NCBI GenBank assembly: GCA_022530585.1
Contig: CP092821.1
Location: 585,525-649,524 of the forward strand
Direction of reading: 5' to 3'
Length of the DNA stretch: 64,000 nucleotides
From: Candidatus Nealsonbacteria bacterium DGGOD1a
GTDB taxonomy: Bacteria > Patescibacteriota > Minisyncoccia > Minisyncoccales > UBA5738
Shown: positions 1 to 64,000 of the stretch, one piece after another
Numbering within the stretch: the first letter of the stretch is position 1
Layout of the letters: each line of letters begins with the position of its first letter
Position numbers and translations under genes: made by a program
The notes under the pieces: model-generated
What the model was told of the DNA's origin: nothing
Seen by the model: only the letters and a program-made list of their open reading frames with translations
Database searches by the model: none

Positions 1-414
1 ATCATTTTCAAGTTTTGCCTGCCCGCAAAACAATCCTAAAATAAATTTATCATTGGGAGTATTGCGGAAAGTTTGGGTCGGCGTTTTTACTTCCAGGAGC
101 TTTCCTTCGTCGAACAAATAAATAATTTTACCCGCGTCAACCGAATTTCGTGAAATTCGATTTGCATTCCAAACCAGTAATCCATTGGCAAACCCTTTTT
201 CGATTTTTTCAACCAAATTATTAAAAATCGGACGACCTGGCTTTTTTGCCGAATGCGACTCGGTCATTACTTCAACAATTTTGAGCTTCTCGCGCCTTAC
301 AACTTCTTCAAGCTCGTTTCGTTGCGATTCAACGCTCAGAATTTGTCTATCCTCGCCCTCAGACGAACGACGGCAGTATTCGATATATTTGATTGTTTGT
401 TTTGCATTTTCCAT
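1..414 (-). CDS. Serine recombinase (resolvase-type catalytic domain), partial; the C-terminal part lies beyond the window start
   Basis: Own minus-strand translation from ATG 414-412: MENAKQTIKYIEYCRRSSEGEDRQILSVESQRNELEEVVRREKLKIVEVMTESHSAKKPGRPIFNNLVEKIEKGFANGLLVWNANRISRNSVDAG. It has the YxRxS, SxxxQ and RxSR motifs of serine recombinases. It is absent from the ORF track because there is no stop in the window. Confidence 0.75.
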   Translation of the reverse strand, partial: MENAKQTIKYIEYCRRSSEGEDRQILSVESQRNELEEVVRREKLKIVEVMTESHSAKKPGRPIFNNLVEKIEKGFANGLLVWNANRISRNSVDAGKIIYLFDEGKLLEVKTPTQTFRNTPNDKFILGLFCGQAKLEND

Positions 415-478
415 AAGTTTTAATATCCAAGTTCTTGGACTTTACTATACCGCTTTTGAAGCGAAGCGGCCAGGGGAT

Positions 479-1579
479 TTATTGTTTTACAATCTTAAAA
501 TCCACCAGCTGTTTTCGGCATTCGTCAAAGACTTGTTTTAATGTAAATGATGGTATGTTGTAAGTGCTTAATAATTTCTTTAATTTTTTCTTGGCTCGAT
601 GGCGGTCTTGCCTTGAATAATAATCATCGCCAAACAATTTTTGCTGGTAAGAACCCGTTTGCTGATTTGCCAGACACCAACCCATCCAAGCGTAAGCGTC
701 ATATAAAGGCATTCCTGATTGCTTGGCCTTTTTTAGAAACTCACTGGTAGGGTATAGCGGCGTATCGATTGTGGCAATGCTCAAATCATTGGCTAATTTG
801 TCGAAAAATTCCAAAAGAATCCGCTGGCATAAGTTATCATTAAAAACTTCCTGCAAACACCTTTCTTTGCTTTCGTCCCCGTCAATTCGTCTGCCGATGT
901 ATTTTTTGAGCGTAAACCTTTGCTGGAATGTTATTTCCATTCGAAGGATTTTATCCGGCAACATCCCAATCTTCATTTTTTCAGCAATTTGTGTTTCTGC
1001 GTTATTCTTTGCCTTATCGACCAATTCCGAACCTTTGTCATACATTTTCCAGCCAATCTGTTTATTGTAGATTCGCCCGCAAAATCCAAGACGGTTGCCT
1101 TCGGTGTAATATGTATCTTTTGTATGGCTGTATGCTTTGCCAATATCCAAAAAGGGGATAACTTTCAAAAATTCAACCGGATAGCCAAAGTTAGACGGCA
1201 AAATGAAATTAAACGAAAAAGCGATGTTTCTTATACTGGCCATTTTAATTATTTCTCTTGAAATCGGCTGGCCGTTAAAAACTCGGCACATTTTATCAAA
1301 CAGGGTATTTAAGACCTGCTCGTAATCCTTTTCATCAACTCCAAAATAATTGCTATTTCTTATCAATTTTGGAGCGGAAAATTGAATAACGATGTCGCGA
1401 GTGTAATAATCGGTTATTCCTTGTTTTTTTGAAATTGTGACTGTGGGCATATAATTTTTTGCCGGGTCGGGATTGAATACGTATTTTGTTACACCCCCGC
1501 TTTTGATTGACCTGAAATGAGTTAAATATCTGTCGGGAATTTCCAATCTTTCGACAATCAAAATTACAGTATCTATCAT
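479..1579 (-). CDS. Putative replication initiation protein (Rep_trans / phage-plasmid RCR-like)
   Basis: 366-aa ORF. GRIYNK...WKMYDKGSE followed by ILRMEITFQQR resembles the RxYDK ... RxExE signature of Rep_trans-type initiators (recalled, not searched). Confidence 0.45.
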   Translation of the reverse strand: MIDTVILIVERLEIPDRYLTHFRSIKSGGVTKYVFNPDPAKNYMPTVTISKKQGITDYYTRDIVIQFSAPKLIRNSNYFGVDEKDYEQVLNTLFDKMCRVFNGQPISREIIKMASIRNIAFSFNFILPSNFGYPVEFLKVIPFLDIGKAYSHTKDTYYTEGNRLGFCGRIYNKQIGWKMYDKGSELVDKAKNNAETQIAEKMKIGMLPDKILRMEITFQQRFTLKKYIGRRIDGDESKERCLQEVFNDNLCQRILLEFFDKLANDLSIATIDTPLYPTSEFLKKAKQSGMPLYDAYAWMGWCLANQQTGSYQQKLFGDDYYSRQDRHRAKKKLKKLLSTYNIPSFTLKQVFDECRKQLVDFKIVKQ

Positions 1580-1587
1580 AACCAGTG

Positions 1588-1782
1588 TTACAAGGTGATA
1601 GTATTACTCCGGTCAGTTTCGTTGCCGTTTTCAATTCGGCCGATTTTAGAAGGACCATAAACTGCCTTGTAAAATTCGACAAAGCGATTGGCTTTTTCTG
1701 AAGCCTCGGTATCTGAAAGCTGGATTTTATAAATCCGGCAGTAAATTCGCTTAAATTCGTCAACGGCCTTTTGCGGAAGCAT
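1588..1782 (-). CDS. Small hypothetical protein (64 aa from the internal ATG; the ORF track starts at TTG 1824)
   Basis: The ORF lies directly upstream of, and is co-oriented with, the Rep-like gene (8-nt gap). No family was recognised. Confidence 0.4.
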   Translation of the reverse strand: MLPQKAVDEFKRIYCRIYKIQLSDTEASEKANRFVEFYKAVYGPSKIGRIENGNETDRSNTITL

Positions 1783-1850
1783 AATTTTGACCCTTATGCA
1801 GTTATGACGCAAAACCGCCAACAAATCCTATGGCTAAAAGTTGGATAAAA

Positions 1851-1871
1851 TTCTGACTATATTCTGACTAT
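1851..1871. promoter_or_regulatory. Tandem 10-11 bp direct repeat (ttctgactat x2), a possible operator or iteron upstream of the small-ORF/Rep unit
   Basis: ttctgactat a ttctgactat, read directly from the sequence. Confidence 0.3.
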
Positions 1872-1881
1872 TTCCTGTAAC

Positions 1882-1905
1882 AAAAAACCGCTTTTTGAGG
1901 CGGTT
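1882..1905 (-). terminator. Rho-independent terminator after the 421-aa gene
   Basis: Minus strand: AACCGC-ctcaaaaa-GCGGTT followed by TTTTTT. Confidence 0.6.
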
Positions 1906-1920
1906 TGCGGACTCTTGTTT

Positions 1921-3186
1921 TTAATCGACTAATTTTAAGCGATAGGCTTTATTATTTTTTTGAGTTTCAAATATGTTTTCGTTTGAATTTTCATTTTTGG
2001 GTAAAATTTTAAGTCCGTGTTTAATCTTTTTAACTATACCTTGCAAACACCACATTTCCGTTTGATAGTCTACGAGTGGATTTGGAAACTCCTTTTTGTA
2101 TAAAACTTTTAAGAGAGTTGTATATTTGGCTAAATGAGTTGCGCTTTCCAAAAGACATAAAAGCACAATGTATTCCTGGGTTTCGGGTGCAAAGCTGCCA
2201 TACGTATTATTGCCATTGCCACCGTCATACTTAAAAGCCCCGCTAAACCTGTTAAAATCCAGTTTTAACCCGCTTTCGGTATGAAAAACGAGCCAACCAT
2301 CATCTTCCCCTGCATTTATCTCTTCTAAACCCTGTTTTTCATTATCATCATCAATGGCCTTTTTTGCTATTTTTTCTCTTTCCTCGCTATTTCCCAGAAC
2401 CTCTATTATCGAATAAAAAGATGTTTTTTCTTCTGTCAAAAAAAATCCAGGTAGCTCAATTTCTTTATAATTGCACAATGAATCAATTAAACCACCAATT
2501 ACTATTTTGCAATGTTGCTTGATTCTATTAAAATCTTTTTCTCGTATATTGCTTTTATAATTTTCCGGCGAAACCAATAAGCCGCATAAGTTCCAAAACT
2601 CTCTAAATGTATTTACATTTAATCTGGCCGGAAGCCAGCTAATTAGTTGATTAAATTCAAGCAGGCCATCGTTGTACTCATCAATCAATTTATAAAATTC
2701 AAAACGTGATTTTTTATCTTTAACAATGTGGTAGCCAATTAAATTAAAAAGCCTCGTTATTGATTCGTATTGTTTTTTAACTTGGTAAGCTTTATTTGCG
2801 TAATCATTCAATGCGCTTTCATCCAACCGATAATAATTATTTTTATCTAATGCTAATTGATATAATTCTGGTAAATCTACTTCATCCTGTCCGGTTTTTA
2901 ACTGATTTTTATATTTGCAATTCAGCTTTTTTTGTAGCTCGATTATCTTTTGATTATCGGTAAGTTTTAAGATTGCAGTCGCATTTTCACATAGCTGGTT
3001 TTGAATCTTGGTAAAATCTTTATTCGAAGCTAAATTCTTAAAATAATGCAATCGGTAATCAAATTCTTTTTTGAGTATTTCGTTTTGTTGGATAAAAACA
3101 AAAAAGCCGATTAGGAAATTTTCTCCAATTTCTTGGACGCGCTCCAACTCAGCTTTGAATAGCTGTAATTTTTCAATTGTAGTCAT
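1921..3186 (-). CDS. Orphan 421-aa protein, possibly with a C-terminal OmpR/PhoB-like winged-helix domain
   Basis: Long ORF with its own terminator. The C-terminal ~70 aa (EYIVLLCLLESATHLAKYTTLLKVLYKK...MWCLQGIVKKIKHGLKI) resemble a trans_reg_C spacing pattern (weak, from memory). Confidence 0.55.
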   Translation of the reverse strand: MTTIEKLQLFKAELERVQEIGENFLIGFFVFIQQNEILKKEFDYRLHYFKNLASNKDFTKIQNQLCENATAILKLTDNQKIIELQKKLNCKYKNQLKTGQDEVDLPELYQLALDKNNYYRLDESALNDYANKAYQVKKQYESITRLFNLIGYHIVKDKKSRFEFYKLIDEYNDGLLEFNQLISWLPARLNVNTFREFWNLCGLLVSPENYKSNIREKDFNRIKQHCKIVIGGLIDSLCNYKEIELPGFFLTEEKTSFYSIIEVLGNSEEREKIAKKAIDDDNEKQGLEEINAGEDDGWLVFHTESGLKLDFNRFSGAFKYDGGNGNNTYGSFAPETQEYIVLLCLLESATHLAKYTTLLKVLYKKEFPNPLVDYQTEMWCLQGIVKKIKHGLKILPKNENSNENIFETQKNNKAYRLKLVD

Positions 3187-3295
3187 AATGGCTTTGATAA
3201 ACCCTTATTTTCTATTATTTCATTTCTCATTGAATTTTCAAGTTAAAAATTTGTTAAAAAGCAAATTTTGAATTAAAATGAAACATAATTTAATA

Positions 3296-3482
3296 GTTGG
3301 CCTAACCCTCGTAATTTAATCTGCGAGGTATGGCGTAAAAACCTGTTGAAAATACTGAACTCCACGTTCAGCAATCTTTCAACAGGTCATATCGGGAAAC
3401 CGGTATGGAGCCGCAAGGCTCAGCTGGCGTGGAGCTCTGTGTTTATGTGCGCTCTATGGCCAGCCAAAACGGCCATTTTTTG
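3296..3482 (+). ncRNA. Candidate structured RNA of unknown class (independent sRNA or cis-leader of the 3502 gene)
   Basis: Nested hairpin 3342-3386 (cctgttgaaa/tttcaacagg) encloses ctgaac-TCCAC-gttcag. There are two GNRA-capped hairpins, tatcgg-GAAA-ccggta and gagcc-GCAA-ggctc. The loop TCCACG is complementary to CGTGGAG at 3428-3434. An intrinsic terminator atggcc...ggccat+T7 lies at 3456-3482. Confidence 0.35.
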
Positions 3483-3501
3483 TTAATTTTTTATAAAAAA
3501 T

Positions 3502-4179
3502 ATGGAAGCAATAACAATAATAATCTTAATCGTGATTTGTATAATTTTGGTTAAATGGTTGGCTGGTGCAGGCGAAAAGGAGAAAAAGCAAAAAATCGAT
3601 GATGATATAAGATTCAGGCAGCTCGTTGCCAGTGCTAAATCGTATATCGAAAACGCTAAAATTGAAAAACAATTACCTGTTGGTCTTACCTCTTTAATGC
3701 TTGCAAACGGCGAACAAGCATTATTGGAGGAAGGCACGCAATTGATTGAAACTCGGTCAGTGAGAGATACTGGCGGCGGCGGGGTTAGAATCCGCGTAAT
3801 GAAAGGCGTTTCTGTCGGCGGGTTTGGTTCGCAAGGGGAAAGCCATCAAGCTTACAGAGTAATAGACCAAGGCACAATTACGCTTACCGATAAAAAAATT
3901 ATTTTCAGCGGTTCAAAGGAAAATCGGAATATACCAATCGACAAAATTATTAAATTCGACCCGTTCAATAACGGAATGATAATCAAAATTGACGGACGCT
4001 CAAAGAATGTCGCTTTTTATATCAACAATTCTTTCCTATGGGGCGCGATTATAAATATGCTTCATTCCGAAATTAACGACATTTCCAATTTGCAACCGGA
4101 AAATTTTGATAAAGCATTGGAATGGCTTAAAAATTGGGAATCATCCGATGTCGGAGTAAGCAGCGTAAGCCCGGAATAG
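3502..4179 (+). CDS. N-terminally membrane-anchored hypothetical protein
   Basis: 225-aa ORF with an N-terminal hydrophobic helix and then a soluble domain. No confident family. Confidence 0.6.
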   Translation: MEAITIIILIVICIILVKWLAGAGEKEKKQKIDDDIRFRQLVASAKSYIENAKIEKQLPVGLTSLMLANGEQALLEEGTQLIETRSVRDTGGGGVRIRVMKGVSVGGFGSQGESHQAYRVIDQGTITLTDKKIIFSGSKENRNIPIDKIIKFDPFNNGMIIKIDGRSKNVAFYINNSFLWGAIINMLHSEINDISNLQPENFDKALEWLKNWESSDVGVSSVSPE

Positions 4180-4212
4180 TTTTTTATTAAACATTAAATA
4201 ACCAATAAAAAT

Positions 4213-4605
4213 ATGCCACTATCATCCGAAGAAATCGCTAAAATCGAAGAAGAGGAGCGCGTGCGCGTTGAAGCACACGAAAAATACACTCAAATCGCTC
4301 ATCCCAAAAACGGAAAAGCGTTGTTTCTATCAATTCTTATTCCCGGTTTAGGCCAGATGTCAAAAGGAGAAGCAGGAAAGGGGTTCGTTATTCTGGTATT
4401 CTGCGTGGGTGGTTATTTTGTAGGGGTAATACCTGGAATAATCATTTTCGTCTGGCAGCTTTTCGACGCCTACAATTACAATAAAAAAACCGACCCAAAT
4501 AATTCCAGTGAAAGCGATTCAGTAACCAAGATTTTAGGTATCGGACTGCTTATTATTATGCTATTAGCACTAATAGGTTACTTTATGGGCAGTTCTTCAA
4601 ATTAA
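4213..4605 (+). CDS. Small membrane protein (TM2-like)
   Basis: 130-aa ORF. LSILIPGLGQMSKGEAGKGFVILVF plus further TM segments. Confidence 0.55.
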   Translation: MPLSSEEIAKIEEEERVRVEAHEKYTQIAHPKNGKALFLSILIPGLGQMSKGEAGKGFVILVFCVGGYFVGVIPGIIIFVWQLFDAYNYNKKTDPNNSSESDSVTKILGIGLLIIMLLALIGYFMGSSSN

Positions 4606-4913
4606 AATCCCAATCAATCCCAATTTGAAAATTATTTTTGAGCCTAAAAACAAAAGATAATCTGGAATCATCGAAATGTCGTATTTTGCATATATTCAAT
4701 AAAAACAAGGAGAAATTCTTGTTTTTATCTTATTCGAAAATCCAAATTATCCTGAATTTGAGAATCATTTTTACGACTTAAAATCAAATTTGGATTGTGA
4801 AAATTAAAATGCAACTATTCAATAGTCACTGATTGGTCGCTTGCTATTCATTATAAATACAATATAATGCCTATAATCGTGAACCTTATCAACAAAATAT
4901 GGAGGTGAAAGCT

Positions 4914-5801
4914 ATGATAAGATTCTCTGATAATTTTGAAACCGAGTACTTCGTGCCAAGCGGAATTGTTGGACAAGACGGAAGCGGCTGGTTGCACCAT
5001 AAAATCTTGGAAAAAATAGGGCTATGGGATTCTTCATTATTGGTGCCAGTAGCAAAAACCGTTACTTTGCAACCAATAAAGGGTAATTGGAATGGAAATC
5101 CTTGGCATTGTATCAGACCATCGTCCTTTTATCGGTTGCGCCCAGCAGGAACAGTCAATTTCATCGGACTTACCAACCCAGGATTCGATGAATGGAAAAA
5201 GGAAATCGGCTCTCGAATTAACACGGGGAAAATACATCCGGTTGTTTCAATTTTGGGAACGCCTGACGAGTTGGCAAGAATGGCAAAAGACCTCAATGAT
5301 TTTGACATTCCGGCATTGGAGATTAACGCTTCTTGTCCGAATACCAACGATTGCAGCGTTATCAATAATGCCACAAGGGTAATTGAGAGTTGCCAAGTAG
5401 TGCGGGAAATCTCAGATTTTCCAATAATCTTAAAAGTGTCCGTTGCTCACGACATAGACAGGATTATTCCGAAAGTTGAAAATTACTGCAAAGCGTTGGC
5501 AATAAACAGCGTGCCTTATCCGATGGTATTCCCGAATAAACAGAGCCCGCTTTCACATTTGGGTTCTGGCGGAGGAGGAATATCGGGATTAGACGCTCAA
5601 CAATATACGTGGGCTCTTGTTAAAAAGCTGAAAGAAATGACGAATGTTCCGGTTATTGCACCAAGCATTTGGATATATGAAGATATTGCTTGGTTGCGTA
5701 ACGTATATAAGGCTGATGCGTTTAGTTTCGGGGCTTTGGCCTTGTTATCTCCTTGGTTGGTAACAAAATATATACGTCTGGATTTGCGAAGAAAGCAGTA
5801 A
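4914..5801 (+). CDS. pyrD: Dihydroorotate dehydrogenase family protein (class 1-like)
   Basis: INASCPNT, LTNPG and GGGGISG motifs. GGAGGTGA lies 5 nt before ATG 4914, in frame with track ORF 4899..5801. Confidence 0.55.
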   Translation: MIRFSDNFETEYFVPSGIVGQDGSGWLHHKILEKIGLWDSSLLVPVAKTVTLQPIKGNWNGNPWHCIRPSSFYRLRPAGTVNFIGLTNPGFDEWKKEIGSRINTGKIHPVVSILGTPDELARMAKDLNDFDIPALEINASCPNTNDCSVINNATRVIESCQVVREISDFPIILKVSVAHDIDRIIPKVENYCKALAINSVPYPMVFPNKQSPLSHLGSGGGGISGLDAQQYTWALVKKLKEMTNVPVIAPSIWIYEDIAWLRNVYKADAFSFGALALLSPWLVTKYIRLDLRRKQ

Positions 5802-6030
5802 CTGCCAAGGGCTATCTGCTTTTTATTTTTGGATTAAAGCAAAAAGTAGTAAGCAAAAGCTTGCAAATTAAAAGAATTTAAGTAATATCAATCAAGATGT
5901 AGCGGCGCAGATTAAATCTGGATTCGCCGCTTTGCGTGCAAGTCATTTTGGCGGTTTTAAGATAAAACCACTTTGCACATTCAAAACAGAATCGCCCCTA
6001 AAAGAGCAAGCAAATTTGTGAGGTATCCAT

Positions 6031-6765
6031 ATGCAAGCAAGCGAAGAGATGATAAAAAACGCGCGAGAGCGAATAATCTACGCCCTTGATGTAAGTGGTT
6101 CGGTAGCCGCAATGCCTACAATTAAGACTATCGCACCATTAGTAGGTATCATTAAGACTGGATTGGAGTTAATCACATCAGGAGAAGCCCCGGAAGTAAT
6201 AAAGGCAATCCAAGGAATGGGAGGCCAAGTTTTCTACGACGGTAAATTTGATGATATTCCAAATACCGTCGGTAGAGCTACCAAGATTGCCGCTGGATTC
6301 GGCGTTAAAATGATTAACGTCCACGCCTCAGCTGGTAAAGAATCCATCAAGGCCGCAATTGCTAACAAGGGCAAATCCCTTATTTTGGGAGTTACCATCC
6401 TGACTTCCATTGATGAGACCGAATGTAAATCGATATTCGGTGATACGCCCGGCAATAAAGTAGTCCAGTTTGCCGAAATGCTGGTTGACTTGGGAGCAGA
6501 TGGTATCATTTGTTCACCCAAGGAATTGGTATTACTCGGCAAGATTGAAAAATTCAACCATCTGTTGAAGATTACTCCCGGCGTAAGGCCAGTATGGGCA
6601 GAGACAGGCGACCAAAAGAGGGTAATGACCCCAGCTGATGCGATAAAGGCAGGCGCAACCCATTTAGTGATTGGGCGTCCGATATCTTCACCCCCAAAAG
6701 AGATAGGGTCGCCAACTAACGCGGCGTATCTAATCGCCAAGGAAATAGCAGAAGCAATGGCATAA
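6031..6765 (+). CDS. pyrF: Orotidine 5'-phosphate decarboxylase
   Basis: YALDV, DGKFDDIPNTV, NVHASAG and a C-terminal GRPI motif. Confidence 0.8.
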   Translation: MQASEEMIKNARERIIYALDVSGSVAAMPTIKTIAPLVGIIKTGLELITSGEAPEVIKAIQGMGGQVFYDGKFDDIPNTVGRATKIAAGFGVKMINVHASAGKESIKAAIANKGKSLILGVTILTSIDETECKSIFGDTPGNKVVQFAEMLVDLGADGIICSPKELVLLGKIEKFNHLLKITPGVRPVWAETGDQKRVMTPADAIKAGATHLVIGRPISSPPKEIGSPTNAAYLIAKEIAEAMA

Positions 6766-6775
6766 AGGAGGAGCA

Positions 6776-7546
6776 ATGAAACCAAAAAGATTGACGGCAA
6801 AGCAAATCTTTGAAAAACGGCGCGATTATCTTGATATTGCGCGACAAAGAGACGCTTATTATGAGCGTATAGGTAACAGCCCTCTTGTTGGTTACGCGGG
6901 CAAGTATAACGGTCCTGACGGCCAGAAATTGCAGTTTGTCGGATTTGCATATATCAATGTTGCAAAACTGGAAGAATGTCCAGCTGATGACCTCGATTTC
7001 ATAGGCACCGAATTGGCCGATAAAGCAAGAGCAAAGTTAGGCCAATTGTCCAAAAAAACTGTTCTCGTGGCAGCTCCTGTCGGCGGTTATGCCCTATCAA
7101 TTGACCTTGGGCGCAAACTAAAATGCCGGACAATCAAGGCCGAGAAGAAAGTAACCAAGGTCGGAATTGAGGGCCAGCGTGACGAAACCAAGCTGGTTTT
7201 AGACCGCCACGAGCTATCAGAAAGTGATGAAGTTATAATTGTTGAGGATGTTTGCAATAATTTCTCAACAACGCTTGACCTAATCCGCTTGGTAGAAAGT
7301 TTTGGCGCAAAGGTAATTGCTATCGTATGCTACTTGAACAGGTCTCCTGACTACGACTTCGTATATAATCCCAGTGGCACAGAATACAATATCCCCATTA
7401 TCCCACTGGTGCGCCAAATAATAGCAGAATTCAAACAAGATGCCCCAGAGGTAATGGAGGACATTAAAAAAGGGAACATCGAATGGAAACCAAAGAAAAA
7501 GGAAAGCTGGGCCAGGTTAATGAAAGCAATGAGGGCTGTATCTTAA
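6776..7546 (+). CDS. Type I phosphoribosyltransferase (orotate PRTase-like, with an N-terminal extension)
   Basis: PRPP-binding motif VIIVEDVCNNFSTT. AAGGAGG lies before the ATG. Adjacent to pyrF. Confidence 0.6.
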   Translation: MKPKRLTAKQIFEKRRDYLDIARQRDAYYERIGNSPLVGYAGKYNGPDGQKLQFVGFAYINVAKLEECPADDLDFIGTELADKARAKLGQLSKKTVLVAAPVGGYALSIDLGRKLKCRTIKAEKKVTKVGIEGQRDETKLVLDRHELSESDEVIIVEDVCNNFSTTLDLIRLVESFGAKVIAIVCYLNRSPDYDFVYNPSGTEYNIPIIPLVRQIIAEFKQDAPEVMEDIKKGNIEWKPKKKESWARLMKAMRAVS

Positions 7547-7638
7547 TACACCCAATTTACATAATTGCAACCTTTGACGGAAGGTTTGATAAGAGCACAT
7601 CAAAACGCCGTCTTTTTATTTATAAATAAAGAAAAATT

Positions 7639-7953
7639 CTAAAAGGGACAATCTTTCTCAATACATTTTTCCATTCCCTCAAAGAAAATTTCTCGCCTTT
7701 CGAGCGGAATAAACCGCATTATTTGCGGTATCCATTTAGAACACCACGCTTTAATATCATCAGTTTCGTTAAATTCCTCAATAGCTTTATCCTGATTATC
7801 ACCGTTAATCAAATTTCCCAGATGAATACAGGTATGGTATCCTACCTCAAAGTAGCTATTCTTGCCGCCATCAGAGGCGTTAATAACAAGAGCCTTAAAC
7901 CAAGTAGGCAAAGCGGCATTTTTGATATTTTCTAATGATTTTTTATTTAACAT
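7639..7953 (-). CDS. Hypothetical protein (104 aa)
   Basis: ORF only. Confidence 0.45.
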   Translation of the reverse strand: MLNKKSLENIKNAALPTWFKALVINASDGGKNSYFEVGYHTCIHLGNLINGDNQDKAIEEFNETDDIKAWCSKWIPQIMRFIPLERREIFFEGMEKCIEKDCPF

Positions 7954-7979
7954 TTTGTTATTTTTAGTAGTTTTTCTGC

Positions 7980-8170
7980 CTTAATCCAAGAACTTGGACA
8001 ATTAGCTTACGGCGCATAAAGATTGCTGAATAGCGGTTCTAACGCCACATAATGCCCGCAGCTCTTCGTCGCCTCCACTCCTCAGAGCCTGCGGCCGCAA
8101 GGCCAAATACAATAGAGCGATGAAGACCCTGAACGAAGTGAAGGGACAGTATTTTTCAGGGTCTTTTCGT
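7980..8170 (+). other. GC-rich structured non-coding segment upstream of the GIY-YIG gene
   Basis: Hairpins ccaag-aa-cttgg, ccgcagctct...agagcctgcgg and ggcc-GCAA-ggcc. A terminator-like aagaccctgaa...ttcagggtctt+ttcgtt lies at 8123-8170. Confidence 0.3.
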
Positions 8171-8199
8171 TATTCTGAGAAACCGCGCGATTTGATTCT

Positions 8200-8466
8200 A
8201 TGCAGTATTCCACCTATATTCTCGAATGTGCCGATGGGAGTTTTTATGTTGGATGCACTAACGATATAGAGCGCAGATTAAAACAGCACAACGATTCAAA
8301 GTGGGGCGCGCATTACACAAAAATTCGCCGACCAGTGGAATTGCGATATGCGGAAACATTTAACGATCTTAAATCCGCTAGACAACGCGAAACTGAAATA
8401 AAAAGCTGGCGCCGCGAAAAGAAGCTGGAATTAATTGTCGCTCTTCCAATCAAAGGCCGGAGTTGA
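8200..8466 (+). CDS. GIY-YIG nuclease family protein (stand-alone URI domain)
   Basis: YILECADGSFYVGCTNDIERRLKQHN ... RETEIKSWRREKK. Confidence 0.8.
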   Translation: MQYSTYILECADGSFYVGCTNDIERRLKQHNDSKWGAHYTKIRRPVELRYAETFNDLKSARQRETEIKSWRREKKLELIVALPIKGRS

Positions 8467-8469
8467 CAC

Positions 8470-8850
8470 CATTTTGCGCTAGTTTCTTGAACTCAGTTAT
8501 TAGACTACAGAGGAATGCGCAGACCGAAGGAAAACAAAAATGTTGCTGTTGGGCGTCTTTTTTTGTAGCAAAGCGGTTTTCGGCGTGAGCTATCGCTTGC
8601 CTTGACCTTTAGGCACGGTGTCGGGCATTTCGAGGGGCAGCCGGACAAAAGCTCAAAGCTTGGAATAACCACAAACCAAAGGCGCTGTTTCCCTGAAAGC
8701 CCGGAGCAGGCGGAACGCCGACCGCGGAGGGGAAACAGCACCGGAACAAGCCCTCAAAACTTGGAATTGGCACTTACCCGGCGCAAATCAGGCTCCTAAA
8801 AACTCGTCATTTATAGAATTGAGGGTACAAGGCCCGGCCTTGTTTTTATA
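8470..8850 (+). ncRNA. GC-rich non-coding region, candidate large structured RNA of unknown class
   Basis: There is no credible ORF on either strand. Long-range pairing ctgtttccc (8686-8694) with gggaaacag (8730-8738). Duplicated motif CTCAAAnCTTGGAAT at 8652 and 8753. Terminator acaaggc-ccg-gccttgt+T5 at 8827-8848. Confidence 0.35.
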
Positions 8851-8916
8851 TATGACAAACAATAAAATATCGCGAGATACGAGCGGTGTGAGAAAAAATT
8901 ATTTGAGCTCGCGGTT

Positions 8917-8949
8917 TAAAAATTTCAGAGGGGATGGCCTTTTGTTTGC
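8917..8949 (+). repeat. 33-bp perfect direct repeat, left copy (flanks the DUF2726 gene)
   Basis: taaaaatttcagaggggatggccttttgtttgc is identical at 10102-10134. Confidence 0.9.
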
Positions 8950-8983
8950 AAAAAAATTATAATAAATAGTTATCAAATTAAAT

Positions 8984-10057
8984 ATGGACTCTTTTGTTGA
9001 TTTTACGCCAATCTATAAAATGATGGCAGATATGTTCTTGGTTATTTTTAATACGCTATTTTGGGGATTTTTATCAATGTGGCCAGTATGGACTTTTGTT
9101 TTGGTTATTGTAATCATCGTGCTTTTAGAAAGAAAACACATAAGAAATTTTTTTGATTGGGCAGGCTGGGAATTCTTTGAGATTTTAACGCGAATTTTTG
9201 GCTTATATATCCTATATTTGCTTTTGTTATTTTTTTCTCAAAGAGATAATTTTTGGAAATGGGTTTTTTATGGTTCAATAGTTATGATTGTAATTGTAGC
9301 AATCTGCTCATTGATTAGTTCGATAAATGTTAGAATAATTAGAAAAAAAATTGAAATACTTATAACAGGCGTAAAAGAAAACAACCTTGAAGAAAGTATT
9401 TATAAATTTATCGATGAATATAGCCATAGTAGTAGAAAATTAACAAAATGGAACTATCGAGGATATTCATTTGATCCCTATAAATTGGAAGATTTATCGA
9501 ATATTCTTCAAGATAAGGGAATCAATGCTTCGGTGGCCGAAACTCTATATTTAGTAAAAAGATATATCGAAAAGCGCGAGCGAGCAGCAACTTTACTTAG
9601 TCTGGAAGGAATAAACAGATCAATAGCGAAGCAAAATGAAAGCAATTTTCCATATCAAATAAATAACAATTTCCTTACCGAGAATGAAAAGAAATTATAT
9701 TACGCATTAGAGAATTTTGGAAAGAAAAATAACTTCCACATCCTATCAAAGGTTAGGCTTGAGGATTTGCTTTATCTCCCGCTAAAAACGAAAAATCGCT
9801 GGAAATATCATAATAAAGTAAAATCATATCACATTGATTTTGTAATATGTGATTATCAAAGTTTAAAACCAAAAATTGCGATTGAACTTAATGATTCAAC
9901 CCATTCTCGCCCCGATAGACAAAAACGTGACAAATTTATTAAAGAAGTTTTCGAGAGTATAAATCTACCATTGCTGTGGATGGAAACTCATAATTTCTAT
10001 GATCCAAATGAAATTTCAACAAGAATATTGAATATATTAAACCCCAACCAAAATTAA
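8984..10057 (+). CDS. Membrane-anchored DUF2726-type (PD-(D/E)xK nuclease-like) protein
   Basis: N-terminal TM helices. The C-terminus NEKKLYYALE...ILSKVRLEDLL...HIDFVICD...IAIELNDSTH matches the DUF2726 pattern (recalled). Confidence 0.6.
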   Translation: MDSFVDFTPIYKMMADMFLVIFNTLFWGFLSMWPVWTFVLVIVIIVLLERKHIRNFFDWAGWEFFEILTRIFGLYILYLLLLFFSQRDNFWKWVFYGSIVMIVIVAICSLISSINVRIIRKKIEILITGVKENNLEESIYKFIDEYSHSSRKLTKWNYRGYSFDPYKLEDLSNILQDKGINASVAETLYLVKRYIEKRERAATLLSLEGINRSIAKQNESNFPYQINNNFLTENEKKLYYALENFGKKNNFHILSKVRLEDLLYLPLKTKNRWKYHNKVKSYHIDFVICDYQSLKPKIAIELNDSTHSRPDRQKRDKFIKEVFESINLPLLWMETHNFYDPNEISTRILNILNPNQN

Positions 10058-10101
10058 AGCCGTTCCAAATTTACCCCAAACGGACAGCGATTCGCCTTCA
10101 A

Positions 10102-10134
10102 TAAAAATTTCAGAGGGGATGGCCTTTTGTTTGC
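10102..10134 (+). repeat. 33-bp perfect direct repeat, right copy
   Basis: Identical to 8917-8949. Confidence 0.9.
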
Positions 10135-10241
10135 GAAAAAAACGGATCAAGGACGGTAAATTGGATTGAATCAGTACTTATTTAAATAAGTATTTAAATA
10201 AGTACTCGATATGGGTTGAAAAATTGGAGAGAAAAATATTT

Positions 10242-10726
10242 ATGATTATATTTATTAATGGTTCGATCAATGCCGGGAAAAGCACTGTTGCCAAGATATT
10301 GGCCGAGAGAATCGGTAACGCGGCTTTGGTTGAAATTGATGTCCTTAGGGAAATGATCGGATGGATGCCGATTGACCGGGCTGTTCCCATCAATCTCAAA
10401 AACGCGTTATCGGCAATTAAAAATTTTGCCGATGAAGGATTGAATATCATTGTTCCTTACCCGTTATCGCAGAAAAATTACGACTATTTGAAAAAGGAAT
10501 TAACGGGCATTGATTCGGATATCTTTTTTTCACGCTGGCGCCGGAATTGGCCAGGATATTAACAAACAGGGGCGGGCGGGAATTAAATGATTGGGAGCGG
10601 GATCGGATAAAATATCATTACCAAACAGGCATACAAAAACCTTCGTTCGGGAAAGTAATAGACAATACCAAACAAACTCCGGAAGAAACAGCCAATTTAA
10701 TATTTTCAATGATTTTTCACCGATAA
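10242..10726 (+). pseudogene. P-loop kinase-like protein broken by a frameshift at a T7 run (10524-10530)
   Basis: The Walker A motif GSINAGKST is in frame 1. The C-terminal half (TLAPELARILTNRGGRELNDWERDRIKYHYQ...EETANLIFSMI) continues in the next frame if one T is added. Confidence 0.6.
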
Positions 10727-10731
10727 TTTTT

Positions 10732-11226
10732 ATGGAAAAACCGGCTGGTAAAATTATTATGGGCAATGTGTGCTTTATTATTGATAGAAAAAACAATAAA
10801 GTGTTGTTGCTCAAAAGAAACCGCGCGCCGATGCAATCCATGTATACGGGCGTGGGCGGCAAAACCTTATCCAATGAAAGTCCGTTTGACTCTTGCGTTC
10901 GCGAGGCCAAAGAAGAAACCGGATTGGATATTTCGGAGGTTAAACTCAAGGGTGCGGTAAAAACAATTTTGGATGGAGGCGACTCTTCGTGGATTCTTTC
11001 GGTTTACACTGCCGGCGGTTTTTGCGGCGAGATGATTGAATGCGGTGAAGGAAAACTGGAATGGGTTGATATCAACTCCATCAATTCCCGCAAATTGATC
11101 GGGTTTATAGAAAAGATAATGCCGTATATTCTGGACGAGAGCGTAATCTTTGATGGAGTGATTATTCACGACATCAAAGGCAATGTTATCAAGGATAGCA
11201 TCAAAACATATTCGGCGCAGAATTAA
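10732..11226 (+). CDS. NUDIX hydrolase
   Basis: Nudix box GVGGKTLSNESPFDSCVREAKEETGL. The start was chosen at an in-frame ATG after the kinase-like stop. Confidence 0.75.
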   Translation: MEKPAGKIIMGNVCFIIDRKNNKVLLLKRNRAPMQSMYTGVGGKTLSNESPFDSCVREAKEETGLDISEVKLKGAVKTILDGGDSSWILSVYTAGGFCGEMIECGEGKLEWVDINSINSRKLIGFIEKIMPYILDESVIFDGVIIHDIKGNVIKDSIKTYSAQN

Positions 11227-11418
11227 AACTATGAATAAAAAAATTATATTTATGGCGACAGCCGTTGTTCTGGCGGCGGCGGCATGATTAGCGTTTATTT
11301 TTGGCGGTAACCACATTGATGGTTTTTTTGCAGATCATCGCATGGAGAATGAATTGGCTGTCGGGATACTGGTTGTTATGCTATAATTAAATCGCGACGA
11401 CAAATAAATATAAAGAAT

Positions 11419-11766
11419 ATGAAAATAATTAAGTGGACGGCGAGAATAAGCGCGCTTATCATCTTGGTTTTTGGTTTGTTGTTTTATTTCGGCTACGGAA
11501 ACCCTCTGCCGTTCGCCAATCCGAACTATTCATTGTGGGAAAATGTCGCACTGGCGATGATGCCTTTGATTTTTATCGGACTCGCTTTGGGTTGGAAATA
11601 TGAAAAAACCGGAGGTTATCTCGTGGTCATTCCAATGGCGATAGGTTTCTTGGTGGGACTGGCAACCGCCGCGAATTTCAGCGTCAATATGCTTTGGCCG
11701 CTGATTCCGGGAGGGTTGTATCTGGTATCGGGATATATGAATAATTCCCTGACAAAAAAATCTTAG
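11419..11766 (+). CDS. Small integral membrane protein
   Basis: 115 aa with 3-4 hydrophobic helices. Confidence 0.55.
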   Translation: MKIIKWTARISALIILVFGLLFYFGYGNPLPFANPNYSLWENVALAMMPLIFIGLALGWKYEKTGGYLVVIPMAIGFLVGLATAANFSVNMLWPLIPGGLYLVSGYMNNSLTKKS

Positions 11767-11968
11767 AGGCTGTCTGAAAACTCCATTCAACTGCAATTTC
11801 CATATTTCGGCTGCGCCGAATTCATCAGTTGTCGGCAGACTTAGCTTAAGTATGCCTCCGCCTTCTTCATTCGGCTCGCATATTTCGCTATGCGAAATCG
11901 CTTCTGCCCCGAAATCTGAAAATTTCGTTCTGAATGGAGTTTTCAGACAGCCTCTTAGCAAGCTTTGC
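11762..11968. repeat. ~200-bp long-hairpin (MITE-like) element P1 with 25-bp perfect terminal inverted repeats
   Basis: agaggctgtctgaaaactccattca (11765-11789) pairs with tgaatggagttttcagacagcctct (11941-11965). The stop codon of the upstream gene lies inside the left arm. Confidence 0.8.
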
Positions 11969-12153
11969 CATTTCCAGTGTAAGTTTACGCCGACAAAACA
12001 CTCCGGGAAATCATCCCGGGGCATTGTTTAACTGTTTATTTAAAGAAATAATTTTTAGCGCGGCAATCTCGATTGGCCGTCTCGACCATGATTTTCGGGG
12101 ATCAGCTCACTTACGCTAAACGATCTAAAATAAGCGTTTTATAACAATTTTTA

Positions 12154-12654
12154 ATGACAATTGATGATTTGAAAAAGCTTGCGCGGGAAATAATCGCGGA
12201 GGCGCAACGACTAAAAATCGCGCATACTTCTGAAGATAAAGCGCCAGTCAATTATGCCTGCGCATTTGCCCGCCGCGTCGCGGAATACGAAGAAATGGTT
12301 GATTTGGCCCGCCAACTGGGCCCGATTGCGCGAAATACGGCGATGGGACCGGTTTTCCATATTGATCCTTTGCCCACCGTGGCGGGCAGCCTGGAACTGT
12401 TGAAAATCCGGCGGCCCGACACAAAGCGAAGGGAGAGAGGCGATGCGGATTTTACCGTGGCGAATTATGAAAATTTTAAAAAGAAATATCTTGGCAAGCC
12501 GGAATTTGGCATTATCAAACGCCCCGAAATGGAAATGGTCGAGCTGATCGACCCGACATACGACGCCCTTGCGTACTTCTCGCATCCCACACTTGTCGAA
12601 GTTATAAGAATCAATCTCGACAAAAAAATAGCCGAAACTGTCGAAACCGATTGA
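12154..12654 (+). CDS. Hypothetical protein (166 aa)
   Basis: ORF only. Confidence 0.5.
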   Translation: MTIDDLKKLAREIIAEAQRLKIAHTSEDKAPVNYACAFARRVAEYEEMVDLARQLGPIARNTAMGPVFHIDPLPTVAGSLELLKIRRPDTKRRERGDADFTVANYENFKKKYLGKPEFGIIKRPEMEMVELIDPTYDALAYFSHPTLVEVIRINLDKKIAETVETD

Positions 12655-12739
12655 TTTTATTTTTAACGGCATGGATGGCCCCAAAATCCGGCCGGCGTTC
12701 AATCTCTTTTTGAACACTACGAAACCAAAAAGCAACACA

Positions 12740-13399
12740 ATGGATATAAATATAAAAATCAAAGACCCGGTTAGCGGTTATTCTCATTTGGTTGGCGCGG
12801 TTTTGGTGTTTATCGGCACAATCGCCCTTGCGTTAAAAGCGGACGGCGCGCTCCAAATGTTTTCGTTTCTGGTTTTTGGCATTTCGGCAACCTTGCTCTA
12901 CGCGAGCAGCGCCTGGTACCATTTGTTTGGCGCGTCGGCCGAAAAAATCGGCCTGATGCGCAAACTGGATCATGCTTTTATTTATATTTTGATCGCGGGA
13001 ACCTTCACGCCGTTCTGCTTGATATTGATGGGCGGACTCTGGGGCATTATCCTTTTTGCCATAATATGGACTTTGGCCGCGATTGGAACCGGCGCGATTT
13101 TTTTTCAATCATTCTGGAAATTTTTCCCGCGCTGGGCCTATACGGGACTTTATCTGTTGATGGGATGGATCGCCCTTTTGCTGATATACCCGCTGCGGAA
13201 ACATCATGCCGTCATTGGTCTGTTGTTGCTCGGAGGAATTTTTTACACGATTGGCGCCGCGATTTACGCCCGCAAAAAACCGAACATCGGCAAAGCGATC
13301 GGTTTCCACGAACTTTTCCATTTCTTCGTGCTGGCCGGCACGCTGGCGCATTTTTATTGCGTCTGGCGCTACATCGCGATGCTGGGAAATAAAATCTAG
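12740..13399 (+). CDS. Hemolysin III / PAQR family membrane protein
   Basis: Seven TM segments. SAWYH, LDHAFIY and HELFHFFV motifs. Confidence 0.75.
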   Translation: MDINIKIKDPVSGYSHLVGAVLVFIGTIALALKADGALQMFSFLVFGISATLLYASSAWYHLFGASAEKIGLMRKLDHAFIYILIAGTFTPFCLILMGGLWGIILFAIIWTLAAIGTGAIFFQSFWKFFPRWAYTGLYLLMGWIALLLIYPLRKHHAVIGLLLLGGIFYTIGAAIYARKKPNIGKAIGFHELFHFFVLAGTLAHFYCVWRYIAMLGNKI

Positions 13400-13468
13400 C
13401 ATTTGCCCCCGGCTTGGTCTGCGCCGCGCTTGAAATAATTTTTTTTTGCGTTAATATCTAGTTATATT

Positions 13469-13687
13469 ATGAAAAAGATTGATTTAAAAAATGTGGTCTG
13501 GAAGGAAGGTAAGTATTATGTGGCGTGGAACTTAAACACTGCCATTTCCAGTTTTGGCAAAACCCGCAAGGAAGCGTTGGAGTGTTTGCGGGAAGCGCTG
13601 GAATTGCATTTTGAAGACGCGCCCGCTTCCACGATCAATAAGGTTGAACGGCCGGATTTGGTACCAACCAGTTTTAAATATGCCTAA
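13469..13687 (+). CDS. hicB: HicB-like antitoxin
   Basis: 72 aa. WKEGKYYVAW...GKTRKEALECLREALELHFED. Overlaps hicA by 8 nt. Confidence 0.65.
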   Translation: MKKIDLKNVVWKEGKYYVAWNLNTAISSFGKTRKEALECLREALELHFEDAPASTINKVERPDLVPTSFKYA

Positions 13688-13895
13688 GCCGATACCCTTG
13701 AAATCAGTTTTGAAAGTCCTTAAAGAAAGGGGCTTCTTTTTTATCCGACAAAAAGGTTCGCACGCGCGGTTCCGCAAAATCGGCAATCCAACCCGCAATG
13801 TTACGGTTAAAACAACTTGCAATGAAATCCCGTATGGCACTTTTCAATCAATACTCCTCCAATCCGGTTTAAAAGAAGAGGATTTTTTTAATTAA
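13680..13895 (+). CDS. hicA: HicA mRNA interferase toxin
   Basis: MPKPIPLKSVLKVLKERGFFFIRQKGSHARFRK; the YcfA/HicA GSH motif. Confidence 0.75.
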   Translation: MPKPIPLKSVLKVLKERGFFFIRQKGSHARFRKIGNPTRNVTVKTTCNEIPYGTFQSILLQSGLKEEDFFN

Positions 13896-14010
13896 AAAAT
13901 ACATTGATGTCGGGGTATTAACCCCGCCATCGACCAAAGGATGTTTCCTTTGGAATTCTCATTCTTTTTGTTCCCCGCGGCAAGTTGACGAGGTATAAAA
14001 AGAATAAATC
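13896..14010 (-). repeat. Three-hairpin interspersed element, subfamily F1, copy A
   Basis: aaaaatacattgatgtcggggtattaaccccgccatcgaccaaaggatgtttcctttggaat.ctcattctttttgttccccgcgg..gctgacg.ggtataaaaagaataaat. The strand given is the G-U-compatible strand. Confidence 0.85.
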
Positions 14011-14015
14011 TCGCC

Positions 14016-14251
14016 ATGTATTTTGTCTACCTTATCCAATGCGGCGACGACAGTATTTACACCGGCATTGCCACGGATGTGACGCAACGGTTCGAAAAAC
14101 ACAAAAACAAAAATGGCGGACATTGTACCGCCAGCCGCGGGACAAAAAAATAATCTATTCCGAAAAATACGCCGCCCGGTTATTGGCCTCAAAGCGGAAA
14201 ACTGAAATCAAAAGCTGGGCTCGCGCAAGAAAACTTCGTTTGGTCAAATGA
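14016..14251 (+). pseudogene. Second GIY-YIG nuclease gene, frameshifted in an A7 run (14144-14150)
   Basis: Frame 1 reads MYFVYLIQCGDDSIYTGIATDVTQRFEKHKNKNGGHCTASRGTKK*. The next frame continues [29 protein letters not shown]. One extra A would restore it. Confidence 0.7.
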
Positions 14252-14255
14252 CATT

Positions 14256-16118
14256 ATGAAATCTTTGCTTAAACAATATTTTGGCTATGATGAGTTCCGG
14301 CCTTTGCAGGAGGAGATTGTCAATCACATCATTGCGGGAAACGATGCGTTTGTTTTGATGCCCACGGGCGGGGGAAAGTCGCTTTGCTATCAACTGCCCG
14401 CGCTAAAATTCGCGGGGCTGACCTTGGTGATCTCGCCTTTGATCGCCTTAATGAAAGACCAAGTGGACGCGCTGAAAACCAACGGCGTGGACGCGGAATT
14501 CATAAATTCATCGCTGTCGCCAAAGCAAACCGCGGAAGTTTTTGGCCGCGTTAAAAGCGGCGCGGTTAAAATTTTATATGTTGCGCCGGAAAGATTTGCT
14601 TTGAGCGCCTTTCAGGAATTTTTAAAAAGCTTGAATATCAGTTTGATCGCGGTGGACGAAGCGCATTGCATTTCCGAATGGGGCCATGATTTCCGGCCCG
14701 ATTACCGCCATTTGAGCCGACTCAAAGAACTTTTCCCAACGGTACCGCTGGTGGCCCTAACCGCCACGGCCACCAAAAAAGTGCGCGAAGATATTGCCGG
14801 CCAGCTGCAATTGCGAAGCGCGCGAGTTTTTGTTTCCAGTTTCAACCGCGAAAATCTGCATCTGCGGGTGGTCGAAAAGAAACAAGCTTTTCCGAAATTG
14901 CTGAATCTTCTGCAAAATTACCGCGATGAACCGGCAATCATCTACTGTTTTTCGCGCCGGGAAACCGAAGAAATCGCCCAGGATTTGCGCGCGCACCGAT
15001 TCAAAGCCGAAGCCTACCACGCCGGATTGAGCGCCAAGGATCGCAACCGAACGCAAGAACTGTTTATTAAAGACGAGATAAGCGTGATCGTAGCCACGAT
15101 CGCTTTCGGCATGGGCATCGACAAGCCGGATGTGCGATTGGTGGTGCATTATACTTACCCCAAAACCCTTGAGGGTTACTATCAAGAAATCGGCCGCGCC
15201 GGGCGCGACGGCCTGGCCAGCGAATGCGTTTTGTTTTACACCTATGCCGATACCCGGAAACACGAATTTTTCATCAACCAAATCGAAGACGGCGACGCGC
15301 AAAAACGAGCGATGGCTAAATTGCGCGAGGTAATGAATTATGCCGAATTGAGTTCTTGCCGGAAAAAATATATTTTAAGATATTTTGGCGAAGATCTTGC
15401 GGCCGATAACTGCCAAGGATGCGATGTTTGCGTCGAGAAAAACGCGGCCAAAACAACCCCGGCGGGAAATGACCGAAACTTCGACGGCACAATTGTCGCC
15501 AAAAAGATTATTTCAGCCGTTATCCGGCTTCATGGCCGCTTCGGTAAAAATTATGCGGCCGATGTCCTGTTGGGAAAAAGAACCCAAAAGATAACGGCAA
15601 ACCGGCACAACCGGCTTTCGGTATATGGAATTGTCGGCGATTTTTCAAAAAACGAACTTCTGCAAATTATGGATCAACTGGTGAATCTGGGTTTGCTGGC
15701 AAGGAAAGAAGGGCTTTACCCGGTTTTATCGGCCACCCGGAAGGGATTGATTTTCGCGCAAGGCGGCGAACGGCTTGAATTGCGAAAATTGATTGAAAAA
15801 GAAACCGAACCCGCCAATATCCCAGAAACCAAAAAAGACAACGCCGCTTTCAATCGGGAACTGTTCGAAAAACTGCGCGCTTTGCGCAAGGAACTGGCCG
15901 ATAAAGCCGGCGTACCGCCATTTGTTGTTTTCAGCAATGTATCGCTTCAGGAAATGGCTTATTATTTGCCGCAAACCACCGACGATTTCGGCCGCATCAA
16001 CGGCGTGGGCGCAATGAAGCAGAAACAATTCGGAAAGATATTTCTTGCCGCGATAAACAAATTTGCCAAAGAAAACAATACCGGCGGAATAAAAAATACA
16101 TCGATGTCGGGGTATTAA
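14256..16118 (+). CDS. recQ: ATP-dependent DNA helicase RecQ
   Basis: [29 protein letters not shown], the zinc motif CRK...C..CDVC, and a C-terminal HRDC-like region. Confidence 0.9.
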
Positions 16119-16195
16119 CCTCGCCATCGACCAAAGGATGTTTCCTTTGGAATCCTCATTCTTTTTGTTCCCCGCGGCGAGCTGACGGGTAAAAA
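16091..16195 (-). repeat. Three-hairpin element, subfamily F1, copy B (overlaps the recQ 3' end)
   Basis: Same consensus as copy A. The last recQ codons (KNTSMSGY*) and the stop are read from the element. Confidence 0.85.
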
Positions 16196-16240
16196 AACAG
16201 CATATGAACGCGGCCGGTGGCAATCGCCATTTGCCACGGC

Positions 16241-16392
16241 AACCCCTCACTGGGAATGGAATTTCAAGGGTCTATCCCTCGTTAATGCGAGGGTTAGACC
16301 CTTGAAATTCACCCCGAATGCTTTCTTGCCAGGGTCTAACCCCTGCGATTACACAGGGGATAGACCCTTAAAATACAAACTCCAGTGAGTGG
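16241..16392. repeat. Composite palindromic element, family C, copy 1
   Basis: Termini aacccctcactggg / ccagtgagtgg enclose two hairpins, gggtctatccctc..gagggttagaccc and gggtctaacccctg..caggggatagaccc. Confidence 0.75.
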
Positions 16393-16428
16393 TTTTGCCA
16401 CGCTATCGACATTTTCAGGCAAATGTAT

Positions 16429-17557
16429 TATTGACCTTCGCATAATAACTTGACTATAATCGCCTTTGTGGGATAATGAAGGTATATGAAAAATCGTAAA
16501 TCTTCACCATCTTGCAAAAGCAAAGATGATCTTCAGAAAAGAAGAATCAAAGCGATAAAGCTTTGGGAAAAAGGCCAAACCCAATATAAAATCGCCAAAA
16601 AACTGGGAGTCAGTTTTGAAGCGGTGAGCAATTGGGTGGAAGCATACAAAGCCCAAGGATGGGATGGCCTGAAAAGCAAAGGCAATCCCGGGCCGGATTC
16701 CAAATTGACCCAAGAGGAAAAACGCGAAATCAAAAAAGCGATCCTCAAAGGAGCGCAAAAGCAGGGATATGCCACCGATCTTTGGACGCTGGCAAGACTG
16801 CGAGATCTGATCAAAAAGATATCGGGAACAAAATATCACCCCGGCCATGTCTGGAGGGTGGTAATCTCGCTGGGTTTTACCAGCCAAAAACCCGAAATCA
16901 AAGCCAAAGAAAGAGATGAGAAAGCCATCAAAACTTGGAGAGTAAAAACCTTTCCAAGGTTAAAAAAAATGGGCGCAAAAACATCATTTTAAGCTGGGAT
17001 TCCATGATGAATCGGGAATTTCCGACCGCCCCACGGTCAGAAAAACCTGGGCGATTAAAGGCAAAACGCCGGTAATCAAATCCACCGGATCGTGGGCCGC
17101 AATGAGTTTGACGGCAACGCTGGTTTGCGCGCCGGCAGGAAGCAATCCGGCGATGTTTTTGAAAAGCAAAAAAGGAAGCGTCAAAAAAGAAGATGTGCTT
17201 GTATATTTAAAATTATTAAAATACTGGTTTAAGGGAAAAAGATTGCTTCTTTTCTGGGATGGATTGGCGGCACATCGCGCCAAGATCGTCAAAGAATATT
17301 TAAAAACTCAAAAATACTGGTTGCGAGTTGAGAGATTTCCGGCCTACGCGCCCGAGCTTAATCCCGTTGAATATTTTTGGGCGGCGATGAAAAACAAATA
17401 TGTCTGCAACTTGCGGCCGCAAGGCCTGCCCGCCCTGGGGCGGGCGGTCAAATCCGGCAAACGCAAGATCGCCGGAGACAAAGAATTAATGAAAGGATTT
17501 TTAAAGGCTTCCGAATTATATTGATATGATAGTCAATCTATTATGCGAAGGTCAATA
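16429..17557 (+). mobile_element. IS630-family insertion sequence (~1.13 kb)
   Basis: 19-bp perfect TIR: tattgaccttcgcataata at 16429-16447, and its reverse complement at 17539-17557. Encloses the transposase. Confidence 0.85.
16486..17524 (+). CDS. IS630-family DDE transposase in two frames, joined at the A8 run 16962-16969
   Basis: N-terminal HTH (QYKIAKKLGVSFEAVSNWV). The second frame reads FHDESGISDRP...LFWDGLAAHRAK...APELNPVEYFW. The join needs +1 slippage, or one A fewer. Confidence 0.8.
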
Positions 17558-17652
17558 GTATAAAAAAATTTAAAACCGCAAAACAAAAATTCAGTGCCGG
17601 ATTAACCCTGACGATCGGGCAATGAATTATGTGGCGCAGTCAACGGAAAAAT

Positions 17653-19587
17653 ATGAAGAATAAAATTGCCTTATTGGCAGCCTGTTTACTGACAATCGCC
17701 GGATCGGCGTTGGCCGAATCCGATAACGCCATTCTTTTATCTCCCCAATCTGATTCGCAAGCCTTTATCAACGAATCGAATAACGGCGGTGAATATATCG
17801 CCGATGAAATAATCGTTAAATTCAAGGGCGACAAAACCGATTTTAGAGTTCTTAAGGTTGCCCGAGGCCTAGTGGGAACCATAATAAAAGAATACCTCAA
17901 ACATGCCGATGTGGAATACGCCGAACCCAATTACATCGCGCACGCCCTGATGGTTCCCAATGATTCCCTATACAAATACCAATGGAATTTCGGCAGTTCA
18001 GATAAAAACGGGATCAATATGGAAAAAGCATGGAATATCACCGCGGGCGATAATTCAGTAATCGTGGCCGTGGTGGACACCGGGATCGCCTATGAAACTT
18101 ACGGAAAATTTTGCCAAGCGCCGGATATGGCCCAAACCCGTTTTACCGCCGGTTACAATTTCGTTTCAAATACCGCGCACGCCAATGACGATCAAGGTCA
18201 CGGCACGCATGTTGCCGGAACAATCGCCCAGAGTACCAATAACTCTCTGGGAACTTCCGGCATCGCATTCAATACCACATTGATGCCGGTGAAAGTTTTG
18301 AATAGTTCGGGCAGCGGTTCTTACTCGACGATCGCCAATGGCATTCGTTATGCCGTCGACCACGGCGCCAAAGTAATCAACTTAAGCTTGGGCGGGAGCA
18401 AAAGCAACACGACCCTGAAAAACGCGATAAAATACGCCTACGACAAGGGCGTAACGGTAGTGGCGGCTTGCGGCAACGACAATGCCAGCGGTTGCCTGTA
18501 CCCCGCCGCTTACAGCGACTATGTCATTTCAGTGGGCGCCACTCAATATGACGGCACCAAAGCCCCCTATTCGAACTACGGCTCCAATTTGAACATTGTC
18601 GCGCCGGGAGGCAACACTAAGGTTGATCTGAATAACGATGGCCAAAAAGACGGAATTTTACAGCAAACCATTACCGACTCCAGCAATGTTTGCAGTTTCA
18701 ACTATTACCTCTATCAGGGAACTTCGATGGCCACGCCCCACATCGCCGGTATTGCCGCCCTGTTGCTCGCCAAGGGCAACGCCACCACGCCCGACCAGAT
18801 AAAAACCGCGATTGATTCGACGGCCAAAGATTTGGGTGCGGCCGGCAAAGACAAAACTTACGGCTATGGTTTGGCCGATGCCTATGCGGCATTGCAATGG
18901 CCCGACAACGGCCAACCAGAATGCAGTGTTGACGGTGATTGCAACGATGGTTTGAATTGCAACGGCATCGAAACCTGCCAAACCGGAAAATGCGTTGCCG
19001 GAACTGCCGTTAATTGCTCCTCGTTAACCGACAAATGCAACACCGGTACCTGTATCGAATCAAGCGACGCTTGCGGCGCAACCCCGAAAACCAACGGAAC
19101 TTCCTGCGATGATGGGATTTACTGCAACGGATCAGAAACCTGCCAAGCCGGAACCTGCACCGTGGGCGGCGCGGTAGTTTGCAACGACAACAGCGATTGC
19201 ACCAGCGACAGTTGCAGTGAAACAACAAAGTCTTGTTCATATATCGCCAAAAGCGACAACACCATCTGCGATTCCGGAATTTGCTGTGCCGGATCATGCA
19301 AACCCGGCATCGCGGCTTGCTCGACCGCGACAACCTGTTGGAACGGAACAAACCAGTATTTAAGCTTGGCAACGGCGCAATTCAAAAAATTCTGCAAATG
19401 CGCGCAAGGAACCTATGCCTATAAAAACTACAAATCGAGTTTTAGCCGGAAAACCGTGTGGAAATACGGCAATACCGGCGACAACGAGATATGGACCGTT
19501 TCGTCAGCAACATCGCTCAGCCCGGTCTACAGCGTAACATGCAACGACAACAAAGCCTATCTTACCAGCCAAACTTACGCCAGGTAG
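17653..19587 (+). CDS. Secreted S8 subtilisin-like serine protease with a Cys-rich C-terminal repeat region
   Basis: Signal peptide. VAVVDTGI, HGTHVAG and GTSMATPH catalytic motifs. Repeated CxDGxxCNGxETC modules. The track start at 17629 is also possible. Confidence 0.85.
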   Translation: MKNKIALLAACLLTIAGSALAESDNAILLSPQSDSQAFINESNNGGEYIADEIIVKFKGDKTDFRVLKVARGLVGTIIKEYLKHADVEYAEPNYIAHALMVPNDSLYKYQWNFGSSDKNGINMEKAWNITAGDNSVIVAVVDTGIAYETYGKFCQAPDMAQTRFTAGYNFVSNTAHANDDQGHGTHVAGTIAQSTNNSLGTSGIAFNTTLMPVKVLNSSGSGSYSTIANGIRYAVDHGAKVINLSLGGSKSNTTLKNAIKYAYDKGVTVVAACGNDNASGCLYPAAYSDYVISVGATQYDGTKAPYSNYGSNLNIVAPGGNTKVDLNNDGQKDGILQQTITDSSNVCSFNYYLYQGTSMATPHIAGIAALLLAKGNATTPDQIKTAIDSTAKDLGAAGKDKTYGYGLADAYAALQWPDNGQPECSVDGDCNDGLNCNGIETCQTGKCVAGTAVNCSSLTDKCNTGTCIESSDACGATPKTNGTSCDDGIYCNGSETCQAGTCTVGGAVVCNDNSDCTSDSCSETTKSCSYIAKSDNTICDSGICCAGSCKPGIAACSTATTCWNGTNQYLSLATAQFKKFCKCAQGTYAYKNYKSSFSRKTVWKYGNTGDNEIWTVSSATSLSPVYSVTCNDNKAYLTSQTYAR

Positions 19588-19600
19588 AAATTAACCAACA

Positions 19601-19633
19601 AAAACCGCGGGTTTGCCTTTCCGCGGTTTTTGT
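19601..19633 (+). terminator. Rho-independent terminator
   Basis: accgcgg-gtttgccttt-ccgcggt followed by tttttg. Confidence 0.7.
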
Positions 19634-19963
19634 TGTAAAAAAACATTAATAACGGAAATTGTTCTTGATACTTTTTTTGATACGGTAAAAACGATTCCAC
19701 TTTGCCGGCGATTTATGTCGTTATTGAACTCGAGAAATATAAATTTGGCGCCGCGGTTTCCGGTTTATGCGCCGGCGCTCGGCTCCCGCAAGATAAAAAA
19801 TATCGCCGCGGCCATCGCTATACCGTTGGAAATCGGTTTAATCGCGGGTTTGGTGATTCAATCCCTTCCTTAAATCGTGATAATTTGCAATAATGTAATC
19901 AATCGCGCCGCGACAAAATCATACGGCATAATTTTAGCAAACAATGAATACCTTGTCGCTTTA

Positions 19964-20098
19964 AAAATCAAAAATATATTTTCCAAATGTATTTCGTCGA
20001 GCGGAGTATGAACCCCGCACGACGACCAAAGGGGGCACCCCTTTGGAATCCTCTTGGTGTACCCCGGGGCAAAGCCCCGAGGTATTGCACTCAATAAA
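19964..20098 (-). repeat. Three-hairpin element, subfamily F2, copy E
   Basis: aaaaatatattttccaaatgtatttcgtcgagcgg.gtatgaaccccgcacgacgaccaaagggggcacccctttggaatcctcttggtg.accccggggcaaagccccgaggtattgcactcaataaa. Confidence 0.85.
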
Positions 20099-20121
20099 AC
20101 AAAACAATCATAATCAAAAAA

Positions 20122-20490
20122 ATGGACCAAAAAAAACTGGAAAAATTTAAAGACATTCTAACCAAAGAAAAAATCGAGATTACCGCGGAATTGAACAAGA
20201 TCGCGACACAAAGTAAAACCGACCCCAAGGAATGGATAACCAACTTCACCGGCAACGCCAATGATACCGGCCACGAATCACTGGAAATTAAAGCCGATGA
20301 AGTCGAAGAATACGGCAGCGATGTCGCCATTACCAAGCGAATGGCGCAAAAACTGGCCGATATCGACTTGGCTCTGGATAAAATTGAAAAAAAAGTTTTC
20401 GGCAAATGCGAAGATTGCGGCAAAGATATTCCCATCCAAAGACTGGAAGCTTTCCCAACCGCGCGTTTTTGCACCGAATGCGGCAAATAG
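20122..20490 (+). CDS. DksA/TraR-family C4 zinc-finger protein
   Basis: CEDCGKDIPIQRLEAFPTARFCTECG. Confidence 0.75.
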   Translation: MDQKKLEKFKDILTKEKIEITAELNKIATQSKTDPKEWITNFTGNANDTGHESLEIKADEVEEYGSDVAITKRMAQKLADIDLALDKIEKKVFGKCEDCGKDIPIQRLEAFPTARFCTECGK

Positions 20491-20496
20491 AAACCA

Positions 20497-21162
20497 ATGA
20501 ATAAAAGATCGGTAAAAATTTTAGTTCTCGCGGTTGTTGCGGCAATCATTATCGGCGCGATTTTTTGGGCTATCCGGCCAAAATCCGCTTTAGCTCCCGC
20601 GCCCGGCCCGAATCTGGCATCGTCGGAAACCGCCATATCCGCCAATGCGTCATCATCGCAAACGATCGCGAAACTGGAAACACAAACAGCGGACTGGCAG
20701 TTTTACTCCAACAGCGAACGCGGTTTTTCTTTTAAATATCCGGTGGATTTCGGCGCCAATGTCTGGAAACCTGAAATTTGGCCGCCCGCGGTAACCGTAG
20801 TTGGCGCGAATATCGATCCGATCGAAGCCGGTTGCCCGAATTTACAAAAATCATCCGATGACGCACCGGCTAAAAATTCAAGCGCGACCCCCTACGGAAT
20901 CCCTTATTCTCTCTATATCGGCAGCAATATCGGTGCCGGCCAGCTCTATTCGGAATACTGCTATGTAATCGCCGATAAACAAGGCGGCAATATTGTCATT
21001 GATTTTCTCGTTCATTCCCATACCGGTTGCGGATTCGGCGGCTGTGGCGCCTATTGCGGCACGCAATACGAAAACGAATGCACAAATCTTAACCGGTTCA
21101 AAGACATAATTTCGCCGATCAGATCGATGGTAAACACTTTCTCGTTTGTTGCCAAAAATTAA
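20497..21162 (+). CDS. Membrane-anchored or secreted hypothetical protein
   Basis: N-terminal TM/signal segment; 221 aa. Confidence 0.55.
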   Translation: MNKRSVKILVLAVVAAIIIGAIFWAIRPKSALAPAPGPNLASSETAISANASSSQTIAKLETQTADWQFYSNSERGFSFKYPVDFGANVWKPEIWPPAVTVVGANIDPIEAGCPNLQKSSDDAPAKNSSATPYGIPYSLYIGSNIGAGQLYSEYCYVIADKQGGNIVIDFLVHSHTGCGFGGCGAYCGTQYENECTNLNRFKDIISPIRSMVNTFSFVAKN

Positions 21163-21274
21163 GATATTGAAAATCACACCGATAGAAAAATATTCCCGGC
21201 GCTCTTCCGGAATATTTTTTTAATTCTTTTCGTATTCCAACGCGAAAACTCAACTTATTGCGCCGGCATTTTAA

Positions 21275-22465
21275 TTGAAAATTATGAAAATCAATTATCA
21301 AAACGCAATTATAACAATAACAATCCTTTTGGGACTGGCGCTTGCCGCCACAATCGGTTTTTATTTAGGCGACAAAAAGCCCGGAGAATTAAAAAACACT
21401 CCCGAAACCGCCGAAAAGACTCAAATTGCGGATAATGAAACCGAAATCCCGGCAATTGAACAAAAATTTGAAAGTTCTTTGAACGAAGAACAAACCATTG
21501 CCGCGGCAACTTCAACGCCGGCGGCGAACAAAGAACCAAAATCGACCGAAACTTCAATAGCGGACGATGAAATTCCCTTGGAAAACGCCGAAAGGTTTGT
21601 AATTTCGATCGGCGCCAACGATATCGGCAAAGTTACGGCCGACCTGCTCGACAAGGGATTCATTAACGAACCGGAATCATTTAAAAAATTGATCGGCTCT
21701 TCAATTCTCGCATTCGTTCCGGGCGGCTACCGGCTTTCAAAAACAATGGCGGCTTCGCTTGTCGCCAAAACTTTGCAAAGCAAACCGTATATGGTCTGGA
21801 TAATCGTTCCCGAAGGTTTGCGAAAGGAAGAAACCGCCGATCTTTTGGCAAAAGATCTGGAATGGACTATTGATCAAAAAGAAAAATGGATAAAAGAGGA
21901 TACGGCGGCCGATAACGACTATTTTGAAGGCGTGTACTTTCCCGACACTTATCTGATTCCGGTCAATGAGGCACCCGTTGATGTCGCCAAACGATTGATC
22001 GCCAAATTCAATGAAAAATTCGCGCCCTACTTGCCGGAATTCAGCTGGCAAAACATAAAATGGACCACCGGCCTTAAATTGGCCTCGATCGTTCAAAGAG
22101 AAGCTGTCAACGCCGCGGATATGCCGCTTATCGCGGGCATTTTATGGAACCGCGTTGAGCAAGGAATGTCACTCGACGCCGACGCCACGCTTCAATACGC
22201 CCGCGGCGATACCGGTAACGGCTGGTGGGCGCCCGCCGCGGCTAAAGACAAGCAAATTGATTCGCCCTATAATACCTACACCAATAAAAACCTGCCGCCG
22301 CACCCGATCTGCAATCCGGGGATTTCCGCTATCGAAGCCACCCTGAATCCGGCCCAAACGGATTGTTTGTACTATCTGCATGACGGCAATCATTCCACGC
22401 ATTGCGCCAAAACCTACGAAGATCATCTTGAGAATATCCAAAAGTATTTAAAAAATCAAAATTGA
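21275..22465 (+). CDS. mltG: Endolytic murein transglycosylase MltG (YceG-like)
   Basis: ASIVQREA, LDADATLQY, SPYNTYTNKNLPPHPICNPG. Confidence 0.8.
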   Translation: MKIMKINYQNAIITITILLGLALAATIGFYLGDKKPGELKNTPETAEKTQIADNETEIPAIEQKFESSLNEEQTIAAATSTPAANKEPKSTETSIADDEIPLENAERFVISIGANDIGKVTADLLDKGFINEPESFKKLIGSSILAFVPGGYRLSKTMAASLVAKTLQSKPYMVWIIVPEGLRKEETADLLAKDLEWTIDQKEKWIKEDTAADNDYFEGVYFPDTYLIPVNEAPVDVAKRLIAKFNEKFAPYLPEFSWQNIKWTTGLKLASIVQREAVNAADMPLIAGILWNRVEQGMSLDADATLQYARGDTGNGWWAPAAAKDKQIDSPYNTYTNKNLPPHPICNPGISAIEATLNPAQTDCLYYLHDGNHSTHCAKTYEDHLENIQKYLKNQN

Positions 22466-22544
22466 GGCCGCATCGAAAGCGAATCGCCGAGATTTGATTT
22501 TGAGATTTAATTTGCGTGATTCGCTGAAAAAGTAGTATAATTAT

Positions 22545-22690
22545 TTTATTGAGCGCGATGTCTCGGGGTTTTGCTCCGGGGTGCGCCAAAAGGATTCCTC
22601 GGGTAACCCGCAAGTACTCTCGTGAAGGAATCTCCCTTTGGCCGCAAGATCGGGGTTAACGCCCCGATCGCGGACTCAAGCGGACTCAAA
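22545..22690 (+). repeat. Three-hairpin element, divergent subfamily F3, copy I (with an inserted extra hairpin)
   Basis: ttattgagcgcgatgtctcggggttttgctccggggtgcgccaaaaggattcc[34-nt insert]tccctttggccgcaagatcggggttaacgccccgatcgcgg. A TATAAT at 22537-22542 lies just upstream. Confidence 0.7.
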
Positions 22691-22799
22691 TTGAAAATAT
22701 AAAATTTATCGCGCAGATAACAATTGGATTTGCCGCGTGATAATTTTTCCCGGATATTAAAAAACCGGAAAAATATCGCTTGGTAAATTTAATAAGAAA

Positions 22800-23117
22800 A
22801 TGACAAAATCGACAAAGATAATCATCGCGGTAGTTATTACCACGATTGTCGTAATCGGCGCATTGGCGCTGACTGGACCCCGCGGCGAAAACAACCAACC
22901 AGTCGTAACGACACCGCCAACCAATGACGAGCCCGCCAATGTTCAGTCGGAAACTCCGCCGGCGGCCACAACCGGCGAAAATCAAATCCTCGAAACCGAA
23001 ACCACCATTGATGAAGACTTAGCCGATATTGACGCGCGAATGACCGGCCTGAACGAAGATAACGCCAATATCGAAACCGGGCTTAACGACGCTTCCGGAG
23101 ATACTATCGTCAAATAA
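22800..23117 (+). CDS. Small membrane-anchored protein
   Basis: 105 aa with an N-terminal TM segment and an acidic/Thr-rich tail. Confidence 0.5.
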   Translation: MTKSTKIIIAVVITTIVVIGALALTGPRGENNQPVVTTPPTNDEPANVQSETPPAATTGENQILETETTIDEDLADIDARMTGLNEDNANIETGLNDASGDTIVK

Positions 23118-23131
23118 CCACCAATAAAACC

Positions 23132-23971
23132 ATGTCCAATAAAAAAATTATAATTGCGTTAGCCGTGCTGGCAATACTGTCGTCAACCCAAAACGCCGCC
23201 GCGATTTCAATGAACGAATTGCCGGCAACCCGGGGCAACGCGGCAACCTCGACCGATATGACCAAAAATAGAGGCGCAAACGACAACGGACGAAACGCGC
23301 TTTCAAAGATACAAGAAAGAGGCGGCGAAGAAATCGACCGGCGGGTTGAGTCGTTGAATAAATTGGAAGAACGGGTGCGATCAATGATAAAAATAAACGA
23401 CAGCCAAAAAAACGCGATTATCGCGCAATTACAAACGCAGATCGAGTCGCTGAACGCGCTTAAAGCCCGGATCGCGGCCGGGACAAGCGCGAGCACCACT
23501 TTGGAAAACGAAAAGAAGATAACCAAAGAGTTCCGCGTTTATGCCCTGACGATTCCGCGGGGGTACATCATCGCCGCGATCGACCGAATCGACAATATGG
23601 CCCAGAAATTGCAAGGTTTGAGCGATAAACTCGCGGCCAAAATTACGGAAACCAAACCCGATAACGCGGCCAAGCTGCAAGAAAGCGTTGCCGATATGAA
23701 TACCCGAATCGCCAACGCCAGAACGCAAGTGATGGCGGCGCAAGCAAAAGTTGAAAATTTAAAACCGGACAACGGCGATGAGGCAATCGCCAAATCAAAT
23801 CAGGAAGCTTTGATCGCCGCCAAAGGATTGGTAAAGACCGCCACAAATGATTTGAATTACGCGCGCAATGCCGCCAACGCCCTCGCCAAAGAACTAAGAA
23901 AACTGGGAATCAAAACAAATGTCGGCTTTGGCGCCGCCACCACAACCGCCTCGACCACGACAGAATTATAA
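23132..23971 (+). CDS. Secreted coiled-coil-type hypothetical protein
   Basis: Signal peptide, Ala/Lys/Asn-rich helical repeats; 279 aa. Confidence 0.55.
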   Translation: MSNKKIIIALAVLAILSSTQNAAAISMNELPATRGNAATSTDMTKNRGANDNGRNALSKIQERGGEEIDRRVESLNKLEERVRSMIKINDSQKNAIIAQLQTQIESLNALKARIAAGTSASTTLENEKKITKEFRVYALTIPRGYIIAAIDRIDNMAQKLQGLSDKLAAKITETKPDNAAKLQESVADMNTRIANARTQVMAAQAKVENLKPDNGDEAIAKSNQEALIAAKGLVKTATNDLNYARNAANALAKELRKLGIKTNVGFGAATTTASTTTEL

Positions 23972-24095
23972 AAATACCCAATATCAAAAATCCCGCCACG
24001 CGGGATTTTTGATATACCCGTTGTTTGATTTGTCGTTTCGAGTTCTTGGAGTTATTATGGAACCATAACCCCGCGCTTGCGGGGAAATTATTTGC

Positions 24096-25871
24096 ATGAA
24101 CGATTATCCTGAAGTTACGACAAAAATGGTTCTCGCCGAATTCTGGAAAGGAGTCAAGCCGCACAAACGGTTGTTTTGGGGCAGTTTAATCTGCTTTTCA
24201 ATCAGTTTTGCCATAAATGTTTTTGTACCGATATTTTACAAAGATTTTTTTGACACTCTGGAATCATTTTCCGATAAAAACGAAAGCACCCCCATATTGA
24301 TACGGATCATATCAATTATCGCTCTGTTGCATTCTATTAATTGGGTTTTCGGACGAATATCGGTATTGATGGCGAATCGACTTGAAGCAAAAGTGTCTTC
24401 TCTTTTAAAACAAAATTCTTTTAATTATTTGATATTGCACTCGCGCAATTTTTTCGCGAACAATTTTTCGGGAAGTCTGGTACAGAAAATCAACCGCTTC
24501 AGCCGTTCATTTATCAGAATTGCCGATGCCGCTTTTTTTGAGTTTCTTCAATTATTGATCACGGGAATTGGAGCGATTATAATCACATCATTTATTTCGC
24601 CGATGATTTCCCTGATAATCACCGGCTGGATAATTATATTTGCAGCCTTTAATATTTTATTTCAAGTGCGCGTCAAAATTAAATACGATATCGCCGCCGC
24701 CGCCGCGGATTCTAAAACAACCGGACTTCTTGCGGACAACATTACCAATTACAGCCCGATTTCCCTGTTCAACGGTTATAAACGCGAATCGGCGCTATTA
24801 AAGGAAACCGTTAACGATCAAGCGAGAAAATTATGCTTTTCATGGGATTTATGGATTGTTATTAATGCCATCCAAATCGCGTTAACTTATACGATCGAAT
24901 TTTTCATATTCTATTACGGCATTATTTTCTGGCGGCAAGACCTGATCACGGCAGGCACATTTGTTTTGATGCAAATTTACATTATCGGAATCGCGCAGCA
25001 ATTCTGGGGATTGAATCGAACCGTGCGCGAGGTTTATGAAAGTATCGCCGATTCCAAAGAAATGGTGGAGATTATGGCTTTGCCGCACGAAATCAAGGAT
25101 GTGGCCGCGGCAAAGGAATTAAAAGATGTTGAAGGGGGTATCGAATTCAAAGAAGTTAATTTCAGCTTCAACGAAACTCGCAGTGTTTTAAAAGATATCA
25201 ATTTGGTTATCAGCGCCGGAGAAAAAGTTGCCTTGGTTGGGCCGTCGGGAACCGGCAAAACCACATTCACGGGATTGCTTTTGCGGCTTTTTGATCCAGC
25301 CGGCGGCGCGATTTTCATTGACGGACAAAATATCCATAATGTCACCTTGGAAAGCTTGCGCGCGAGTATCAGCCTGGTGCCGCAGGATCCGGTTTTATTC
25401 CACCGAACGATTATGGAAAACATCCGCTATGGAAAACCTCAAGCAACCGACAAAGAGGTGATTACCGCGGCCAAACTCGCTCATTGCGATGAATTTGTCG
25501 ATTCAATGCCATTGAAATACGAAACATTGGTGGGAGAACGAGGAGTCAAACTTTCCGGCGGCGAGCGCCAGCGCGTCGCCATTGCCCGCGCCATTCTGAA
25601 GAACGCGCCGATATTGGTGCTGGATGAAGCCACTTCCAGCCTTGATTCGCAATCCGAAATGCTGATTCAGGACGCCTTGGACAAATTGATGTCCAGATGC
25701 ACCACCATCGCCATCGCGCACCGCTTGAGCACAATCCGCAAAATGGATCGCATCATCGTAATGGACAATGGCACTATCATCGAACAAGGCACGCACCAAG
25801 GTTTGATCCGCAGAAAAGGAGGTATCTACAAAAATCTCTGGTCCCTCCAAGCCGGCGGCTTTATCGAATAA
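24096..25871 (+). CDS. ABC exporter, fused permease and ATPase (MsbA-like)
   Basis: Six TM helices. GPSGTGKT, LSGGERQRVAIARA, LVLDEATSSLD. Confidence 0.9.
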   Translation: MNDYPEVTTKMVLAEFWKGVKPHKRLFWGSLICFSISFAINVFVPIFYKDFFDTLESFSDKNESTPILIRIISIIALLHSINWVFGRISVLMANRLEAKVSSLLKQNSFNYLILHSRNFFANNFSGSLVQKINRFSRSFIRIADAAFFEFLQLLITGIGAIIITSFISPMISLIITGWIIIFAAFNILFQVRVKIKYDIAAAAADSKTTGLLADNITNYSPISLFNGYKRESALLKETVNDQARKLCFSWDLWIVINAIQIALTYTIEFFIFYYGIIFWRQDLITAGTFVLMQIYIIGIAQQFWGLNRTVREVYESIADSKEMVEIMALPHEIKDVAAAKELKDVEGGIEFKEVNFSFNETRSVLKDINLVISAGEKVALVGPSGTGKTTFTGLLLRLFDPAGGAIFIDGQNIHNVTLESLRASISLVPQDPVLFHRTIMENIRYGKPQATDKEVITAAKLAHCDEFVDSMPLKYETLVGERGVKLSGGERQRVAIARAILKNAPILVLDEATSSLDSQSEMLIQDALDKLMSRCTTIAIAHRLSTIRKMDRIIVMDNGTIIEQGTHQGLIRRKGGIYKNLWSLQAGGFIE

Positions 25872-25894
25872 AACCTGAACCTTGAATCTTAACC

Positions 25895-25944
25895 AAGGCC
25901 TCACCCCTATAAAAACATAGTTTTTATAGGGGTGAGGCCTTTTC
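25895..25944 (+). terminator. Very strong intrinsic terminator (about 22-bp perfect stem)
   Basis: aaggcctcacccctataaaaac-ata-gtttttataggggtgaggcctt followed by tt. Confidence 0.8.
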
Positions 25945-25973
25945 AAGTCCATGTTATATTTTTGCCATTTTAC

Positions 25974-26002
25974 TTGACAAATTTACAATTCTGTGCTATC
26001 AT
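25974..26002 (+). promoter_or_regulatory. Sigma70-like promoter for the small secreted-protein gene
   Basis: TTGACA, a 17-nt spacer, then TATCAT. Confidence 0.45.
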
Positions 26003-26057
26003 TGTGGTAGACTGTAGGGATATGGCATGAAATGCCGCCCCTATGGAGGTATTAAAA

Positions 26058-26375
26058 ATGAGAAAGATAGTTATAGCACTGGCAATTTTTGCCAGTATAA
26101 TGGGCGCAGTAAGCGCTCAAGATGGTTATGGGGGATATTTCACCCTGAATGGCTCACACACTGTTACATTCAACGGTGTGACAATATCAGCGCTTTCCAG
26201 TGCTGAAGGAATTCAGATCAATGTAAGCACTGACGCGACCCAGGAAAAAAATGTTTGGGTTCAAGTGGGAAATATTTCACAGAAACTCCCGCTGAACCCA
26301 GAGAACGGGTTCAAGAACTCGACCGTTCTCTATGGATATGGGAATTCAACCGCAATGGTTGAATATTCCTGGTAA
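26058..26375 (+). CDS. Small secreted protein (105 aa) rich in N-x-S/T sequons
   Basis: GGAGG lies 8 nt before ATG 26058. Signal peptide MRKIVIALAIFASIMGAVSA. Confidence 0.6.
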   Translation: MRKIVIALAIFASIMGAVSAQDGYGGYFTLNGSHTVTFNGVTISALSSAEGIQINVSTDATQEKNVWVQVGNISQKLPLNPENGFKNSTVLYGYGNSTAMVEYSW

Positions 26376-26469
26376 TAACCTCCTTCCTCATTTTCTAAAT
26401 TTTTTGGAAACTGGATTGGAGGTTTTTTGTTACATTGATTCTTTATATTTTTCGCCTAATCAAAGGTTT

Positions 26470-26746
26470 TTTGAAAAATGCGCTGATTTTGGTGTTGGAT
26501 GAAGCCACTTCAAGCCTGGACTCGCAATCAGAAATGCTCATTCAGGACGCCCTAAACAAGTTGATATCCAGATGCACCACCATCGCCATCGCGCACCGTC
26601 TCTCCACCATCCGCAAAATGGACCGGATCATCGTAATGGACAACGGCGCCATCGCCGAACAAGGCACTCACGCCGGCCTGCTTCGCAAAAAGAAAAGTAT
26701 CTATAAAACCCTCTGGTCCCTCCAAGCCGGCGGCTTTATCGAATAA
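26470..26746 (+). pseudogene. Orphan 3' fragment of a paralogous ABC exporter gene (Walker B to C-terminus only)
   Basis: Roughly 85% nucleotide identity by eye to 25592-25871, with the last ~37 nt identical. It lacks the N-terminal ~490 codons. Confidence 0.8.
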
Positions 26747-27126
26747 ACTATTGTCAACTTATATCTTCGTTTGAAGTCGTTTCTCAACTGATCTTCAAGG
26801 CGCAAATGTTGATAGTTATGTATTGCAACTTGCATTTCACAGGTTGCATTCCACAACTTGCATTTGATATTTCCTTATTAAAAATCCGCTTATTTATCCC
26901 ACATTTTCAGCTATCGCTAAATTTGTAGGATATTTGGTGCTTCTAAATTTTGCGGTCGCAAAAATTAGCAACATTGCTCTTTTTTTAAAATACAGATACC
27001 AAGACTTGCATAGGCCCAGTATCTGAAACTTTTCCGTAAATTGCTAAACCGCGGATTTTCCATATCTATTGAAAATTAAACAATTTCTGATAGATTTAAA
27101 TCGGTTCTTAAGAACCGGTGATTTAA

Positions 27127-27831
27127 TTGAACCAGATACGAATTTTGTCCTTAACCAGCATTTTATTGATGTTGATGCTGGGAGCAGTATTTGCGACGGA
27201 TAGTGTTAGAAATGTCGACGGGTTCGGAAACGGGAGTATTTCTCCACGTGCCATAATGGTGCATACGAACGCGAACTTGTCGGGCATGTTCGAACAAGGG
27301 CTTGCCTATAGCTACTTAGTTATGGGCAACGGTGATCGCGAAAAATGGTTACCGCCGGGAGACAATTCAAGCTTCGGTAATTATACCCATTTGCCAAAAG
27401 CTTATCACGGTGGATTCGGTGTTTTCCCGGGTAATTGCACGGCAGAAAGCATGAACGCGGCAACAATCGGAATTGGGTTGTTTTATCCGCGAGAAGAAAC
27501 CGGATCGCAGAAACAAATGGAAGCCGCCGCCGATCTGGTTGTTAGTTTAAGCCTGAAAAACCCAACTATTCAATATGTTTTCGGGCAAAATGTGACCGCG
27601 TTCTATCTGATGCAAGATGCTTTGGGCACCGGTAGCAATCCTGGTGGATTGATGTATAACCCGTGGTATTTTTCGGTTAGACGGTTTTCGTCGATCATTA
27701 ATGAAAGAGGAAAGCCGTTTGGAATTTCATTTCATGTCGTCGATTCCATCGGAAAATACTGCAATACAACCAGCGGCACCAATATAACACATCCCATCGA
27801 ATATCTTGTAAGAAATGTGAATAACCAGTAA
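27127..27831 (+). CDS. Secreted hypothetical protein, possibly N-acetylmuramoyl-L-alanine amidase-like
   Basis: TTG start and a signal peptide. IMVHTNA...AYHGG...NAATIGIGL weakly resembles the Amidase_2 spacing. Confidence 0.4.
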   Translation: MNQIRILSLTSILLMLMLGAVFATDSVRNVDGFGNGSISPRAIMVHTNANLSGMFEQGLAYSYLVMGNGDREKWLPPGDNSSFGNYTHLPKAYHGGFGVFPGNCTAESMNAATIGIGLFYPREETGSQKQMEAAADLVVSLSLKNPTIQYVFGQNVTAFYLMQDALGTGSNPGGLMYNPWYFSVRRFSSIINERGKPFGISFHVVDSIGKYCNTTSGTNITHPIEYLVRNVNNQ

Positions 27832-28010
27832 CATTTTTATCAAGATTTCTTTTTTTATGGATCCGCATCAAAATATCAACATTTTTTGGTAAAATAAAGT
27901 AATAATCAAACTATCAGAATTCGCTGTTTCGCAATTCAAAGAAAATTATATTTTACAAACCAAATCGCTTAAATGGCGATTTTCTGGTAAAATAGTAGAA
28001 ATACAACAAT

Positions 28011-29729
28011 ATGGCCAAAATTATACATTTTCTAGCCGTTGCGCTGGCAATGGTGTTGCCAATTTTAACCCAAGCGCGGGAAACCGCGCAAATCACTGAT
28101 TGGTATGTCAAGGATTTTCGGTCAACGATTACCGTGCAAACCGATTCGTCGCTTTTGATCGAGGAAAAAATCATTGCCGATGCGGGAAATTTTCCGGATA
28201 AGCATGGGATTTTCCGCGTTTTGCCGTTGGAAACAAAAACCGACAAGGGGACGATCAAAACTCCGGTGTCGCTGGTGAGTATAACCGATTTTGAAGGCAA
28301 CGCGATTCCTTATTCGGCCTCGACAAATAATTTTGACCATACTGTTACCTGGAAAATCGGCGATGCCGATAAAACCGTTACCGGCGTTAATGATTACGAG
28401 ATAACTTATTTGGTAAAAAACGCGGTGCGATCGGGGAACGCGGGTTTTGACGAGCTTTATTGGAACTTGAGCGGAAATTTTTGGGATATTGAAATTGATA
28501 ATTTTACGGCCAATGTCATATTTCCCGCCGGAATCGCCCAAAACAACAGCCAAGTATACCTCTATAGCGGCGGGTTGGGCCAAAAAAACAACAACATGGC
28601 AAGCTACGAGTGGACCAACGACAATACTTTGAAAATCGCCTCGAAACAAACATTATCGCCCGGGCAGGGAATTACCGCGTCGGTAACATTTCCGAAAAAC
28701 ATTATAAAACCTTATCAACCGGGATTTTTTGAACTCTATGGCGAATATTTTTGGTTTTTAATTCCGTTGCTTGCGCTGCTTATCGGTTATTACTTTTGGA
28801 ATAAATACGGCAAAGATCCGGTGGTCGATAAAACCGTAATTCCCGAATTCGAGATTCCGGAGAATTTAACGCCGATGGAAATGGGATTGCTGGCAAGCAA
28901 CGGAAATTTTGGCGATTCGCTGATATCGGCGACAATTATCGGTCTGGCGGTCAAAAAATATATCGTGATTGAAGAAATTCCCAAACAAGGCGTATTCGGC
29001 AAGCAGGATTTTCGATTGAAAAAGGCCGGCGGCGGTCCGGAGCCGCTAATTGAGCCGGAAAAACTTCTGATTGATAAAATTTTCGGCGCGAACAATGAAG
29101 TTTTGCTTTCCAAACTCAAGAATAATTTTTACAAAGATTTGCCCGAAATCAAAAAAGCGGGCGTTGAGGCATTGAAAAATAAAGGGTTAATCTGCCAGAG
29201 CGGTTTAACCATAAAAATGATTTTTATCGCCGCGGGATCAATTTTTTTGTTTGGAATAATTTTTGCGCTCGCCATTGGCGATCTTTGGCTCATCGTTTCG
29301 CTCGCGCTTGCGGGAATTGTTTTGTTGATTTTCGGATTATTGATGCCCAAGCGCACGCCAAAGGGCGCGGAACTGAATTGGCGCGTAAAGGGTTTTAAAC
29401 TTTATATGGAAACCGCCGAGAAATACCGGGCGCAATTCAACGAAAAAGAAAACATCTTTGAAAAATTTTTGCCCTACGCGATGGTTTTTGGAATGACTAA
29501 ACTGTGGATTAAAAAAATGGAAAAAATCTACGGCAAAGAATATTTCGCCAGTTATCATCCGGTGTGGTACGCGGGCAATTTCGCCGCCGGATTTAACGCC
29601 AATGATTTCACCATGCGGATGAATTCGTTATCGGCCGGAATCGCGGCCAACATCGGCACAACTTCGGGCGCGCACGGTTCCGGCGGTGTTGGCGGGGGCG
29701 GGGGAGGCGGCGGCGGAGGCGGTTGGTAA
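28011..29729 (+). CDS. DUF2207-family membrane protein with a C-terminal poly-Gly tail
   Basis: Signal peptide, extracellular domain, TM cluster, and a terminal GSGGVGGGGGGGGGGGW typical of DUF2207. Confidence 0.7.
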   Translation: MAKIIHFLAVALAMVLPILTQARETAQITDWYVKDFRSTITVQTDSSLLIEEKIIADAGNFPDKHGIFRVLPLETKTDKGTIKTPVSLVSITDFEGNAIPYSASTNNFDHTVTWKIGDADKTVTGVNDYEITYLVKNAVRSGNAGFDELYWNLSGNFWDIEIDNFTANVIFPAGIAQNNSQVYLYSGGLGQKNNNMASYEWTNDNTLKIASKQTLSPGQGITASVTFPKNIIKPYQPGFFELYGEYFWFLIPLLALLIGYYFWNKYGKDPVVDKTVIPEFEIPENLTPMEMGLLASNGNFGDSLISATIIGLAVKKYIVIEEIPKQGVFGKQDFRLKKAGGGPEPLIEPEKLLIDKIFGANNEVLLSKLKNNFYKDLPEIKKAGVEALKNKGLICQSGLTIKMIFIAAGSIFLFGIIFALAIGDLWLIVSLALAGIVLLIFGLLMPKRTPKGAELNWRVKGFKLYMETAEKYRAQFNEKENIFEKFLPYAMVFGMTKLWIKKMEKIYGKEYFASYHPVWYAGNFAAGFNANDFTMRMNSLSAGIAANIGTTSGAHGSGGVGGGGGGGGGGGW

Positions 29730-29776
29730 CCGAAAACAACAAACAACGATAGATGACAGGATAACAATCATAATGT

Positions 29777-29911
29777 AAAATCAAAAATATATTTTCCAAA
29801 TGTATTTCGTCGAGCGGGGTATGAACCCCGCACGACGACCAAAGGGGGCACCCCTTTGGAATCCTCTTGGTGCACCCCGGGGCAAAGCCCTGAGGTATTG
29901 CACTCAATAAA
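29777..29911 (-). repeat. Three-hairpin element, subfamily F2, copy F
   Basis: Near-identical to copies E and H. Confidence 0.85.
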
Positions 29912-29923
29912 GAAAATAATTTA

Positions 29924-30041
29924 AATTACGAAACCATTAAATTCAAATGCCTTGAAGGGGTCTAACCCTTGCGATTATCCCTCGCAAAAGCCTCGGGACA
30001 GGCGCGAGGGATAGACCCCAAATACAAAGCGTTTCGTAATT
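29924..30041. repeat. MITE with IS982-like termini (family A), copy 1
   Basis: TIRs aattacgaaac / gtttcgtaatt enclose the hairpin ggggtctaaccc...gggatagacccc. Confidence 0.75.
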
Positions 30042-30059
30042 CAAAATAATTAAAAAAAT

Positions 30060-31490
30060 ATGAACGCAAACCGAAACGGAAACACGATTGTCGTAATTCT
30101 AATCGCTTTGGGGGTTGCCGTCACCGGCGCGATTGGCGCCGGCTGGTATGCCTACCAATTATATTCAACCCCCTCAAACTATGATGTTTTGCCAATGAAC
30201 AATGATGATATGCCGCTCGAAAAAAACATCAATGAAAATAGCGAACTTGATTCCGCCTCAACAACCGAAGAGCCGATTAGCGAACAAATCCCCGATGCGA
30301 ACGGCAATATTGAGTCGCCAATTGAATTCAAAGATTATCCGGCCGCCAAAGACTCATTGGCAACGGTTGCCGCCGCCAACCAATTCGCGTTTGAACTATA
30401 TGGCCAATACAAAAACACCAACGACAATATCTTCTTTTCGCCCTATAGCATCTCATCGGCGTTGCAAATGACCTATGAGGGAGCGCGCGGAAAAACCGCT
30501 CAAGAGATGGCGGCGGTTTTTCATTTCCCCAATGACGCGGCAACGCGCATCGGATCGTTTGCCAAATTGTATTCGGAAATCAATCCCAAAAACGCAACTT
30601 ACCAGCTTTCAACCGCCAACGCGCTCTGGGCTCAAAATGATTATCCGTTTGATCAAAACTATCTAAAAACCGTTGAAACTTGTTATCGCGGCAAAGCGAC
30701 AAATCTTGATTTTGTTTCCGATACCGAAAATTCCCGCCAAACCATCAATGAATGGGTGAGCGATAAAACCGCGCAAAAAATTCCCGAGCTGTTCGCTTCA
30801 GGATCGCTGAATCCGCTCACCCGCTTGGTGTTGACCAACGCGATTTATTTTAAAGGCAAATGGGAAGCTCCGTTTGAAAAAATGCTCACCAAAGAAAAAG
30901 ATTTCACCGCGCCAAACGGCGCGAAAACCAAATGCCAAATGATGAACATGAAAGAGAGTTTTGGATATGCCGAAACCGCGGAATACCAAGTATTGGAGTT
31001 GCCCTATGGAAACAATGACTTGTCAATGATAATAATTTTGCCTCAAAACGGGAAAATGGCGCCAATCGAAAGCGAGTTGTCAATGGGAAAATTTGCCGCG
31101 ATAAAAAATGATTTGAAATCAGAATTGGTGGATGTGTTTTTGCCGAAATTCAAATTTGACGCTTCCTACAATATGAATCAAACGCTGGCAAAAATGGGAA
31201 TGCCCACAGCATTTGACGATGGAAATGCCGATTTTTCGGGAATGTATGATAAAACGAAGACAACGGAAAATCTTTATATCGGCCTGGTAATCCACAAAGC
31301 ATATATTGATGTTTATGAGGAGGGTACCGAAGCCGCCGCGGCTACCGGAGTGGCAATGCAAGCGACCGCGGTAATGGAACCACCGCAAGCAAAAATTTTC
31401 AATGCCGACCATCCGTTTATGTTCGCGATCGTCCATAATGATACCGGCAGTATTTTATTTATGGGCAAGGTTAACGATCCAAATAATTAA
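30060..31490 (+). CDS. Serpin-family protease inhibitor (membrane-anchored or secreted)
   Basis: NAIYFKGKW, reactive-centre hinge EEGTEAAAATG, FNADHPFMFAI. Confidence 0.85.
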   Translation: MNANRNGNTIVVILIALGVAVTGAIGAGWYAYQLYSTPSNYDVLPMNNDDMPLEKNINENSELDSASTTEEPISEQIPDANGNIESPIEFKDYPAAKDSLATVAAANQFAFELYGQYKNTNDNIFFSPYSISSALQMTYEGARGKTAQEMAAVFHFPNDAATRIGSFAKLYSEINPKNATYQLSTANALWAQNDYPFDQNYLKTVETCYRGKATNLDFVSDTENSRQTINEWVSDKTAQKIPELFASGSLNPLTRLVLTNAIYFKGKWEAPFEKMLTKEKDFTAPNGAKTKCQMMNMKESFGYAETAEYQVLELPYGNNDLSMIIILPQNGKMAPIESELSMGKFAAIKNDLKSELVDVFLPKFKFDASYNMNQTLAKMGMPTAFDDGNADFSGMYDKTKTTENLYIGLVIHKAYIDVYEEGTEAAAATGVAMQATAVMEPPQAKIFNADHPFMFAIVHNDTGSILFMGKVNDPNN

Positions 31491-31525
31491 TCAAAGCCGC
31501 CTTCGAGCGGTTTTTTGAAAAATTT

Positions 31526-32170
31526 ATGGCTTTAATCGAAAACTTGATCGGCTCCGGCTACTTAAAAACTTCGCGGATAATTGAAGCGTTCCGAAAAATT
31601 AAAAGAAAAGATTTCCTGCCGGAAAACCTACCTCATCGCCATTTCGCCGCCGAACTGGACGAGGCTGTTTCCATCGGCTGGGCGCAAACCATTTCCCAGC
31701 CCGCGACGGTGGCGTTTATGCTGGAGCTTTTACAACCTTGTCCGGGCGATAAAATTTTGGATGTTGGTTACGGTTCGGGCTGGACCACCGCGCTGTTGGC
31801 GCATATTGTTTCACAAAACGGCGCCAAAGGAAAAGTGGTGGCGATTGAAAGAATAAAGTTGTTGGCCGAATTCGGCAAGAGAAACATCGGCAAATACGGA
31901 TTTATTAAAAGTCGAATCGTTCAATGCGTGGTTGGGGATGGCGCGAAAGGATATTCGCCTCAAGCGCCATATGACCGCATTTTGGCTTCCGCCGCCGCGC
32001 AGAATATGCCGCCGGCATGGGAGGAACAATTAAAGACCGGCGGCGTGATCGTCGCCCCGGTCCAAAACGCGGTGCTAAAAATCGAGAAAAGCAAAAACAA
32101 CACCTTCAACGAAACCCGCTATGAAGGATTTGCCTTTGTGCCCCTGATACAAAGCGAAACTGACAAATAA
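31526..32170 (+). CDS. pcm: Protein-L-isoaspartate O-methyltransferase
   Basis: QTISQP, SAM motif ILDVGYGSGW, PYDRI. Confidence 0.8.
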   Translation: MALIENLIGSGYLKTSRIIEAFRKIKRKDFLPENLPHRHFAAELDEAVSIGWAQTISQPATVAFMLELLQPCPGDKILDVGYGSGWTTALLAHIVSQNGAKGKVVAIERIKLLAEFGKRNIGKYGFIKSRIVQCVVGDGAKGYSPQAPYDRILASAAAQNMPPAWEEQLKTGGVIVAPVQNAVLKIEKSKNNTFNETRYEGFAFVPLIQSETDK

Positions 32171-32173
32171 TGT

Positions 32174-32310
32174 TTTATTGAGTGCAATACCTCGGGGCTT
32201 TGCCCCGGGGTGCACCAAGAGGATTCCAAAGGGGTGCCCCCTTTGGTCGTCGTGCGGGGTTCATACCCCGCACGACGAAATACATTTGAAAAATATATTT
32301 TTGATTTTTT
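32174..32310 (+). repeat. Three-hairpin element, subfamily F2, copy G (opposite orientation to E, F and H)
   Basis: Reverse complement of the F2 consensus. Hairpin 3 is perfectly paired here (gtcgtgcgggg/ccccgcacgac). Confidence 0.85.
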
Positions 32311-32335
32311 GCCGAACGGCATCAAATGTATTGTT

Positions 32336-32698
32336 TCAGGAAATTATTTTGATGCCGATTTCGGCAATCTTAAATCCCGCGTAGACCATAAACGCGGCAA
32401 ACATTGACCAAACGATCACATTGAGCAATTTAGCGATTTCTTGCGCCGGCAAAAGATTCGCCACCGCTTCTTGCGTTGCTTGACTCATCGCTAATTGCAT
32501 TTGCGCCTCAACATTGAGGTTGGCGGTATCAGGAGATTGTGATTTTGCCGTTCCGCGGTTTTCTCCAAAATTAAACACCGGCGGAAAATCCGCCTTGGCG
32601 GTGAAATAACGATACGAAGTATTCACCGTCCAAGCAATCACCGCCAAACCGACAGCCAGCAAAACCCAACCGATTATTTTTTTAGCATTCATGAACAA
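32336..32698 (-). CDS. Small membrane protein
   Basis: 120 aa with N- and C-terminal TM helices. Confidence 0.55.
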   Translation of the reverse strand: MFMNAKKIIGWVLLAVGLAVIAWTVNTSYRYFTAKADFPPVFNFGENRGTAKSQSPDTANLNVEAQMQLAMSQATQEAVANLLPAQEIAKLLNVIVWSMFAAFMVYAGFKIAEIGIKIIS

Positions 32699-32765
32699 AA
32701 GCTGTTGAAATCGAATATCAACAGCTTACCAATAGCTTGTTGATATTCGATTTCAACACGCCATA

Positions 32766-34184
32766 TTATTTACTTTCAAAGAAGGCTTTATAAGCCAAGT
32801 AAGCCGAATATATATCGGCCTTGCTGGCGATCTCAAACGGCGCGTGCATTGAAAGCAGGGGAACGCCGATATCGATGATATCCATATTCAACCGCGCCAA
32901 ATACATTGCCACGGTACCCCCGCCGCCGATATCCACCTTGCCCATGCCGCCGATTTGCCAATTAATATCGTTTTCATTGAAAATTTTCCTGACAAAGCCG
33001 ACAAATTCGGCCGTCGCTTCGCTGGTATCGTATTTTCCGCGATAACCGCTATGTTTTTCAATCGCGACCCCCGCGCCAATTTTCGCCGTATTGGCCGCGT
33101 CAAAAACATCGGCGTAGTCGGGATCAAAACCAACCGTAACATCGGCGGAAATCGCCCTTGTTTTCACGAAAACATCGCGCAAAACATTTTCATCATGATT
33201 GCCGGTTTCCAAATAAATCAATTCGCTCACAAAATCGGAAATATAATTTGAATTCGCTCCCGTGGCGCCTTCGCTGCCTATTTCTTCCTTATCGGAAAGA
33301 ACGACAATCGTCGCGTATTCATTATTTTCGGATTCAAACAACGACTTCACCGCGCCATAAGCGCACACCCGGTCGTCCTGTCCATACGCGGCGATCAAGC
33401 TGCGGTCGAAACCAAGGTCGCGCGCCATGCCTTGCGGCACCAGCTCCAAATCCGCGGAAACAAAATCTTCTTCGGAGATACCGTATTTTTCATTTAAAAG
33501 TTTTAATAATCGGATTTTCACTGGTTCTTTGTCATCCTTGTTTTTTGAACCCAAACTGCCCGCGACGATATTCAGAGTTTCGGCCGGAACCGCTTCATCG
33601 AGTTTCTTTTCATATTGCAATTTGGCAAGATGCGGTAATAAATCCGTGATCATAAAAATCGGATCCTCCGGTTTATCGCCAATCGCAATTTCGATCGCGC
33701 TTCCATCCTGTTTTATAATCGTTCCATACATCGCCAAAGGCAAAGCCGTCCATTGATATTTTTTAATACCGCCGTAGTAATGGGTTTTTAAAAACGCCAT
33801 ATGCTCTCCCTCGAATAATGGCCTGACTTTCAAATCCAATCGGGGCGAATCGATGTGCGCCATGATCATGCGCGCGCCTTCTCTAACCGGTTTTTTGCCG
33901 GGTTTTGCCAAAATTATGGCTTTGCCGCGATTGATTGAATAGACCGGAGCGTTGAAACCTTTTTGTTTGACTTCGCCAATATGTTCCAACTTTTTGAAAC
34001 CATTTTCGATCGCTTGGACTTCGGCGATCTTAACCGCCAAGCGTTCGGTTTTGGCCGCGCTTAAAAATTCCTTGTAACCTTCGCAGAAATCAAACGCTTT
34101 TTTCGTAGTGGCATCATCCCAGATATCAAAAGCGAATTTCTTTTCAAACATCAAATTAGGCTCGTTTTGTTCATTTTTATCCAT
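32766..34184 (-). CDS. M18-family aminopeptidase
   Basis: MAHIDSPRLDLK, SDKEEIGSEGATGA, LSMHAPFE. Confidence 0.8.
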   Translation of the reverse strand: MDKNEQNEPNLMFEKKFAFDIWDDATTKKAFDFCEGYKEFLSAAKTERLAVKIAEVQAIENGFKKLEHIGEVKQKGFNAPVYSINRGKAIILAKPGKKPVREGARMIMAHIDSPRLDLKVRPLFEGEHMAFLKTHYYGGIKKYQWTALPLAMYGTIIKQDGSAIEIAIGDKPEDPIFMITDLLPHLAKLQYEKKLDEAVPAETLNIVAGSLGSKNKDDKEPVKIRLLKLLNEKYGISEEDFVSADLELVPQGMARDLGFDRSLIAAYGQDDRVCAYGAVKSLFESENNEYATIVVLSDKEEIGSEGATGANSNYISDFVSELIYLETGNHDENVLRDVFVKTRAISADVTVGFDPDYADVFDAANTAKIGAGVAIEKHSGYRGKYDTSEATAEFVGFVRKIFNENDINWQIGGMGKVDIGGGGTVAMYLARLNMDIIDIGVPLLSMHAPFEIASKADIYSAYLAYKAFFESK

Positions 34185-34240
34185 AGTTGTGGTAATGTAT
34201 TATTATTCAAAATAGCTTATTTGGCTTAAAAAGTAAATTT

Positions 34241-35320
34241 ATGAACGACAGAATAAAAGAATTGCAAAAATTTATCGATTCGGAAAAATTAGACGCAATG
34301 ATTGTCACCAACCCGGTCAATATCTTTTATCTGACCGGAGTGAACAATTTTGACAGCGAAAAAGGTTTTTTGATGGTGGTTTTCAAAAATAAATATCGGT
34401 TGATTTCATCGCTATTTTATCAAAACCGGATCTGTGGAGTAATTCCAAACGCGAACGCGGTTTATGTGCCGCGCGGCGAATCGATTTCGGAATATATGCT
34501 AAAGGAATTTGGCGATGAAGCCGCCATTGGTTTCGAGCGGGAAGATTTGTCATTCGCCCGATACGAATTATTCAAAAAAGTCTTGCGCGGTAAAAAACTG
34601 ATCCCGGTTTCCAGCGCGATTGAAAAATTCCGGCAAATAAAAACCGACGACGAAATATCGCTCATAAAAAAAGCCGCCGCGATCACCGACAAAACTTTCG
34701 CCCAATTGTTGAAATCAATCAAACCCGGCGTTACCGAACTGTTTTTAAAAAGAAAAGTTCTGGAAATTATGCAGGATTTGGGAGCGCAAGGATGCTCGTT
34801 TGACCCGATTGTGGCAAGCGGAAAAAATTCCGCGGATCCGCATTATGAAGGGTCGAATAAAAAAATAAAGATCGGGGAAATGATCGTGATTGATATTGGC
34901 GCGCGGTACAAAAATTACAACGCGGATATGACGCGCATGGTATTCACGGGCAAAGCGTCGCAAAAGTACATAAATATGTACAACATTGTTTTGGAAACCC
35001 AAGAAAAATCATTGGAAGAATGCAAACCCGGTGCCTCGCCAAAACAGGTTTTTGACAACTGTGTTGAAAATTTCAAAAAATATGGCGAAGACCGATTTTT
35101 CACGCACGGGTTGGGGCATGGCGTGGGCATCGATATCCACGAATTGCCGAATTTAAGCCCGGCGGGAACCGGTGGATTTGAGAACGGAATGGTGTTCACC
35201 GTGGAGCCGGGGCTTTATCATCTCGGCTGGGGCGGCATCCGCGTTGAAGATTTGTGCGCGATACAAAACGGCAAATGCGCCATATTAAGCAAAACGCCGA
35301 AAAATCTCATTGAAATATAA
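34241..35320 (+). CDS. M24-family Xaa-Pro peptidase
   Basis: VIDIGARYKNYNADMTR, HGLGHGVGIDIHE, TVEPGLY, IRVED. Confidence 0.85.
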   Translation: MNDRIKELQKFIDSEKLDAMIVTNPVNIFYLTGVNNFDSEKGFLMVVFKNKYRLISSLFYQNRICGVIPNANAVYVPRGESISEYMLKEFGDEAAIGFEREDLSFARYELFKKVLRGKKLIPVSSAIEKFRQIKTDDEISLIKKAAAITDKTFAQLLKSIKPGVTELFLKRKVLEIMQDLGAQGCSFDPIVASGKNSADPHYEGSNKKIKIGEMIVIDIGARYKNYNADMTRMVFTGKASQKYINMYNIVLETQEKSLEECKPGASPKQVFDNCVENFKKYGEDRFFTHGLGHGVGIDIHELPNLSPAGTGGFENGMVFTVEPGLYHLGWGGIRVEDLCAIQNGKCAILSKTPKNLIEI

Positions 35321-35332
35321 TTAAAATAACAT

Positions 35333-35896
35333 ATGAAAAAAGCGATTCTGATTGTTCTGGCGATAATGATCGCGGGCGAACTGGGCTATCTTTATTATCG
35401 GATGAAAACCACCGAATTCCAGCCCGACGACAAGTTGTTGGATGTTCTGCCCAAAACCGCGGAAGAGAATCCAACCGCGACTACGCCTATTGGCGAAAAC
35501 GCGGAAAATTCAACCGGCGCGGCGACAAGCACATTGAGCGAAGCCGACAAAAAAATAAAAACTTTTGAAGAATGCGTCTACGCGGGCAAGCCGGTCAGCG
35601 GACAAAAGCCTCATCGCCAATGCAAAGTTGCCGACAATTTGACTTTTATCGAGATTGAATCCTGCGAAACGCCCACGGGAGAATCAATGGATTTCTACAC
35701 CGCCCAACGCATCTTCGACTCCAGCCAGTGCGCGATCGAAGGCAGCGCCGATAGCGATCCTTATTGCAATCCGAACACCGGCGCTTGGTGGATCGACATT
35801 TTGACATACCGCAAAGGCTGCGACCCGGCCTGCGTCATCGACATTAAAACCAAAAAAGCCGAAGTCAACTGGCGCTGCACCGGCGCGCAACCATAG
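35333..35896 (+). CDS. Membrane-anchored Cys-containing extracellular protein
   Basis: 187 aa with an N-terminal TM segment and eight or more Cys. Confidence 0.55.
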   Translation: MKKAILIVLAIMIAGELGYLYYRMKTTEFQPDDKLLDVLPKTAEENPTATTPIGENAENSTGAATSTLSEADKKIKTFEECVYAGKPVSGQKPHRQCKVADNLTFIEIESCETPTGESMDFYTAQRIFDSSQCAIEGSADSDPYCNPNTGAWWIDILTYRKGCDPACVIDIKTKKAEVNWRCTGAQP

Positions 35897-35966
35897 GATC
35901 ATACGATCATAAGATCATAAAAACATTAAAATCGCGCCGGTTGGCGCGATTTTTCGTACAAAATGC

Positions 35967-36134
35967 AACCCCTCACTGGGGAGCAAATTTGTTGAGGTTT
36001 GACCTCGAGAATTTGTATTTTGAGGTCAATCCTCAACAAATTTACGGTAAGGGCTGGCGCGAATTTGAAGGTCAAACCTCTCGCAAGCCGAGGATTGACC
36101 TCCAAATGCGCTATTTTTACTTCCCAGTAAGTGG
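35967..36134. repeat. Composite palindromic element, family C, copy 2
   Basis: It has the same termini as copy 1 (aacccctcactgggg / cccagtaagtgg). The internal hairpins are replaced by ttgaggtttgacctc..gaggtcaatcctcaa and gaaggtcaaacctc..gaggattgacctc. Confidence 0.75.
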
Positions 36135-36244
36135 TTACTACAAAATTATTTGACAAATTATATGTTTTAGTATTAAATATAAACGGAGTCTTTAATAACA
36201 ATGGAGGAATTAAAATACTAGAAACTCTTTCAGACGACAACCTG

Positions 36245-36550
36245 ATGCAACTAGGATCGTTTCTAATAATTGAAATCGCAATAACCGTATTATCGATCGT
36301 AACATTGATCGCAACGGACAAGCGATTTGAACAAAAACACGATAAAGCATACGCAGCACTTTTTTCAATTGTGTTTGCAATCGGAATCGGTTTTGCGGAC
36401 ACGGTTGTCGCAACATATGGTTTTGAAATGATTAAAGACGCAAGCTTTCTAGTCAAAGGTATTTGCATCTTTCCACCAATAGTAATTTGCCTTGTGACGA
36501 TAGCAATATCTGACAGGTCTGAAGGGAGATGGTCAAAAAAATCTCTATGA
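36245..36550 (+). CDS. Small integral membrane protein (start uncertain)
   Basis: Three hydrophobic helices. It sits in an AT-rich segment between family C repeats. The track ORF starts at 36131, inside the repeat. Confidence 0.4.
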   Translation: MQLGSFLIIEIAITVLSIVTLIATDKRFEQKHDKAYAALFSIVFAIGIGFADTVVATYGFEMIKDASFLVKGICIFPPIVICLVTIAISDRSEGRWSKKSL

Positions 36551-36620
36551 TCATTCTCCGTTTTTTTATACAAACGCGCCTTTTGCTATGCTATAATATT
36601 TAAACAGTGTCAGCCGCCGC

Positions 36621-36672
36621 GAATTTGTTGAGGATTGACCTCCCAAAGCCGAGGTCAAACCTCCACAAATTC
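36621..36672. repeat. Family C single hairpin module
   Basis: gaatttgttgaggattgacctc-ccaaagcc-gaggtcaaacctccacaaattc, 8 nt upstream of the xseA start. Confidence 0.75.
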
Positions 36673-36680
36673 GCTTTGTT

Positions 36681-37946
36681 ATGGAATTTGATAATATTAA
36701 CCAAAAAAATATTTTTGAAGCCGGACCGGTGACGGTGGCGCAGTTTATTGATCAGCTCAATCGGCTGGTCAAGCCGGTTAGCGTGAAGATCATCGGCGAA
36801 GTGAGCGAGGCCAAGGTTGGGCCCACCGGGCATATGTATTTTTCGATGAAGGATGAAAAAAACGCGGCGGTAATGAGTTGCGCGATTTGGCGTTCGCGTT
36901 ATGAGATGTTTGGCATCCAGCTCAAGATCGGCATGAAAATCATTGCTTCGGGACACGCCGAGATTTACGCTCCCAGCGGCCGGCTGTCGTTTATCTGTGA
37001 TTCGGTTGAGCTTGCCGGAGAAGGCGCGTTAAAAAAAGAATACGACCGGCTTCTGGCGAAATTGACGAACGAAGGCATATTCGCGATTGAAAAAAAACGA
37101 GCGGTGCCAAAATTTGCCCGCCGTATCGGCATTATCACCTCAAAGCAAGGCGCGGTCATTCACGATTTCTTGAACAATATCGGCAAATTCGGTTTCCAAA
37201 TCGAATTCATCGATTCGCGCGTCGAGGGCCAGCTGGCCGTGGGCGATTTGCTGGCCTCAATCCAAACTTTTAAAAAGCGCGAGATCGATGTTTTGGTGAT
37301 AATGCGCGGCGGCGGCTCGCTGGAAGCGATGATGGCATTTAATAATGAAACTATCGTTCGCGAAATTGCCGCTTTCCCGGTGCCCGTAATCGCGGGCATC
37401 GGCCACGACAAGGATGTGCCATTGGCCGCGATGGCGGCGGATGTCATGACCTCAACCCCAACCGCGGCGGCAAATCTGCTCACTCAATCATGGCAAGAAA
37501 TCTTCCGCGCGCTGGATCGTTATGAGAACGCGATCATCGGCGGCTATAAAAACGAACTTACCCAAGCACGGTCGCGATTGCGGCAATATGCCGGAATTTT
37601 ATCCAATTTCAGATATATCCTGCAAAACATCACCCGCAAAATCAACGCGGTAATGGAAAATTCGGTTTTATCGATAAAAAACCGGTTATTGTCGATCAAC
37701 CAGCAAATTTCATACTTGCGAAACATCATCGAATCGCACAATCCCGAACGCCAATTAAAACTTGGCTATTCGATCGCCAAAATCAACGGAAAAATCCTGA
37801 AATCCGCCAGAAACGCCCGGCCCGGGGACGACTTGGATATAATTCTGGCCGATGGTATGATCAATTCAAAAGCAACTAACATTAAATTGCATGGAAACAA
37901 AAAAGAAAACCGCCAGCCTGAACGACAATTTAAAACAACTGGCTGA
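36681..37946 (+). CDS. xseA: Exodeoxyribonuclease VII large subunit
   Basis: N-terminal OB fold (GEVSE...GHMYFSMKDE), RIGIITS, MRGGGS and GIGHDKD motifs. Confidence 0.85.
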   Translation: MEFDNINQKNIFEAGPVTVAQFIDQLNRLVKPVSVKIIGEVSEAKVGPTGHMYFSMKDEKNAAVMSCAIWRSRYEMFGIQLKIGMKIIASGHAEIYAPSGRLSFICDSVELAGEGALKKEYDRLLAKLTNEGIFAIEKKRAVPKFARRIGIITSKQGAVIHDFLNNIGKFGFQIEFIDSRVEGQLAVGDLLASIQTFKKREIDVLVIMRGGGSLEAMMAFNNETIVREIAAFPVPVIAGIGHDKDVPLAAMAADVMTSTPTAAANLLTQSWQEIFRALDRYENAIIGGYKNELTQARSRLRQYAGILSNFRYILQNITRKINAVMENSVLSIKNRLLSINQQISYLRNIIESHNPERQLKLGYSIAKINGKILKSARNARPGDDLDIILADGMINSKATNIKLHGNKKENRQPERQFKTTG

Positions 37947-38127
37947 AATTTCCGAATGGTTCGGCGGCCAAAAAGAACTGGATGTGGAAGCCGGCATTGA
38001 AAAAGTAAAAATCGCGGCCGAACTCATCAAATCCAGCAAAGAGAAATTGAACAAGCTGGAAAACGAGTTCAAAGAAATCGAAAAGGAATTCGTTGCCGAA
38101 GCGGCACCTGAAAATAACGATTTTTGA
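37891..38127 (+). CDS. xseB: Exodeoxyribonuclease VII small subunit
   Basis: 78-aa helical protein overlapping the xseA 3' end. LKQLAEISEWF. Confidence 0.7.
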   Translation: METKKKTASLNDNLKQLAEISEWFGGQKELDVEAGIEKVKIAAELIKSSKEKLNKLENEFKEIEKEFVAEAAPENNDF

Positions 38128-38238
38128 CAAAACGGTTCTATCTGGTAAAATAAAATTGCTTTAAAAAATCTATAACTATAATACGACACCTGACGGGTGG
38201 CGTATTTTCTGATCATTAACAAGTTAAAAAGGTGGAGA

Positions 38239-38349
38239 ATGTCAAAAAAAGAATTGATATCATGGGTTTCAAAACATTTTAGTGTTTTGCTTATAATCGC
38301 GATCATTTTTGTTTATTTAACAATGATCGCGGTTTCAATTCGTGAATAA
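38239..38349 (+). CDS. 36-aa single-TM micro-protein (not in the ORF track)
   Basis: GGTGGAG lies 4 nt before the ATG. MSKKELISWVSKHFSVLLIIAIIFVYLTMIAVSIRE. It lies between the xseB terminator hairpin (38181-38208) and a ccgaaatatttcgg+T terminator. Confidence 0.4.
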   Translation: MSKKELISWVSKHFSVLLIIAIIFVYLTMIAVSIRE

Positions 38350-38422
38350 ATAAACCGAAATATTTCTGTCAAATGATATGATATATAGAAATGTCATAGA
38401 CCGAAATATTTCGGATCTTTTT

Positions 38423-38758
38423 TTATCTAATTTGCGCGCCTTCTTTGGCCATATCGTCAACGCGCAAAGGAAAATGGCCGGTTTCGTCGCCCGCGACCAG
38501 CATCATGCCTTGGCTCGTGCCTTCGCCCAGCTTGCGCTCGGCGAGATTGACGACGAAAACATATTTCTTGCCGATCAGATCGGAAAAGTTTACGAATTTG
38601 CGGATTCCGGCAAAAATCGTGCGCGTGCCGATCTCGATGCCGAAATCGATTTTCATTCCGATCAATTTGTTGCTCCATTGCGGCTCAAAGGCTTCCAGAA
38701 CCCTGCCCGCGCGCAAATCTAATTTTTCAAAATCACCGAATTCAATAATTGGCTTCAT
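38423..38758 (-). CDS. tRNA-binding domain protein (CsaA/Trbp111-like)
   Basis: FEKLDLRAGRVLEAF...KLIGMKIDFG...IGKKYVFVVNLAERKL.G..SQGMML. Confidence 0.75.
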   Translation of the reverse strand: MKPIIEFGDFEKLDLRAGRVLEAFEPQWSNKLIGMKIDFGIEIGTRTIFAGIRKFVNFSDLIGKKYVFVVNLAERKLGEGTSQGMMLVAGDETGHFPLRVDDMAKEGAQIR

Positions 38759-38884
38759 AATATTTTGTTATAATGGAAAGATAATATCACAAAAATACAA
38801 AGACCAAAAGGATGCCGGCCGGCGGCGATTGGACTATTTGTTCTTATTGGTGTAAATTGGATTTGTTGTAAAAAAAGAATCGAT

Positions 38885-40093
38885 ATGAAATTTTTTGATT
38901 TTTCGGAAAACAAAGAAAAGAAGAATTGGAAGCCGTTGATTATTTTTTTGTCCGCCGCGGCAATTTTCGGTATTTTCTACGGCGGATACCTGATGGGAAA
39001 ATCGGCCAACGCGCCATTATCGCCGGCAAACGCGGATATGACGCTTTTTTGGAAGACATGGAACACCTTGGAAGCCAATTTCGTCGATAAAGAAAAAATC
39101 GACCACCAAAAAATGGTCTATGGCGCGATCTCGGGAATGGTGGACTCTCTGGGCGATCCCTACACCGCGTTTTTCAATCCGACCGACACAAAAAAGTTCG
39201 CCGAAGACACCGCCGGAGCGTTTGAAGGCGTGGGAATGGAAATCGGCATCAGACAAAAACAGCTGCAAGTCGTAACTCCGCTGGAAAAATCTCCCGCCCA
39301 AAAAGCGGGCATACGCGCCGGCGACGCGATTATCAAAATTGACGGCAAATCAACCGTCAATATGACCACCGACGAAGCGGTTGATCTCATCCGCGGCGCG
39401 AAAGGCACCGAAGTAACTTTGACGCTTTACCGCGAAGATTGGAAAGAAGCGCGGGATTTCAAACTTATCCGCGAAATGATCCAACTGCCTTCTCTCAAAT
39501 GGGAAATCAAAAACAACGATGTTGCCTACATTCAGCTCTACCAATTCACCGACAAAGCCAGCAATGATTTCAAAGCCGCGGCCGTAGACATCATCAACAG
39601 CCCGGCAAAACGAATCGTGCTTGATCTGCGCAACAATCCGGGAGGATTGCTGGGCGTATCGCAAGATATTGCCGGATGGTTTCTGGAAAAAGGCCGAATT
39701 ATCACCTATGAAAGATCGAGCAATCCGAACGATGGCAATGAATACAGATCGGAGGGGCCATCGTTATTGTTAAAATACCCGGTGGTTGTGCTTATCAACG
39801 AGGGATCGGCTTCAGCGTCGGAAATTCTGGCCGGCGCCCTGCGCGACAACAGGGGAATCCAACTGATCGGCGAAAAATCATTCGGCAAGGGATCGGTGCA
39901 ACAAGTTATCGGCCTGGATAAAGGTTCCTCGCTGAAAGTCACCGTGGCCAAATGGTATACGCCCAACAACGACCAAATATCGGAAATCGGGCTGACTCCC
40001 GATATAGAAATTAAAATCACCGCCGAGGACGAAGCAAAAGCAAAAGACCCGCAATTGGACAAAGCTATTGAAATCGTCAAAACTTTAAGGTAA
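38885..40093 (+). CDS. S41-family C-terminal processing peptidase
   Basis: PDZ region (GIRAGDAIIKIDG), DLRNNPGG, SASASEILAGAL, GEKSFGKG. Confidence 0.85.
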   Translation: MKFFDFSENKEKKNWKPLIIFLSAAAIFGIFYGGYLMGKSANAPLSPANADMTLFWKTWNTLEANFVDKEKIDHQKMVYGAISGMVDSLGDPYTAFFNPTDTKKFAEDTAGAFEGVGMEIGIRQKQLQVVTPLEKSPAQKAGIRAGDAIIKIDGKSTVNMTTDEAVDLIRGAKGTEVTLTLYREDWKEARDFKLIREMIQLPSLKWEIKNNDVAYIQLYQFTDKASNDFKAAAVDIINSPAKRIVLDLRNNPGGLLGVSQDIAGWFLEKGRIITYERSSNPNDGNEYRSEGPSLLLKYPVVVLINEGSASASEILAGALRDNRGIQLIGEKSFGKGSVQQVIGLDKGSSLKVTVAKWYTPNNDQISEIGLTPDIEIKITAEDEAKAKDPQLDKAIEIVKTLR

Positions 40094-40096
40094 AAT

Positions 40097-40212
40097 AAAA
40101 AATACATTGATGTCGGGGTATTAACACCGCCATCAACCAAAGGATGTTTCCTTTGAAATCCTCATTCTTTTTGTTCCCCGCAGCGAGCTGACGGAGTATA
40201 AAAAGAATAAAT
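40097..40212 (-). repeat. Three-hairpin element, subfamily F1, copy C
   Basis: Matches the F1 consensus and starts 4 nt after the peptidase stop codon. Confidence 0.85.
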
Positions 40213-40244
40213 ATCATTAGAAAAACGGATTAAAGAAAACCAAT

Positions 40245-40688
40245 ATGAAAGTTATATTATTACAAGATATCGACAAAGTGGGAAAAAAATTTGAAGTCAA
40301 AGAAGTCGCGGACGGTTTCGCGAAAAATCACCTATTCCCCAAAAAGCTGGCTCAACCCGCCACGAAAAACGCGTTGATCTTTGCCGAAACGCAAAGGGAA
40401 ATCGCCGCCAAAATCACCGAAAAGGAATTGCAAGAGACTCAAGCCAAAGCATCGGCAATGGACGGACAGGAGGTGGTAATCACGGTGAATGTGGGCGAGA
40501 AAAACCAGCTTTTCGAATCGGTCACGGCGCAAAAAATTGCCGAAAAAATGAAAGAGGATGGATTGGAAATCGACAAAAAACAAATCATCTTGAAAGAACC
40601 GCTCAAAGAACTCGGGGAATATCCGGTCAAAATAAGTTTCCCGCACAACCTTGAAGCTGAAATAAAAGTGACAATCGCCGCCGAATAA
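40245..40688 (+). CDS. rplI: 50S ribosomal protein L9
   Basis: MKVILLQDIDKVGKKFEVKEVADGFAKNHLFPKKLA. Confidence 0.9.
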   Translation: MKVILLQDIDKVGKKFEVKEVADGFAKNHLFPKKLAQPATKNALIFAETQREIAAKITEKELQETQAKASAMDGQEVVITVNVGEKNQLFESVTAQKIAEKMKEDGLEIDKKQIILKEPLKELGEYPVKISFPHNLEAEIKVTIAAE

Positions 40689-40726
40689 CGGCAATCTTAA
40701 CGCCCCGCCCAAAGCGGGGCGGTTAT

Positions 40727-40855
40727 AAATTCAAAGTTAAAAAATCAAAATTAAAAATTACAGTTAAAAATTAAAAATGGATAAATTTTAAAATTATTTA
40801 ATTTTATATTTTGCATTGTAATTTTTAATTTTGATTTTTACATTTTGAATTTGGA
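40727..40855. repeat. AT-rich inverted repeat (~40-bp arms) abutting the pyrG start
   Basis: The left arm ...aaaaatcaaaattaaaaattacagtt is complementary to the right arm attgtaatttttaattttgattttt... Confidence 0.6.
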
Positions 40856-40857
40856 AT

Positions 40858-42483
40858 ATGGTTAAATACATATTTGTCGCCGGAGGCGTAATGTCATCCA
40901 TCGGCAAGGGAATTACCACCGCCTCAATCGGCAAAATACTCAAAAGTAACGGTTTTAAGGTTACCGCGATAAAATTCGATCCGTACATCAATGTTGACGC
41001 CGGCACGATGAACCCGATTGAACACGGCGAAGTTTTTGTTACCGACGACGGCACCGAGTGCGACCAGGATGTGGGCAATTACGAACGATTTTTGGACGAA
41101 AATCTAAGCGCGGCCAACTATGCCACCACCGGCAAGGTTTACCAATCGGTGATTCAACGCGAACGCAATTTGGAATACAACGGCAAATGCGTGGAAGTGG
41201 TGCCCGATATTCCCAACGAAGTCATTCGGCGCATTAACAATGCCGCCAAAACTTCAAAGGCGGATTTTGTAATGATTGAAATCGGCGGCACCGTGGGCGA
41301 ATACCAAAATATGCTTTTCCTGGAAGCCGCGCGGATGCTCAAACTCAAAAACCCCGGAAGCGTACTTTTCTTGCTGGTGGGCTATCTGCCCATTCCGGAA
41401 ATGGTGGGCGAAATGAAAACCAAACCGATCCAAAGCGCGGTCAAACAAATCAATTCCGCCGGCATCCAGCCCGATTTCATTATCGGCCGCGGAACCCAGC
41501 CCTTGGACGAACCGCGCAAACAAAAAATTTCCATATTTTGCAATGTTGATGTCCGCGATGTGATTTCCGCGCCGGACGCGGCGACAATCTACGAAGTGCC
41601 GATCACCTTTGCCAACGAACATCTGGGCGACCGGATTTTATCGAAATTCCGCTTGAAATCAAAAGCTAAAAATATGGCCGATTGGAAAAATTTCGTGGAT
41701 ACCGTGCGCAACGCCGCAAAGCCGGTAAAAATCGGCATCGTGGGCAAATATTTCGAATCGGGAAAATTCACCTTGATGGATTCCTATATTTCCGTGATCG
41801 AATCAATAAAGCATGCCGCTTGGTTTCATAACCGCAAACCTGAAATCATATGGTTATCATCGGAAAATTACGAGAAAGACTTAAAAAATCTAAAAGAGCT
41901 TGACCAATACGACGGGATCATTATTCCGGGAGGATTCGGCAACCGGGGGATTGAAGGCAAAATAAAAGCCATTGAATATTGCCGCGTCAACAAAATTCCT
42001 TTTTTGGGATTGTGTCTGGGCATGCAGTTGGCCACCATCGAATTCGCGCGCAATGTTTGCGGACTGAAACGCGCCACCTCAACCGAATTCGATCCCAAAA
42101 CCGATCAGCCCGTAATCGACCTGATGCCCGAACAAAAGAATCTGATAAAATCCAAAAAAATGGGCGCTTCAATGCGCTTGGGCGCTTATGACTGCCGGCT
42201 CAAAAAAGGCACCAAAGCTTTCAACGCTTACGGCAAAACCGAAATGATTTCCGAGCGGCACCGGCATCGCTATGAATTGAACAATGATTACCGCGATGTT
42301 TTGGAAGAAAAAGGATTGGTAATCGCCGGAATCAATCCGGAGAAAAATCTGGCCGAAATCATTGAATTGAAAAACCATCCGTTCTTTATGGCGGCTCAAT
42401 TCCACCCCGAATTCAAATCCCGCCCCCAAAAACCCCATCCGCTGTTCAGAGAGCTGGTTAAAGCGGGAATCGGCAAACAATAA
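40858..42483 (+). CDS. pyrG: CTP synthase
   Basis: KYIFVAGGVMSSIGKG, and the GATase domain GLCLGMQ...HRHRYE. Confidence 0.95.
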   Translation: MVKYIFVAGGVMSSIGKGITTASIGKILKSNGFKVTAIKFDPYINVDAGTMNPIEHGEVFVTDDGTECDQDVGNYERFLDENLSAANYATTGKVYQSVIQRERNLEYNGKCVEVVPDIPNEVIRRINNAAKTSKADFVMIEIGGTVGEYQNMLFLEAARMLKLKNPGSVLFLLVGYLPIPEMVGEMKTKPIQSAVKQINSAGIQPDFIIGRGTQPLDEPRKQKISIFCNVDVRDVISAPDAATIYEVPITFANEHLGDRILSKFRLKSKAKNMADWKNFVDTVRNAAKPVKIGIVGKYFESGKFTLMDSYISVIESIKHAAWFHNRKPEIIWLSSENYEKDLKNLKELDQYDGIIIPGGFGNRGIEGKIKAIEYCRVNKIPFLGLCLGMQLATIEFARNVCGLKRATSTEFDPKTDQPVIDLMPEQKNLIKSKKMGASMRLGAYDCRLKKGTKAFNAYGKTEMISERHRHRYELNNDYRDVLEEKGLVIAGINPEKNLAEIIELKNHPFFMAAQFHPEFKSRPQKPHPLFRELVKAGIGKQ

Positions 42484-42518
42484 TTTTCAATTCTCGAACT
42501 CCAATTTTCAATAAACTT

Positions 42519-42617
42519 TAAACTACGAAATGATTTGTATTTTGGGGTCTATCCCCTGTGTAATCGCAGGGGTTAGACCCCTTTAAAAGTATTTTGAATT
42601 TAATGATTTCGTAATTT
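42519..42617. repeat. MITE family A, copy 2
   Basis: aaactacgaaatg ... gatttcgtaattt flank the perfect hairpin ggggtctatcccctg-tgtaatcg-caggggttagacccc. Confidence 0.7.
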
Positions 42618-42709
42618 AAGGAATAAATATTCCAAATTCCAATAAAAATTAGTCAAAACAAAAACACCCATTAAAAGGTGTCTTTTGTTTTAATCTGAAA
42701 AGTTAAAAA

Positions 42710-42994
42710 TTATTTTGCCGCTGGAAAAACCTCCGCCACTTTCGCCAATCTTTGCGTGCCATTAAACATTTTCTTGCGGGTTTCGCGGTATTTCACCACG
42801 CCCTCGGCAACCGCGTAAAGCGTGTTGTCGCTGCCGGTTTTGACATTTTTTCCGGCGATGATCGATGTGCCGCGCTGGCGCACCAAAATACTGCCGATTT
42901 TTGCCGGTTGGCCGTCATAGAGCTTCACGCCCAAATATTTTGGCCGCGGATCTCTTCCCAATTTTGTTCCGCCGGTATTTTTGGTCTTTGCCAT
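42710..42994 (-). CDS. rpmA: 50S ribosomal protein L27
   Basis: MAKTKNTGGTKLGRDPRPKYLGVKLYDGQ...GSILVRQRGT. Confidence 0.95.
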   Translation of the reverse strand: MAKTKNTGGTKLGRDPRPKYLGVKLYDGQPAKIGSILVRQRGTSIIAGKNVKTGSDNTLYAVAEGVVKYRETRKKMFNGTQRLAKVAEVFPAAK

Positions 42995-43106
42995 AATTTT
43001 GTATTTGTATTTTGCATTTCAAAAGGCCGTTCCCCCGCCACGGCGGGGGTGCGACCTTGGCAAACTGCATTTTGTATTTGTTATTTTGCTTCCGCGCAAC
43101 ACCCAA

Positions 43107-43135
43107 ATAATAGCGCAAATCTTGCTTTTTGTCAA
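43107..43135 (-). promoter_or_regulatory. Canonical sigma70-type promoter for rpmA
   Basis: Minus strand: TTGACA (43135-43130), a 17-nt spacer, then TATTAT (43112-43107). Confidence 0.55.
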
Positions 43136-43502
43136 AAAAAATAGGGGCGAAATGTCTTACATTAAGCATTTTGCCCCAAAAAAAAGCGATGGAGTCAGAG
43201 TTCTTATTCTTCAACCATTGCGCCTAAACGTCCGTAACGGAGGATTAGGGATGATCAAAATTACCTCTAACATACTCACTCTTCTTTTGCTTCGTTGATA
43301 CGCCTCATGAGGTTGCAGGCATCAATTACAAGATCAAGAACAAAATCTCGATCTTTCATATTTACTCCCGCAAGCTCTAAAATCTTGCTCTCTCTTCTTG
43401 CAAAATCGCGCATGATTTTTTGCAAATCAATTGCAACCATTGCAATAAGGAGAGCCCTGCTCTTCTCTCCAGCCGTTTTCTCACCTCCTTTCTCGAAAAT
43501 TC

Positions 43503-44574
43503 TCTTTTGAAATGCAACTTCGGTAAAATGAAGTTGTATGAAAAAACAAATCCGCAAAAAACGAAAAAAGAAGCGGCATTTTCGCCATTTGAAGCAAACC
43601 GACCGGGATCGAATCGAAGCGCTGTTGAATGCCGGCCACAAACAAGAGGAAGTTGCCAAAATACTTGATTTTGATGCCAGCGCCATCAGCCGGGAGATGA
43701 AAAGAAAACGCAAGAACGGCAAATACTCGGCGCTGACCGCCCAGCTGAAAGCAAGAGCGAAAAGATTAAACAGCAAGCATCCGGGAATGAAGGTTGAGCA
43801 ATATCCGGAGTTAAGGGAACAAATCATCAAAGGGTTGAAAGACCACCGCTCCCCGGATGAGATCGCCGGGCGGATGAAGCGTGAAAAGCAAAACCCGCGG
43901 GTCGGCGCCAATGCCATCTACAAATGGCTGTACAGCGCTTGGGGCCAGGCATATTGCCCGCTTCTTTGCACCAAGCGATATCATCCGCGCAAACAGAAAA
44001 AGAAAACCAAAAGAGAAATGATTCCTAATCGTATTTCCATCAAAAAGAGGCCAAAGCGAGGAATCCACGCCGAAGGCGATCTGTTTGTTTCGCCGACCAA
44101 AACCGGCAGCCAAAACAGCGGCGCAATCATTTGCGTTCCAGCCTCGAAACTGCTTGCCGGCACGATGATTGAAAGCAAAAAACCGGCCGTAATGAGGCTG
44201 GCCGTTAAAAGCATGTTGTTGGATTTGAGCATTGATGATCTGACTTTCGACAATGGCATCGAAAACAAAGAGCACGAACAATTCGGATTGCCAGCGTATT
44301 TCTGCGACCCTCACAGTCCCTGGCAGAAACCACATGTAGAGAATGGCATCGGGCTTGTCCGCCGGTGGTTTATCCCCAAGAAAACCGATTTGAAAAACAT
44401 CTCCGAGGAACGATTCCAAGATTGCCTGCATATCCTTAACGGCAAATACCGGAAATCACTGGGATACCGCTCCGCCTACGAAGTTTCGCTGAAACGTGGT
44501 ATTATACAAAAAATCCCGCGCTGAGCGGGGTGAAAATATTAGGGGAAATTTAAAAGAAAAGTTGCATTTCGCTA
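43503..44574 (+). mobile_element. IS30-family insertion sequence (~1.07 kb)
   Basis: Inverted core gaaatgcaactt (43510-43521) and aagttgcatttc (44559-44570). gaaaatt occurs on both flanks, a possible TSD. The exact ends are uncertain. Confidence 0.7.
43538..44524 (+). CDS. IS30-family DDE transposase
   Basis: HTH (EEVAKILDFDASAISRE), FDNGIENKEH, DPHSPWQKPHVENGIGLVRR. Confidence 0.85.
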   Translation: MKKQIRKKRKKKRHFRHLKQTDRDRIEALLNAGHKQEEVAKILDFDASAISREMKRKRKNGKYSALTAQLKARAKRLNSKHPGMKVEQYPELREQIIKGLKDHRSPDEIAGRMKREKQNPRVGANAIYKWLYSAWGQAYCPLLCTKRYHPRKQKKKTKREMIPNRISIKKRPKRGIHAEGDLFVSPTKTGSQNSGAIICVPASKLLAGTMIESKKPAVMRLAVKSMLLDLSIDDLTFDNGIENKEHEQFGLPAYFCDPHSPWQKPHVENGIGLVRRWFIPKKTDLKNISEERFQDCLHILNGKYRKSLGYRSAYEVSLKRGIIQKIPR

Positions 44575-44660
44575 GAAAATTTACATCTATCTTGTGTCTT
44601 TATTATGCATATTTTTCAATTTTTGTCAAGTTCCATCCATTGCGCTATAATGATTCCATT

Positions 44661-45662
44661 ATGAAGATTGCCATCATCGGCGGGGGAATATGCGGGCTGT
44701 ATTTGGCCAAGAATCTCGCGCAAAAGGGGAATGAAGTTTTTGTTTTTGAAAAAAAGAAAACCATTGGCAAGCAATGCTGTTCGGGGCTGTTTTCCCAGCG
44801 GCTTTTTGATTTTATTCCCGAAGCAAGGCCGCTTTCGACCAATCAAATCAATTCCGCGATAATAAATTTCCCAAAAAAATCGGTAAGGTTGAAATTTCGG
44901 CAACCATTCTTTGTGATTGAGCACGATCAGATGGATTTGCTGATGGCCGCGCTTGCCGTTCAAACCGGCGCCCAAATCCGCGTCAACGAAAAAATCGATG
45001 CCGGGCGCCTTCACCAAATCAAAACCGAATTCGACCGCGTAATCGGCGCCGACGGCGCGCTTTCGCCCACAAGAAACTACCTGTTAACCGATCGCGTGGG
45101 TCCGACCCGCGCAAAAATGCGTGGGTCGGACCCACGCAAAAATGGCGAGCCGAAATTCTGGCTGGGAATCCAGGGGTTGGAGGAAAAAACAGACAATTCG
45201 GATTTTGTGGAAACTTGGGCCACAAAAAACGGATTTTTGTGGAAAATTCCGCGCGGAGAAAATATTGAATGGGGGATTATGGAAAAACCGAAAATCGCGC
45301 CAAAGCTGTTTGATGAATTTGTGGCGCGAAGAAACCTCAAGCTTGCCCGCTTGAAATCCGCGATCATCCCGCAAGGACTGATCATTCCCGAAAACGAAAA
45401 AATTACGCTGTGCGGCGACGCAAGCGGCCTGACAAAACCATGGTCGGGCGGCGGAGTCATCTGGAATTTGACCCAAGCCGACATTCTATTGAAAAATTTT
45501 CCAAATTTCCTACAATACAGAAAAGAAGCTTCGCGCTTTTTTAGTTTGAAAATCAGGCTGGGAAAAGCGGCGAAAACTTGCGTTTACGCCGCGGGATTCA
45601 ATTTTCCGACAATAATTCCCGGCGGCGTCAATCTTGACGGCGATTATCTGATCAAAAAATAG
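44661..45662 (+). CDS. FAD-dependent oxidoreductase (geranylgeranyl reductase family-like)
   Basis: MKIAIIGGGICGLYLA...FEKK dinucleotide-binding motif. ATG 44661 is in frame with the track ORF and follows the IS30 end. Confidence 0.7.
   Translation: MKIAIIGGGICGLYLAKNLAQKGNEVFVFEKKKTIGKQCCSGLFSQRLFDFIPEARPLSTNQINSAIINFPKKSVRLKFRQPFFVIEHDQMDLLMAALAVQTGAQIRVNEKIDAGRLHQIKTEFDRVIGADGALSPTRNYLLTDRVGPTRAKMRGSDPRKNGEPKFWLGIQGLEEKTDNSDFVETWATKNGFLWKIPRGENIEWGIMEKPKIAPKLFDEFVARRNLKLARLKSAIIPQGLIIPENEKITLCGDASGLTKPWSGGGVIWNLTQADILLKNFPNFLQYRKEASRFFSLKIRLGKAAKTCVYAAGFNFPTIIPGGVNLDGDYLIKK
45094..45143. repeat. Intragenic tandem palindromic repeat (2 x 25 bp) inside the oxidoreductase CDS
   Basis: gcgtgggtccgacccgcgc-aaaaat then gcgtgggtcggacccacgc-aaaaat. 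Translated as RVGPTRAKMRGSDPRKN. Confidence 0.8.
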
Positions 45663-45669
45663 AAAAATA

Positions 45670-46353
45670 ATGGAAAACCAATCAACATTGCCCCGCCACG
45701 CGGGGCTGATCACAGATGGAAACCGCCGTTGGGCAAAAGAGCACAACCTGCCATCGTTTGAAGGCCACAACAAAGGATTCGACGCGATAAAAAAAATTAT
45801 TGAAACGGCCGGCGAAAAGGGCATCGGAATGTTCACCTTTTGGGCTTTTTCCACGGAAAACTGGAACCGCTCAAAAGAAGAAGTGGCTTATCTGATGGAC
45901 CTTTTCGAGAAATCATTAAGCGACTTTGAAAGAATTTCGGGCAAAAATATACGATTCCGGATTGTCGGGCAAAAGCATCGGTTCAGACAATCGATACAAA
46001 GAAAAATTGAAGAAGTTGAGAGATCAACCGCGGATAACAAAGGGATGATCGTTAATATGGGAATGAGTTACGGCGGCCGCGATGAAATAGTACAAGGGAT
46101 TAAATCAATTATCGAAAAAGGGATAAAACCCGAAGAAATCACCGAGAAAACCATTTCCGACAATCTTTGGTTGCCCGATATTGATTTGATCATCCGCACC
46201 GGCGGCGAACTCCGGCTTTCGGGATTTCTCCCATGGCAATCCACCTATGCCGAGCTTTTCTTCGTAAAAAAGTACCTGCCCGACTTCGCTCCGACGGATT
46301 TTGACGCGATTCTCGCCGAATACAACCAGCGCCAAAAGCGCTTTGGAAAGTAA
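45670..46353 (+). CDS. uppS: Isoprenyl (undecaprenyl-type) diphosphate synthase, cis-prenyltransferase
   Basis: HAGLITDGNRRWA, FTFWAFSTENW, IRTGGELRLSGFLPWQ. Confidence 0.9.
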   Translation: MENQSTLPRHAGLITDGNRRWAKEHNLPSFEGHNKGFDAIKKIIETAGEKGIGMFTFWAFSTENWNRSKEEVAYLMDLFEKSLSDFERISGKNIRFRIVGQKHRFRQSIQRKIEEVERSTADNKGMIVNMGMSYGGRDEIVQGIKSIIEKGIKPEEITEKTISDNLWLPDIDLIIRTGGELRLSGFLPWQSTYAELFFVKKYLPDFAPTDFDAILAEYNQRQKRFGK

Positions 46354-46362
46354 TTTACACAT

Positions 46363-47145
46363 ATGGACCTGACCATAATCAAGATCGGCGGATCGGTGAT
46401 CACCGACAAAAAAAGCGGCAAACCGAAAATCAACTTCGGAAATATCAACAATATTGCCAAAGTTTTAAAGGATTTCAAGCAACCATACATCCTGATTCAC
46501 GGTGCCGGATCTTTTGGACATCCTTTGGTTAAAAAAACAGGGATAGATAAAAGCGTGATCAGCGAAACGCAATTGCTGGCCTTTGCCAACACCCAAAAAC
46601 TGCAAAACCAGCTCAACTGCCTATTCTGCGATGCGCTTATCAAAAAAAATATTCCGGCGTTTCCCGCGCAAGCATCGAGCCACGCGGTTTTGGAACGCGG
46701 GCGACTGGTTAAAATGGAAACTGAAGCTATCGCCGGACTGCTTCGATTGAAAATGGTACCTGTTTGCTATGGCGTGCCCGCGCACGACAAATTATGGGGT
46801 TCGACGATTCTTTCCGGTGACCAAATCGCGCCTTATCTGGCCAAAAGACTTGGCGCGCATAAAATTATCGAAGTCAGCGATGTGGATGGCATCTTCACCG
46901 CCAATCCCAAAACTGACAAAAACGCAAAACTGATCCGTGAAATAAATCTAAGCAATTACAAAGACATCGAAAGATTCCTCTCGGGAAGTTTGGCGGCCGA
47001 TGTTACCGGCGGCATGAAACAAAAATATCTCGAGCTGGTCGATGCGGCCAAAGTCGGCATTATCTGCCAAATCACTCACTTCAAACATTTAAATGACGCC
47101 CTCGCAAACAGGCCCGTGGGTACTATCATCAATCTCAAAAATTAA
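46363..47145 (+). CDS. Isopentenyl phosphate kinase (amino-acid kinase fold)
   Basis: IIKIGGSVITDK, HGAGSFGH, SGD, VDGIF and TGGM motifs. Confidence 0.7.
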   Translation: MDLTIIKIGGSVITDKKSGKPKINFGNINNIAKVLKDFKQPYILIHGAGSFGHPLVKKTGIDKSVISETQLLAFANTQKLQNQLNCLFCDALIKKNIPAFPAQASSHAVLERGRLVKMETEAIAGLLRLKMVPVCYGVPAHDKLWGSTILSGDQIAPYLAKRLGAHKIIEVSDVDGIFTANPKTDKNAKLIREINLSNYKDIERFLSGSLAADVTGGMKQKYLELVDAAKVGIICQITHFKHLNDALANRPVGTIINLKN

Positions 47146-47146
47146 T

Positions 47147-47488
47147 ATGAAAATCGTCAAAAGAAATGAGGCTGTCAAATTCAATCACGGCAAAACCTGC
47201 ACCGCCAATGAATATCCGGTCGACGATAAAGATATAAATATTGCCATCATCGAACTGAACGGAAGATACCCGGAAAAAGGGTTCGCGATAAACGAAGTGT
47301 CGAAAGAATTGGCATACATTATAAAAGGTTCGGGGAAAGTTGTTATCAGCAGCAAAGAAATCGAAGTCGGTGAAGGCGATCTTGTTTTCGTTGAGCCGCA
47401 AGAAAAATTCTATTGGGAAGGGAAAATGACGCTTATTATGCCTTGTACCCCAGCTTGGAACCCAGAACAGTATAAAGTCATCGAATAA
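47147..47488 (+). CDS. Cupin-domain protein
   Basis: 113 aa with a beta-barrel pattern, GSGKVVISSKEIEVGEGDLVFV. ATG lies 1 nt after the kinase stop. Confidence 0.6.
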   Translation: MKIVKRNEAVKFNHGKTCTANEYPVDDKDINIAIIELNGRYPEKGFAINEVSKELAYIIKGSGKVVISSKEIEVGEGDLVFVEPQEKFYWEGKMTLIMPCTPAWNPEQYKVIE

Positions 47489-47493
47489 TCCGC

Positions 47494-47630
47494 AAAAATC
47501 AAAAATATATTTTCCAAATGTATTTCGTCGAGCGGGGTATGAACCCCGCACGACGACCAAAGGGGGCACCCCTTTGGAATCCTCTTGGTGCACCCCGGGG
47601 CAAAGCCCCGAGGTATTGCACTCAATAAAA
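47494..47630 (-). repeat. Three-hairpin element, subfamily F2, copy H
   Basis: Near-identical to copy F. Confidence 0.85.
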
Positions 47631-47670
47631 AAATGGCGCGCCAAACGCTGTTTTTTGTTATAATAAAATC

Positions 47671-48330
47671 ATGAAAATCAAGGATTTGACAAAAGTTGAC
47701 CGGCCGCGGGAAAAACTGGAAAAATACGGAACCGCAAAATTGGCGGATTATGAACTGCTGGCGATTTTGCTCGGGTCGGGGATCAAGGGATTGAATGTGA
47801 TCGCGCTTTCGAAAAGGATATTGAAACTTATTGACAAGGTTGGCATCGATAAAATCACCCTTGAAAACTTGCTTAAAGAACGCGGCCTTGGCAAGGCCAA
47901 GGCAATGCAAGTGATCTCGGCCTTGGAATTCGGCAAACGGATCAATTCAGGAGAAAAACCGGAAATTTTGACCGCCGAAGATGTTTGGAAATTGTGCGGT
48001 GATTTTCGCGGCTCCAAAAAAGAACATTTTGCGGCGTTTTATCTGGACACGCAAAGCAAACTGATTGAACGCCAGATAATCTCCATCGGCACTTTAAACG
48101 CCAGCCTGGTCCACCCCCGCGAAGTCTTTGAACCCGCGGTTGGGTTGCATGCCGCCAACATAATCGTGGCGCACAACCACCCCAGCGGCGTTTTGGAACC
48201 CTCCGGCGACGACCTTGCCATCACCAAGCGCCTGTCGGAATCCGGAAAAATCATGGGCATTGCGCTGATTGACCATATCATCATCGCCAACGCCAAATTT
48301 TCAAGCTTCAAAAACAAAAATCTGATTTGA
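47671..48330 (+). CDS. radC: RadC-family JAB-domain protein
   Basis: PREKL, ELLAILLGSG and HNHPSG motifs. Confidence 0.85.
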   Translation: MKIKDLTKVDRPREKLEKYGTAKLADYELLAILLGSGIKGLNVIALSKRILKLIDKVGIDKITLENLLKERGLGKAKAMQVISALEFGKRINSGEKPEILTAEDVWKLCGDFRGSKKEHFAAFYLDTQSKLIERQIISIGTLNASLVHPREVFEPAVGLHAANIIVAHNHPSGVLEPSGDDLAITKRLSESGKIMGIALIDHIIIANAKFSSFKNKNLI

Positions 48331-48341
48331 CAGCGTTTGGG

Positions 48342-48361
48342 ATGTACATTATTATGTACAT
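48342..48361. promoter_or_regulatory. Twin palindromic operator upstream of the Phd/RelE pair
   Basis: ATGTACAT-tatt-ATGTACAT, overlapping a TATAAT at 48361-48366. Confidence 0.45.
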
Positions 48362-48375
48362 ATAATACAAAATGC

Positions 48376-48711
48376 ATGAATGCCAAAAATACAATATCAA
48401 TCTCCGAAGCAAGAAAAAGAATCTTTGAAATCGCCAAAGAAGTCCAAAAGCCGGACAAATATTACACCTTGACCGAAAAAGGCAAACCCAAGGCGGTTTT
48501 GATGTCGGCCGATGAATTTGACTCGATTATGGAAACAATTGACATATTAAGCGATCCCGATATTCTGGACAGTATAAAGAAAGCGGAGGAAGAATATCGG
48601 AAAGGCGAATATAAAACATGGGATGAGTTGAAAATAGATATCGGGGCGAGCAAAGAAATGGAGCCGGCAGCGGTTTGCGAAAATCCGAAAAGAAAATACC
48701 ATGCGAAATAA
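48376..48711 (+). CDS. Phd/YefM-family antitoxin
   Basis: ISISEARKRIFEIAKEV...YTLTEKGKPKAVLMSADEFDSIMETIDIL. Confidence 0.75.
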   Translation: MNAKNTISISEARKRIFEIAKEVQKPDKYYTLTEKGKPKAVLMSADEFDSIMETIDILSDPDILDSIKKAEEEYRKGEYKTWDELKIDIGASKEMEPAAVCENPKRKYHAK

Positions 48712-48958
48712 CTATCGGATTATCGTCCCGAAATCAGTGATTAAAGATATAAATTCAATTCCGCTTCCATGGAAGGAACGCGTAATCAAAGCGATCGATT
48801 TGCTGCCGCAAAACCCATTTATGGGTGAAAAATTATGGGGAAAGCTGAAAGGCAAGCGCAAAATCAGGATATATCCTTACCGGATAATTTATGAAATTAT
48901 CAATAAAAACCGCATAATCTTGATCCTTGAAGCCGGCCACCGCCAAGGCATATATTAA
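48701..48958 (+). CDS. RelE/ParE-family toxin
   Basis: 85 aa. Overlaps the antitoxin by 11 nt. KIRIYPYRIIYEI...ILILEAGHRQ. Confidence 0.75.
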   Translation: MRNNYRIIVPKSVIKDINSIPLPWKERVIKAIDLLPQNPFMGEKLWGKLKGKRKIRIYPYRIIYEIINKNRIILILEAGHRQGIY

Positions 48959-48969
48959 TTTTTAAAAAT

Positions 48970-49239
48970 ATGTACTCATCTCAAACTGATTGCGGTTCGA
49001 CAGTAAGTTGCGGAACCGACCTTGATACCGGTTGGTTCGTGAAAGACCTCAACGACCGCGCCGACCGGATCAAACATCTTGAATTTCACATTGAGCACGG
49101 CGATTATTTCGCGGTTCTGGCAACCATCATCAATATCGCCCTGAAAGAAAAAGATTTCGACCGCGAGAAAATCTTCAAAAATCTCTTCGACGATCTGGAA
49201 TATCTGCAAGAAAATTACGACATCGTGAAAAGATTATAA
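48970..49239 (+). CDS. Hypothetical protein (89 aa)
   Basis: ORF only. Confidence 0.45.
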   Translation: MYSSQTDCGSTVSCGTDLDTGWFVKDLNDRADRIKHLEFHIEHGDYFAVLATIINIALKEKDFDREKIFKNLFDDLEYLQENYDIVKRL

Positions 49240-49317
49240 AACGGTCTGGCGCGGTTGCGAGCCAAACGGATTGTTTTTTGCTATAATAAATCCAGAGAAT
49301 AATAAACATAAAAAAAT

Positions 49318-49650
49318 ATGAATATCTTAATCAATTGGCTGGTGATGACGGTCGCGGTTATCGTTTCGGCTTATATTCTGCCCGGGGTTACGCTGTCGGG
49401 ATTTTGGGCCGCGCTTTTAGTGGCGCTCGTTCTTGGATTGCTGAATGTTTCCATAAAACCTCTGCTTCTAATCCTCACCCTGCCGATCAATATCTTAACT
49501 TTGGGATTGTTCACGCTGGTCATCAACGCGCTGATCATTATGATGGCTTCGGCCATTGTCCCGGGTTTCAAGGTTAATGGTTTCTGGTATTCCATGCTTT
49601 TCAGCGTCGTGCTTTCGATTGTCTTGTACTTGATAAACAAAGCAAAATAA
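49318..49650 (+). CDS. Four-TM membrane protein (phage holin family IV / DUF360-like)
   Basis: NWLVMTVAVIVSAYILPGV...NALIIMMASAIVPGF. Confidence 0.65.
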   Translation: MNILINWLVMTVAVIVSAYILPGVTLSGFWAALLVALVLGLLNVSIKPLLLILTLPINILTLGLFTLVINALIIMMASAIVPGFKVNGFWYSMLFSVVLSIVLYLINKAK

Positions 49651-49815
49651 GGGCGTTGCCGAAGCGACAATGGCAAAATTGTCCGGAATGTCTTTGACCA
49701 AAGTTTTTGAAGGTCCGTATCGGGCCGCAGCCCGAAATGCGCCAAAACCTACGGCAAAAATTATGCGGCGCTTTTCGTGTTCGTGTAAATCCGCCGGCTC
49801 CCGGCGAACAAATCA

Positions 49816-50703
49816 ATGATTTTAAAAAAGCCCCACATTCCAATTTTTTTGGCAATAATGGCTTTTTTCGGGTATTGCCCGGGAACAATCCAGGCTTTTG
49901 ATTGGCCGGCCGGCGCGGCGCTGATTCAAAGAATCCAAGTCCTTAAACAAGAAATCTACAACGCAAAAATGCTGATCGTGAGCGCGAAATCAAAGAAACC
50001 CAACACCGCCCAAGCCTATCTGGCGATGGATTTAACGAACGGCGCGGCGCTTATGGTAAAAAATCCCGACAAAGCCTATCCGATCGCTTCCACCGCCAAA
50101 TTGATGACCGCCGTTATCGCCTCGGAAAATATCGATTCCGAAAAAACGATAGCTCTGACCAAGGATATGCTTTCTCCCGAAGGAAGCAGCCCGGCCATTT
50201 TTGCCGGCTTAAACATCAGCGCGAAAAATCTTTTGCAAGCCAGCCTGATCCAATCGACCAACGATGCCGCCGAGTCGCTGTCTTATTTCATCGGCCGGGA
50301 AAAATTCCTGGCGCTAATGAACCAAAAAGCCAAAGAGATTGGAATGGCGCGCACCTTTTTCGCCGATGTTCACGGATTGGACAAGCAAAATCTCTCCACC
50401 GCTCGCGATATGGCCAAGCTTTTAACTTATATCCGCAAAAACAATCCTAAAATTCTGGAAGCCACGAAGAACAATAATTTTTGGCTGCCGGACGCGCAAG
50501 GCAAACTGCTCCGGTTTATGAATCTGAATAATTTTTACGGCTTGCCCGAATTTGCGGGCGGGAAAAGCGGCTATTCTCCCGAAGCCCGGCAAACCTTCGC
50601 CGGAATTTTCAACATCAACAATAAACCGATCGCCATTGTTTTGCTCCGCTCAACCGATTTTCAATCCGATACATTCAAAATCATCGAACGGCTAAAAAAT
50701 TGA
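49816..50703 (+). CDS. D-alanyl-D-alanine carboxypeptidase (S11 family)
   Basis: SxxK motif IASTAKLM; SxN motif QSTND; KSGY. Confidence 0.75.
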   Translation: MILKKPHIPIFLAIMAFFGYCPGTIQAFDWPAGAALIQRIQVLKQEIYNAKMLIVSAKSKKPNTAQAYLAMDLTNGAALMVKNPDKAYPIASTAKLMTAVIASENIDSEKTIALTKDMLSPEGSSPAIFAGLNISAKNLLQASLIQSTNDAAESLSYFIGREKFLALMNQKAKEIGMARTFFADVHGLDKQNLSTARDMAKLLTYIRKNNPKILEATKNNNFWLPDAQGKLLRFMNLNNFYGLPEFAGGKSGYSPEARQTFAGIFNINNKPIAIVLLRSTDFQSDTFKIIERLKN

Positions 50704-50715
50704 ATATAAAAACAA

Positions 50716-50829
50716 AAAAATACATTGATGTCGGGGTATTAACCCCGCCATCAACCAAAGGATGTTTCCCTTGACATCCTCATTCTTTTTGTTCCCCGCG
50801 GCGAGCTGACGGGGTATAAAAAGAATCAA
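50716..50829 (-). repeat. Three-hairpin element, subfamily F1, copy D
   Basis: Matches the F1 consensus, 12 nt after the carboxypeptidase stop. Confidence 0.85.
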
Positions 50830-50883
50830 TCGCCGAAAAGGTGATTTTTTGATATAATGCAATTATTATTGATCCAAAAAAAC

Positions 50884-51402
50884 ATGAACAAAAAAATAAT
50901 TTTGCTGACCGCCGCCGCGGTTATTCTCGCCGGAATGCTTTACCTGATACTGAAACCGGACAAAGAAACGCCCGCGAACACTGTTCCGACGCCAAACGAA
51001 TCGAACGCCAATGGGAAAAACGCGCCGGATTCCAACGCGGCGACCAATTCCGATGCCGCGCAAATCCCGCAAACGCAATCGCCCGGCCAAAACGATCCGA
51101 CAACAACCACGGTTTGCACTATGGAAGCGAAAATCTGCCCCGACGGTTCCGCGGTCGGCCGCACCGGCCTGAATTGCGAGTTCGCGCCCTGCCCCGAAAC
51201 AAATTCGCGACAAACTGCTTGCACGGAAGAATCCCGCGAAGGCGATGTATGCAATGAAATTTACTCTCCGGTCTGCGCCACCGTGCGGATCCAATGCGTC
51301 AAAGCGCCCTGCAATCCGATTCAACAAACATTCTCCAACGCTTGCATTGCCTGCCACAACCCGCTGGTCTCGGACTATGCAATGGGCGAATGTCCGAAAT
51401 AG
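50884..51402 (+). CDS. Secreted protein with a C-terminal Kazal-like Cys pattern
   Basis: Signal/TM segment. CNEIYSPVCATVRIQCVKAPCNPIQQTFSNACIAC resembles the Kazal C..PVC...Y.N.C spacing (recalled). Confidence 0.5.
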   Translation: MNKKIILLTAAAVILAGMLYLILKPDKETPANTVPTPNESNANGKNAPDSNAATNSDAAQIPQTQSPGQNDPTTTTVCTMEAKICPDGSAVGRTGLNCEFAPCPETNSRQTACTEESREGDVCNEIYSPVCATVRIQCVKAPCNPIQQTFSNACIACHNPLVSDYAMGECPK

Positions 51403-51472
51403 AACCGCCAGCTTGATTATAGTTTGATTTAGTCTTAAAGAATAGGTAAATTAAATTGAATAGCGATAAATA

Positions 51473-53050
51473 ATGAAAACTAAAAAATTACCGCCTAAAA
51501 CTGAAAATAAGCCGCTAGAAAGCTGGATTTGGGACGCGGCTTGCGCTATTCGCGGGGCTAAAGATGCCGGAAAGTTCAAGGATTACATTTTACCGCTTAT
51601 TTTTGTTAAGCGGCTTTGCGATGTATTTGACGATGAGGTAAATAAAATCGCCAAAGCCACCGGGTCGCGCAAGGAGGCGCTCAAACGCATTGATGCCGAT
51701 CATTCGCGGGTGCGTTTCTATTTACCGATTCGCGCCAAAGACCCAAAAACCCAGGATACTTGGAGTGTAATCCGTTCGCTTTCAAATAATATCGGAGAAG
51801 AACTAACACGGATCATTCGGGAAATCGCGAGCAATAATTCGGCCCTTGATGGCGTGATTGATTCAGTTGACTACAACGCCACCACTCGAGGCCAGCGGGA
51901 GATTGACGACGACCGGCTTTCCAACCTGATTGAAGCAATCAGCCAAAAACGGCTTGGATTGGCGGATGTGGAACCGGATATCATTGGCCGGAGTTATGAA
52001 TATCTGATTCGCAAATTTGCCGAAGGTTCCGGGCAGTCGGCGGGCGAATTTTACACCCCGCGGGAAGTGGGAATGGTGATGGCAAACATTATGGACCCGG
52101 AACCGGGAATGGAAATTTATGATTGCGCCTGCGGATCGGCCGGACTGCTCATCAAATGCGAATTGGCGCTCAAGGAGAAAATGGATAAACTCGGAAAAAA
52201 GATATTCGCGCCCCTGCGTTTATATGGCCAAGAGAATATCAGCTCCACTTGGGCAATGGCCAAGATGAACATGGTGATCCACGATATGGAAGGTGAAATA
52301 GAACTGGGTGATACTTTTAATAATCCAAAATTCAAAGATGCGAGCGGAAAAGGCATAAAAAAATTTAATCGCTGCGTGGCAAACCCGATGTGGAACCAGC
52401 CGGGATTTAACGAAGAAATCTATACCAATGACATTTATGGCCGGTTTCCGGCGGGCAATCCGGGCGGGAAAGGCGACTGGGGCTGGGTTCAACATATTTA
52501 TTCAAGCTTAAACGATAACGGTCGGGCCGCAATCGTGCTTGATACCGGCGGGGCATCACGTGGCAGCGGCAACGCCAACACCAATAAAGAAAAGGATGTG
52601 CGCAAGTGGTTCATTGACCACGATATTATTGAAGGAGTTTTGTATTTGCCCGAAAACCTGTTTTATAACACCACCGCCCCGGGAATTATTATTTTCCTGA
52701 ATAAAAGCAAACCGGCCAATCTCAAGGATAAAGTATTTTTGATCAATGCCAGCAAAGAATTCAAAAAAGGCGATCCCAAAAATTATCTTGGCGACGATCA
52801 AATCAAAAAAATTTCCCAAACATTTAATTCAAAAAAGGAAACTGAAAATTTCAGCAAATTTATCGGCAGAGATGAAATTGCCAAAAACGACTACAATATT
52901 TCACCCTCGCGCTACATCAACCTCGGCGGAACAGAGGAATATAAGCCGGTAGAAGAAATTTTAAGCGAACTGGCGATAGTTGAAGCCAAAGCAAAGGAAG
53001 CGGATAAAAACTTGAAGAAAGTTTTAAAAGACTTTGGATTTAATAAATAA
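51473..53050 (+). CDS. hsdM: Type I restriction-modification system, methyltransferase subunit
   Basis: N-terminal HsdM domain. SAM motif DCACGSAGLL. Catalytic ANPMW (NPPF/W-type). Confidence 0.9.
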   Translation: MKTKKLPPKTENKPLESWIWDAACAIRGAKDAGKFKDYILPLIFVKRLCDVFDDEVNKIAKATGSRKEALKRIDADHSRVRFYLPIRAKDPKTQDTWSVIRSLSNNIGEELTRIIREIASNNSALDGVIDSVDYNATTRGQREIDDDRLSNLIEAISQKRLGLADVEPDIIGRSYEYLIRKFAEGSGQSAGEFYTPREVGMVMANIMDPEPGMEIYDCACGSAGLLIKCELALKEKMDKLGKKIFAPLRLYGQENISSTWAMAKMNMVIHDMEGEIELGDTFNNPKFKDASGKGIKKFNRCVANPMWNQPGFNEEIYTNDIYGRFPAGNPGGKGDWGWVQHIYSSLNDNGRAAIVLDTGGASRGSGNANTNKEKDVRKWFIDHDIIEGVLYLPENLFYNTTAPGIIIFLNKSKPANLKDKVFLINASKEFKKGDPKNYLGDDQIKKISQTFNSKKETENFSKFIGRDEIAKNDYNISPSRYINLGGTEEYKPVEEILSELAIVEAKAKEADKNLKKVLKDFGFNK

Positions 53051-53051
53051 A

Positions 53052-53681
53052 ATGCTGGTATTTATTGATGAATCAGGAGATCCGGGTTTAAAAATTGACA
53101 AGGGATCAAGCAGATTTTTTGTTATCGGCCTTGTAATTTTTGAAGATAACGATGAGGCGGCGGCGTGCGACCAAAGAATTGAATTATTGAAACGCGAACT
53201 TGGAAAGCAACCATCAGATGAGTTTCATTTTAAAACCAACCTAAACAGGGTTAAAGAAACTTTCTTGAAAGCAGTTTCACCATATAATTTTTTTTATTAT
53301 GGGATTGTTATCAATAAAGATCCGAAAAAGTTATATGGGGAGGGATTTAAAAATAAAGAATCGTTTTATAAATATGCCTGCGGATTGGTTTTTGAAAACG
53401 CCAAAGAAAAACTGCGCAATTCCATTATAATAATCGATAAAAGCGGTAATCTTGATTTTAGAAACCAACTCGGAAAATATCTGCGAAGAAAAATGAACGG
53501 CAAGGATCGAATCATTAAAAAGATAAAAATGCAGCGATCAGAAAGCAACAATTTGCTTCAACTTGCCGATTATATTGCTGGAGTCATTTACCGTTCGGTG
53601 AGGAATGAAAGAAAAAAGGCGGATGATTATCGCAAGATAATTGCACACCGCGAGATATATGTTCAAATATGGCCGAAATAA
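53052..53681 (+). CDS. DUF3800-domain protein embedded between hsdM and hsdS
   Basis: MLVFIDESGDPG...EFHF signature. ATG lies 1 nt after the hsdM stop. Confidence 0.7.
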   Translation: MLVFIDESGDPGLKIDKGSSRFFVIGLVIFEDNDEAAACDQRIELLKRELGKQPSDEFHFKTNLNRVKETFLKAVSPYNFFYYGIVINKDPKKLYGEGFKNKESFYKYACGLVFENAKEKLRNSIIIIDKSGNLDFRNQLGKYLRRKMNGKDRIIKKIKMQRSESNNLLQLADYIAGVIYRSVRNERKKADDYRKIIAHREIYVQIWPK

Positions 53682-53825
53682 TGTCTATAAACGAAAAAAC
53701 TCCCAAGCCTATTCCTTTCGGAAACGCGGCGATAAACGCCACAATTTGGCCTGGAAGCGATTCCAATTTCAGCATAACCGCTATGCTGGTAATGTCAAGT
53801 ATAATCATCCACAGTTAAATTCCCT

Positions 53826-54992
53826 ATGAAAACCAAAAATCAAACAAAAAAAGAATGGGAAATAATTTCTTTTCAAAATTGTTTAGAGAGGGTGATAATC
53901 GGCAGAGATAGGCAAATTAAGGAAAGGGATTATTTGAAATCGGGAAGTTATCCTATTGTTGATCAAGGCAAGTCAAAAATTGCTGGATTTACAAATGACA
54001 AAAATAAAGTAATTTCCGAAATTCAGCCTTTCGTTATTTTTGGCGATCATACGCGAATTATAAAATATATAGACTTTTTAATTGCTTTAGGGGCAGACGG
54101 AACGAAAATTATAAAACCAAATAGTCAATTTGATCCTAAATTTTTTTACTACCAACTTCTAAATATCAATATCCCAAGTAAAGGCTACAATCGCCATTAT
54201 TCAATTTTGAAAGAAAAGAGATTGTCTGTACCAAGTATTTTCGAACAGAAAGTTGTTGCTAATATACTGACAACGGTGCAGGAGGCGATTGCAGGGCAAG
54301 AGAAGTTGATTGCCAAGCTCAAAGAATTGAAACAGAGCATGATGCAATTCCTTTTTACGCACGGCACGAAAGGCGAAAAAACCAAAATGACCGAAATTGG
54401 CGAGATTCCTGATAGTTGGGCAACAAATAAGATAAGAAAATTTGGTAAAATTGTTACTGGAAATACACCGTCGACAAAAAAATTTGAATATTATGGCGAG
54501 CCCTATAAATTAGTATCGCCGGCGGATTTAACAGATGCTTTATTTATCGACACCGCGCATCGTAAAATTACAAAAGAGGGTCTAATGGTTGCGCGATCGG
54601 TACCTAAAAATTCGTTATTGGTTGGTTGCATTGGCAATGTAGGAAAAATTGGAATAACCCAGGATGAAATAACGGCATTTAATCAGCAAATAAATGCAAT
54701 TGCAGTTAACGATGATTTTAATTATTTATTCGTTTACTATCTTTTGATTTTTTATCGTGAAATTCTTGAAAGTAAATCAGCAAAGGTTACACTTCCAATT
54801 TTGAATAAATCCAATTTTGAAGAAATAGAATTTTATACGCCCGATATCGTAGAACAAGAAAAAATCGCTGATATTTTATATTCAATTGATAAAAAAATTG
54901 AAACTATTCAAAATAGATTATCCGCTTATCAGAATCTTTTTAAAACCCTTCTCCACGAACTAATGAGCGGCGACCGGAAGGTAAATTTTTAA
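53826..54992 (+). CDS. hsdS: Type I R-M specificity subunit
   Basis: Two target-recognition domains separated by a conserved helical spacer (EQKVVANILTTVQEAI...; EQEKIADILYSIDKKIE...LLHELMSG). Confidence 0.85.
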   Translation: MKTKNQTKKEWEIISFQNCLERVIIGRDRQIKERDYLKSGSYPIVDQGKSKIAGFTNDKNKVISEIQPFVIFGDHTRIIKYIDFLIALGADGTKIIKPNSQFDPKFFYYQLLNINIPSKGYNRHYSILKEKRLSVPSIFEQKVVANILTTVQEAIAGQEKLIAKLKELKQSMMQFLFTHGTKGEKTKMTEIGEIPDSWATNKIRKFGKIVTGNTPSTKKFEYYGEPYKLVSPADLTDALFIDTAHRKITKEGLMVARSVPKNSLLVGCIGNVGKIGITQDEITAFNQQINAIAVNDDFNYLFVYYLLIFYREILESKSAKVTLPILNKSNFEEIEFYTPDIVEQEKIADILYSIDKKIETIQNRLSAYQNLFKTLLHELMSGDRKVNF

Positions 54993-54996
54993 ATTT

Positions 54997-55992
54997 ATGG
55001 CAAATATAATCCCGAAATCAATCGATAATTTAATTGATCAATCAATAAATCCTTTAGCAAGGGGGTTTGTTCAGTTTGTATTGCTAAAGCTCGGCTTAAG
55101 CGAGGAAATAATGAAAGTAAAAAATGTTGTTGCGGCTGAAAAAGTAAGCCGAAGGTGGCAGATAGAAGCCCCGAAATGGATTTTAATGGAAGCAAAAAAA
55201 TTAGAGCGTCAATATGATAATCTCGGTAAGGTTATGATTAAAAGCGCAGGGATGATCACTGCAACGGAAAGCAAAATAACTGAAGATAATGATGTATTTT
55301 GGGGCCTACTCGAACATTCCAAAGAAGTATCTAATGAACAAATGCAGGATTTGATATCAAGAATTATTGCTGGAGAGTACAATAATCCAGGTACTTATTC
55401 AATGAGTACATTGCAAGTTTTAAGAAGCTTAGGTAAAAATGAACTTGCATTATTTGAAAGAATCGGAAGCCTGTTAATTGGGAAAAGGCATTTACCGATG
55501 ATTCTTTTTACGGGAAATCAACCAGCCAGTAAAATAGTTGATCTTATAAAAATTGATTTTGAAGACTTGCAAAAACTACAAGGTCTAAATATTTTTTTGC
55601 CAAACAGTATGACTCAAACACTACAAAATCCTGAAAAAAAGAAGATATTGATACAATATTTTGATAAAAATTTTTTTTACGAGTTGGTAAACGGGAACAT
55701 TGATGCTTCCGCTCTATTCCCTAGTTTTTATGGACTAACGATTGCCGGAAAACAAATACTCAATCATCTTTCTCCAAAATATATTGACGATTATTATGTA
55801 TGGATTAAAGAAAATTACTTTGAATTACGAAACCCGCTTTTAAAGAAAAACGATTGCGAAACAAAAACCTGCCCGCGTCGCGGGGTTTGGCGGAAAACAT
55901 TCGATTGCGGTAAGTTTTTTCACGGTTCACAACTAAATAATTTGATAAGCCAGCAGACTGTAGATATAATTGGACAAATATCCGTCCACTGA
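54997..55992 (+). pseudogene. DUF2806-like gene whose 3' end is interrupted by IS982 at 55818
   Basis: WGLLEHSKEVSNEQMQDLISRIIAGEYNNPGTYSMSTLQVL resembles DUF2806 (recalled). The last ~58 codons of the track ORF are read-through into the IS. The native frame resumes at 56829 and stops at TGA 56866-56868. Confidence 0.6.
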
Positions 55993-56821
55993 TTTGGGGA
56001 GGCTGGTAATCAGCCCGTAGAACATTTTCAAATTGCGAAAATTCAATTCAATGATCATTCTGGTATCATATAATTTTTTCTGGAATTGAGTGATGATTTT
56101 TTTCATGTTGTTTCTGGCTTTCACCAGCAAAATTCTTTTGCGGGCGCGGTGGAATTTTCTTTGCAATTTCTCGGAAACATATCCGGCGTCGGCAATGAAC
56201 ACGCCGTTCAATTTCTTGGATAATTTGATAACGACATCGCGGTCGTCAACATTCGCGGAAGTGAATTTGATGGCCAGTATTTGCCTTTTGAAATCCGCGA
56301 TCAGGTGCATTTTTAAGCCGAAATAGGTACCTTTTGCGCTTCTGCCGAAACTGGCGAACATTTTCATCACTTTGTGTTTGTTGGCATTTTTGAACAAACA
56401 AACGGGGATATCGGTGGAATCAATGTGTTTGATAATGTGTTGGTTTTTCCTGCTCATCCTCATGATAATAAACATTAATCGCAATGCCAGAATTGCCCAA
56501 CGATTGATGCTCATGACCAATGTTTTGTAGGAGCAGATTTTGTGAAGATTGAAAATGGTGAATAATGATTTTTTGGTAGCGATACCGCCGGCTTGTTTGA
56601 ATATCGCCAGCGATAAGACTGTGATTATCGGCAACGCCAATTTTCGACCGGTTTTGTTTGTGAGCTTGTCAATTTTTAATTGTTGTGAAAAAATACTTAC
56701 CACCTTCCTGATTTCGTTGTAAAATGGAATTACAACTTTCATGTTGGTGTTGAGTCGGCGGTTTACCAGTCGCCGGCTCTGGTGTCATTTTAGCATTTTT
56801 TAGGAGTTTCGTAATTCAAAG
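55818..56821 (-). mobile_element. IS982-family insertion sequence (1004 bp) with a 7-bp target-site duplication
   Basis: 16-bp perfect TIR: ctttgaattacgaaac at 55818-55833 and gtttcgtaattcaaag at 56806-56821. TSD aaaatta at 55811-55817 and 56822-56828. Confidence 0.85.
55933..56742 (-). CDS. IS982-family DDE transposase
   Basis: IDSTDIPVC, GLKMHL, FIADAGYVS. Confidence 0.75.
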   Translation of the reverse strand: MKVVIPFYNEIRKVVSIFSQQLKIDKLTNKTGRKLALPIITVLSLAIFKQAGGIATKKSLFTIFNLHKICSYKTLVMSINRWAILALRLMFIIMRMSRKNQHIIKHIDSTDIPVCLFKNANKHKVMKMFASFGRSAKGTYFGLKMHLIADFKRQILAIKFTSANVDDRDVVIKLSKKLNGVFIADAGYVSEKLQRKFHRARKRILLVKARNNMKKIITQFQKKLYDTRMIIELNFRNLKMFYGLITSLPKSVDGYLSNYIYSLLAYQII

Positions 56822-56864
56822 AAAATTATAAAATTACGAATTACAAACTAGCCGAAATTAATAT

Positions 56865-59807
56865 ATGAAACCTACGGAGTCAAAATCAGTGCAGGAACGG
56901 ATAATTAAATACGCCACGGAAATTGGATGGAAATATGTTGGTCGCGATGAAAGCGATACTCGACGATCCGCCGTCGATGATACTATTTCAAACAAAGGCG
57001 ATGATGCATATAAAAAACAACCATATTATTTGGAAGTTTTGATGCCGAAGTTGCGGGAGTTTAATCCTTGGTTGGCGGAAAATTTTAGTTTGCCGGTGAT
57101 ATTGCCCAGAATTGAAGGTAATCGGCAGATGCTTTTGGCATTGCGGGGGCAAAGCACGGCTTATGATGAAAATGAAAAGCGGGAACGGAATGTGACGGTG
57201 ATTGATTTTGAAAATTGGGAACGGAATGTGTTTGAGGTGACAGATGAATTTTCATTTTCCAATGGCCGTTATGGAAACCGGCAGGATATTGTGTTTTTGA
57301 TCAATGGGATCCCAGTGATTGTTTTGGAATGCAAGAATCTGACCACGACCGAGGGGATTGATAAAGCGCTGGACCAGATCCGGCGCTACCATCACGAAAC
57401 GCCCGAACTATTGGCTCTGGAGCAAGGTTTTGTTGCCAGCGAAGGAATGCGACTTGAATATGGCGTAACTTGGGATACGGAACGGCGCAATATCTTTGTT
57501 TGGAAGGGCCAGCCTTCGCCAAAGGCTACGGCCTGGCACAGCAACAAGGGCGGCGCGGATAATTTGGAATATAAAATCAAAACATTTTTCAACATAGAGC
57601 ATATTTTAAACATTATCGAGAAATACATAATGTTTATTGAGAAGGATGAAACACTCTCCAAAATCATTTTGCGGGAGCATCAGGCGAATGCCGTGGAGGC
57701 AGTGTTAAAACGAGCATTAGGCGAGGAAAAAGCGCACGGGTTGATCTGGCACACCCAGGGATCAGGCAAGACATTTACAATGATCAAAACTGCCGAGCTT
57801 TTATTTAAATCAAGCGCCGCGGATAAGCCAACGGTAATAATGATGCTGGATCGAAACGAGTTGGAGGGGCAAATGGAGGGTAATTTAACTGCCGCGGGGA
57901 TTAAAAATGTTCGCAAAGCGGGGAGCATCAGCGATTTGGTTGATATTTTACACTCTGATTACCGCGGAATTGTTATTACCATGATCCACAAATTCCGGGG
58001 ATTACCGGCAAATTTGAATACTCGGAAAAACATTTTTGTTTTAATCGATGAGGCGCATCGCACTACCGGCAGCGATTTGGGAACCTTTATGATGGCGGCT
58101 ATGCCCAAGGCCACATTTATCGGTTATACCGGCACACCAATTGATAAAACTCAATACGGGAGAGGAACATTCAAAACTTTCGGTATTGATGATGCCAAAG
58201 GATATCTACATAAATACAGCATCAGTGAAAGTATTGAAGACGGAACAACTCTGCCGCTTTATTATTCATTGGCGCCCAATGAAATGCTGGTTCCCAAGGA
58301 AACCCTTGAACGGGAATTTTTGAATTTGGCCGAAAAGCACGGGATTACCGATATTGAGGAGTTAAACGCGATATTGGAGCGAGCGGTGAATACGAGAAAC
58401 TTCCTAAAAGGTCAAGGACGCATTGAAAAAGTGGGTAAGTTTATTGCCGACCATTTCAAGCAATATATCGAACCGATGAACTACAAGGCGTTTGTGGTAG
58501 CGGTAGATAGGGAAGCCTGCGCCTTATACAAGCAAGAGCTGGATAAATATCTTCCCAAAGAATGGAGCGAAGTGGTTTATACCGGCAATAACAACGATTC
58601 CAGACTGTTAAAGGAATTTACCCTCGACGAAGATAAAGAAAAGGAAGTTAGGCGTGATTTCACCAGATTCGGCGCTAATCCAAAGATTTTAATCGTTACC
58701 GAAAAACTTTTAACCGGATACGACGCCCCAATTCTGTATTGCATGTATTTGGATAAGCCAATGCGCGATCATGCGTTATTGCAAACCATTGCCCGCGTTA
58801 ATCGGCCCTATGAAAATGAAACGATGAAGATGGTAAAGCCGCACGGATTTATTTTGGATTTCGTGGGTATTTTTGACAAACTGGAGAAAGCGCTCTCGTT
58901 TGACAGCGATGAAATTAACGCGATTATTAAAGATTTATCTCTGCTTAAAACCCAATTCGTGAAAAAGCTGGACGAGGACACTAAGCAGTATTTTGATTTG
59001 CTAACAGGGCCGTTCAATGACCGAATGGCAGGTGTCTTAATTGAGCATTTCCGAGATGAAGAAAAACGGAAGGCGTTTTTCAAGCTCTACAACGAAATCG
59101 AAATGATTTACGAAATAATTTCGCCTGATCCTTTCCTGCGGCAATATCTTGATCAATACACTACCTTGGCAAGCATGTATCAGATTGTCCGCAACGCATT
59201 TGCAAAACAAGTCCGATATGATACCGAATTTCTAAAAAAGACTGCCGGCCTTGTACGCGAACAAATACAAAGCAGCCCGGTTAAGCTTGGGACGGAATTA
59301 ATAAAACTTGACGAGAAGGGGATTGAGATCATAAAGGGAAAGAATCAGCCCGATGAAGTAAAAATTATCAACCTCATAAAGACTATTCAGCGGTTGGCCG
59401 AAGAAAAATCCGGCGATCCGGTGCTAATTTCGGTCAAAGAGCGGGCCGAAGACATCATGGATGCCTATACAAGCCGCCAAGTGACCACGCAAGAGGCTTT
59501 AAAGCAGCTGTTGGAATTAGCCGAAGGCGAAGCGGAGCGCAGCGAAAAACAACAAAAAGAAGGTATTTCCAGCGTCGCCTGGTTTATCCGCGATGTTTTG
59601 GCTAGCGAGAAAATCGTGGATATGGAAGCGGTTAAGGATTTGGAATCAATAACCGGCGGCTATCCGGAATTTGCCAAAAGCGAAAAACTGACCCGGGATT
59701 TGAGAAATGATTTATACAGCCGGCTGGAATCATTGGGCTTATCTCTTGTTGACCAGAAAAAAATTACTGCTGCGATCATTGAAACAATCGCAAGAACTTG
59801 TCAATGA
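56865..59807 (+). CDS. hsdR: Type I restriction enzyme, R (endonuclease/helicase) subunit
   Basis: N-terminal nuclease core DIVFLINGIPVIVLECK. Helicase motifs HTQGSGKT and DEAHR. 980 aa. Confidence 0.9.
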   Translation: MKPTESKSVQERIIKYATEIGWKYVGRDESDTRRSAVDDTISNKGDDAYKKQPYYLEVLMPKLREFNPWLAENFSLPVILPRIEGNRQMLLALRGQSTAYDENEKRERNVTVIDFENWERNVFEVTDEFSFSNGRYGNRQDIVFLINGIPVIVLECKNLTTTEGIDKALDQIRRYHHETPELLALEQGFVASEGMRLEYGVTWDTERRNIFVWKGQPSPKATAWHSNKGGADNLEYKIKTFFNIEHILNIIEKYIMFIEKDETLSKIILREHQANAVEAVLKRALGEEKAHGLIWHTQGSGKTFTMIKTAELLFKSSAADKPTVIMMLDRNELEGQMEGNLTAAGIKNVRKAGSISDLVDILHSDYRGIVITMIHKFRGLPANLNTRKNIFVLIDEAHRTTGSDLGTFMMAAMPKATFIGYTGTPIDKTQYGRGTFKTFGIDDAKGYLHKYSISESIEDGTTLPLYYSLAPNEMLVPKETLEREFLNLAEKHGITDIEELNAILERAVNTRNFLKGQGRIEKVGKFIADHFKQYIEPMNYKAFVVAVDREACALYKQELDKYLPKEWSEVVYTGNNNDSRLLKEFTLDEDKEKEVRRDFTRFGANPKILIVTEKLLTGYDAPILYCMYLDKPMRDHALLQTIARVNRPYENETMKMVKPHGFILDFVGIFDKLEKALSFDSDEINAIIKDLSLLKTQFVKKLDEDTKQYFDLLTGPFNDRMAGVLIEHFRDEEKRKAFFKLYNEIEMIYEIISPDPFLRQYLDQYTTLASMYQIVRNAFAKQVRYDTEFLKKTAGLVREQIQSSPVKLGTELIKLDEKGIEIIKGKNQPDEVKIINLIKTIQRLAEEKSGDPVLISVKERAEDIMDAYTSRQVTTQEALKQLLELAEGEAERSEKQQKEGISSVAWFIRDVLASEKIVDMEAVKDLESITGGYPEFAKSEKLTRDLRNDLYSRLESLGLSLVDQKKITAAIIETIARTCQ

Positions 59808-60127
59808 CAAAGGAACCAGTAAAAACTTGGGAATCGAAGCGGGAATTTAAGGAAGAGGTCTATTTGAACGCCGATAAATTCAAGGTGAAAGTGAAACAGA
59901 TCACCGTTAGACCAATGACCCGCAAATGGGCAAGCTGTTCCACTAATGGTTATTTTACCTTCAACGCGGAGTTGCTCGGAATGGACCGCACCCTTGGCCA
60001 GTATGTAATCGTACACGAGATATTGCACTATCACATCCCAAACCACGGCAAGCTCTGGAAAAGCTTAATGAAAACCCACTTAGGCGATTACAAGGAATTT
60101 GAAGATAAGTTAAGGCAATTATCCTAA
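59798..60127 (+). CDS. YgjP-like (DUF45/SprT-like) zinc metallopeptidase
   Basis: HEILHYHIPNHG HExxH motif. Overlaps the hsdR stop by 10 nt. Confidence 0.7.
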   Translation: MSMTKEPVKTWESKREFKEEVYLNADKFKVKVKQITVRPMTRKWASCSTNGYFTFNAELLGMDRTLGQYVIVHEILHYHIPNHGKLWKSLMKTHLGDYKEFEDKLRQLS

Positions 60128-60309
60128 GGCGACTTCCATAAATAACTTCCATATATTGCCCGCAGATTTGGTTCAGATTTCAATTTTTCCGCCCGAGCAA
60201 TATTCGAGGCGTAGCTTGGGCTACGGCGGAAATATTGCGACCAAGGAAAATTGAAATATGAAGCAAAGATGCGGGTATGGTGTAGAAGTTATTTATGGAA
60301 GTCGCCTAA
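60125..60309. repeat. ~185-bp long-hairpin (MITE-like) element P2 with 23-bp perfect terminal inverted repeats
   Basis: aggcgacttccataaataacttc (60127-60149) pairs with gaagttatttatggaagtcgcct (60285-60307). Internal arms also pair (cccgca/tgcggg, tttcaattttcc/ggaaaattgaaa, caatatt/aatattg). The upstream stop codon abuts the left arm. Confidence 0.8.
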
Positions 60310-60468
60310 ATCCGCACCTTGAATTTTGGGTTAAAACAGGCCATAATCAAAAAATATTGATACTCATTTTTAATTGAAAATTGTTTCATTGCAAATTCAA
60401 TGTCCGCCGGAGGCGGATCCGTCCTTTGGCGGGAAAATTGATAATTGAAAATTGAAAATTTTATTTCT

Positions 60469-61536
60469 ATGTCTCTTCATGTCGGAATTGTGGGATTGCC
60501 CAATGTTGGCAAATCCACATTATTCAAAACTATCACCAAAAAGCAGGTGGACTGCGCGAATTATCCGTTTTGCACCATTGATCCGAACATCGGCGTGGTG
60601 GCGGTCAATGACGAACGCGTCGACAAACTGGCCGAACTGACAAAATCAGTCAAAAAAATATTTACCACCGTGGAATTCGTGGACATTGCCGGGTTGGTCA
60701 AGGGCGCGTCCACGGGCGAAGGATTGGGCAACAAATTTCTGCAAAACATCCGCGAAACCGATGCGATTCTGTATATTTTGCGGGCGTTCAAAAACGAAAA
60801 AATCGTCAACACTGAAAGTTCGGTTAATCCCTTGCGCGACAAGGATATTTTGGATACCGAATTGGCGTTAAAAGATTTGGAAACCGTTTCCAAACGGCTG
60901 GACGGCGCGGAAAGCGAAACGCGCGGAAATAAACCGGGCGCGAAAGAAGAAGCATCGGCCTTGACCAAAATCAAACCGCTTCTGGAACAAGGAAATATTT
61001 TATCCGAGATGGCGTTGAGCGGCGATGAGAAAAAAATTATCGGTCATCTACAATTACTAACGATGAAACCGCGGCTCTATGTTTTGAACGGCGTTGAAGC
61101 GGAAATCGATCCCGCGGTTTTAGAAACTTTTAAAAAGAATGGCTGGTCTTATATTATCATTGATATTTTGGGCGAGAATGAAGGCGAAGGTTTGACGCCG
61201 CAAGAAAAAAAAGAATTCGATCTGCCCAACGGCGAAAATTTGGATTTATTGATCAAAAAATCATACGAGCTTTTGAATCTGATCACATTTTTCACCACCG
61301 GCCCGGACGAAACCCGCGCCTGGACATTAAAGAAGGGGAGTGCCGCGCCTCAAGCCGGCGGCGCAATTCATACCGATTTTGAAAAAAAATTCATCCGCGC
61401 CGAAGTGGTCAACTGGCAAGACCTTTTGAGCGCCGGGGGATTCTCCCAGGCCCGCGAAAAAGCCCTGATTCGCACCGAAGGCAAAGAATATATCGTCCAA
61501 GATGGCGATGTGATCGAAATCAAAGCCAATGCCTAG
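60469..61536 (+). CDS. ychF: Ribosome-binding ATPase YchF
   Basis: MSLHVGIVGLPNVGKSTLF, and the C-terminal TGS-type region AGGAIHTDFEKKFIRAEV. Confidence 0.9.
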   Translation: MSLHVGIVGLPNVGKSTLFKTITKKQVDCANYPFCTIDPNIGVVAVNDERVDKLAELTKSVKKIFTTVEFVDIAGLVKGASTGEGLGNKFLQNIRETDAILYILRAFKNEKIVNTESSVNPLRDKDILDTELALKDLETVSKRLDGAESETRGNKPGAKEEASALTKIKPLLEQGNILSEMALSGDEKKIIGHLQLLTMKPRLYVLNGVEAEIDPAVLETFKKNGWSYIIIDILGENEGEGLTPQEKKEFDLPNGENLDLLIKKSYELLNLITFFTTGPDETRAWTLKKGSAAPQAGGAIHTDFEKKFIRAEVVNWQDLLSAGGFSQAREKALIRTEGKEYIVQDGDVIEIKANA

Positions 61537-61564
61537 AAACAAGCGAAAAATGGCGAATAACTTT

Positions 61565-61589
61565 GGATTACGAAACGCTTTGCATTTTG
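61565..61589. repeat. Solo IS982/MITE-A terminus
   Basis: ggattacgaaacgctttgcattttg matches the reverse complement of 30017-30041. The preceding ctttggattacgaaac differs by 1 nt from the IS982 TIR. Confidence 0.6.
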
Positions 61590-61636
61590 AATCTAACGGT
61601 TCCGCAATTCAAGATAATTAAAACAATTAAAAAAAT

Positions 61637-62182
61637 ATGGATAAATTATTGGTCACGATAATCGCGTTATTTTTGATTGTTGGCGGATCCTATCTGATTT
61701 GGCAAAACACAAAAACGCAAAGCGAACCAATCAAAACCGCGCCAATAGCCAGTTTCGAGGAATGTGTCGCGGCCGGAAATATGATTATGGAATCCTATCC
61801 GCGGCAATGCGGCACGCCCGACGGCAAACATTTCACCGAGAATATCGGCAATGCCAATGAAATGAGCGATTTAATCGCGGTCGATGCGCCCCGGCCCAAC
61901 GAAATCGTCAAATCTCCGTTGACAATTACCGGCAAAGCGCGCGGCACATGGTATTTCGAAGCCTCGTTCCCGGCGCAAATCATAGACGCGAACGGACAAC
62001 AACTGGGAATCGTTCCCGCGCAAGCGCAAGGCGAATGGATGACCGAAGATTTCGTGCCTTTCCGCGCGACCATTGAATTTACCGCCCCGGCAACCGCCAC
62101 CGGAAGTTTATTGTTAAAAAATGATAATCCTTCGGGCCTTCAAGAAAATAACAAGCAATTAATAATTCCGGTTAAATTCTAG
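61637..62182 (+). CDS. Secreted Gmad2 Ig-like domain protein
   Basis: N-terminal TM segment. SPLTITGKARGTWYFEASFP...FVPFRATIEF. Confidence 0.65.
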   Translation: MDKLLVTIIALFLIVGGSYLIWQNTKTQSEPIKTAPIASFEECVAAGNMIMESYPRQCGTPDGKHFTENIGNANEMSDLIAVDAPRPNEIVKSPLTITGKARGTWYFEASFPAQIIDANGQQLGIVPAQAQGEWMTEDFVPFRATIEFTAPATATGSLLLKNDNPSGLQENNKQLIIPVKF

Positions 62183-62190
62183 GATTTCTT

Positions 62191-63042
62191 ATGAAAACAA
62201 AGATTATCTATTCGGAAAAGTGCTTGGAATACGGCGGGATTACCGGACCGGAAAACGCGGAACGGATTTTGACGGCCGCGCAAATTTTAAAAAACAAAAA
62301 ATATGAGTTTATCGAACCCGTCGCGGCCGGCGACGAGGAAATTTCGCGCGCGCACGCCAAAGAATACATCGAAGCCGTGGAAAATGGCGCGGTCGATGAT
62401 CCGGACACGCCCGCGTACGACAATATCCGCCAGTACGCGCGATTAGCGGCCGGCGCGGCAATCGCCGCCGCCAAAACCAACGGATTTTCACTAATGCGGC
62501 CGCCAGGCCACCATTGCGGAGTCAACGGAAAAGCGCTGGGCGCGGTTACGCGCGGATTTTGCTATTTTAACAATATCGCCATCGCCGTAAAAAAAATGGC
62601 TAAAAAAACCATAATCATTGATATTGACGCGCATCACGGCAACGGCACGCAGGAAATATTTTCCGGCGATAGAAAAACAGTTTATATTTCGATTCACCGA
62701 AAAAATGTTTTTCCGCAAACCGGCGGCCGATCGTACGATAATTGCCGGAATTATCCGTTGGAAGCCGAATGCGGAGGTAAATTATATCTAAAAACCCTTA
62801 AAACCGCGCTGCTTGAAAATAAAAACGAAATAAATTCCGCCGAATTGATCGCGATATCCGCGGGATTTGACGGACACCAAGGGGATATAGTTTCGCTTGG
62901 ACTGGAAACAAAAGATTATAACAACATCGGCAAAGAAATCGGAAAATTAAGCAAACCGATGTTTTTCGTTCTTGAGGGCGGCTATAACGGCCGGGATTTG
63001 GGAAATGATATTGATGCTTTCCTTAAAGGCATCGAAATTTAA
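62191..63042 (+). CDS. Histone deacetylase-family (Zn-dependent deacetylase) protein
   Basis: RPPGHH, DIDAHHGNGTQ and EGGY motifs. Confidence 0.8.
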   Translation: MKTKIIYSEKCLEYGGITGPENAERILTAAQILKNKKYEFIEPVAAGDEEISRAHAKEYIEAVENGAVDDPDTPAYDNIRQYARLAAGAAIAAAKTNGFSLMRPPGHHCGVNGKALGAVTRGFCYFNNIAIAVKKMAKKTIIIDIDAHHGNGTQEIFSGDRKTVYISIHRKNVFPQTGGRSYDNCRNYPLEAECGGKLYLKTLKTALLENKNEINSAELIAISAGFDGHQGDIVSLGLETKDYNNIGKEIGKLSKPMFFVLEGGYNGRDLGNDIDAFLKGIEI

Positions 63043-63114
63043 AATAATATTGTGCGACATTGCATTCATAATAAAAATCGCCGGCTGAAGGCGATTTTTT
63101 ATGGCATCAAATTC

Positions 63115-64000
63115 CTATTTTTCTTTCAAATGCCGGCCGCTGTGGAATTGGCGATGGACATCGCGCAAATGCTTGTTGGTCACATGCGTGTAAATTTGCG
63201 TTGTTATGATATTTTGATGGCCCAAAAATTCCTGAATGGTTCTCAAGTCGACTCCTTGCATCAAAAGATCGGTGGCCATTGAGTGGCGCAGCGTGTGAGG
63301 GGTCGTAAACATCGGCACGCCGCCCAAAATCGCGTATTTCTTTACCAAGCGCTCAATCGACCGGCTCGTAAGCCGCCTTTCGGCGCTATCGGAAGTGTGA
63401 AAATTAATAAACAGAGCTTTTTCGGTTTTGTCGCAATGACCATCCCGGATTTTAATATATTTCCTTATCCAATCCAAGGCGCGGCTTGAAAAATAAACCG
63501 TGCGCGGATGCTTGCCCTTGCCGATAATACCCAGTTCGAGTTCCTTGCCTTCTTTAAGATTGGCGAATTGTTCGCGATTCAAACTTACCAGTTCGGCGAT
63601 GCGCAATCCGGTTGAAAAAAGCGACTCCAAAATCGCCCGGTCGCGGATACCGGCTTCAGTGTTGATATCCGGCGCCAATAAAAGTTTTTCCACTTGATCC
63701 AAATTCAAGAACTTCACGGTTTTCTCTTTTTTCACATCGCGCGGCAACGAAATCTTATCCGCCGGCAAAGAAATTATATCTTTGGCCGTAAAATAGCCCA
63801 ATAAGGCCCGCAAAGCGATCAAGTAGTAGTTTTGTGTGGCTTTAGCCAATAAATGGCCCCGAGGGTCGTTAAAACGCGACAGATAAACCCTGTAAGCCCA
63901 AACATCGCCACTCGTAAGCTGATGCGGCAGAATTTGGTCTTTTCGGGTGTTTTCCAGCCAATAAATGAATTTTTGCAGATATCTCCGGTAGTTTTTCTGG
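63115..64000 (-). CDS. Tyrosine recombinase (XerC/D-like), N-terminus beyond the window end
   Basis: Catalytic RxxxR..HxLRH..Y pattern (GLRIAEL, HTLRHSMAT, LGHQNIITTQIYTHV). Own translation shows the frame stays open from 63849 to 64000 (..YRVYLSRFNDPRGHLLAKATQ..). Confidence 0.85.
   Translation of the reverse strand, partial: QKNYRRYLQKFIYWLENTRKDQILPHQLTSGDVWAYRVYLSRFNDPRGHLLAKATQNYYLIALRALLGYFTAKDIISLPADKISLPRDVKKEKTVKFLNLDQVEKLLLAPDINTEAGIRDRAILESLFSTGLRIAELVSLNREQFANLKEGKELELGIIGKGKHPRTVYFSSRALDWIRKYIKIRDGHCDKTEKALFINFHTSDSAERRLTSRSIERLVKKYAILGGVPMFTTPHTLRHSMATDLLMQGVDLRTIQEFLGHQNIITTQIYTHVTNKHLRDVHRQFHSGRHLKEK

Follow-up and report, generated by a model that had tools for sequence, protein, structure and literature searches.

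A GIY-YIG gene of Candidatus Nealsonbacteria lies between two conserved, structured non-coding elements of probably independent origin

Integrative elements that target tRNA genes insert at the 3′ ends of these genes, which are then found as direct repeats. Among GIY-YIG proteins, Ssn is a 94-aa single-domain enzyme described as cutting only single-stranded DNA beside hairpins flanking its own gene (Chenal et al. 2025, PMC11893778). SegB of phage T4 is encoded by a free-standing GIY-YIG homing endonuclease gene located in a tRNA gene cluster (PMC2330249). The locus analysed here shares features with each of these systems. It lies at 7960-8850 of a 64-kb window (the whole stretch of DNA analysed, 64,000 nucleotides of the Candidatus Nealsonbacteria bacterium DGGOD1a genome) and carries a GIY-YIG ORF between two flanks, both of which are conserved, structured, non-coding and outside every Rfam 15 family. 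On balance, we favour the view that the region is a composite of two unrelated mobile-element relics, an upstream element A and a downstream element B, independent of each other; this judgement covers their composite identity and independence, and the single-stranded DNA homing mechanism discussed below for element A is rated separately.

A sequence-only reading had pointed to two GC-rich, ORF-free, terminator-capped segments around the gene. Local GC content is indeed 0.47-0.51 at 7950-8174 and 0.52-0.57 at 8550-8850, against 0.28-0.39 in adjoining sequence. Since several other 200-nt stretches of the window reach 0.57-0.62 (mean of the whole 64 kb, 0.435), this is a local rather than a unique feature. 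The absence of a plausible ORF was borne out by the lack of any Pfam match for the ORFs called within the GC-rich parts and, downstream, by the codon-position test given below. The failure to recognise RNase P, tmRNA, SRP, group I or II introns or riboswitches also stood: Rfam 15 covariance models gave zero matches in 7960-8850 even at E ≤ 10, 6S RNA and self-cleaving ribozymes included. The same searches found only tRNAs in 36 related GIY-YIG loci and nothing at E ≤ 0.1 in five element B loci. The segments proved shorter than proposed, the conserved upstream part being 8055-8145 instead of 7980-8170 and the downstream one about 270 nt instead of 380. Both flanks were found beyond this genome, in different company. 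They are not two copies of one motif, since the covariance model (CM) of element A reached at best 5.8 bits in the downstream segment (8467-8990); no second copy was detected by CM search there or elsewhere in 7500-15000. The features of the gene and its upstream flank are the following.

8033..8061, + strand: possible tRNA-Gln 3′-end vestige, with a T-arm-like hairpin GCGGTTCTAACGC at 8033-8045 and CCCGCAG at 8055-8061
8062..8145, + strand: element A, structured arm of the GIY-YIG cassette (nhmmer; MAFFT with RNAalifold; CM R2)
8063-8072 with 8117-8126, + strand: P1 of element A (covariation)
8061-8065 with 8084-8088, + strand: alternative helix B of element A (covariation)
8087-8089 with 8093-8095, + strand: triloop hairpin P3 of element A (RNAalifold)
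8127-8145, + strand: tandem-G·A-pair hairpin of element A (covariation)
8123-8133 with 8155-8165, + strand: arms of an 11-bp perfect-arm hairpin with a 21-nt loop, followed by a TTTTCGTTATTC tail (z = -3.2)
8200..8466, + strand: GIY-YIG ORF, 88 aa, UPF0213-like (PF01541 and PDB matches)
8505..8569, + strand: hairpin ending in a U7 run (z = -2.4), its 3′ part overlapping the start of element B

The GIY-YIG gene proposed between the two segments was confirmed by a PF01541 match (E 1.1e-17, residues 3-75 of 88), together with matches to PDB entries 1zg2 (E 1.2e-13) and 1ywl (E 2.5e-11), both named 'UPF0213 protein'. Judged from these matches, the ORF is a member of the GIY-YIG superfamily, in its UPF0213-like single-domain branch, with the domain spanning nearly the whole protein. 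The predicted catalytic residues, Tyr of GIY, Tyr of YIG, Arg and Glu, are kept in the window copy and its relatives (TYIL, FYVG, RRLKQHN and RETEIK), and protein identity is 67-80% across 42 Patescibacteria loci (L004-L045). Nuclease activity is predicted, on a substrate that may be DNA or RNA, and so is mobility of the gene. The NCBIfam model grpIintron_endo scored 17 bits against a cut-off of 56. No C-terminal DNA-binding domain is present in the 88 aa, and the tail after ...LI differs between near-identical cassettes. The protein is thus a bare catalytic domain, in contrast to the Seg and Tev enzymes, which carry such a C-terminal domain. The likeness to SegB lies in the arrangement: a small selfish nuclease gene sits within or after a group of tRNA genes, and its flanks are copied along with it.

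The relatives are linked to tRNA genes. Of 42 CPR loci, 29 have a tRNA-Gln gene on the same strand no more than 200 nt upstream, and another 3 have one within 1.1 kb. In these relatives, the arm begins at the first base after the discriminator, straight after the ...CCCGCAG of an intact tRNA-Gln. GIY-YIG homologues outside CPR sit behind tRNA-Thr, -Leu, -Ser, -Val or -Phe. The phage homologues examined have no tRNA linkage. The window copy keeps a possible vestige only, of which CCCGCAG at 8055-8061, corresponding to the acceptor 3′ strand and the discriminator, is the sole firmly homologous part. ARAGORN and Rfam RF00005 found no tRNA in the window and none directly upstream of element A. A decayed tRNA at 7955-8059 was rejected, as global alignment to tRNA-Gln genes was no better than that of shuffles. 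Nor did AATGC..GCAG at 8514-8522, past the window ORF, stand up as a direct repeat of this tRNA-like end, 1549 of 2000 shuffles scoring equally high.

Element A was found by nhmmer directly 5′ of the gene in 26 CPR loci. With CM R2, which was used in place of the block-based CM R1 (R1 aligned real sequences poorly), the window copy scored 67.7 bits and matches were obtained in 37 Patescibacteria loci, all on the strand of the gene and directly 5′ of GIY-YIG homologues. Scores were 38-84 bits on the sense strand versus 15-39 bits on the opposite strand. The block alignment A1 was hand-fitted to P1 and the hairpin arms; MAFFT and RNAalifold, run independently of A1, recovered P1, P3 and the G·A hairpin without fitting, with 7 compensatory pairs. 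P1 pair 5-48 occurs in three states (UA 12, AU 11, CG 10) and pair 10-43 in two (GC 16, UA 16). The stem of the G·A hairpin is 100% paired across relatives, with compensatory changes at 3 of 4 pairs. Helix B is likewise 100% paired, covaries at the same three-state position as P1 and takes in the tRNA discriminator G73; P1 and helix B both contain the nucleotides of the tRNA/cassette junction.

The hairpins of element A are GC stems with 3-nt loops, several of them with the apex GCGAAGC, and d(GCGAAGC) is an unusually stable DNA mini-hairpin. According to base-pairing rules, the conserved tandem G·A pairs would be favourable on the sense strand only. G·A-type hairpins are not a dispersed repeat of the window (61 found versus 57 expected). 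The long hairpin 8123-8165 overlaps the 3′ end of P1 and the G·A hairpin and competes with the conserved fold. As judged by eye, it has no counterpart in the sequences of relatives and is apparently specific to the window copy. The sequence-only reading had called it an intrinsic-terminator-like hairpin ending the upstream segment; the hairpin is real but is not called by the terminator scan, which does call the downstream one (+ strand, 8827-8843). By eye, element A was also compared with hammerhead, HDV-like, K-turn, T-box and RNase P-like RNAs, and these readings were rejected, as core positions misfit and Rfam is silent.

A TAnAAT box ends exactly 6 nt ahead of the start codon in 20 of 35 loci, which suggests, from its position, that the mRNA of the relatives is leaderless. 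With this conserved extended -10 box, transcription of most mRNA would begin past the arm, and in most loci element A lies upstream of the inferred transcription start. The window copy has neither an intact tRNA nor a canonical -10 box and may therefore be inactive. At the other end of the gene, the hairpin 8505..8569 is possibly the terminator of the GIY-YIG transcript; it is not called by the terminator scan.

The position of the arm raises the question of the molecule in which it acts. Abutting the tRNA directly, 1 nt past the discriminator with no space for a terminator, it is unavoidably transcribed as a tRNA 3′ trailer. Element A could work as RNA, serving tRNA-Gln as a structured 3′ trailer and forming the 5′ leader of GIY-YIG transcripts that read through from the tRNA, with alternative pairings (helix B versus P1 and P3) governing tRNA 3′-end maturation, insulating the tRNA from the insertion, or stabilising or regulating the mRNA. 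The inclusion of G73 in helix B and the tolerance of G·U pairs agree with this, and P1 and helix B could equally be RNA helices of a tRNA trailer. In the tRNA-Thr-linked alphaproteobacterial relatives, too, a 5′ strand abuts the end of the tRNA and can pair with either of two partners. We nevertheless regard a function as RNA as possible but on the unlikely side, given that the -10 box would leave the arm out of most mRNA, that the hairpin loops are of 3 nt and not typical RNA tetraloops, that no Rfam family matches, and that the signatures of mobility, although compatible, are left unexplained.

Ssn offers another model, in which the arm acts as DNA. Ssn (PMC11893778) and the cassette protein are both single-domain GIY-YIG proteins of about 90 aa, and beside each gene stands, in fixed orientation, a GC-rich hairpin closed by a 3-nt loop, in an IS-like architecture. 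The Ssn stem can be formed by two separate strands, and P1 of element A joins two distant segments. The differences are clear too. Element A lacks the SRM consensus: the SRM/NTS motif HGTCWY..YYVSBRH..WNVSBRG..RNCYNB was found 0 times in the 64-kb window (0.3 expected) and 0 times in the 72 GIY-YIG loci, which total 377,841 nt. The motif of the cassette is confined to the 5′ side and does not recur through the sequence, unlike the NTS repeats as described in the same account (PMC11893778), and the nearest solved relatives of the cassette protein are UPF0213 proteins. The tRNA linkage, the P1/helix B junction helices and the leaderless promoter are features of the cassette that do not figure in the consulted part of that account (PMC11893778).

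Comparison of near-identical copies gave access to the boundaries of the cassette and to signs that it moves. Between L010 and L018, identity is 98.5% over -103 to +223 and the flanks are unrelated; L016 and L020, which share one contig, are 98.4% identical and lie behind tRNA-Gln(UUG) and tRNA-Gln(CUG), respectively. From these two comparisons, the right boundary would be at ~8433 in the window, after ...WRREKKLELI, and the final 10 codons (~8434-8463) would be derived from the flank. In L008, L017, L020 and L039 the tRNA 3′ end is repeated just past the stop codon, with the native trailer on the right copy; these duplicated ends start in the T loop, ~17 nt from P1. A terminal inverted repeat, in which the 5′ strand of the leader would pair with the EKK codons near the end of the ORF, was considered and set aside, as it showed no covariation with the three-state position. 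Judged on sequence comparison, the unit made of arm and ORF, ~370 bp, looks mobile.

These boundaries bear on a vertical alternative, in which the GIY-YIG protein is an inherited housekeeping partner of tRNA-Gln, for instance a processing or repair enzyme, and element A its regulatory region. Such a role would account for the level of protein identity over L004-L045 and for the constant adjacency and orientation to tRNA-Gln. It sits badly with 98% identical DNA in unrelated contexts, with two copies on one contig behind different isoacceptors, with the target duplications and with the existence of tRNA-less copies, the window copy among them. Moreover, synteny around the PRTase neighbour identified relatives in which this gene is ~60% identical but the downstream genes differ, none of the present region being found and no cassette at this site. 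We consider a housekeeping role improbable.

We propose instead that 8062 to ~8433 would be a copy, deprived of an intact adjacent tRNA, of a ~370-bp cassette widespread in Patescibacteria. A typical cassette would comprise a folded left arm of ~85 nt, its own extended -10 promoter, a leaderless mRNA and a single-domain GIY-YIG nuclease of 80-88 aa, and would normally start at the first base after a tRNA-Gln gene. It may spread by nuclease-stimulated recombination into tRNA-Gln genes, the tRNA 3′ end being carried along or duplicated. The arm would act as a folded single strand, the sense strand, and would be the recognition and cleavage module of the nuclease itself, as NTS hairpins are for Ssn nucleases; P1 and helix B, which contain the junction nucleotides, would position the tRNA/cassette junction. 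This single-stranded DNA homing mechanism, which concerns element A alone, is put forward tentatively, as quite plausible without being the probable outcome. The likeness to integrative elements and integron cassettes lies in the insertion at a tRNA 3′ end, repeated directly, and in the tiny size of a cassette that holds essentially one ORF and bears a folded site of single-strand type at one of its ends; the difference is that the GIY-YIG cassette has no integrase, and a nuclease cannot religate alone. With respect to the Seg and Tev systems, the cassette differs by its conserved folded arm and by target duplications of the tRNA 3′ end. Whether element A and the ORF would represent an undescribed minimal class of mobile element is more doubtful: an 80-aa hairpin-directed nuclease with an 85-nt arm targeting tRNA genes, helix B and P1 forming a built-in guide that sets the insertion point, and the covarying classes U/A/A, A/U/U and C/G/G reflecting a nucleic-acid-programmed choice of target. 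In other phyla, forms related to this one may be found after tRNA-Thr, -Leu, -Ser, -Val and -Phe.

The downstream flank has a different structure and a different history, and its features are listed below.

8549..8819, + strand: element B, conserved non-coding structured element (nhmmer, profile match 8554-8820)
8598-8602 with 8611-8615, + strand: hairpin H1 of element B
8637-8677, + strand: repeat containing the small hairpin SL-a of element B
8681-8694 with 8729-8742, + strand: long central hairpin of element B, with an apical helix 8706-8713 with 8718-8725
8738-8778, + strand: repeat containing the small hairpin SL-b of element B, followed by the 3′ domain
8827..8850, + strand: intrinsic terminator ACAAGGCCCGGCCTTGT (hairpin 8827-8843) followed by a T run (terminator scan)

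The sequence-only reading had described here a conserved-looking RNA of ~380 nt, a 9-bp long-range helix and a duplicated module. Conservation and structure were upheld, for a unit of ~270 nt only (8549-8819); the full 384-nt downstream stretch folds no better than shuffles (z = -0.73). The helix is real and in fact extends to 14 bp (8681-8694 with 8729-8742), and none of 200 shuffles matched the folding of the central hairpin (z = -3.4). The module is also real: the two repeats are 71% identical, and its 15-mer occurs twice exactly, where chance would give 0.44 matches over the whole window even when up to 2 mismatches are allowed. Every copy of element B ends in a terminator-type hairpin, the homologues carrying a long A5-stem-T5 inverted repeat where the window has its terminator.

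A decayed protein gene had been named as an outcome that would undo this description. Among 6 homologues, variable columns by codon position were 27/62, 28/62 and 28/63 for the minus-strand ORF and 30/64, 28/63 and 31/65 for the plus-strand ORF, and indels of 1, 2 and 5 nt occur. Element B is therefore non-coding, substitutions being even over codon positions and indels being of these lengths. A protein gene, intact or decayed, was rejected, the only 'protein' homologues being ORFs called across the same non-coding element.

Matches to element B were found in six other contig families, at 58-86% identity (nhmmer E 7.6e-36 to 1.3e-62), two reached via pseudo-ORF hits and four via coupling-protein homologues; one of these four, L174, has only a partial copy, truncated where the locus ends. 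Where enough sequence is available, which is the case for five families, element B follows, at a distance of 0.3-2.8 kb and on the same strand, a module composed of a relaxase-like (Replic_Relax), a 188-aa and a coupling-protein (T4CP) gene. No relaxase or T4CP was found within the 64-kb window. An exact two-module pattern scan of metagenomes returned 49 matches, all chance; the true homologues escaped it, since their module 2 departs from the exact pattern. Four scans of viral contigs gave chance matches or none, and blastn of element B against phages and plasmids gave nothing.

This distribution bears on the suggestion, made from the sequence, that the downstream RNA might be a guide or scaffold for the GIY-YIG nuclease. 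In its favour, element B is structured and conserved, and it follows the gene on the same strand after a gap of 83 nt. Whether GIY-YIG genes of related genomes are always flanked by this sequence had been named as a check; the profile of element B is absent from 72 of 72 GIY-YIG loci of other genomes, in most of which an ORF of at least 80 codons begins within ~100 nt of the stop codon. Conversely, the GIY-YIG arm is absent from all six other element B families, and in near-identical copies the cassette ends inside the 3′ end of the ORF, leaving element B outside. Element B does not show the co-inheritance with the nuclease gene expected of the RNA in RNA-guided systems of OMEGA or CRISPR type. 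It is the upstream element A, to which the sequence-only reading gave less weight, and not element B, that is co-inherited with the nuclease across genomes. Since the flanks keep different company, A with the nuclease and B with DNA-transfer genes, element B is probably not a guide RNA of the nuclease; its distribution contradicts that speculation, which we now regard as very improbable. A cassette interrupting element B was also rejected, as homology to the T4CP loci is confined to 8549-8819.

We propose that element B (8549-8819 with the terminator) would be an orphan copy of a ~270-nt element of the Replic_Relax/188-aa/T4CP module, functionally unconnected to the GIY-YIG gene, and either a small RNA of this transfer module or its transfer origin. 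The second possibility, a DNA site such as oriT or another cis site of the relaxase/coupling-protein module, fits the constant strand and downstream side of element B with respect to the module, the long inverted repeat followed by an invariant flank ACCGG.ACAA, the conservation of sequence itself at 11 of 14 basal stem pairs, and the further inverted repeats in the intergenic regions that hold element B. It has to contend with 16 G·U cells, including a U·G kept in 6 of 7 sequences, with compensatory changes, with the apex of the central hairpin replaced by an unrelated hairpin in L175, with the terminator-type hairpin ending every copy, and with a window copy standing without relaxase or T4CP in 64 kb. 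The structure rests on 7 distinct sequences in which most stem pairs never vary. The G·U-rich helices and the terminators favour RNA, and we hold a DNA site to be a serious possibility that falls somewhat short of probable. Element B resembles oriT regions, small RNAs of conjugative or mobilisable elements and the LOOT and DUF3800-IX motifs in being structured, non-coding, GC-rich on an AT-richer background and terminator-ended, and the first two also in its tie to a relaxase/coupling-protein module; it differs in matching no Rfam 15 family. LOOT and DUF3800-IX, both orphan Patescibacteria RNA motifs, occur in the 64-kb window.

Single-domain GIY-YIG proteins abound, and hardly any of them has been characterised; Ssn, the only family studied, proved to be a hairpin-directed single-stranded DNA nuclease, with uses in biotechnology. 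A lineage tied to tRNA genes, whose arm covaries and pairs at the junction, provides a testable path to the function of UPF0213-like proteins, and the cassette could turn out to be a mobile element of a new and very small kind, in the reduced genomes of Patescibacteria. As to method, exact-pattern scans missed the conserved non-coding element B, which was revealed by spurious ORF calls alone. The conjugative role of type IV systems of Patescibacteria has been questioned because relaxases seem rare (PMC12102498). If element B is an oriT or a regulatory RNA, the question of conjugation in Patescibacteria would become directly testable.

The local rise in GC content noted in the sequence-only reading is real (0.47–0.51 at 7950–8174 and 0.52–0.57 at 8550–8850, against 0.28–0.39 around); stretches elsewhere in the window, whose mean is 0.435, are as GC-rich. 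The ORF at 8200–8466 encodes, as proposed, an 88-aa GIY-YIG domain, with the UPF0213 proteins 1zg2 and 1ywl as closest solved structures. Upstream of it lies a structured arm, element A (8062–8145, +), and downstream a second structured element, element B (8549–8819, +), followed by the predicted terminator at 8827–8843. The long helix and the duplicated module described for the downstream segment were recovered by computation. Its central hairpin gave z = −3.4, while the entire 384-nt downstream stretch folded no better than shuffles (z = −0.73). No known RNA matches: Rfam 15 was silent at the locus even at E ≤ 10, and ARAGORN detected no tRNA or tmRNA across the whole 64-kb window. Neither element belongs to an Rfam family or is described in the literature searched. 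Two JGI samples and one SRA run contain the same locus, at 99.75–100% identity across 1.6 kb of compared sequence.

The downstream RNA had been likened, as a speculation, to guide or scaffold RNAs of nucleases. Starting from the window's protein, a search that sampled each species by a single genome yielded 72 GIY-YIG loci, 42 of them from Patescibacteria (CPR; 67–80% protein identity). Element B was found in none of these 72 loci of other genomes, nor did nhmmer with the downstream segment match any. The upstream segment matched 26 loci, every time directly 5′ of the gene. The structured element tied to the nuclease is the upstream one; the downstream one goes with DNA-transfer genes.

ARAGORN placed a tRNA-Gln (CUG or UUG) on the same strand, at most 200 nt upstream, in 29 of the 42 Patescibacteria loci, and within 1.1 kb in 3 more. 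Conservation of element A starts at the first base past the tRNA discriminator (...CCCGCAG/C-N-CUUC); before the window cassette (arm plus ORF), CCCGCAG is all that is left of the tRNA. A covariance model of element A found a single copy per locus in 37 loci, 10 of them clearly distinct and outside its training set, besides the window copy (67.7 bits). All matches lie on the gene's strand, opposite-strand scores being far lower. No second copy was detected at 7500–15000 at full sensitivity, nor, under default filter settings, anywhere else in the window. Non-CPR homologues sit behind tRNA-Thr, -Leu, -Ser, -Val or -Phe; no tRNA linkage was seen in the phage homologues examined.

MAFFT and RNAalifold on 24 unedited sequences gave the following fold, with compensatory changes at 7 pairs.

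Helices of element A (MAFFT and RNAalifold)
P1: 5′ strand paired with a segment 40–100 nt downstream
P3: 3-bp hairpin with a 3-nt loop
Terminal hairpin: stem with GA after it on both sides

A block alignment of 33 sequences was fitted by hand, so its pair counts are biased: P1 pair 5-48 is UA 12 / AU 11 / CG 10, pair 10-43 is GC 16 / UA 16, and the terminal stem is 100% paired, with three of four pairs compensatory. The three-state nucleotide of P1 covaries perfectly with a third position, defining an alternative 5-bp helix, B, in which tRNA G73 and the four first cassette bases pair with AG-N′-GC; a second compensatory change was seen in one locus (L006). Helix B is mutually exclusive with both P1 and P3. 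Element A could act as an RNA, either as a tRNA trailer or as a leader switching between B and P1 plus P3, a role we rate as less likely than not. The design of the GA hairpin (4-bp stem, GA, 2-bp stem, small loop, GA) recurs at 23717–23736 (+), GCCAGAACGCAAGTGATGGC.

Expression bears on such a role. Lined up at the start codon, 40 sequences read T24 A25 (T/A) A22 A29 T27 at positions −12 to −7, frequently with a TG in front. For 20 of 35 loci, the best-matching −10-like hexamer has its end precisely 6 nt ahead of the start codon. From these motifs we infer an extended −10 promoter giving a leaderless mRNA, which would therefore begin downstream of the arm in most copies. Transcription of the arm still takes place, as trailer of the tRNA. 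In the window copy, a 45-nt insertion before the ATG provides the 3′ arm of a hairpin at 8123–8165, and a canonical −10 box is missing in front of the ATG.

The cassette looks mobile, and two near-identical pairs mark its boundaries. L010 and L018, from different assemblies, are 98.5% identical between −103, where the tRNA meets the arm, and +223, with no further similarity within 3 kb on either side. L016 and L020, on one contig behind tRNA-Gln(UUG) and tRNA-Gln(CUG), respectively, are 98.4% identical over 369 bp. In both pairs similarity stops just past the ...WRREKKxxLI codons, after which the protein tails diverge; by these boundaries the window cassette would run from 8062 to about 8433. 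In L008, L017, L020 and L039 the last 16–22 nt of the tRNA are duplicated just past the stop codon, and this right-hand copy has a different trailer (in L039, CACTT then a terminator).

Other insertions were seen around these tRNAs. Upstream of the cassette, short inserts with a terminal CCGCC-TYT-GGCGG hairpin (L025 2804–2868, L021 about 20–75, L040 2689–2912) occupy precisely the T-loop position (…/AATCC) in partial copies of tRNA-Gln; they point to another type of small insertion at this tRNA. L004 carries at 1858–2882, between tRNA-Gln-CCA and cassette, an insert with two ORFs of about 120 and 155 aa, flanked by a repeated 13-mer, GCACGAGACGCGT; a comparable sequence, GAGACGCGTCGTTT, lies downstream of the L020 cassette, at about 3290–3310. 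In L052 (2617–3001), inside a tRNA cluster, a GIY-YIG ORF directly follows tRNA-Phe, then come a partial duplicate of that tRNA and a second GIY-YIG gene. In alphaproteobacterial MAG loci L060–L074 the GIY-YIG gene lies about 110 nt behind the tRNA, with a common leader UCCGCUUUCGC… behind tRNA-Thr(GGU) in most and tRNA-Leu(AAG) in L074; its 5′ strand has two alternative downstream partners, GAAACGGA or GAAAGCGGA, echoing the CPR B/P1 alternative.

The closest characterised system is that of the Ssn nucleases, 94-aa single-domain GIY-YIG proteins which cleave single-stranded DNA only, beside hairpins flanking their own gene, RNA and double-stranded DNA not being substrates (PMC11893778). Both systems have small GC-rich hairpins with 3-nt loops on a fixed strand. 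We also count as likeness to Ssn the tandem G·A pairs of element A, favourable on the sense strand only, and its apices reading GCGAAGC, a very stable DNA mini-hairpin. Unlike in the Ssn system, the published SRM consensus is missing from the window and the GIY-YIG loci, and the element A hairpin is not a repeat scattered over the window. Our preferred, tentative reading is that the sense strand of the arm would fold and be recognised by the GIY-YIG nuclease, and that this recognition would aid copying of the cassette into tRNA-Gln genes. The RNA role is a serious rival, yet compatible with this recognition-module reading.

The window holds further GIY-YIG remains. A second, divergent gene at 14016–14251 (+) occupies two frames, as a 45-aa N-terminal ORF (14016–14153) and a C-terminal part in an ORF ending at 14251; a frameshift within a run of A is the apparent cause. 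Upstream, 13905–13945 resembles a tRNA 3′ half (GATGTCGGGGTATTAACCCCGCCATCGACCA; no ARAGORN call). A 113-aa ORF at 13554–13895 (+), HicA-toxin-like by eye in its C-terminal part (…KGSHARFRK…), adjoins the frameshifted gene and a RecQ-like helicase, 14256–16118. Elsewhere, a 41-nt direct repeat (97.6% identical; 8917–8956 and 10102–10142) precedes two consecutive genes, a DUF2726 gene at 8984 and an ORF at 10224, perhaps as a promoter or operator common to both. Two orphan RNA motifs matched at Rfam gathering score: LOOT (3299–3421, +, 89 bits) and DUF3800-IX (53695–53758, −, 50.7 bits).

For element B, early DNA searches found no homologues. A translated minus-strand pseudo-ORF searched against 1.84 billion representative proteins matched short 'hypothetical proteins', whose contigs hold DNA homologous to 8549–8819 (E 7.6e-36). 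Upstream of element B on these contigs, on the same strand, is a module of three genes: Replic_Relax (PF13814), a 188-aa protein and a TraG/TrwB coupling protein. Four further coupling-protein homologues (76–88% identity) had element B in 4/4 loci, 0.3–2.8 kb downstream on the same strand; the L174 copy is cut by the locus end. Element B and its homologues are 58–86% identical, with substitutions falling evenly on the three codon positions and with 1-, 2- and 5-nt indels; judged by this pattern, the element is non-coding and not a decayed protein gene. The coupling-protein loci have more conserved non-coding sequence in common outside it (L167 4380–4930 and L171 1–560, reverse strand of the loci), among it an inverted repeat AAATATCAAAG…TATTTGATAT upstream of element B and CCAACGCACACCTTTTACCCCCACCTTGCGGCTAAAATGCGTTGG downstream of the terminator, both absent from the window.

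None of the three module genes is present in the 64-kb window, nor is element A in the coupling-protein loci. Relatives of the window organism with a 60%-identical PRTase gene lack this part of the window and have other genes downstream of the PRTase gene. The 'sandwich' is probably two unrelated mobile-element relics juxtaposed in a variable region.

The structure of element B rests on seven distinct sequences only. Its central hairpin is 99% paired, with one pair CG 4 / UA 3 and a U·G kept in 6/7; two pairs of the apical helix show compensatory changes. In L175 the apex of the central hairpin is swapped for an unrelated hairpin, and most homologues have a small hairpin inside each of the two repeat modules. 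Homologues all end in an A5-stem-T5 hairpin, where the window has its own terminator; Rfam gave no match at E ≤ 0.1 in five loci that carry element B. Element B is probably either a small RNA or the oriT of the relaxase-like module. For oriT, which we rate at slightly under an even chance, speak the position beside the transfer module and an invariant flank adjoining the inverted repeat; the wobble pairs and the terminators favour RNA. Type IV systems in Patescibacteria reportedly lack known relaxases for the most part (PMC12102498), which lends interest to a conserved cis element in a relaxase-like module.

Follow-up and report, generated by a model that had tools for sequence, protein, structure and literature searches.

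Nine copies of a short, gene-less element lie in the window analysed here, a stretch of 64,000 nucleotides from the genome of Candidatus Nealsonbacteria bacterium DGGOD1a. They are very probably non-autonomous miniature derivatives of insertion sequences of the IS200/IS605 family, comparable to the palindrome-associated transposable elements (PATEs) of, for example, Haloquadratum and Geobacillus stearothermophilus (PMC10055086, PMC3119063). The family is new, in that it has not yet been described; it is a known kind of selfish DNA, present in several distant bacterial phyla. A first-pass annotation of the sequence had offered two readings, a structured RNA family or a mobile hairpin element active on single-stranded DNA. 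The IS200/IS605 form of the second is supported by the lack of target duplication, the motifs in the flank and at the element end, the covarying subterminal hairpins, and a 5' half resembling the ends of elements with a Y1 transposase. A stand-alone RNA gene is not needed, and is disfavoured by the random orientation to genes and the presence or absence of copies among related genomes. The element may additionally be used as RNA.

Architecture and location of the nine copies

A repeat search and an nhmmer profile (E 1e-9 to 7e-19) agreed on the nine copies originally claimed, and neither detected a tenth in the window. The elements are 110-160 nt long, and the layout that had been proposed was borne out: an outer stem, hairpin 1 (H1), the linker GAGGATTCC, hairpin 2 (H2), hairpin 3 (H3) capped by GGGGTT.A..CCCC, and a T-rich tail. 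The distance from the 5' end of the element to H1 is 9-13 nt, and that from H3 to the 3' end is 12-30 nt. The refined coordinates given here leave out the target motif in the left flank.

Subfamily F1 comprises copy A (113 nt, 13890-14002, minus strand, left-flank TTTATT at 14003-14008), copy B (about 110 nt, 16088-16197, minus strand), whose 5' end is degraded and which has no clear flank motif, copy C (112 nt, 40094-40205, minus strand, left-flank TTTATT), with an S41 peptidase gene and rplI on either side, and copy D (113 nt, 50711-50823, minus strand, left-flank TTGATT). The F2 copies are each 127 nt long with TTTATT in the left flank: copy E (19966-20092, minus strand), which ends in TTTTTGATT, copy F (29779-29905, minus strand), copy G (32180-32306, plus strand), which begins 10 nt downstream of the PCMT stop codon, and copy H (47497-47623 in plus-strand coordinates, minus strand). 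Copy I (about 160 nt, 22551-22710, plus strand, left-flank TTTATT, element end TTTATC) represents F3, and carries an additional hairpin between the linker and H2. Identity inside each subfamily is 96-99% in the repeat search, which is typical of recent amplification. The window copies are located in short gaps between genes. Copy B overlaps the 3' end of recQ, as had been noticed, and supplies its final ~10 codons and stop codon (ORF 14256-16118, element 3' end at 16088).

Spread in other genomes

The element is not specific to the genome of the window. It was found at no fewer than 120 loci, in MAGs from at least five phylum-level lineages, including Minisyncoccales, Saccharibacteria, Syntrophobacter and other Desulfobacterota, Binatia and Chromatiales. 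The MAG loci and the window together gave 160 profile matches, nine of these in the window. Tandem and mosaic arrays of elements are present in other loci. One locus from a Minisyncoccales MAG (L054) is syntenic with window positions 15048-25880 at 86-91% nucleotide identity; its orthologue of copy E has an additional hairpin of ~25 nt, and copy I is missing from the syntenic position, which thus represents an empty site. Copies of the element are polymorphic, present or absent, at orthologous sites of related genomes.

Precise insertion next to a T-rich motif

Three pairs of filled and empty sites were identified, and they reveal precise insertion. For copy I, the empty site in L054 reads ...TTTTATT followed directly by GTACAGATAAC, and the window reads ...TTTTATT, then the element (GAGCGCG...AAAATTTATC), then GCGCAGATAAC. 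In the second pair, the empty site (L092) reads ...TTTAAAT followed by TGCACACGG, and the filled site (L057) reads ...GGTAAAT, the element (CTAATATT...GGTTGATT) and TGCAAACGG. The junction of the third pair (L072 and L053) is less clean. Target duplication was seen at none of the three pairs, and the element ends (GAGTGC.../...TTGATT) are devoid of inverted terminal repeats. The insertion point lies directly 3' of a TT[G/T/A]ATT-like motif, and TT[T/G]ATT precedes eight of the nine window copies. The element itself ends in a motif resembling that of the flank: TTGATT, TTTATT or TTTATC. Members of the Binatia-type family all finish in CTTGATT at the 3' end, yet their left flanks differ (TAGATT, TTGATT, TCGATT, TACATT, among others), so that flank and end motif are not a duplicated target. 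Flank and end motifs paired in this way correspond to the TAM and TEM of IS200/IS605 elements, a concept that has been described together with gene-less PATE-like elements whose ends are those of IS200/IS605 elements (PMC10055086).

The same junctions contradict a classical MITE mobilised by a DDE transposase. A possible source of such an enzyme would be the IS630-family element that adjoins copy B (16426-17560, HTH and DDE_3 ORFs, 35-nt inverted repeats). However, neither a TA nor any other duplication is present at the three empty sites, and the elements, which lack inverted terminal repeats, show no similarity to those of the IS630 element (TATTATTGACCTTCGCATAATAAC). We regard this explanation as extremely improbable.

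Fold, covariation and the case for an RNA

All three subfamilies fold well, with shuffle z-scores of -5.4 (F1), -7.2 (F2) and -2.7 (F3). The first-pass annotation had pointed to compensatory changes in the stems. These were confirmed for H1 and H3, and are far clearer when relatives from other genomes are included, while H2 hardly varies, so that the evidence for its pairing is slight. Among 28 diverse copies, 90% of the cells were paired compared to 82.5% in shuffles, and 62 cells were double changes compared to 21, with none of 500 shuffles as high in either measure. The covariation score was 0.242, against 0.111 in shuffles and at most 0.076 with slid partners. The linker and H2 are the most conserved part of the element; the apparent invariance of CCTTTGG and CGGGGTT.A..CCCCG is partly a product of the search pattern. 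The near-invariance of the linker and H2 may stem from an inherited IS200 leader structure, or from a second requirement at the protein or RNA level.

Strand-specific wobble pairs had also been proposed. On the strand on which the layout is written (the named strand), G.T exceeds A.C by 148 to 52 among 158 distinct copies, a count in which copies are not independent events and one position in one family supplies 40 of the G.T pairs. The difference in folding energy between the named and the other strand is clear only in F3 (-61.0 vs -53.2 kcal/mol) and small in F1 (-42.5 vs -42.1 kcal/mol) and F2 (-66.6 vs -64.4 kcal/mol).

The strong covariation of H1 and H3, the conserved unpaired junctions, the excess of G.U-compatible pairs on one strand and the 8 kcal/mol advantage of the named strand in F3 could all be expected of multicopy, independently transcribed small RNAs or of a cis-regulatory RNA, with selection at the RNA level only. 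IS200 leaders do act as RNA. By contrast, Rfam yields no match at E <= 5, in line with the earlier impression that no named family was involved, and no conserved upstream promoter was seen on reading the flanks by eye. In other genomes the element (E) shows no preferred orientation to the ORFs on either side (<E< 36, >E> 33, <E> 23, >E< 19). The high identity within subfamilies, the presence or absence at orthologous sites with precise boundaries, the flank and end motifs and the homology to insertion-sequence ends also argue against a purely RNA-level role, which we consider very unlikely.

IS200-type relatives with a Y1 transposase

A metagenome scan retrieved multicopy IS200-type elements with a Y1 transposase gene (Pfam Y1_Tnp, 5.5e-38). 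In locus L132, the TAM is followed by AATCAAAAGAAT, the hairpin CCTCGAGGCTCTGCCTCGGGG, tnpA (146 aa) and, after GAT, the hairpin ACCTCGGGGCTTTGCCCCGGGGT and the terminal TATTCATT. This right end was found with four different right flanks (L127, L129, L132, L140). The same TnpA group occurs in 14 more loci (L146-L159), and the 12 displayed share the end layout, the flank ..ATT and the end ATTCATT. The end hairpin is identical to H1 of the window F2 copies at 25/25 nt, and its top is the invariant top of H3 (CGGGG-loop-CCCCG). The 5' halves of F2 (z 6.9) and F1 (z 6.1) can be aligned to the IS200-type left end, with 0/300 shuffles as good, and the succession of H1, AGAGGA(T), second and third hairpin and T-rich stretch mirrors the IS200-type left end and 5' leader. 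The element profile matched both ends of the IS200-type elements weakly (E 0.004-0.05), and their right ends bear an H1-type hairpin without the full H3 and tail. The left end of L138 showed no significant similarity to a Binatia-type copy (z 1.8), and the deltaproteobacterial, Binatia and Chromatiales families are tied to the insertion sequence only by architecture and short motifs. With an approximate query sequence, no tnpA was detected either in the window or across ~850 kb of loci that bear the element; the actual TnpA as query matched L132 and L138 only. The metagenome scan yielded no autonomous element with both ends matching the miniature element.

Most of the DNA-level evidence would also fit REP-like units in BIME-like mosaics, whose spread and upkeep would depend on a domesticated single-copy Y1 enzyme (RAYT) and not on a mobile IS200/IS605 element, because RAYTs are also Y1 enzymes. 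Single-hairpin mini-units in CPR metagenome contigs (TTTATT followed by TACCTGCCAGAAT, the hairpin and AGTTTATT), the recurrence of one hairpin in several different composite elements, and the JGI automatic name 'REP element-mobilizing transposase RayT' for some close TnpA homologues speak for this possibility. However, the L132 TnpA scores as an IS200 equivalog (132 bits with NCBIfam transpos_IS200, cut-off 55) and reaches 24 bits with the RAYT model, under its cut-off of 80, and its gene is part of an element present in multiple copies, with no fewer than four distinct right flanks. REPs are palindromes of 20-40 nt with a conserved 5' tetranucleotide, whereas the element here is a three-hairpin unit of 110-160 nt with TAM/TEM-like ends. 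A REP/RAYT-type system is therefore unlikely.

Proposed mechanism and orientation

For miniature IS200/IS605 derivatives, a mechanism can be proposed by analogy with IS608 and ISDra2. A Y1 (HUH) TnpA encoded elsewhere in the genome would act in trans, binding the end hairpins of the named (top) strand only, when this is single-stranded, as in replication. It would cleave on the 3' side of both motifs, TAM and TEM, releasing a single-stranded circle and resealing the donor, and the circle would be pasted 3' of another TT[G/T]ATT site. Because TAM and TEM are alike, insertion of a new copy right behind an old one would be possible, which would explain the tandem and mosaic arrays. Against this model, the linker and H2 would not be needed, although they are the most conserved part.

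The first-pass annotation claimed a strand bias, but seven copies against two do not depart significantly from an even division (two-sided binomial p ~0.18). The GC skew, with which it proposed a comparison, is flat over the part of the window that holds the elements. That plus is the leading strand is suggested by gene orientation and by a weakly positive GC skew. By the IS608 rule the top strand would then be expected on plus, and seven of the nine copies have it on minus. This counter-point is weak, because n=9 and the assignment of the leading strand is tentative.

Comparison with known systems

REP/BIME repeats with their RAYTs resemble the present family in being Y1-handled hairpin repeats with mosaic unit combinations and intergenic placement; the element here differs in its larger size, fixed architecture, TAM/TEM-like boundaries and an IS200-scoring related transposase.

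ISDra2 of Deinococcus radiodurans acts strictly on single-stranded DNA, inserts 3' of TTGAT, and requires only 39 nt of its left end and 43 nt of its right end, with one hairpin each (PMC2806898). Like ISDra2 and IS608 of Helicobacter pylori, our element inserts 3' of a short T-rich motif (TT[G/T]ATT), and its end hairpins, set beside those of ISDra2 by description, are similarly distant from the ends. The one-strand-only activity of these systems (PMC2806898) is presumed for the element here. Unlike them, it has no internal transposase or tnpB gene, and, with plus as the leading strand, the window copies would depart from the lagging-strand-template rule.

The tnpA-only IS200 group (L132, L146-L159; TnpA of 146-147 aa), seen in Bacteroidota-like and unassigned contigs and not in the genome of the window, has in common with it the hairpin ATACCTCGGGGCTTTGCCCCGGGGT, which is H1 of F2, the AGAGGA(T) after this hairpin, three successive hairpins and a T-rich stretch at the left end and leader, a flank in ..ATT and an end in ..ATTCATT. 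By contrast, this hairpin is a right-end feature in that group and a left-end feature in the miniature element, and no sequence in that group corresponds to H2 or to the lower stem of H3.

PATEs are likewise short and gene-less, without inverted terminal repeats or target duplication, with subterminal hairpins, conserved TAM and TEM, ends related to tnpA-bearing insertion sequences, and presumed mobilisation in trans. The family described here differs in lacking a detected autonomous partner matching at both ends and in having a fixed three-hairpin core. The PATEs described so far are lineage-specific, whereas H2 and the linker of the present element are nearly invariant over Patescibacteria, Desulfobacterota, Binatota and Gammaproteobacteria.

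Results

The first-pass annotation had described nine copies of a three-hairpin element, A to D forming subfamily F1, E to H F2 and I F3, and a profile constructed afterwards detects these nine and no others across the 64 kb, at E-values from 1e-9 to 7e-19. In the repeat search of the 64-kb window identity to the reference copy was 83-93% for the four F1 copies, and the F2 copies, one of them inverted, were 96-99% identical; the single F3 copy was recognised by reading the sequence. The architecture that had been proposed holds in 9/9 copies: a short outer stem round hairpin H1, the linker (A)GAGGATTCC, H2, TCG, H3 and a T-rich tail, with GGGGTT.A..CCCC as the H3 cap in every copy. The copies are units of 110-160 nt and make up about 1.1 kb of the 64 kb (~2%), and in the window the H3 top motif CGGGG-loop-CCCCG is confined to their interior. 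At the copy E site (19966-20092) the orthologous copy in L054 (1366-1534), a syntenic Minisyncoccales MAG locus, differs from it by an extra hairpin of ~25 nt (TTAGGTAATCCGCAAGTACTCTTGC) placed between the linker and H2, and this module recurs in F3 as well as in copies from Saccharibacteria. An indel arising in place, conversion from one copy to another or more than one insertion at a single target could account for the difference.

One genome per species was scanned with a pattern of the H2 3' arm and the H3 top, which gave at least 120 loci, in MAGs of Syntrophobacter, other 'Deltaproteobacteria', Thermodesulfobacteriota, Candidatus Binatia, Chromatiales, other Gammaproteobacteria, Minisyncoccales and Saccharibacteria. 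The family is present in at least five phylum-level lineages, small CPR genomes included, and since the same MAG often yields many loci, the element is multicopy there too. Across the collected loci and the window nhmmer finds 160 copies; near-identical F1- and F2-type copies occur in the Minisyncoccales MAG JBARNX01 (L017, L038, L054), so a relative of this MAG is the most likely source of the window. All matches have a common layout of H1, linker GGGGWWTCC, H2 (CCAAAGGGG..CCCCTTTGG), TCG, H3 and tail. The linker, H2 and the H3 top scarcely vary across lineages as distant as Patescibacteria and Proteobacteria, part of this apparent invariance having been imposed by the search pattern, which itself fixed CCTTTGG and CGGGGTT.A..CCCCG. 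The pattern was unmatched in viral contigs, and a plasmid collection searched with blastn in distant mode gave just one chance match of 39 nt, in Xanthomonas mobC.

Contigs of the same population, found via flanking proteins, were 99.8-100% identical with every site filled and no empty sites, and they tended to break where an element lies. Short-read contigs from three JGI/Logan samples (L121-L123), 99.97-100% identical to the window, terminate in element copies or at most a few tens of nt away, so the element fragments assemblies of the window's organism. Tandem, 5'-truncated and internally deleted copies were seen at L036 4488-4668, L073 4799-5029 and L035 2075-2127; in these arrays the next copy begins directly behind the TTTATT end of the preceding one, and one copy is without H2 and half of H3, with both ends kept.

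Measured against shuffled sequence, the fold has z-scores of -5.4 (F1), -7.2 (F2) and -2.7 (F3), and the folding energy is nearly alike on both strands, F3 excepted. Among 158 distinct copies, 91% of the H1, H2 and H3 positions are Watson-Crick paired, with several pair types at the same site: GC 49, CG 47 and AT 31 at position 21/28 of H1, GC 80 and CG 48 at 83/104 of H3, and AT 53, CG 50, GC 20 and TA 17 at 84/103 of H3. The proposal that the stems vary yet stay paired was confirmed for H1 and H3, which covary. In 28 diverse copies the named structure exceeds all 500 column shuffles, with 90% paired cells (82.5% in shuffles), 62 double-change cells (21 in shuffles) and a covariation score of 0.242 (0.111 in shuffles, and at most 0.076 when the structure is slid). 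H2, the H1 base and the H3 top are near-constant, and one H3 position is recurrently mismatched (G.A 29, G.T 15, also T.T). On the named strand, the one on which the order H1-linker-H2-H3-tail is written, G.T outnumbers A.C by 148:52. The wobble that had been claimed as strand-specific is upheld only in part, with counts taken by copy, not by event, and with 40 of the 148 G.T pairs coming from one position in one family; the excess suggests that folding is required of the named strand.

A long-range pairing of CCCC (5' of H1) with GGGG in the linker is unsupported, as 26 of 500 shuffles reach its score; CPR copies carry a CCTC/GAGG double change at these sites. The remark that the element is not recognisable as any named family was borne out for Rfam, every element being unmatched at gathering score or E <= 5, IS605-orfB and HEARO included; a SraC/RyeA match over copy C (24 bits, E 1.4) is at chance level. 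A likeness of the GGGGTTCAAACCCC hairpin to tRNA or tmRNA was also rejected: ARAGORN finds no such gene in the window, and the loop is on inspection unlike a T-loop.

Three pairs of filled and empty sites were available, copy I with L054 (86-91% identical to window 15048-25880, with which it is syntenic) and, by search with the joined flanks, L057 with L092 and L072 with L053; flanking bases are duplicated in none. With a slash at the empty junction and the insert in square brackets, the copy I site reads ...TTTTATT/GTACAGATAAC in L054 and ...TTTTATT[GAGCGCG...AAAATTTATC]GCGCAGATAAC in the window, which is a clean pair. The second site reads ...TTTAAAT/TGCACACGG in L092 and ...GGTAAAT[CTAATATT...GGTTGATT]TGCAAACGG in L057, and the junction of L053 and L072 is less clean. 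Terminal inverted repeats are absent, the 5' ends being CTTTTTATAC, GAGTGCAAT or CTAATATT and the 3' ends ..TTGATT or ..TTTATT, which are not each other's reverse complements. A MITE of a DDE transposase, for example one derived from IS630, is therefore disfavoured, the three-hairpin element having neither terminal inverted repeats nor a target duplication at the empty-site junctions; the target-site duplication of IS630 is TA. The window does hold an IS630-family insertion sequence (16426-17560) with 35-nt inverted repeats (16426-16460 and 17526-17560, 89% complementary), to which the element is unlike, and IS630 was rejected as its mobiliser.

The motif TT[T/G]ATT stands directly before 8/9 window copies, and the left-flank profiles by family are TTNAAT, TNGATT, TTGATT and TTTATT, each family following a TT[G/T/A]ATT-like or TTNAAT motif. 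In the empty sites the junction falls exactly behind TTTATT or TTTAAAT, and the 3' end of every family is TTGATT, TTTATT or TTTATC. In the Binatia-type family the 3' CTTGATT is constant and the left flank variable; because the end stays constant within a family as the flank varies, the two motifs are not a duplicated target. On inspection by eye, IS608-style pairing of the flank or end motifs with the bases 5' of the hairpin feet showed no consistent pattern. The hallmarks of IS200/IS605 are a motif adjacent to the transposon, another that the transposon encodes at its end, subterminal hairpins and the lack of a duplication (PMC10055086), and ISDra2, active on single strands only, inserts 3' of TTGAT and requires 39 nt at its left end and 43 nt at its right end, each containing a hairpin (PMC2806898). 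The boundaries of the three-hairpin element bear these hallmarks.

A strand bias that the first-pass annotation had put forward was not established. The plus strand of the window carries 84% of the coding sequence and the named strand lies on the minus strand in 7/9 copies, a 7:2 split that is not significant, and in other genomes orientation relative to flanking ORFs is random (36, 33, 23 and 19 in the four arrangements). The suggested comparison with GC skew gave nothing in its favour either, the skew being flat across the relevant region of the window. If the plus strand is the leading strand, the window copies are oriented opposite to what the lagging-strand-template rule predicts, which would count weakly against an IS200/IS605 element. 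No transposase family recurs beside the copies among the neighbouring genes of the collected loci, where the commonest neighbour family is one that we take, from its sequence alone, to be an ABC-type substrate-binding protein. Omega guide RNAs form a scaffold at the right end of insertion sequences encoding TnpB or IscB and take their guide from the flank; neither tnpB nor iscB was seen adjoining any copy. No Y1 transposase gene was found in the 64-kb window or in the 8-kb element loci, and an IS200 TnpA query was unmatched in all of these loci.

Relatives bearing a transposase were found in metagenomes. A scan with the F2 H1 hairpin, on condition that the linker does not follow, returned 21 contigs, and the right end ...GAT(ACCTCGGGGCTTTGCCCCGGGGT)TATTCATT is common to four contigs, each with a different flank. 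The metagenome contig L132 holds a whole element: flank, AATCAAAAGAAT, hairpin CCTCGAGGCTCTGCCTCGGGG, AGAGGAAAG, two more hairpins, a 146-aa ORF that encodes a Y1 transposase (Pfam Y1_Tnp 5.5e-38), and the right end. Its right-end hairpin is identical to F2 H1 (25/25), and its left end aligns via the AGAGGA linker to the 5' half of F2 (z 6.9), in an alignment confined to the true left end, and to that of F1 (z 6.1, somewhat inflated because that alignment lies partly on L132 flank sequence, TTGATTTCTTTTT, as seen from other insertion sites). The H3 top CGGGG-loop-CCCCG is the top of this insertion-sequence hairpin. In a second, degenerate tnpA element (L138) the right-end hairpin is the same, the end is TATTGATT, and the left-end hairpin CGCGGCTCTGCCGCG is like the Binatia-type H1, a likeness that is not statistically significant. 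TnpA of the L132 type has many homologues, and of fourteen more loci with such homologues (L146-L159) the 12 inspected all have the flank ..ATT, a left end or leader of three hairpins, and ..ATTCATT as their end. The profile of the three-hairpin element weakly matches both ends of tnpA insertion sequences; no insertion sequence matching the element at both ends was found, nor a partner for the non-CPR families.

The nearest alternative is a REP/RAYT system, which has its enzyme class in common with IS200/IS605 but fits less well. The related TnpA of L132 reaches 132 bits on NCBIfam transpos_IS200 and 24 bits on REP_Tyr_transpos (cut-off 80), and the element boundaries also fit such a system less well. 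REP units are palindromes of 20-40 nt, often in inverted pairs flanking a RAYT gene, whereas the much longer window copies have three hairpins each and single-hairpin units occur only in other contigs.

Further elements were seen among the collected contigs. Another gene-less element, of about 190-230 nt, whose two ends each bear the IS200-type hairpin (TTTATT/TACCCGCCAGAAT(ACCTCGGGGC..)...(ACCTCGTGGGCTCTGCCCCGAGGT)AGTTTATT), occurs in L126, L128, L130, L131, L139, L143 and L145, and contigs often stop inside it. REP-like mini-units of ~50 nt with a single hairpin (TTTATT/TA(A/C)CTGCCAGAAT(ACCTCGGGGCTTTGCCCCGGGGT)AGTTTATT) occur in L133, L134, L137, L142, L144 and L135 (5830-5900), in the last directly before a diverged three-hairpin copy. 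In L155-L158 the IS200-type tnpA is followed ~1 kb downstream by an IS110-family transposase gene (DEDD_Tnp_IS110 and Transposase_20).

The window has several other features. The IS630-family transposase is in two ORFs (HTH 16486-16992, DDE_3 17102-17524), which suggests frameshift or decay. It belongs to a 3.9-kb segment (16067-19862) that is missing from syntenic L054 1020-1269, where 250 unrelated nt stand, and that also contains copy B, a small ORF and, at 17629-19587, a gene for an S8 subtilase; copies B and E bracket the segment, so the elements may mark a rearrangement or insertion hotspot. A small palindromic repeat, GGGTCTAACCCCTGCGATTACACAGGGGATAGACCC, unrelated to the three-hairpin element, occurs at 16332-16372 and 42540-42580 (95% complementary between the sites), and likewise at 16241-16278 with 16357-16394. 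The two Rfam matches above gathering score, at 3299-3421 (+) and 53695-53758 (-), are LOOT RNA (89 bits) and DUF3800-IX RNA (50.7 bits); the latter adjoins a DUF3800 gene within a type I restriction-modification locus, so called from HsdM_N/N6_Mtase and Methylase_S matches on the same-population contig L124. A 279-nt direct repeat (25594-25872 and 26469-26747, 84% identity) is the 3' end of an ABC transporter gene (24096-25871) duplicated as a fragment (ORF 26435-26746), and a 40-nt direct repeat, TAAAAATTTCAGAGGGGATGGCCTTTTGTTTGCAAAAAAA (8917-8956 and 10102-10141, 98% identity), looks like a shared terminator-like hairpin.

Discussion

The simplest account of our findings is that the nine copies are gene-less IS200/IS605 derivatives, PATE-like and dependent for their movement on a Y1 TnpA acting in trans. 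Its basis is their copy number, dispersal, presence or absence at orthologous sites, exact boundaries and motifs on the left flank (TAM) and at the element-encoded 3' end (TEM), together with covarying end hairpins, the top-strand wobble excess and identity or similarity to the ends of tnpA elements. By the paradigm of IS608 and ISDra2, TnpA would bind the top-strand forms of H1 and H3 and cleave on the 3' side of both TAM and TEM; the intermediate would be a single-stranded circle, re-inserted 3' of another TT[G/T]ATT site. A pure RNA-gene reading is disfavoured. On the PATE-like account, what fills ~2% of the window and frequently breaks contigs in the source metagenomes would be transposon debris and not a new RNA class.

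The strong conservation of the linker and H2 is left without explanation by the PATE-like reading. Transposition by the IS608/ISDra2 model needs neither the linker, H2 nor the H3 top, and because these parts are near-invariant and yet needless for it, they may have a second function. We consider it improbable that the invariant core is a stand-alone guide RNA (omega-RNA-like) or another trans-acting RNA scaffold, working with a TnpB/IscB-type or still-unknown protein; if it were, the copies would be dispersed guide-RNA genes and not mere junk transposons. The invariant middle hairpin H2 poses a concrete and testable question, and the clean TAM/TEM boundaries with their rich covariation make the family a good natural data set on which parts of IS200/IS605 ends the transposase reads. 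The three-hairpin family could also mark Y1-transposase activity and aid assembly and annotation.

The family is absent from Rfam, and the literature searched, which was aimed at IS200/IS605 biology and not at this family, holds no description of it; our findings add a widespread and structurally well-defined miniature IS200/IS605 family. The closest known systems are the PATEs and the IS200/IS605 models. The kind of element is already known, and what is specific here is a fixed three-hairpin core across distant phyla and a high density in a CPR genome.

Follow-up and report, generated by a model that had tools for sequence, protein, structure and literature searches.

The genome of Candidatus Nealsonbacteria DGGOD1a carries a 1004-bp IS982-like insertion sequence (IS) inside a Type I restriction-modification (R-M) operon with the gene order hsdM-DUF3800-hsdS-DUF2806-hsdR. 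The best explanation overall, which we hold to be likely for its structural and its predicted functional part jointly, is that this IS split the DUF2806 gene and uncoupled hsdR. Positions are given in the window, meaning the whole stretch of 64,000 nucleotides that was analyzed.

A Type I R-M operon with intact hsd genes

The operon is tightly packed: it has intergenic gaps of 1 nt and 4 nt, and the rebuilt DUF2806 gene overlaps hsdR by 4 nt. It comprises the following genes:

51473-53050, plus strand: hsdM, 525 aa (N6_Mtase, 298 bits, and HsdM_N)
53052-53681, plus strand: DUF3800 accessory gene inside the operon (PADLOC PDC-M04A, E = 5.8e-11)
53826-54992, plus strand: hsdS, 388 aa, two target-recognition domains (two Methylase_S stretches)
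54997-55992, plus strand: present-day DUF2806 ORF, 331 aa, UMX47423.1 (residues 1-274 native, 275-331 read from the IS)
56865-59807, plus strand: hsdR, 980 aa, full length (TIGR00348, Pfam, PADLOC REase_I)

The products are those of a Type I system, with a nuclease domain and an SF2 motor in HsdR, an N6-adenine methyltransferase in HsdM and two target-recognition domains in HsdS. The equivalog score of hsdM (195.5) is below its cut-off of 242.75. For hsdR, TIGR00348 gives 471 bits (cut-off 284.55) over profile positions 3-666 of 674, the Pfam domains HSDR_N, SWI2_SNF2 and T1R_D3 are present, and PADLOC REase_I covers positions 10-949 of 1029. An earlier note on this DNA had suggested that hsdM and hsdS could remain intact despite the IS. 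Profile searches and PADLOC confirmed this and showed that the hsdR coding sequence, which starts 43 nt from the IS end, is intact as well, with no decay.

Boundaries of the IS

The IS occupies 55818-56821 as read directly from the sequence, and its transposase gene, encoded on the minus strand, runs antisense to the hsd genes. The features of the insertion are as follows, TIR standing for terminal inverted repeat and TSD for target site duplication:

55811-55817, no strand: left TSD copy AAAATTA, native DUF2806 coding sequence
55818-56821, minus strand: IS982-like insertion sequence (direct reading, repeat search, homologous elements and same-genome copies)
55818-55833, plus strand: left TIR, CTTTGAATTACGAAAC, at the transposase-start-distal end (direct reading, repeat search and relatives' ends)
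55872-55884, minus strand: terminator-like GC hairpin followed by a T-run, 3' of the transposase stop
55933-56742, minus strand: transposase, 269 aa, UMX47424.1 (PF13612, E = 1.6e-30; best NCBIfam match IS982)
56752-56779, no strand: 10-bp GC-rich hairpin in the transposase 5' leader (z = -2.7 for 56726-56880)
56806-56821, minus strand: right TIR, perfect reverse complement of the left TIR, at the transposase-start-proximal end
56822-56828, no strand: right TSD copy AAAATTA
56829-56868, plus strand: orphaned native 3' end of DUF2806 (third base of the Y274 codon, KITNYKLAEINI, TGA)

The left TSD copy covers the E272 codon from its second base, the N273 codon, and the Y274 codon up to its second base. 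A repeat search returned the 16-bp inverted repeat together with an 11-nt direct repeat, AAAGAAAATTA, at the IS ends. The latter owes its extra AAAG to the right TIR, whose last bases are ...CAAAG, and the excision product is the same for any boundary placed within the 11 nt. Only two pairs of perfect 16-bp inverted repeats at IS-like spacing were found in the window, this one and a second that bounds an unrelated IS630-like element. Identity of 7-mer flanks at a spacing of about 1 kb has a frequency of 1.6e-4. Chance origin of the TIR/TSD pattern is excluded, and the proposal of a real IS with perfect 16-bp TIRs and a 7-bp AAAATTA TSD holds, the DDE transposase being intact.

We considered AAAATTA as a part of the element and rejected this reading, given that the outer flanks vary among copies and that the left copy encodes the conserved K-E-N-Y. 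IR-targeting was also rejected: the TIR-core 9-mer AATTACGAA occurs 10 nt to the right of the IS, 15 other insertion sites have no IR-like flanks beyond the null distribution, and we treated its proximity as chance.

A divergent IS982-like transposase

The IS had been assigned to the IS982 family. This stood in so far as IS982 is the nearest family by HMM; the element falls in a divergent Patescibacteria clade, just below the family threshold and without the AC ends. Against the IS982 model NF033520 the transposase scores 124.4 bits, under the curated cut-off of 130, and the next-best family, IS5, reaches 51 bits. Relatives in the Patescibacteria clade score 116-128 bits, compared to 240-256 bits for bona fide IS982 members. 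The protein aligns end to end with annotated IS982 transposases at 27-31% identity over 88-99% of the query. The catalytic residues D108, D185 and E232, and also K239, show no variation when the protein is aligned with clade members and two annotated IS982 transposases. In the homology listing, 18 of the 25 rows are annotated, all as "IS982 family transposase", and the rest are unannotated or "hypothetical protein". An exact look-up of the transposase in the contig index gave no record; it is present at NCBI as UMX47424.1.

Like IS982 family members, the element is about 1 kb long, holds a single ORF (269 aa) for a DDE transposase with the shared D/D/E residues, and has short TIRs. Its direct repeats are likewise short and variable in length, with 7 bp at this site and at five homologous ones and 6 bp at some others; the direct repeat size listed for IS1187, a member of the family, is also 7 bp (PMC7335449). 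The inverted repeats of the family start 5'-AC(N)6T(N)5TT, with the AC start in 57 of 69 members (PMC7335449). In contrast, the TIR here begins CTTTGAAT, its relatives have C[CT]TTGAAT, and an A precedes the TIR only as part of a T-N5-A-like target. The low identity and the score under the cut-off set the element further apart, and its NCBI label is only "transposase". The clade is annotated only generically because it lies just below the curated threshold. Judged by its sequence, the element is IS982-like but divergent.

Other copies and relatives

The same TIR bounds homologous elements of about 1 kb in more than 10 other Patescibacteria genomes, with a TSD of mostly 7 bp. These elements measure 977-1014 bp, their transposases are 48-83% identical, and five have clean 7-bp TSDs. 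These elements, and the copies in the DGGOD1a genome that the same TIR bounds, independently confirm the IS boundaries. The genome-contig scan for the element found these relatives and did not return the DGGOD1a genome itself. Within that genome we found at least four further copies, 98.3-99.5% identical (sites B, C, L039 and L033), and three transposase variants are recorded from it. Small non-autonomous, MITE-like derivatives are also present, three of them in the window and sharing CTTTGAATTACGAAAC ends. Two short contigs, L037 and L038, are chimeric, through assembler mis-joins or real IS-IS recombination.

The IS belongs to a multi-copy family, largely confined to Patescibacteria, with a 7-bp duplication and the conserved ends CTTTGAATTACGAAAC. 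Among the many "transposases" of DGGOD1a there is thus a coherent IS982-like clade that is common across Patescibacteria and has MITE-like derivatives.

The pre-insertion DUF2806 gene

Removing the IS and one TSD copy yields an in-frame DUF2806 protein of 286 aa with the tail WIKENYKITNYKLAEINI. Its stop TGA (56866-56868) overlaps the hsdR ATG (56865-56867) as ATGA. DUF2806 homologues are 282-290 aa long, and their alignment gives the C-terminal consensus W[LI]KxNYKIxNYKLxE. As had been claimed, the reconstruction is exact to the nucleotide: the 12 residues past the IS restore this conserved C-terminus. The accompanying claim that the protein is truncated and re-tailed is equally borne out, as 12 native residues were swapped for 57 IS-encoded ones. 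The annotated 331-aa "DUF2806 protein" UMX47423.1 is hence an IS fusion product. The lost tail, KIxNYKLxE, includes the nearly invariant Y279. The PF10987 DUF2806 domain (residues 67-267; 64.6-65.3 bits, gathering score 24.5) is outside this tail.

DUF2806 homologues stand alone beside R-M or other defence-type genes in varied contexts. The four contexts that we examined are all different (type II R-M; type IIG/ISP-like R-M; SLFN-helicase/MazG; GIY-YIG/SNase), and none has a conserved hsd operon arrangement. They therefore offer no orthologous operon with which the ATGA coupling to hsdR could be compared.

The IS is fixed in the culture lineage

We found the IS allele in a 454 metagenome (IMG 2020627003), in the original OR metagenome sequenced in 2010 (IMG 3300001389), in the DGG-1A metagenome of 2016 (IMG 3300019861), and in IMG 3300028916, IMG 3300040744 and SRR35881275; identities and dates of the culture-lineage samples are from PMC10190668. 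In six independent assemblies, contigs run into the IS from at least one of its two flanks. Flank identity is 100% in five of them (L001-L005); the sixth, L006, is a 454 contig and has homopolymer errors. The complete insertion site is contained in a contig of 149 kb. That the closed genome shows the IS in this operon only through a mis-joined repeat has a negligible probability: the chimeric contigs do combine flanks of different IS sites, but both junctions recur at 100% identity in independent assemblies, the 149-kb contig spans the site, and a mis-join would not yield a clean 7-bp TSD and an in-frame reconstruction.

The perfect TIRs and TSD had been taken as signs of a young event or a polymorphism. 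This found no support, as the IS is present in every assembly covering the site and the searched collections contained no empty site. We rebuilt the empty-site junction, GGATTAAAGAAAATTATAAAATTACG, and its exact 40-mer had 0 matches in JGI metagenome contigs. Nor was an intact 286-aa allele present in a collection of 15 billion proteins, where the best non-self match was 54% identical. Intact ends do not date the IS because this copy differs from the others at 5-17 of 1004 positions, thus at least 5 from every other copy. Short-read contigs break inside the IS, as mixed alleles would also cause, but the multi-copy nature of the IS explains these breaks. With the allele already in the 2010, 2016 and later assemblies, a very recent or still polymorphic insertion is improbable. 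The insertion is already fixed in the culture lineage.

Predicted effect on hsdR expression

The IS transposed into a TAATTTT/AAAATTA target in DUF2806 codons 272-274, between hsdS and hsdR, and placed 1 kb of oppositely transcribed DNA 43 nt in front of hsdR. For its transcription hsdR would now depend solely on transcripts that read through the IS, or on a promoter within the IS end or next to it. A read-through transcript would include 872 nt that are not translated (55993-56864), run convergently to the transposase gene and contain a GC hairpin. This hairpin (56752-56779) is, on the plus strand, in the path of any hsdR-bound transcript. No canonical intrinsic terminator was found on the plus strand inside the IS, only a weak, non-canonical candidate. 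A Shine-Dalgarno core precedes only 3 of the 50 genes in the window, so translational coupling was probably not essential. Initiation here seems largely Shine-Dalgarno-independent, and loss of the ATGA overlap need not cut hsdR translation.

Alternatively, the IS could itself drive hsdR through an outward or hybrid promoter at its transposase-proximal end, with restriction maintained or deregulated relative to methylation. The IS982-family members ISAba825, ISAba4, ISAba9, ISAba47 and IS1187 provide promoters for the genes that follow them (PMC7335449). Promoter-like plus-strand sites directed toward hsdR are present at 56666-56694 (TTGTCA-17-AAAAAT) and 56697-56725 (TTACCA-17-TAAAAT), and 6 of 11 distant homologues have a similar site at about the corresponding position. 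Site B of this genome (L034) has a different gene that begins 27 nt from the equivalent IS end and is directed away from the IS. Moreover, hsdR has carried the IS for at least 6 years and is still intact. However, promoter-like matches in the region (10) are not above expectation (7.7 ± 2.4 after shuffling). The sites lie in the transposase coding sequence, where partial conservation may reflect coding constraint. They are only consensus-like and may not follow the promoter rules of this phylum, and the 10-bp GC hairpin and a T-rich stretch separate them from hsdR. We regard such a promoter as possible but rather unlikely.

Returning to an uncoupled hsdR, the most likely net effect would be weaker, uncoupled expression of hsdR with hsdM and hsdS untouched; that is, the Type I system of DGGOD1a may be r-low/m+. 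Lowered restriction is plausible, albeit unproven. The Nealsonbacteria preprint (bioRxiv 10.1101/2022.04.20.488981) is without proteomic or transcript data. The OR proteome paper makes no mention of restriction and includes DGGOD1a proteins only at low abundance. PacBio reads have been produced for this culture. Impairment is also probable for the DUF2806 protein, which is related to Belisama, an Abi-like anti-phage protein.

Possible selection on the insertion

The insertion may be selectively neutral, having landed in a preferred AT-rich target and become fixed through drift or a bottleneck, the episymbiont population being small and rich in IS elements. Transposases number 39 in DGGOD1a and make up 3.4% of its genes (bioRxiv 10.1101/2022.04.20.488981), and several copies of this IS and MITE-like derivatives are present, as described above. 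Every sample derives from one culture lineage, an enrichment maintained since 1995, and the TAATTTT/AAAATTA target is AT-rich (TAATT...) like other insertion flanks. Nothing speaks directly against neutrality, which agrees with the structural explanation and departs from it only in whether any phenotype was selected; we give it somewhat less than an even chance.

The DUF2806 gene might instead be the relevant target, with tail loss disabling a potentially toxic protein and the hsdR effect incidental. The Belisama anti-phage cassette of Vibrio is a DUF2806 protein with Abi-alpha homology (bioRxiv 10.1101/2024.07.02.601686). The removed tail is conserved, including Y279, and the homologues stand alone in varied defence contexts. 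Nevertheless, the Pfam domain is untouched, a requirement for the tail is only presumed, no PADLOC model matched the DUF2806 protein, and the site fits the AT-rich preference of the IS, so that selection need not be invoked. This reading appears unlikely.

It is doubtful that the insertion acts as an adaptive switch which keeps self-methylation, lowers restriction and disables an Abi-like DUF2806 guard, in a clade that may regulate defence operons. DGGOD1a is an obligate episymbiont on Methanothrix and cannot make nucleotides. If true, the switch would ease uptake of foreign or host DNA, and this Patescibacteria-specific IS982-like clade may be a general regulator of defence operons in reduced genomes.

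Comparison with known systems

The case is an ordinary, tidy IS insertion that does not alter how IS elements or R-M systems are generally understood. It offers a clean worked example of an insertion whose ancestral state is provable from homologues.

As with the promoter-donating IS982 members (ISAba825 and ISAba4/ISAba9 with blaOXA; IS1187 with cfiA), the IS is located tens of bp before an intact gene start. In those systems activation was shown by experiment for a gene otherwise silent, whereas hsdR was formerly served by its operon and its activation would be hypothetical.

Accessory defence genes embedded in hsd loci are known, for example prrC in the EcoprrI locus. The arrangement here resembles prrC/EcoprrI and Belisama in that hsd genes flank a non-R-M gene whose product has an Abi-like domain; it differs in that a functional link between DUF2806 and the Type I enzyme is conjectural, and the DUF2806 protein gives no PADLOC match.

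Inactivation of hsdR by an IS or a point mutation gives an r- m+ phenotype, as in laboratory E. coli K-12 hsdR mutants. In DGGOD1a the lesion is upstream, the hsdR coding sequence is untouched, and the phenotype may be partial or absent; what is shared with r- m+ Type I strains is that hsdM and hsdS are left intact and the expression of hsdR is put at risk.

An IS element interrupts the DUF2806 gene upstream of hsdR

The locus is a defence operon in which a 1004-bp insertion sequence (IS, 55818-56821) lies between the DUF2806 gene and hsdR. Its features, with the terminal inverted repeats (TIRs) and the 7-bp target-site duplication (TSD), are listed here.

51473-53050, plus strand: hsdM
53052-53681, plus strand: DUF3800 gene
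53826-54992, plus strand: hsdS
54997-55992, plus strand: present DUF2806 ORF (331 aa), 175 nt of it inside the IS
55811-55817: AAAATTA, TSD copy directly outside the left IS end
55818-55833: left TIR, CTTTGAATTACGAAAC, read directly in 55300-57300
55933-56742, minus strand: transposase ORF (269 aa), the sole long ORF between the repeats
56806-56821: right TIR, exact reverse complement of the left TIR, read directly
56822-56828: AAAATTA, TSD copy directly outside the right IS end
56865-59807, plus strand: hsdR

Direct reading thus bears out the perfect TIRs and TSD described in an earlier note. The inverted repeat was also recovered by a repeat search of the sequence, which reported an 11-nt direct repeat, AAAGAAAATTA, around the IS; it reads as 11 nt because the right repeat by chance ends in CAAAG. 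A 1011-bp deletion gives an identical product wherever the boundary is placed. According to an empirical null from the window, identical 7-mer flanks at about 1-kb spacing occur with a frequency of 1.6e-4. Just one further pair of perfect 16-bp inverted repeats in the window is spaced like IS ends, and it bounds an unrelated IS630-like element.

Joining 54997-55817 to 56829-56868 yields an in-frame 286-aa protein ending in ...WIKENYKITNYKLAEINI, whose TGA (56866-56868) overlaps the hsdR ATG (56865-56867). A search with this rebuilt protein found 239 relatives, mostly of 282-290 aa. Their C-termini, aligned among DUF2806 homologues (A1), read ...W[LI]KxNYKIxNYKLxE, with which the rebuilt sequence agrees exactly. 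KITNYKLAE, the second half of this conserved tail, is encoded beyond the IS, and the present-day fused protein departs from the family directly after N-Y. Since the tail is restored from both sides of the IS, the 7 bp repeated at its ends are native coding sequence that has truly been duplicated, and the junction previously proposed to the nucleotide is confirmed. So is the claim that the protein was truncated and re-tailed: 12 native residues, including the nearly invariant Y279, are lost and 57 IS-encoded residues are gained, while its Pfam domain (residues 67-267) is unaffected. Both the insertion as described and its reconstruction are right, and independent evidence now supports them.

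The 9-mer AATTACGAA, identical to the TIR core, stands within the native coding sequence of DUF2806 at 56832-56840, 10 nt past the right IS end, and occurs only twice outside the TIRs in the 64 kb. No TIR-core-like flank was seen at the other insertion sites, so its position beside the IS is probably due to chance.

Operon context and the disrupted gene

The gaps hsdM/DUF3800, DUF3800/hsdS and hsdS/DUF2806 measure 1 nt, 144 nt and 4 nt. Within the 144-nt gap sits an Rfam DUF3800-IX RNA motif (53695-53758, minus, opposite to the operon strand; 50.7 bits against a gathering score of 36.8). GC content is 32-37% in DUF3800-hsdS-DUF2806 (53000-55800), compared with 45-50% in hsdM (51500-52500) and 41-46% in hsdR (57000-59800); going by this contrast, the operon middle may have been exchanged horizontally. 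Downstream, a 109-aa gene (59798-60127) overlaps the hsdR stop and matches only the C-terminal half (112-206 of 207) of a YgjP-like metallopeptidase model, and may be a truncated or short form.

A DUF2806 protein has been described as the "Belisama" anti-phage cassette, with reported homology to Abi-alpha. Homologues of the window's own DUF2806 protein adjoin a type II R-M pair (L007), lie within a type IIG/ISP-like R-M operon (L008-L010), stand beside an SLFN-type helicase and a MazG-like gene (L046) or occur among GIY-YIG and SNase genes (L044). PADLOC returned no match for the DUF2806 gene; the adjoining DUF3800 gene matches the candidate system PDC-M04A. On this evidence, the DUF2806 gene is most readily taken as an independent, Abi-like accessory gene that lies within the hsd locus. 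Its function may be impaired by the insertion.

The insertion is fixed at assembly level

Contigs from IMG 3300019861, IMG 3300001389 and Logan SRR35881275 match the window at 100% identity and break 54-202 nt inside the IS. The left junction is also present, with homopolymer errors, in a 454-era contig (IMG 2020627003), and a 149-kb contig (IMG 3300028916) covers hsdR-IS-DUF2806 end to end. PMC10190668 identifies 3300001389 as the original OR metagenome (sequenced in 2010) and 3300019861 as DGG-1A (2016); all samples go back to a single enrichment culture that was begun in 1995. The empty junction GGATTAAAGAAAATTATAAAATTACG had 0 exact matches in JGI metagenome contigs, and no intact DUF2806 allele was found in the protein collection. 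With the IS in both the 2010 and 2016 assemblies and no empty site, the insertion counts as fixed in the assemblies over a span of at least 6 years, and the suggestion of a young or polymorphic event is not supported, although a minority of empty sites may be present among the reads. Perfect TIRs and TSD indicate lack of decay, not youth. The site-A copy (at DUF2806/hsdR) differs from other copies at 5-17 of 1004 positions, for which a short-read repeat consensus is unreliable.

Other copies and related mobile elements

The genome of Candidatus Nealsonbacteria DGGOD1a is a closed contig of 1,159,797 bp. Its published description notes 39 transposases and is silent on restriction (bioRxiv 10.1101/2022.04.20.488981). 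In this genome UMX47423.1 is the fused protein and UMX47424.1 the transposase; two further DGGOD1a transposase variants fall in the same 90% cluster as the latter. On contigs with these variants, IS copies at three other sites (B, C and L039) are 98.3-99.5% identical to the site-A copy.

Site B, near yafQ and cysS: IS copy without TSD
Site C: IS copy with TSD TTATTG
L033: more diverged IS copy (92%)

Two short contigs, L037 (IMG 3300040744) and L038 (IMG 2061766000), combine the site-B left flank with the right flank of site A (DUF2806 side) or C. Either assemblers mis-joined them through the repeat, or IS-IS recombination has really taken place in subpopulations.

Three intergenic elements of the window are MITE-like.

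29919-30046: 128 bp
42516-42621: 106 bp
61561-61614: 54 bp

Their inverted repeats deviate from the IS TIR at 1-3 positions (9 motif hits were counted where 1.4 were expected). The elements at 29919 and 42516 have in common an internal GGGGTCTA(A/T)CCC hairpin sequence, in opposite orientations, and the latter is flanked by an AATAAA duplication. A solo TIR-like end (27926-27941) has the outer flank AAAATTAT, as does the IS at hsdR; this common flank suggests a TAATT-type target preference.

The window also holds a second, unrelated IS (16429-17557) with a perfect 19-bp TIR, TATTGACCTTCGCATAATA. With HTH domains in one ORF (16486-16992) and DDE_3 in another (17102-17524), it is IS630/Tc1-like and probably frameshifted. 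Dispersed repeats of about 141 bp (98% identical; 19963-20103, 29777-29917, 32173-32309 in reverse complement, about 47494-47634) and about 117 bp (92%; 13894-14010, 16091-16197, about 50715-50831) were also seen, one 141-bp copy directly adjoining the MITE-like element at 29919. A full-length Rfam LOOT RNA (89 bits) is located at 3299-3421 (plus).

Consequences for hsdR

hsdR is full length. Its start is now separated by 43 nt from the transposase-proximal IS end and by 872 nt from the fused DUF2806 stop further upstream, and the transposase gene is convergent with the operon. Only 3 of the 50 longest ORFs of the window have a Shine-Dalgarno (SD) core (GGAG, GAGG or AGGA) within 25 nt upstream, and many show TATAAT/TAAAAT-like boxes 7-20 nt before the ATG, which suggests that initiation here is mostly SD-independent, perhaps on leaderless or short-leader transcripts. 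The A/T-rich hsdR leader resembles those of other genes. Any harm from losing the stop-start coupling is thus not evident, which speaks against a simple reading in which restriction is lowered.

The IS end could itself donate a promoter to hsdR, a serious rival to lowered expression though the less likely of the two. A promoter scan found two outward-reading promoter-like sites in it (56666-56694 and 56697-56725), a similar site stands at a comparable position in 6 of 11 distant homologues, and IS982 members are documented promoter donors (PMC7335449), but the total promoter-like count is not above shuffled expectation. Lower, uncoupled hsdR expression would be the likelier outcome, and we favor it with modest confidence. 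Speaking for polarity are a long untranslated stretch antisense to the transposase gene, a 10-bp GC hairpin (56752-56779) and the extra 1 kb that would now part hsdR from any native promoter within the DUF2806 gene.

Overall, the finding is unsurprising: an ordinary IS insertion into a defence operon whose host has a reduced genome rich in IS elements. It is of use for annotation and gives a starting point for checks of the methylome or of expression.

A divergent clade related to IS982

The transposase matches PF13612 (E = 1.6e-30) and PF01609. Its relatives in GTDB genomes are almost all Patescibacteria, in lineages including Saccharibacteria, Falkowbacteria, Howlettbacteria, Kuenenbacteria, Moraniibacteriota and Daviesbacteria. 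Elements 977-1014 bp long are bounded by C[TC]TTGAATTACGAAA[CT] at the 12 loci where both ends are present, despite transposase identities of just 48-63%. A clean 7-bp duplication accompanies five of the twelve (TCCTAAA, TATCAGA, TACTATA, TTAGGGA and the window's TAATTTT). Since homologous elements elsewhere have the same ends, the IS boundaries are established without recourse to the window itself.

On annotated plasmids, all annotated matches listed carry the name "IS982 family transposase" and share 27-31% identity across 88-99% of the length, and D108, D185, E232 and K239 are invariant in alignments of clade members and annotated IS982 transposases. IS982 is also the top NCBIfam model, at 124.4 bits against a cut-off of 130; two annotated plasmid IS982 proteins score 240-256 bits, compared with 116-128 bits for the Patescibacteria clade. 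The earlier assignment to IS982 stands as to the nearest family and needs the suffix "-like": judged by sequence, the element belongs to a divergent clade slightly below the curated threshold. This sub-threshold score and the non-fitting ends are the reasons for the name IS982-like, as typical IS982 ends read 5'-AC(N)6T(N)5TT (PMC7335449), a pattern from which the ends of the window IS depart.
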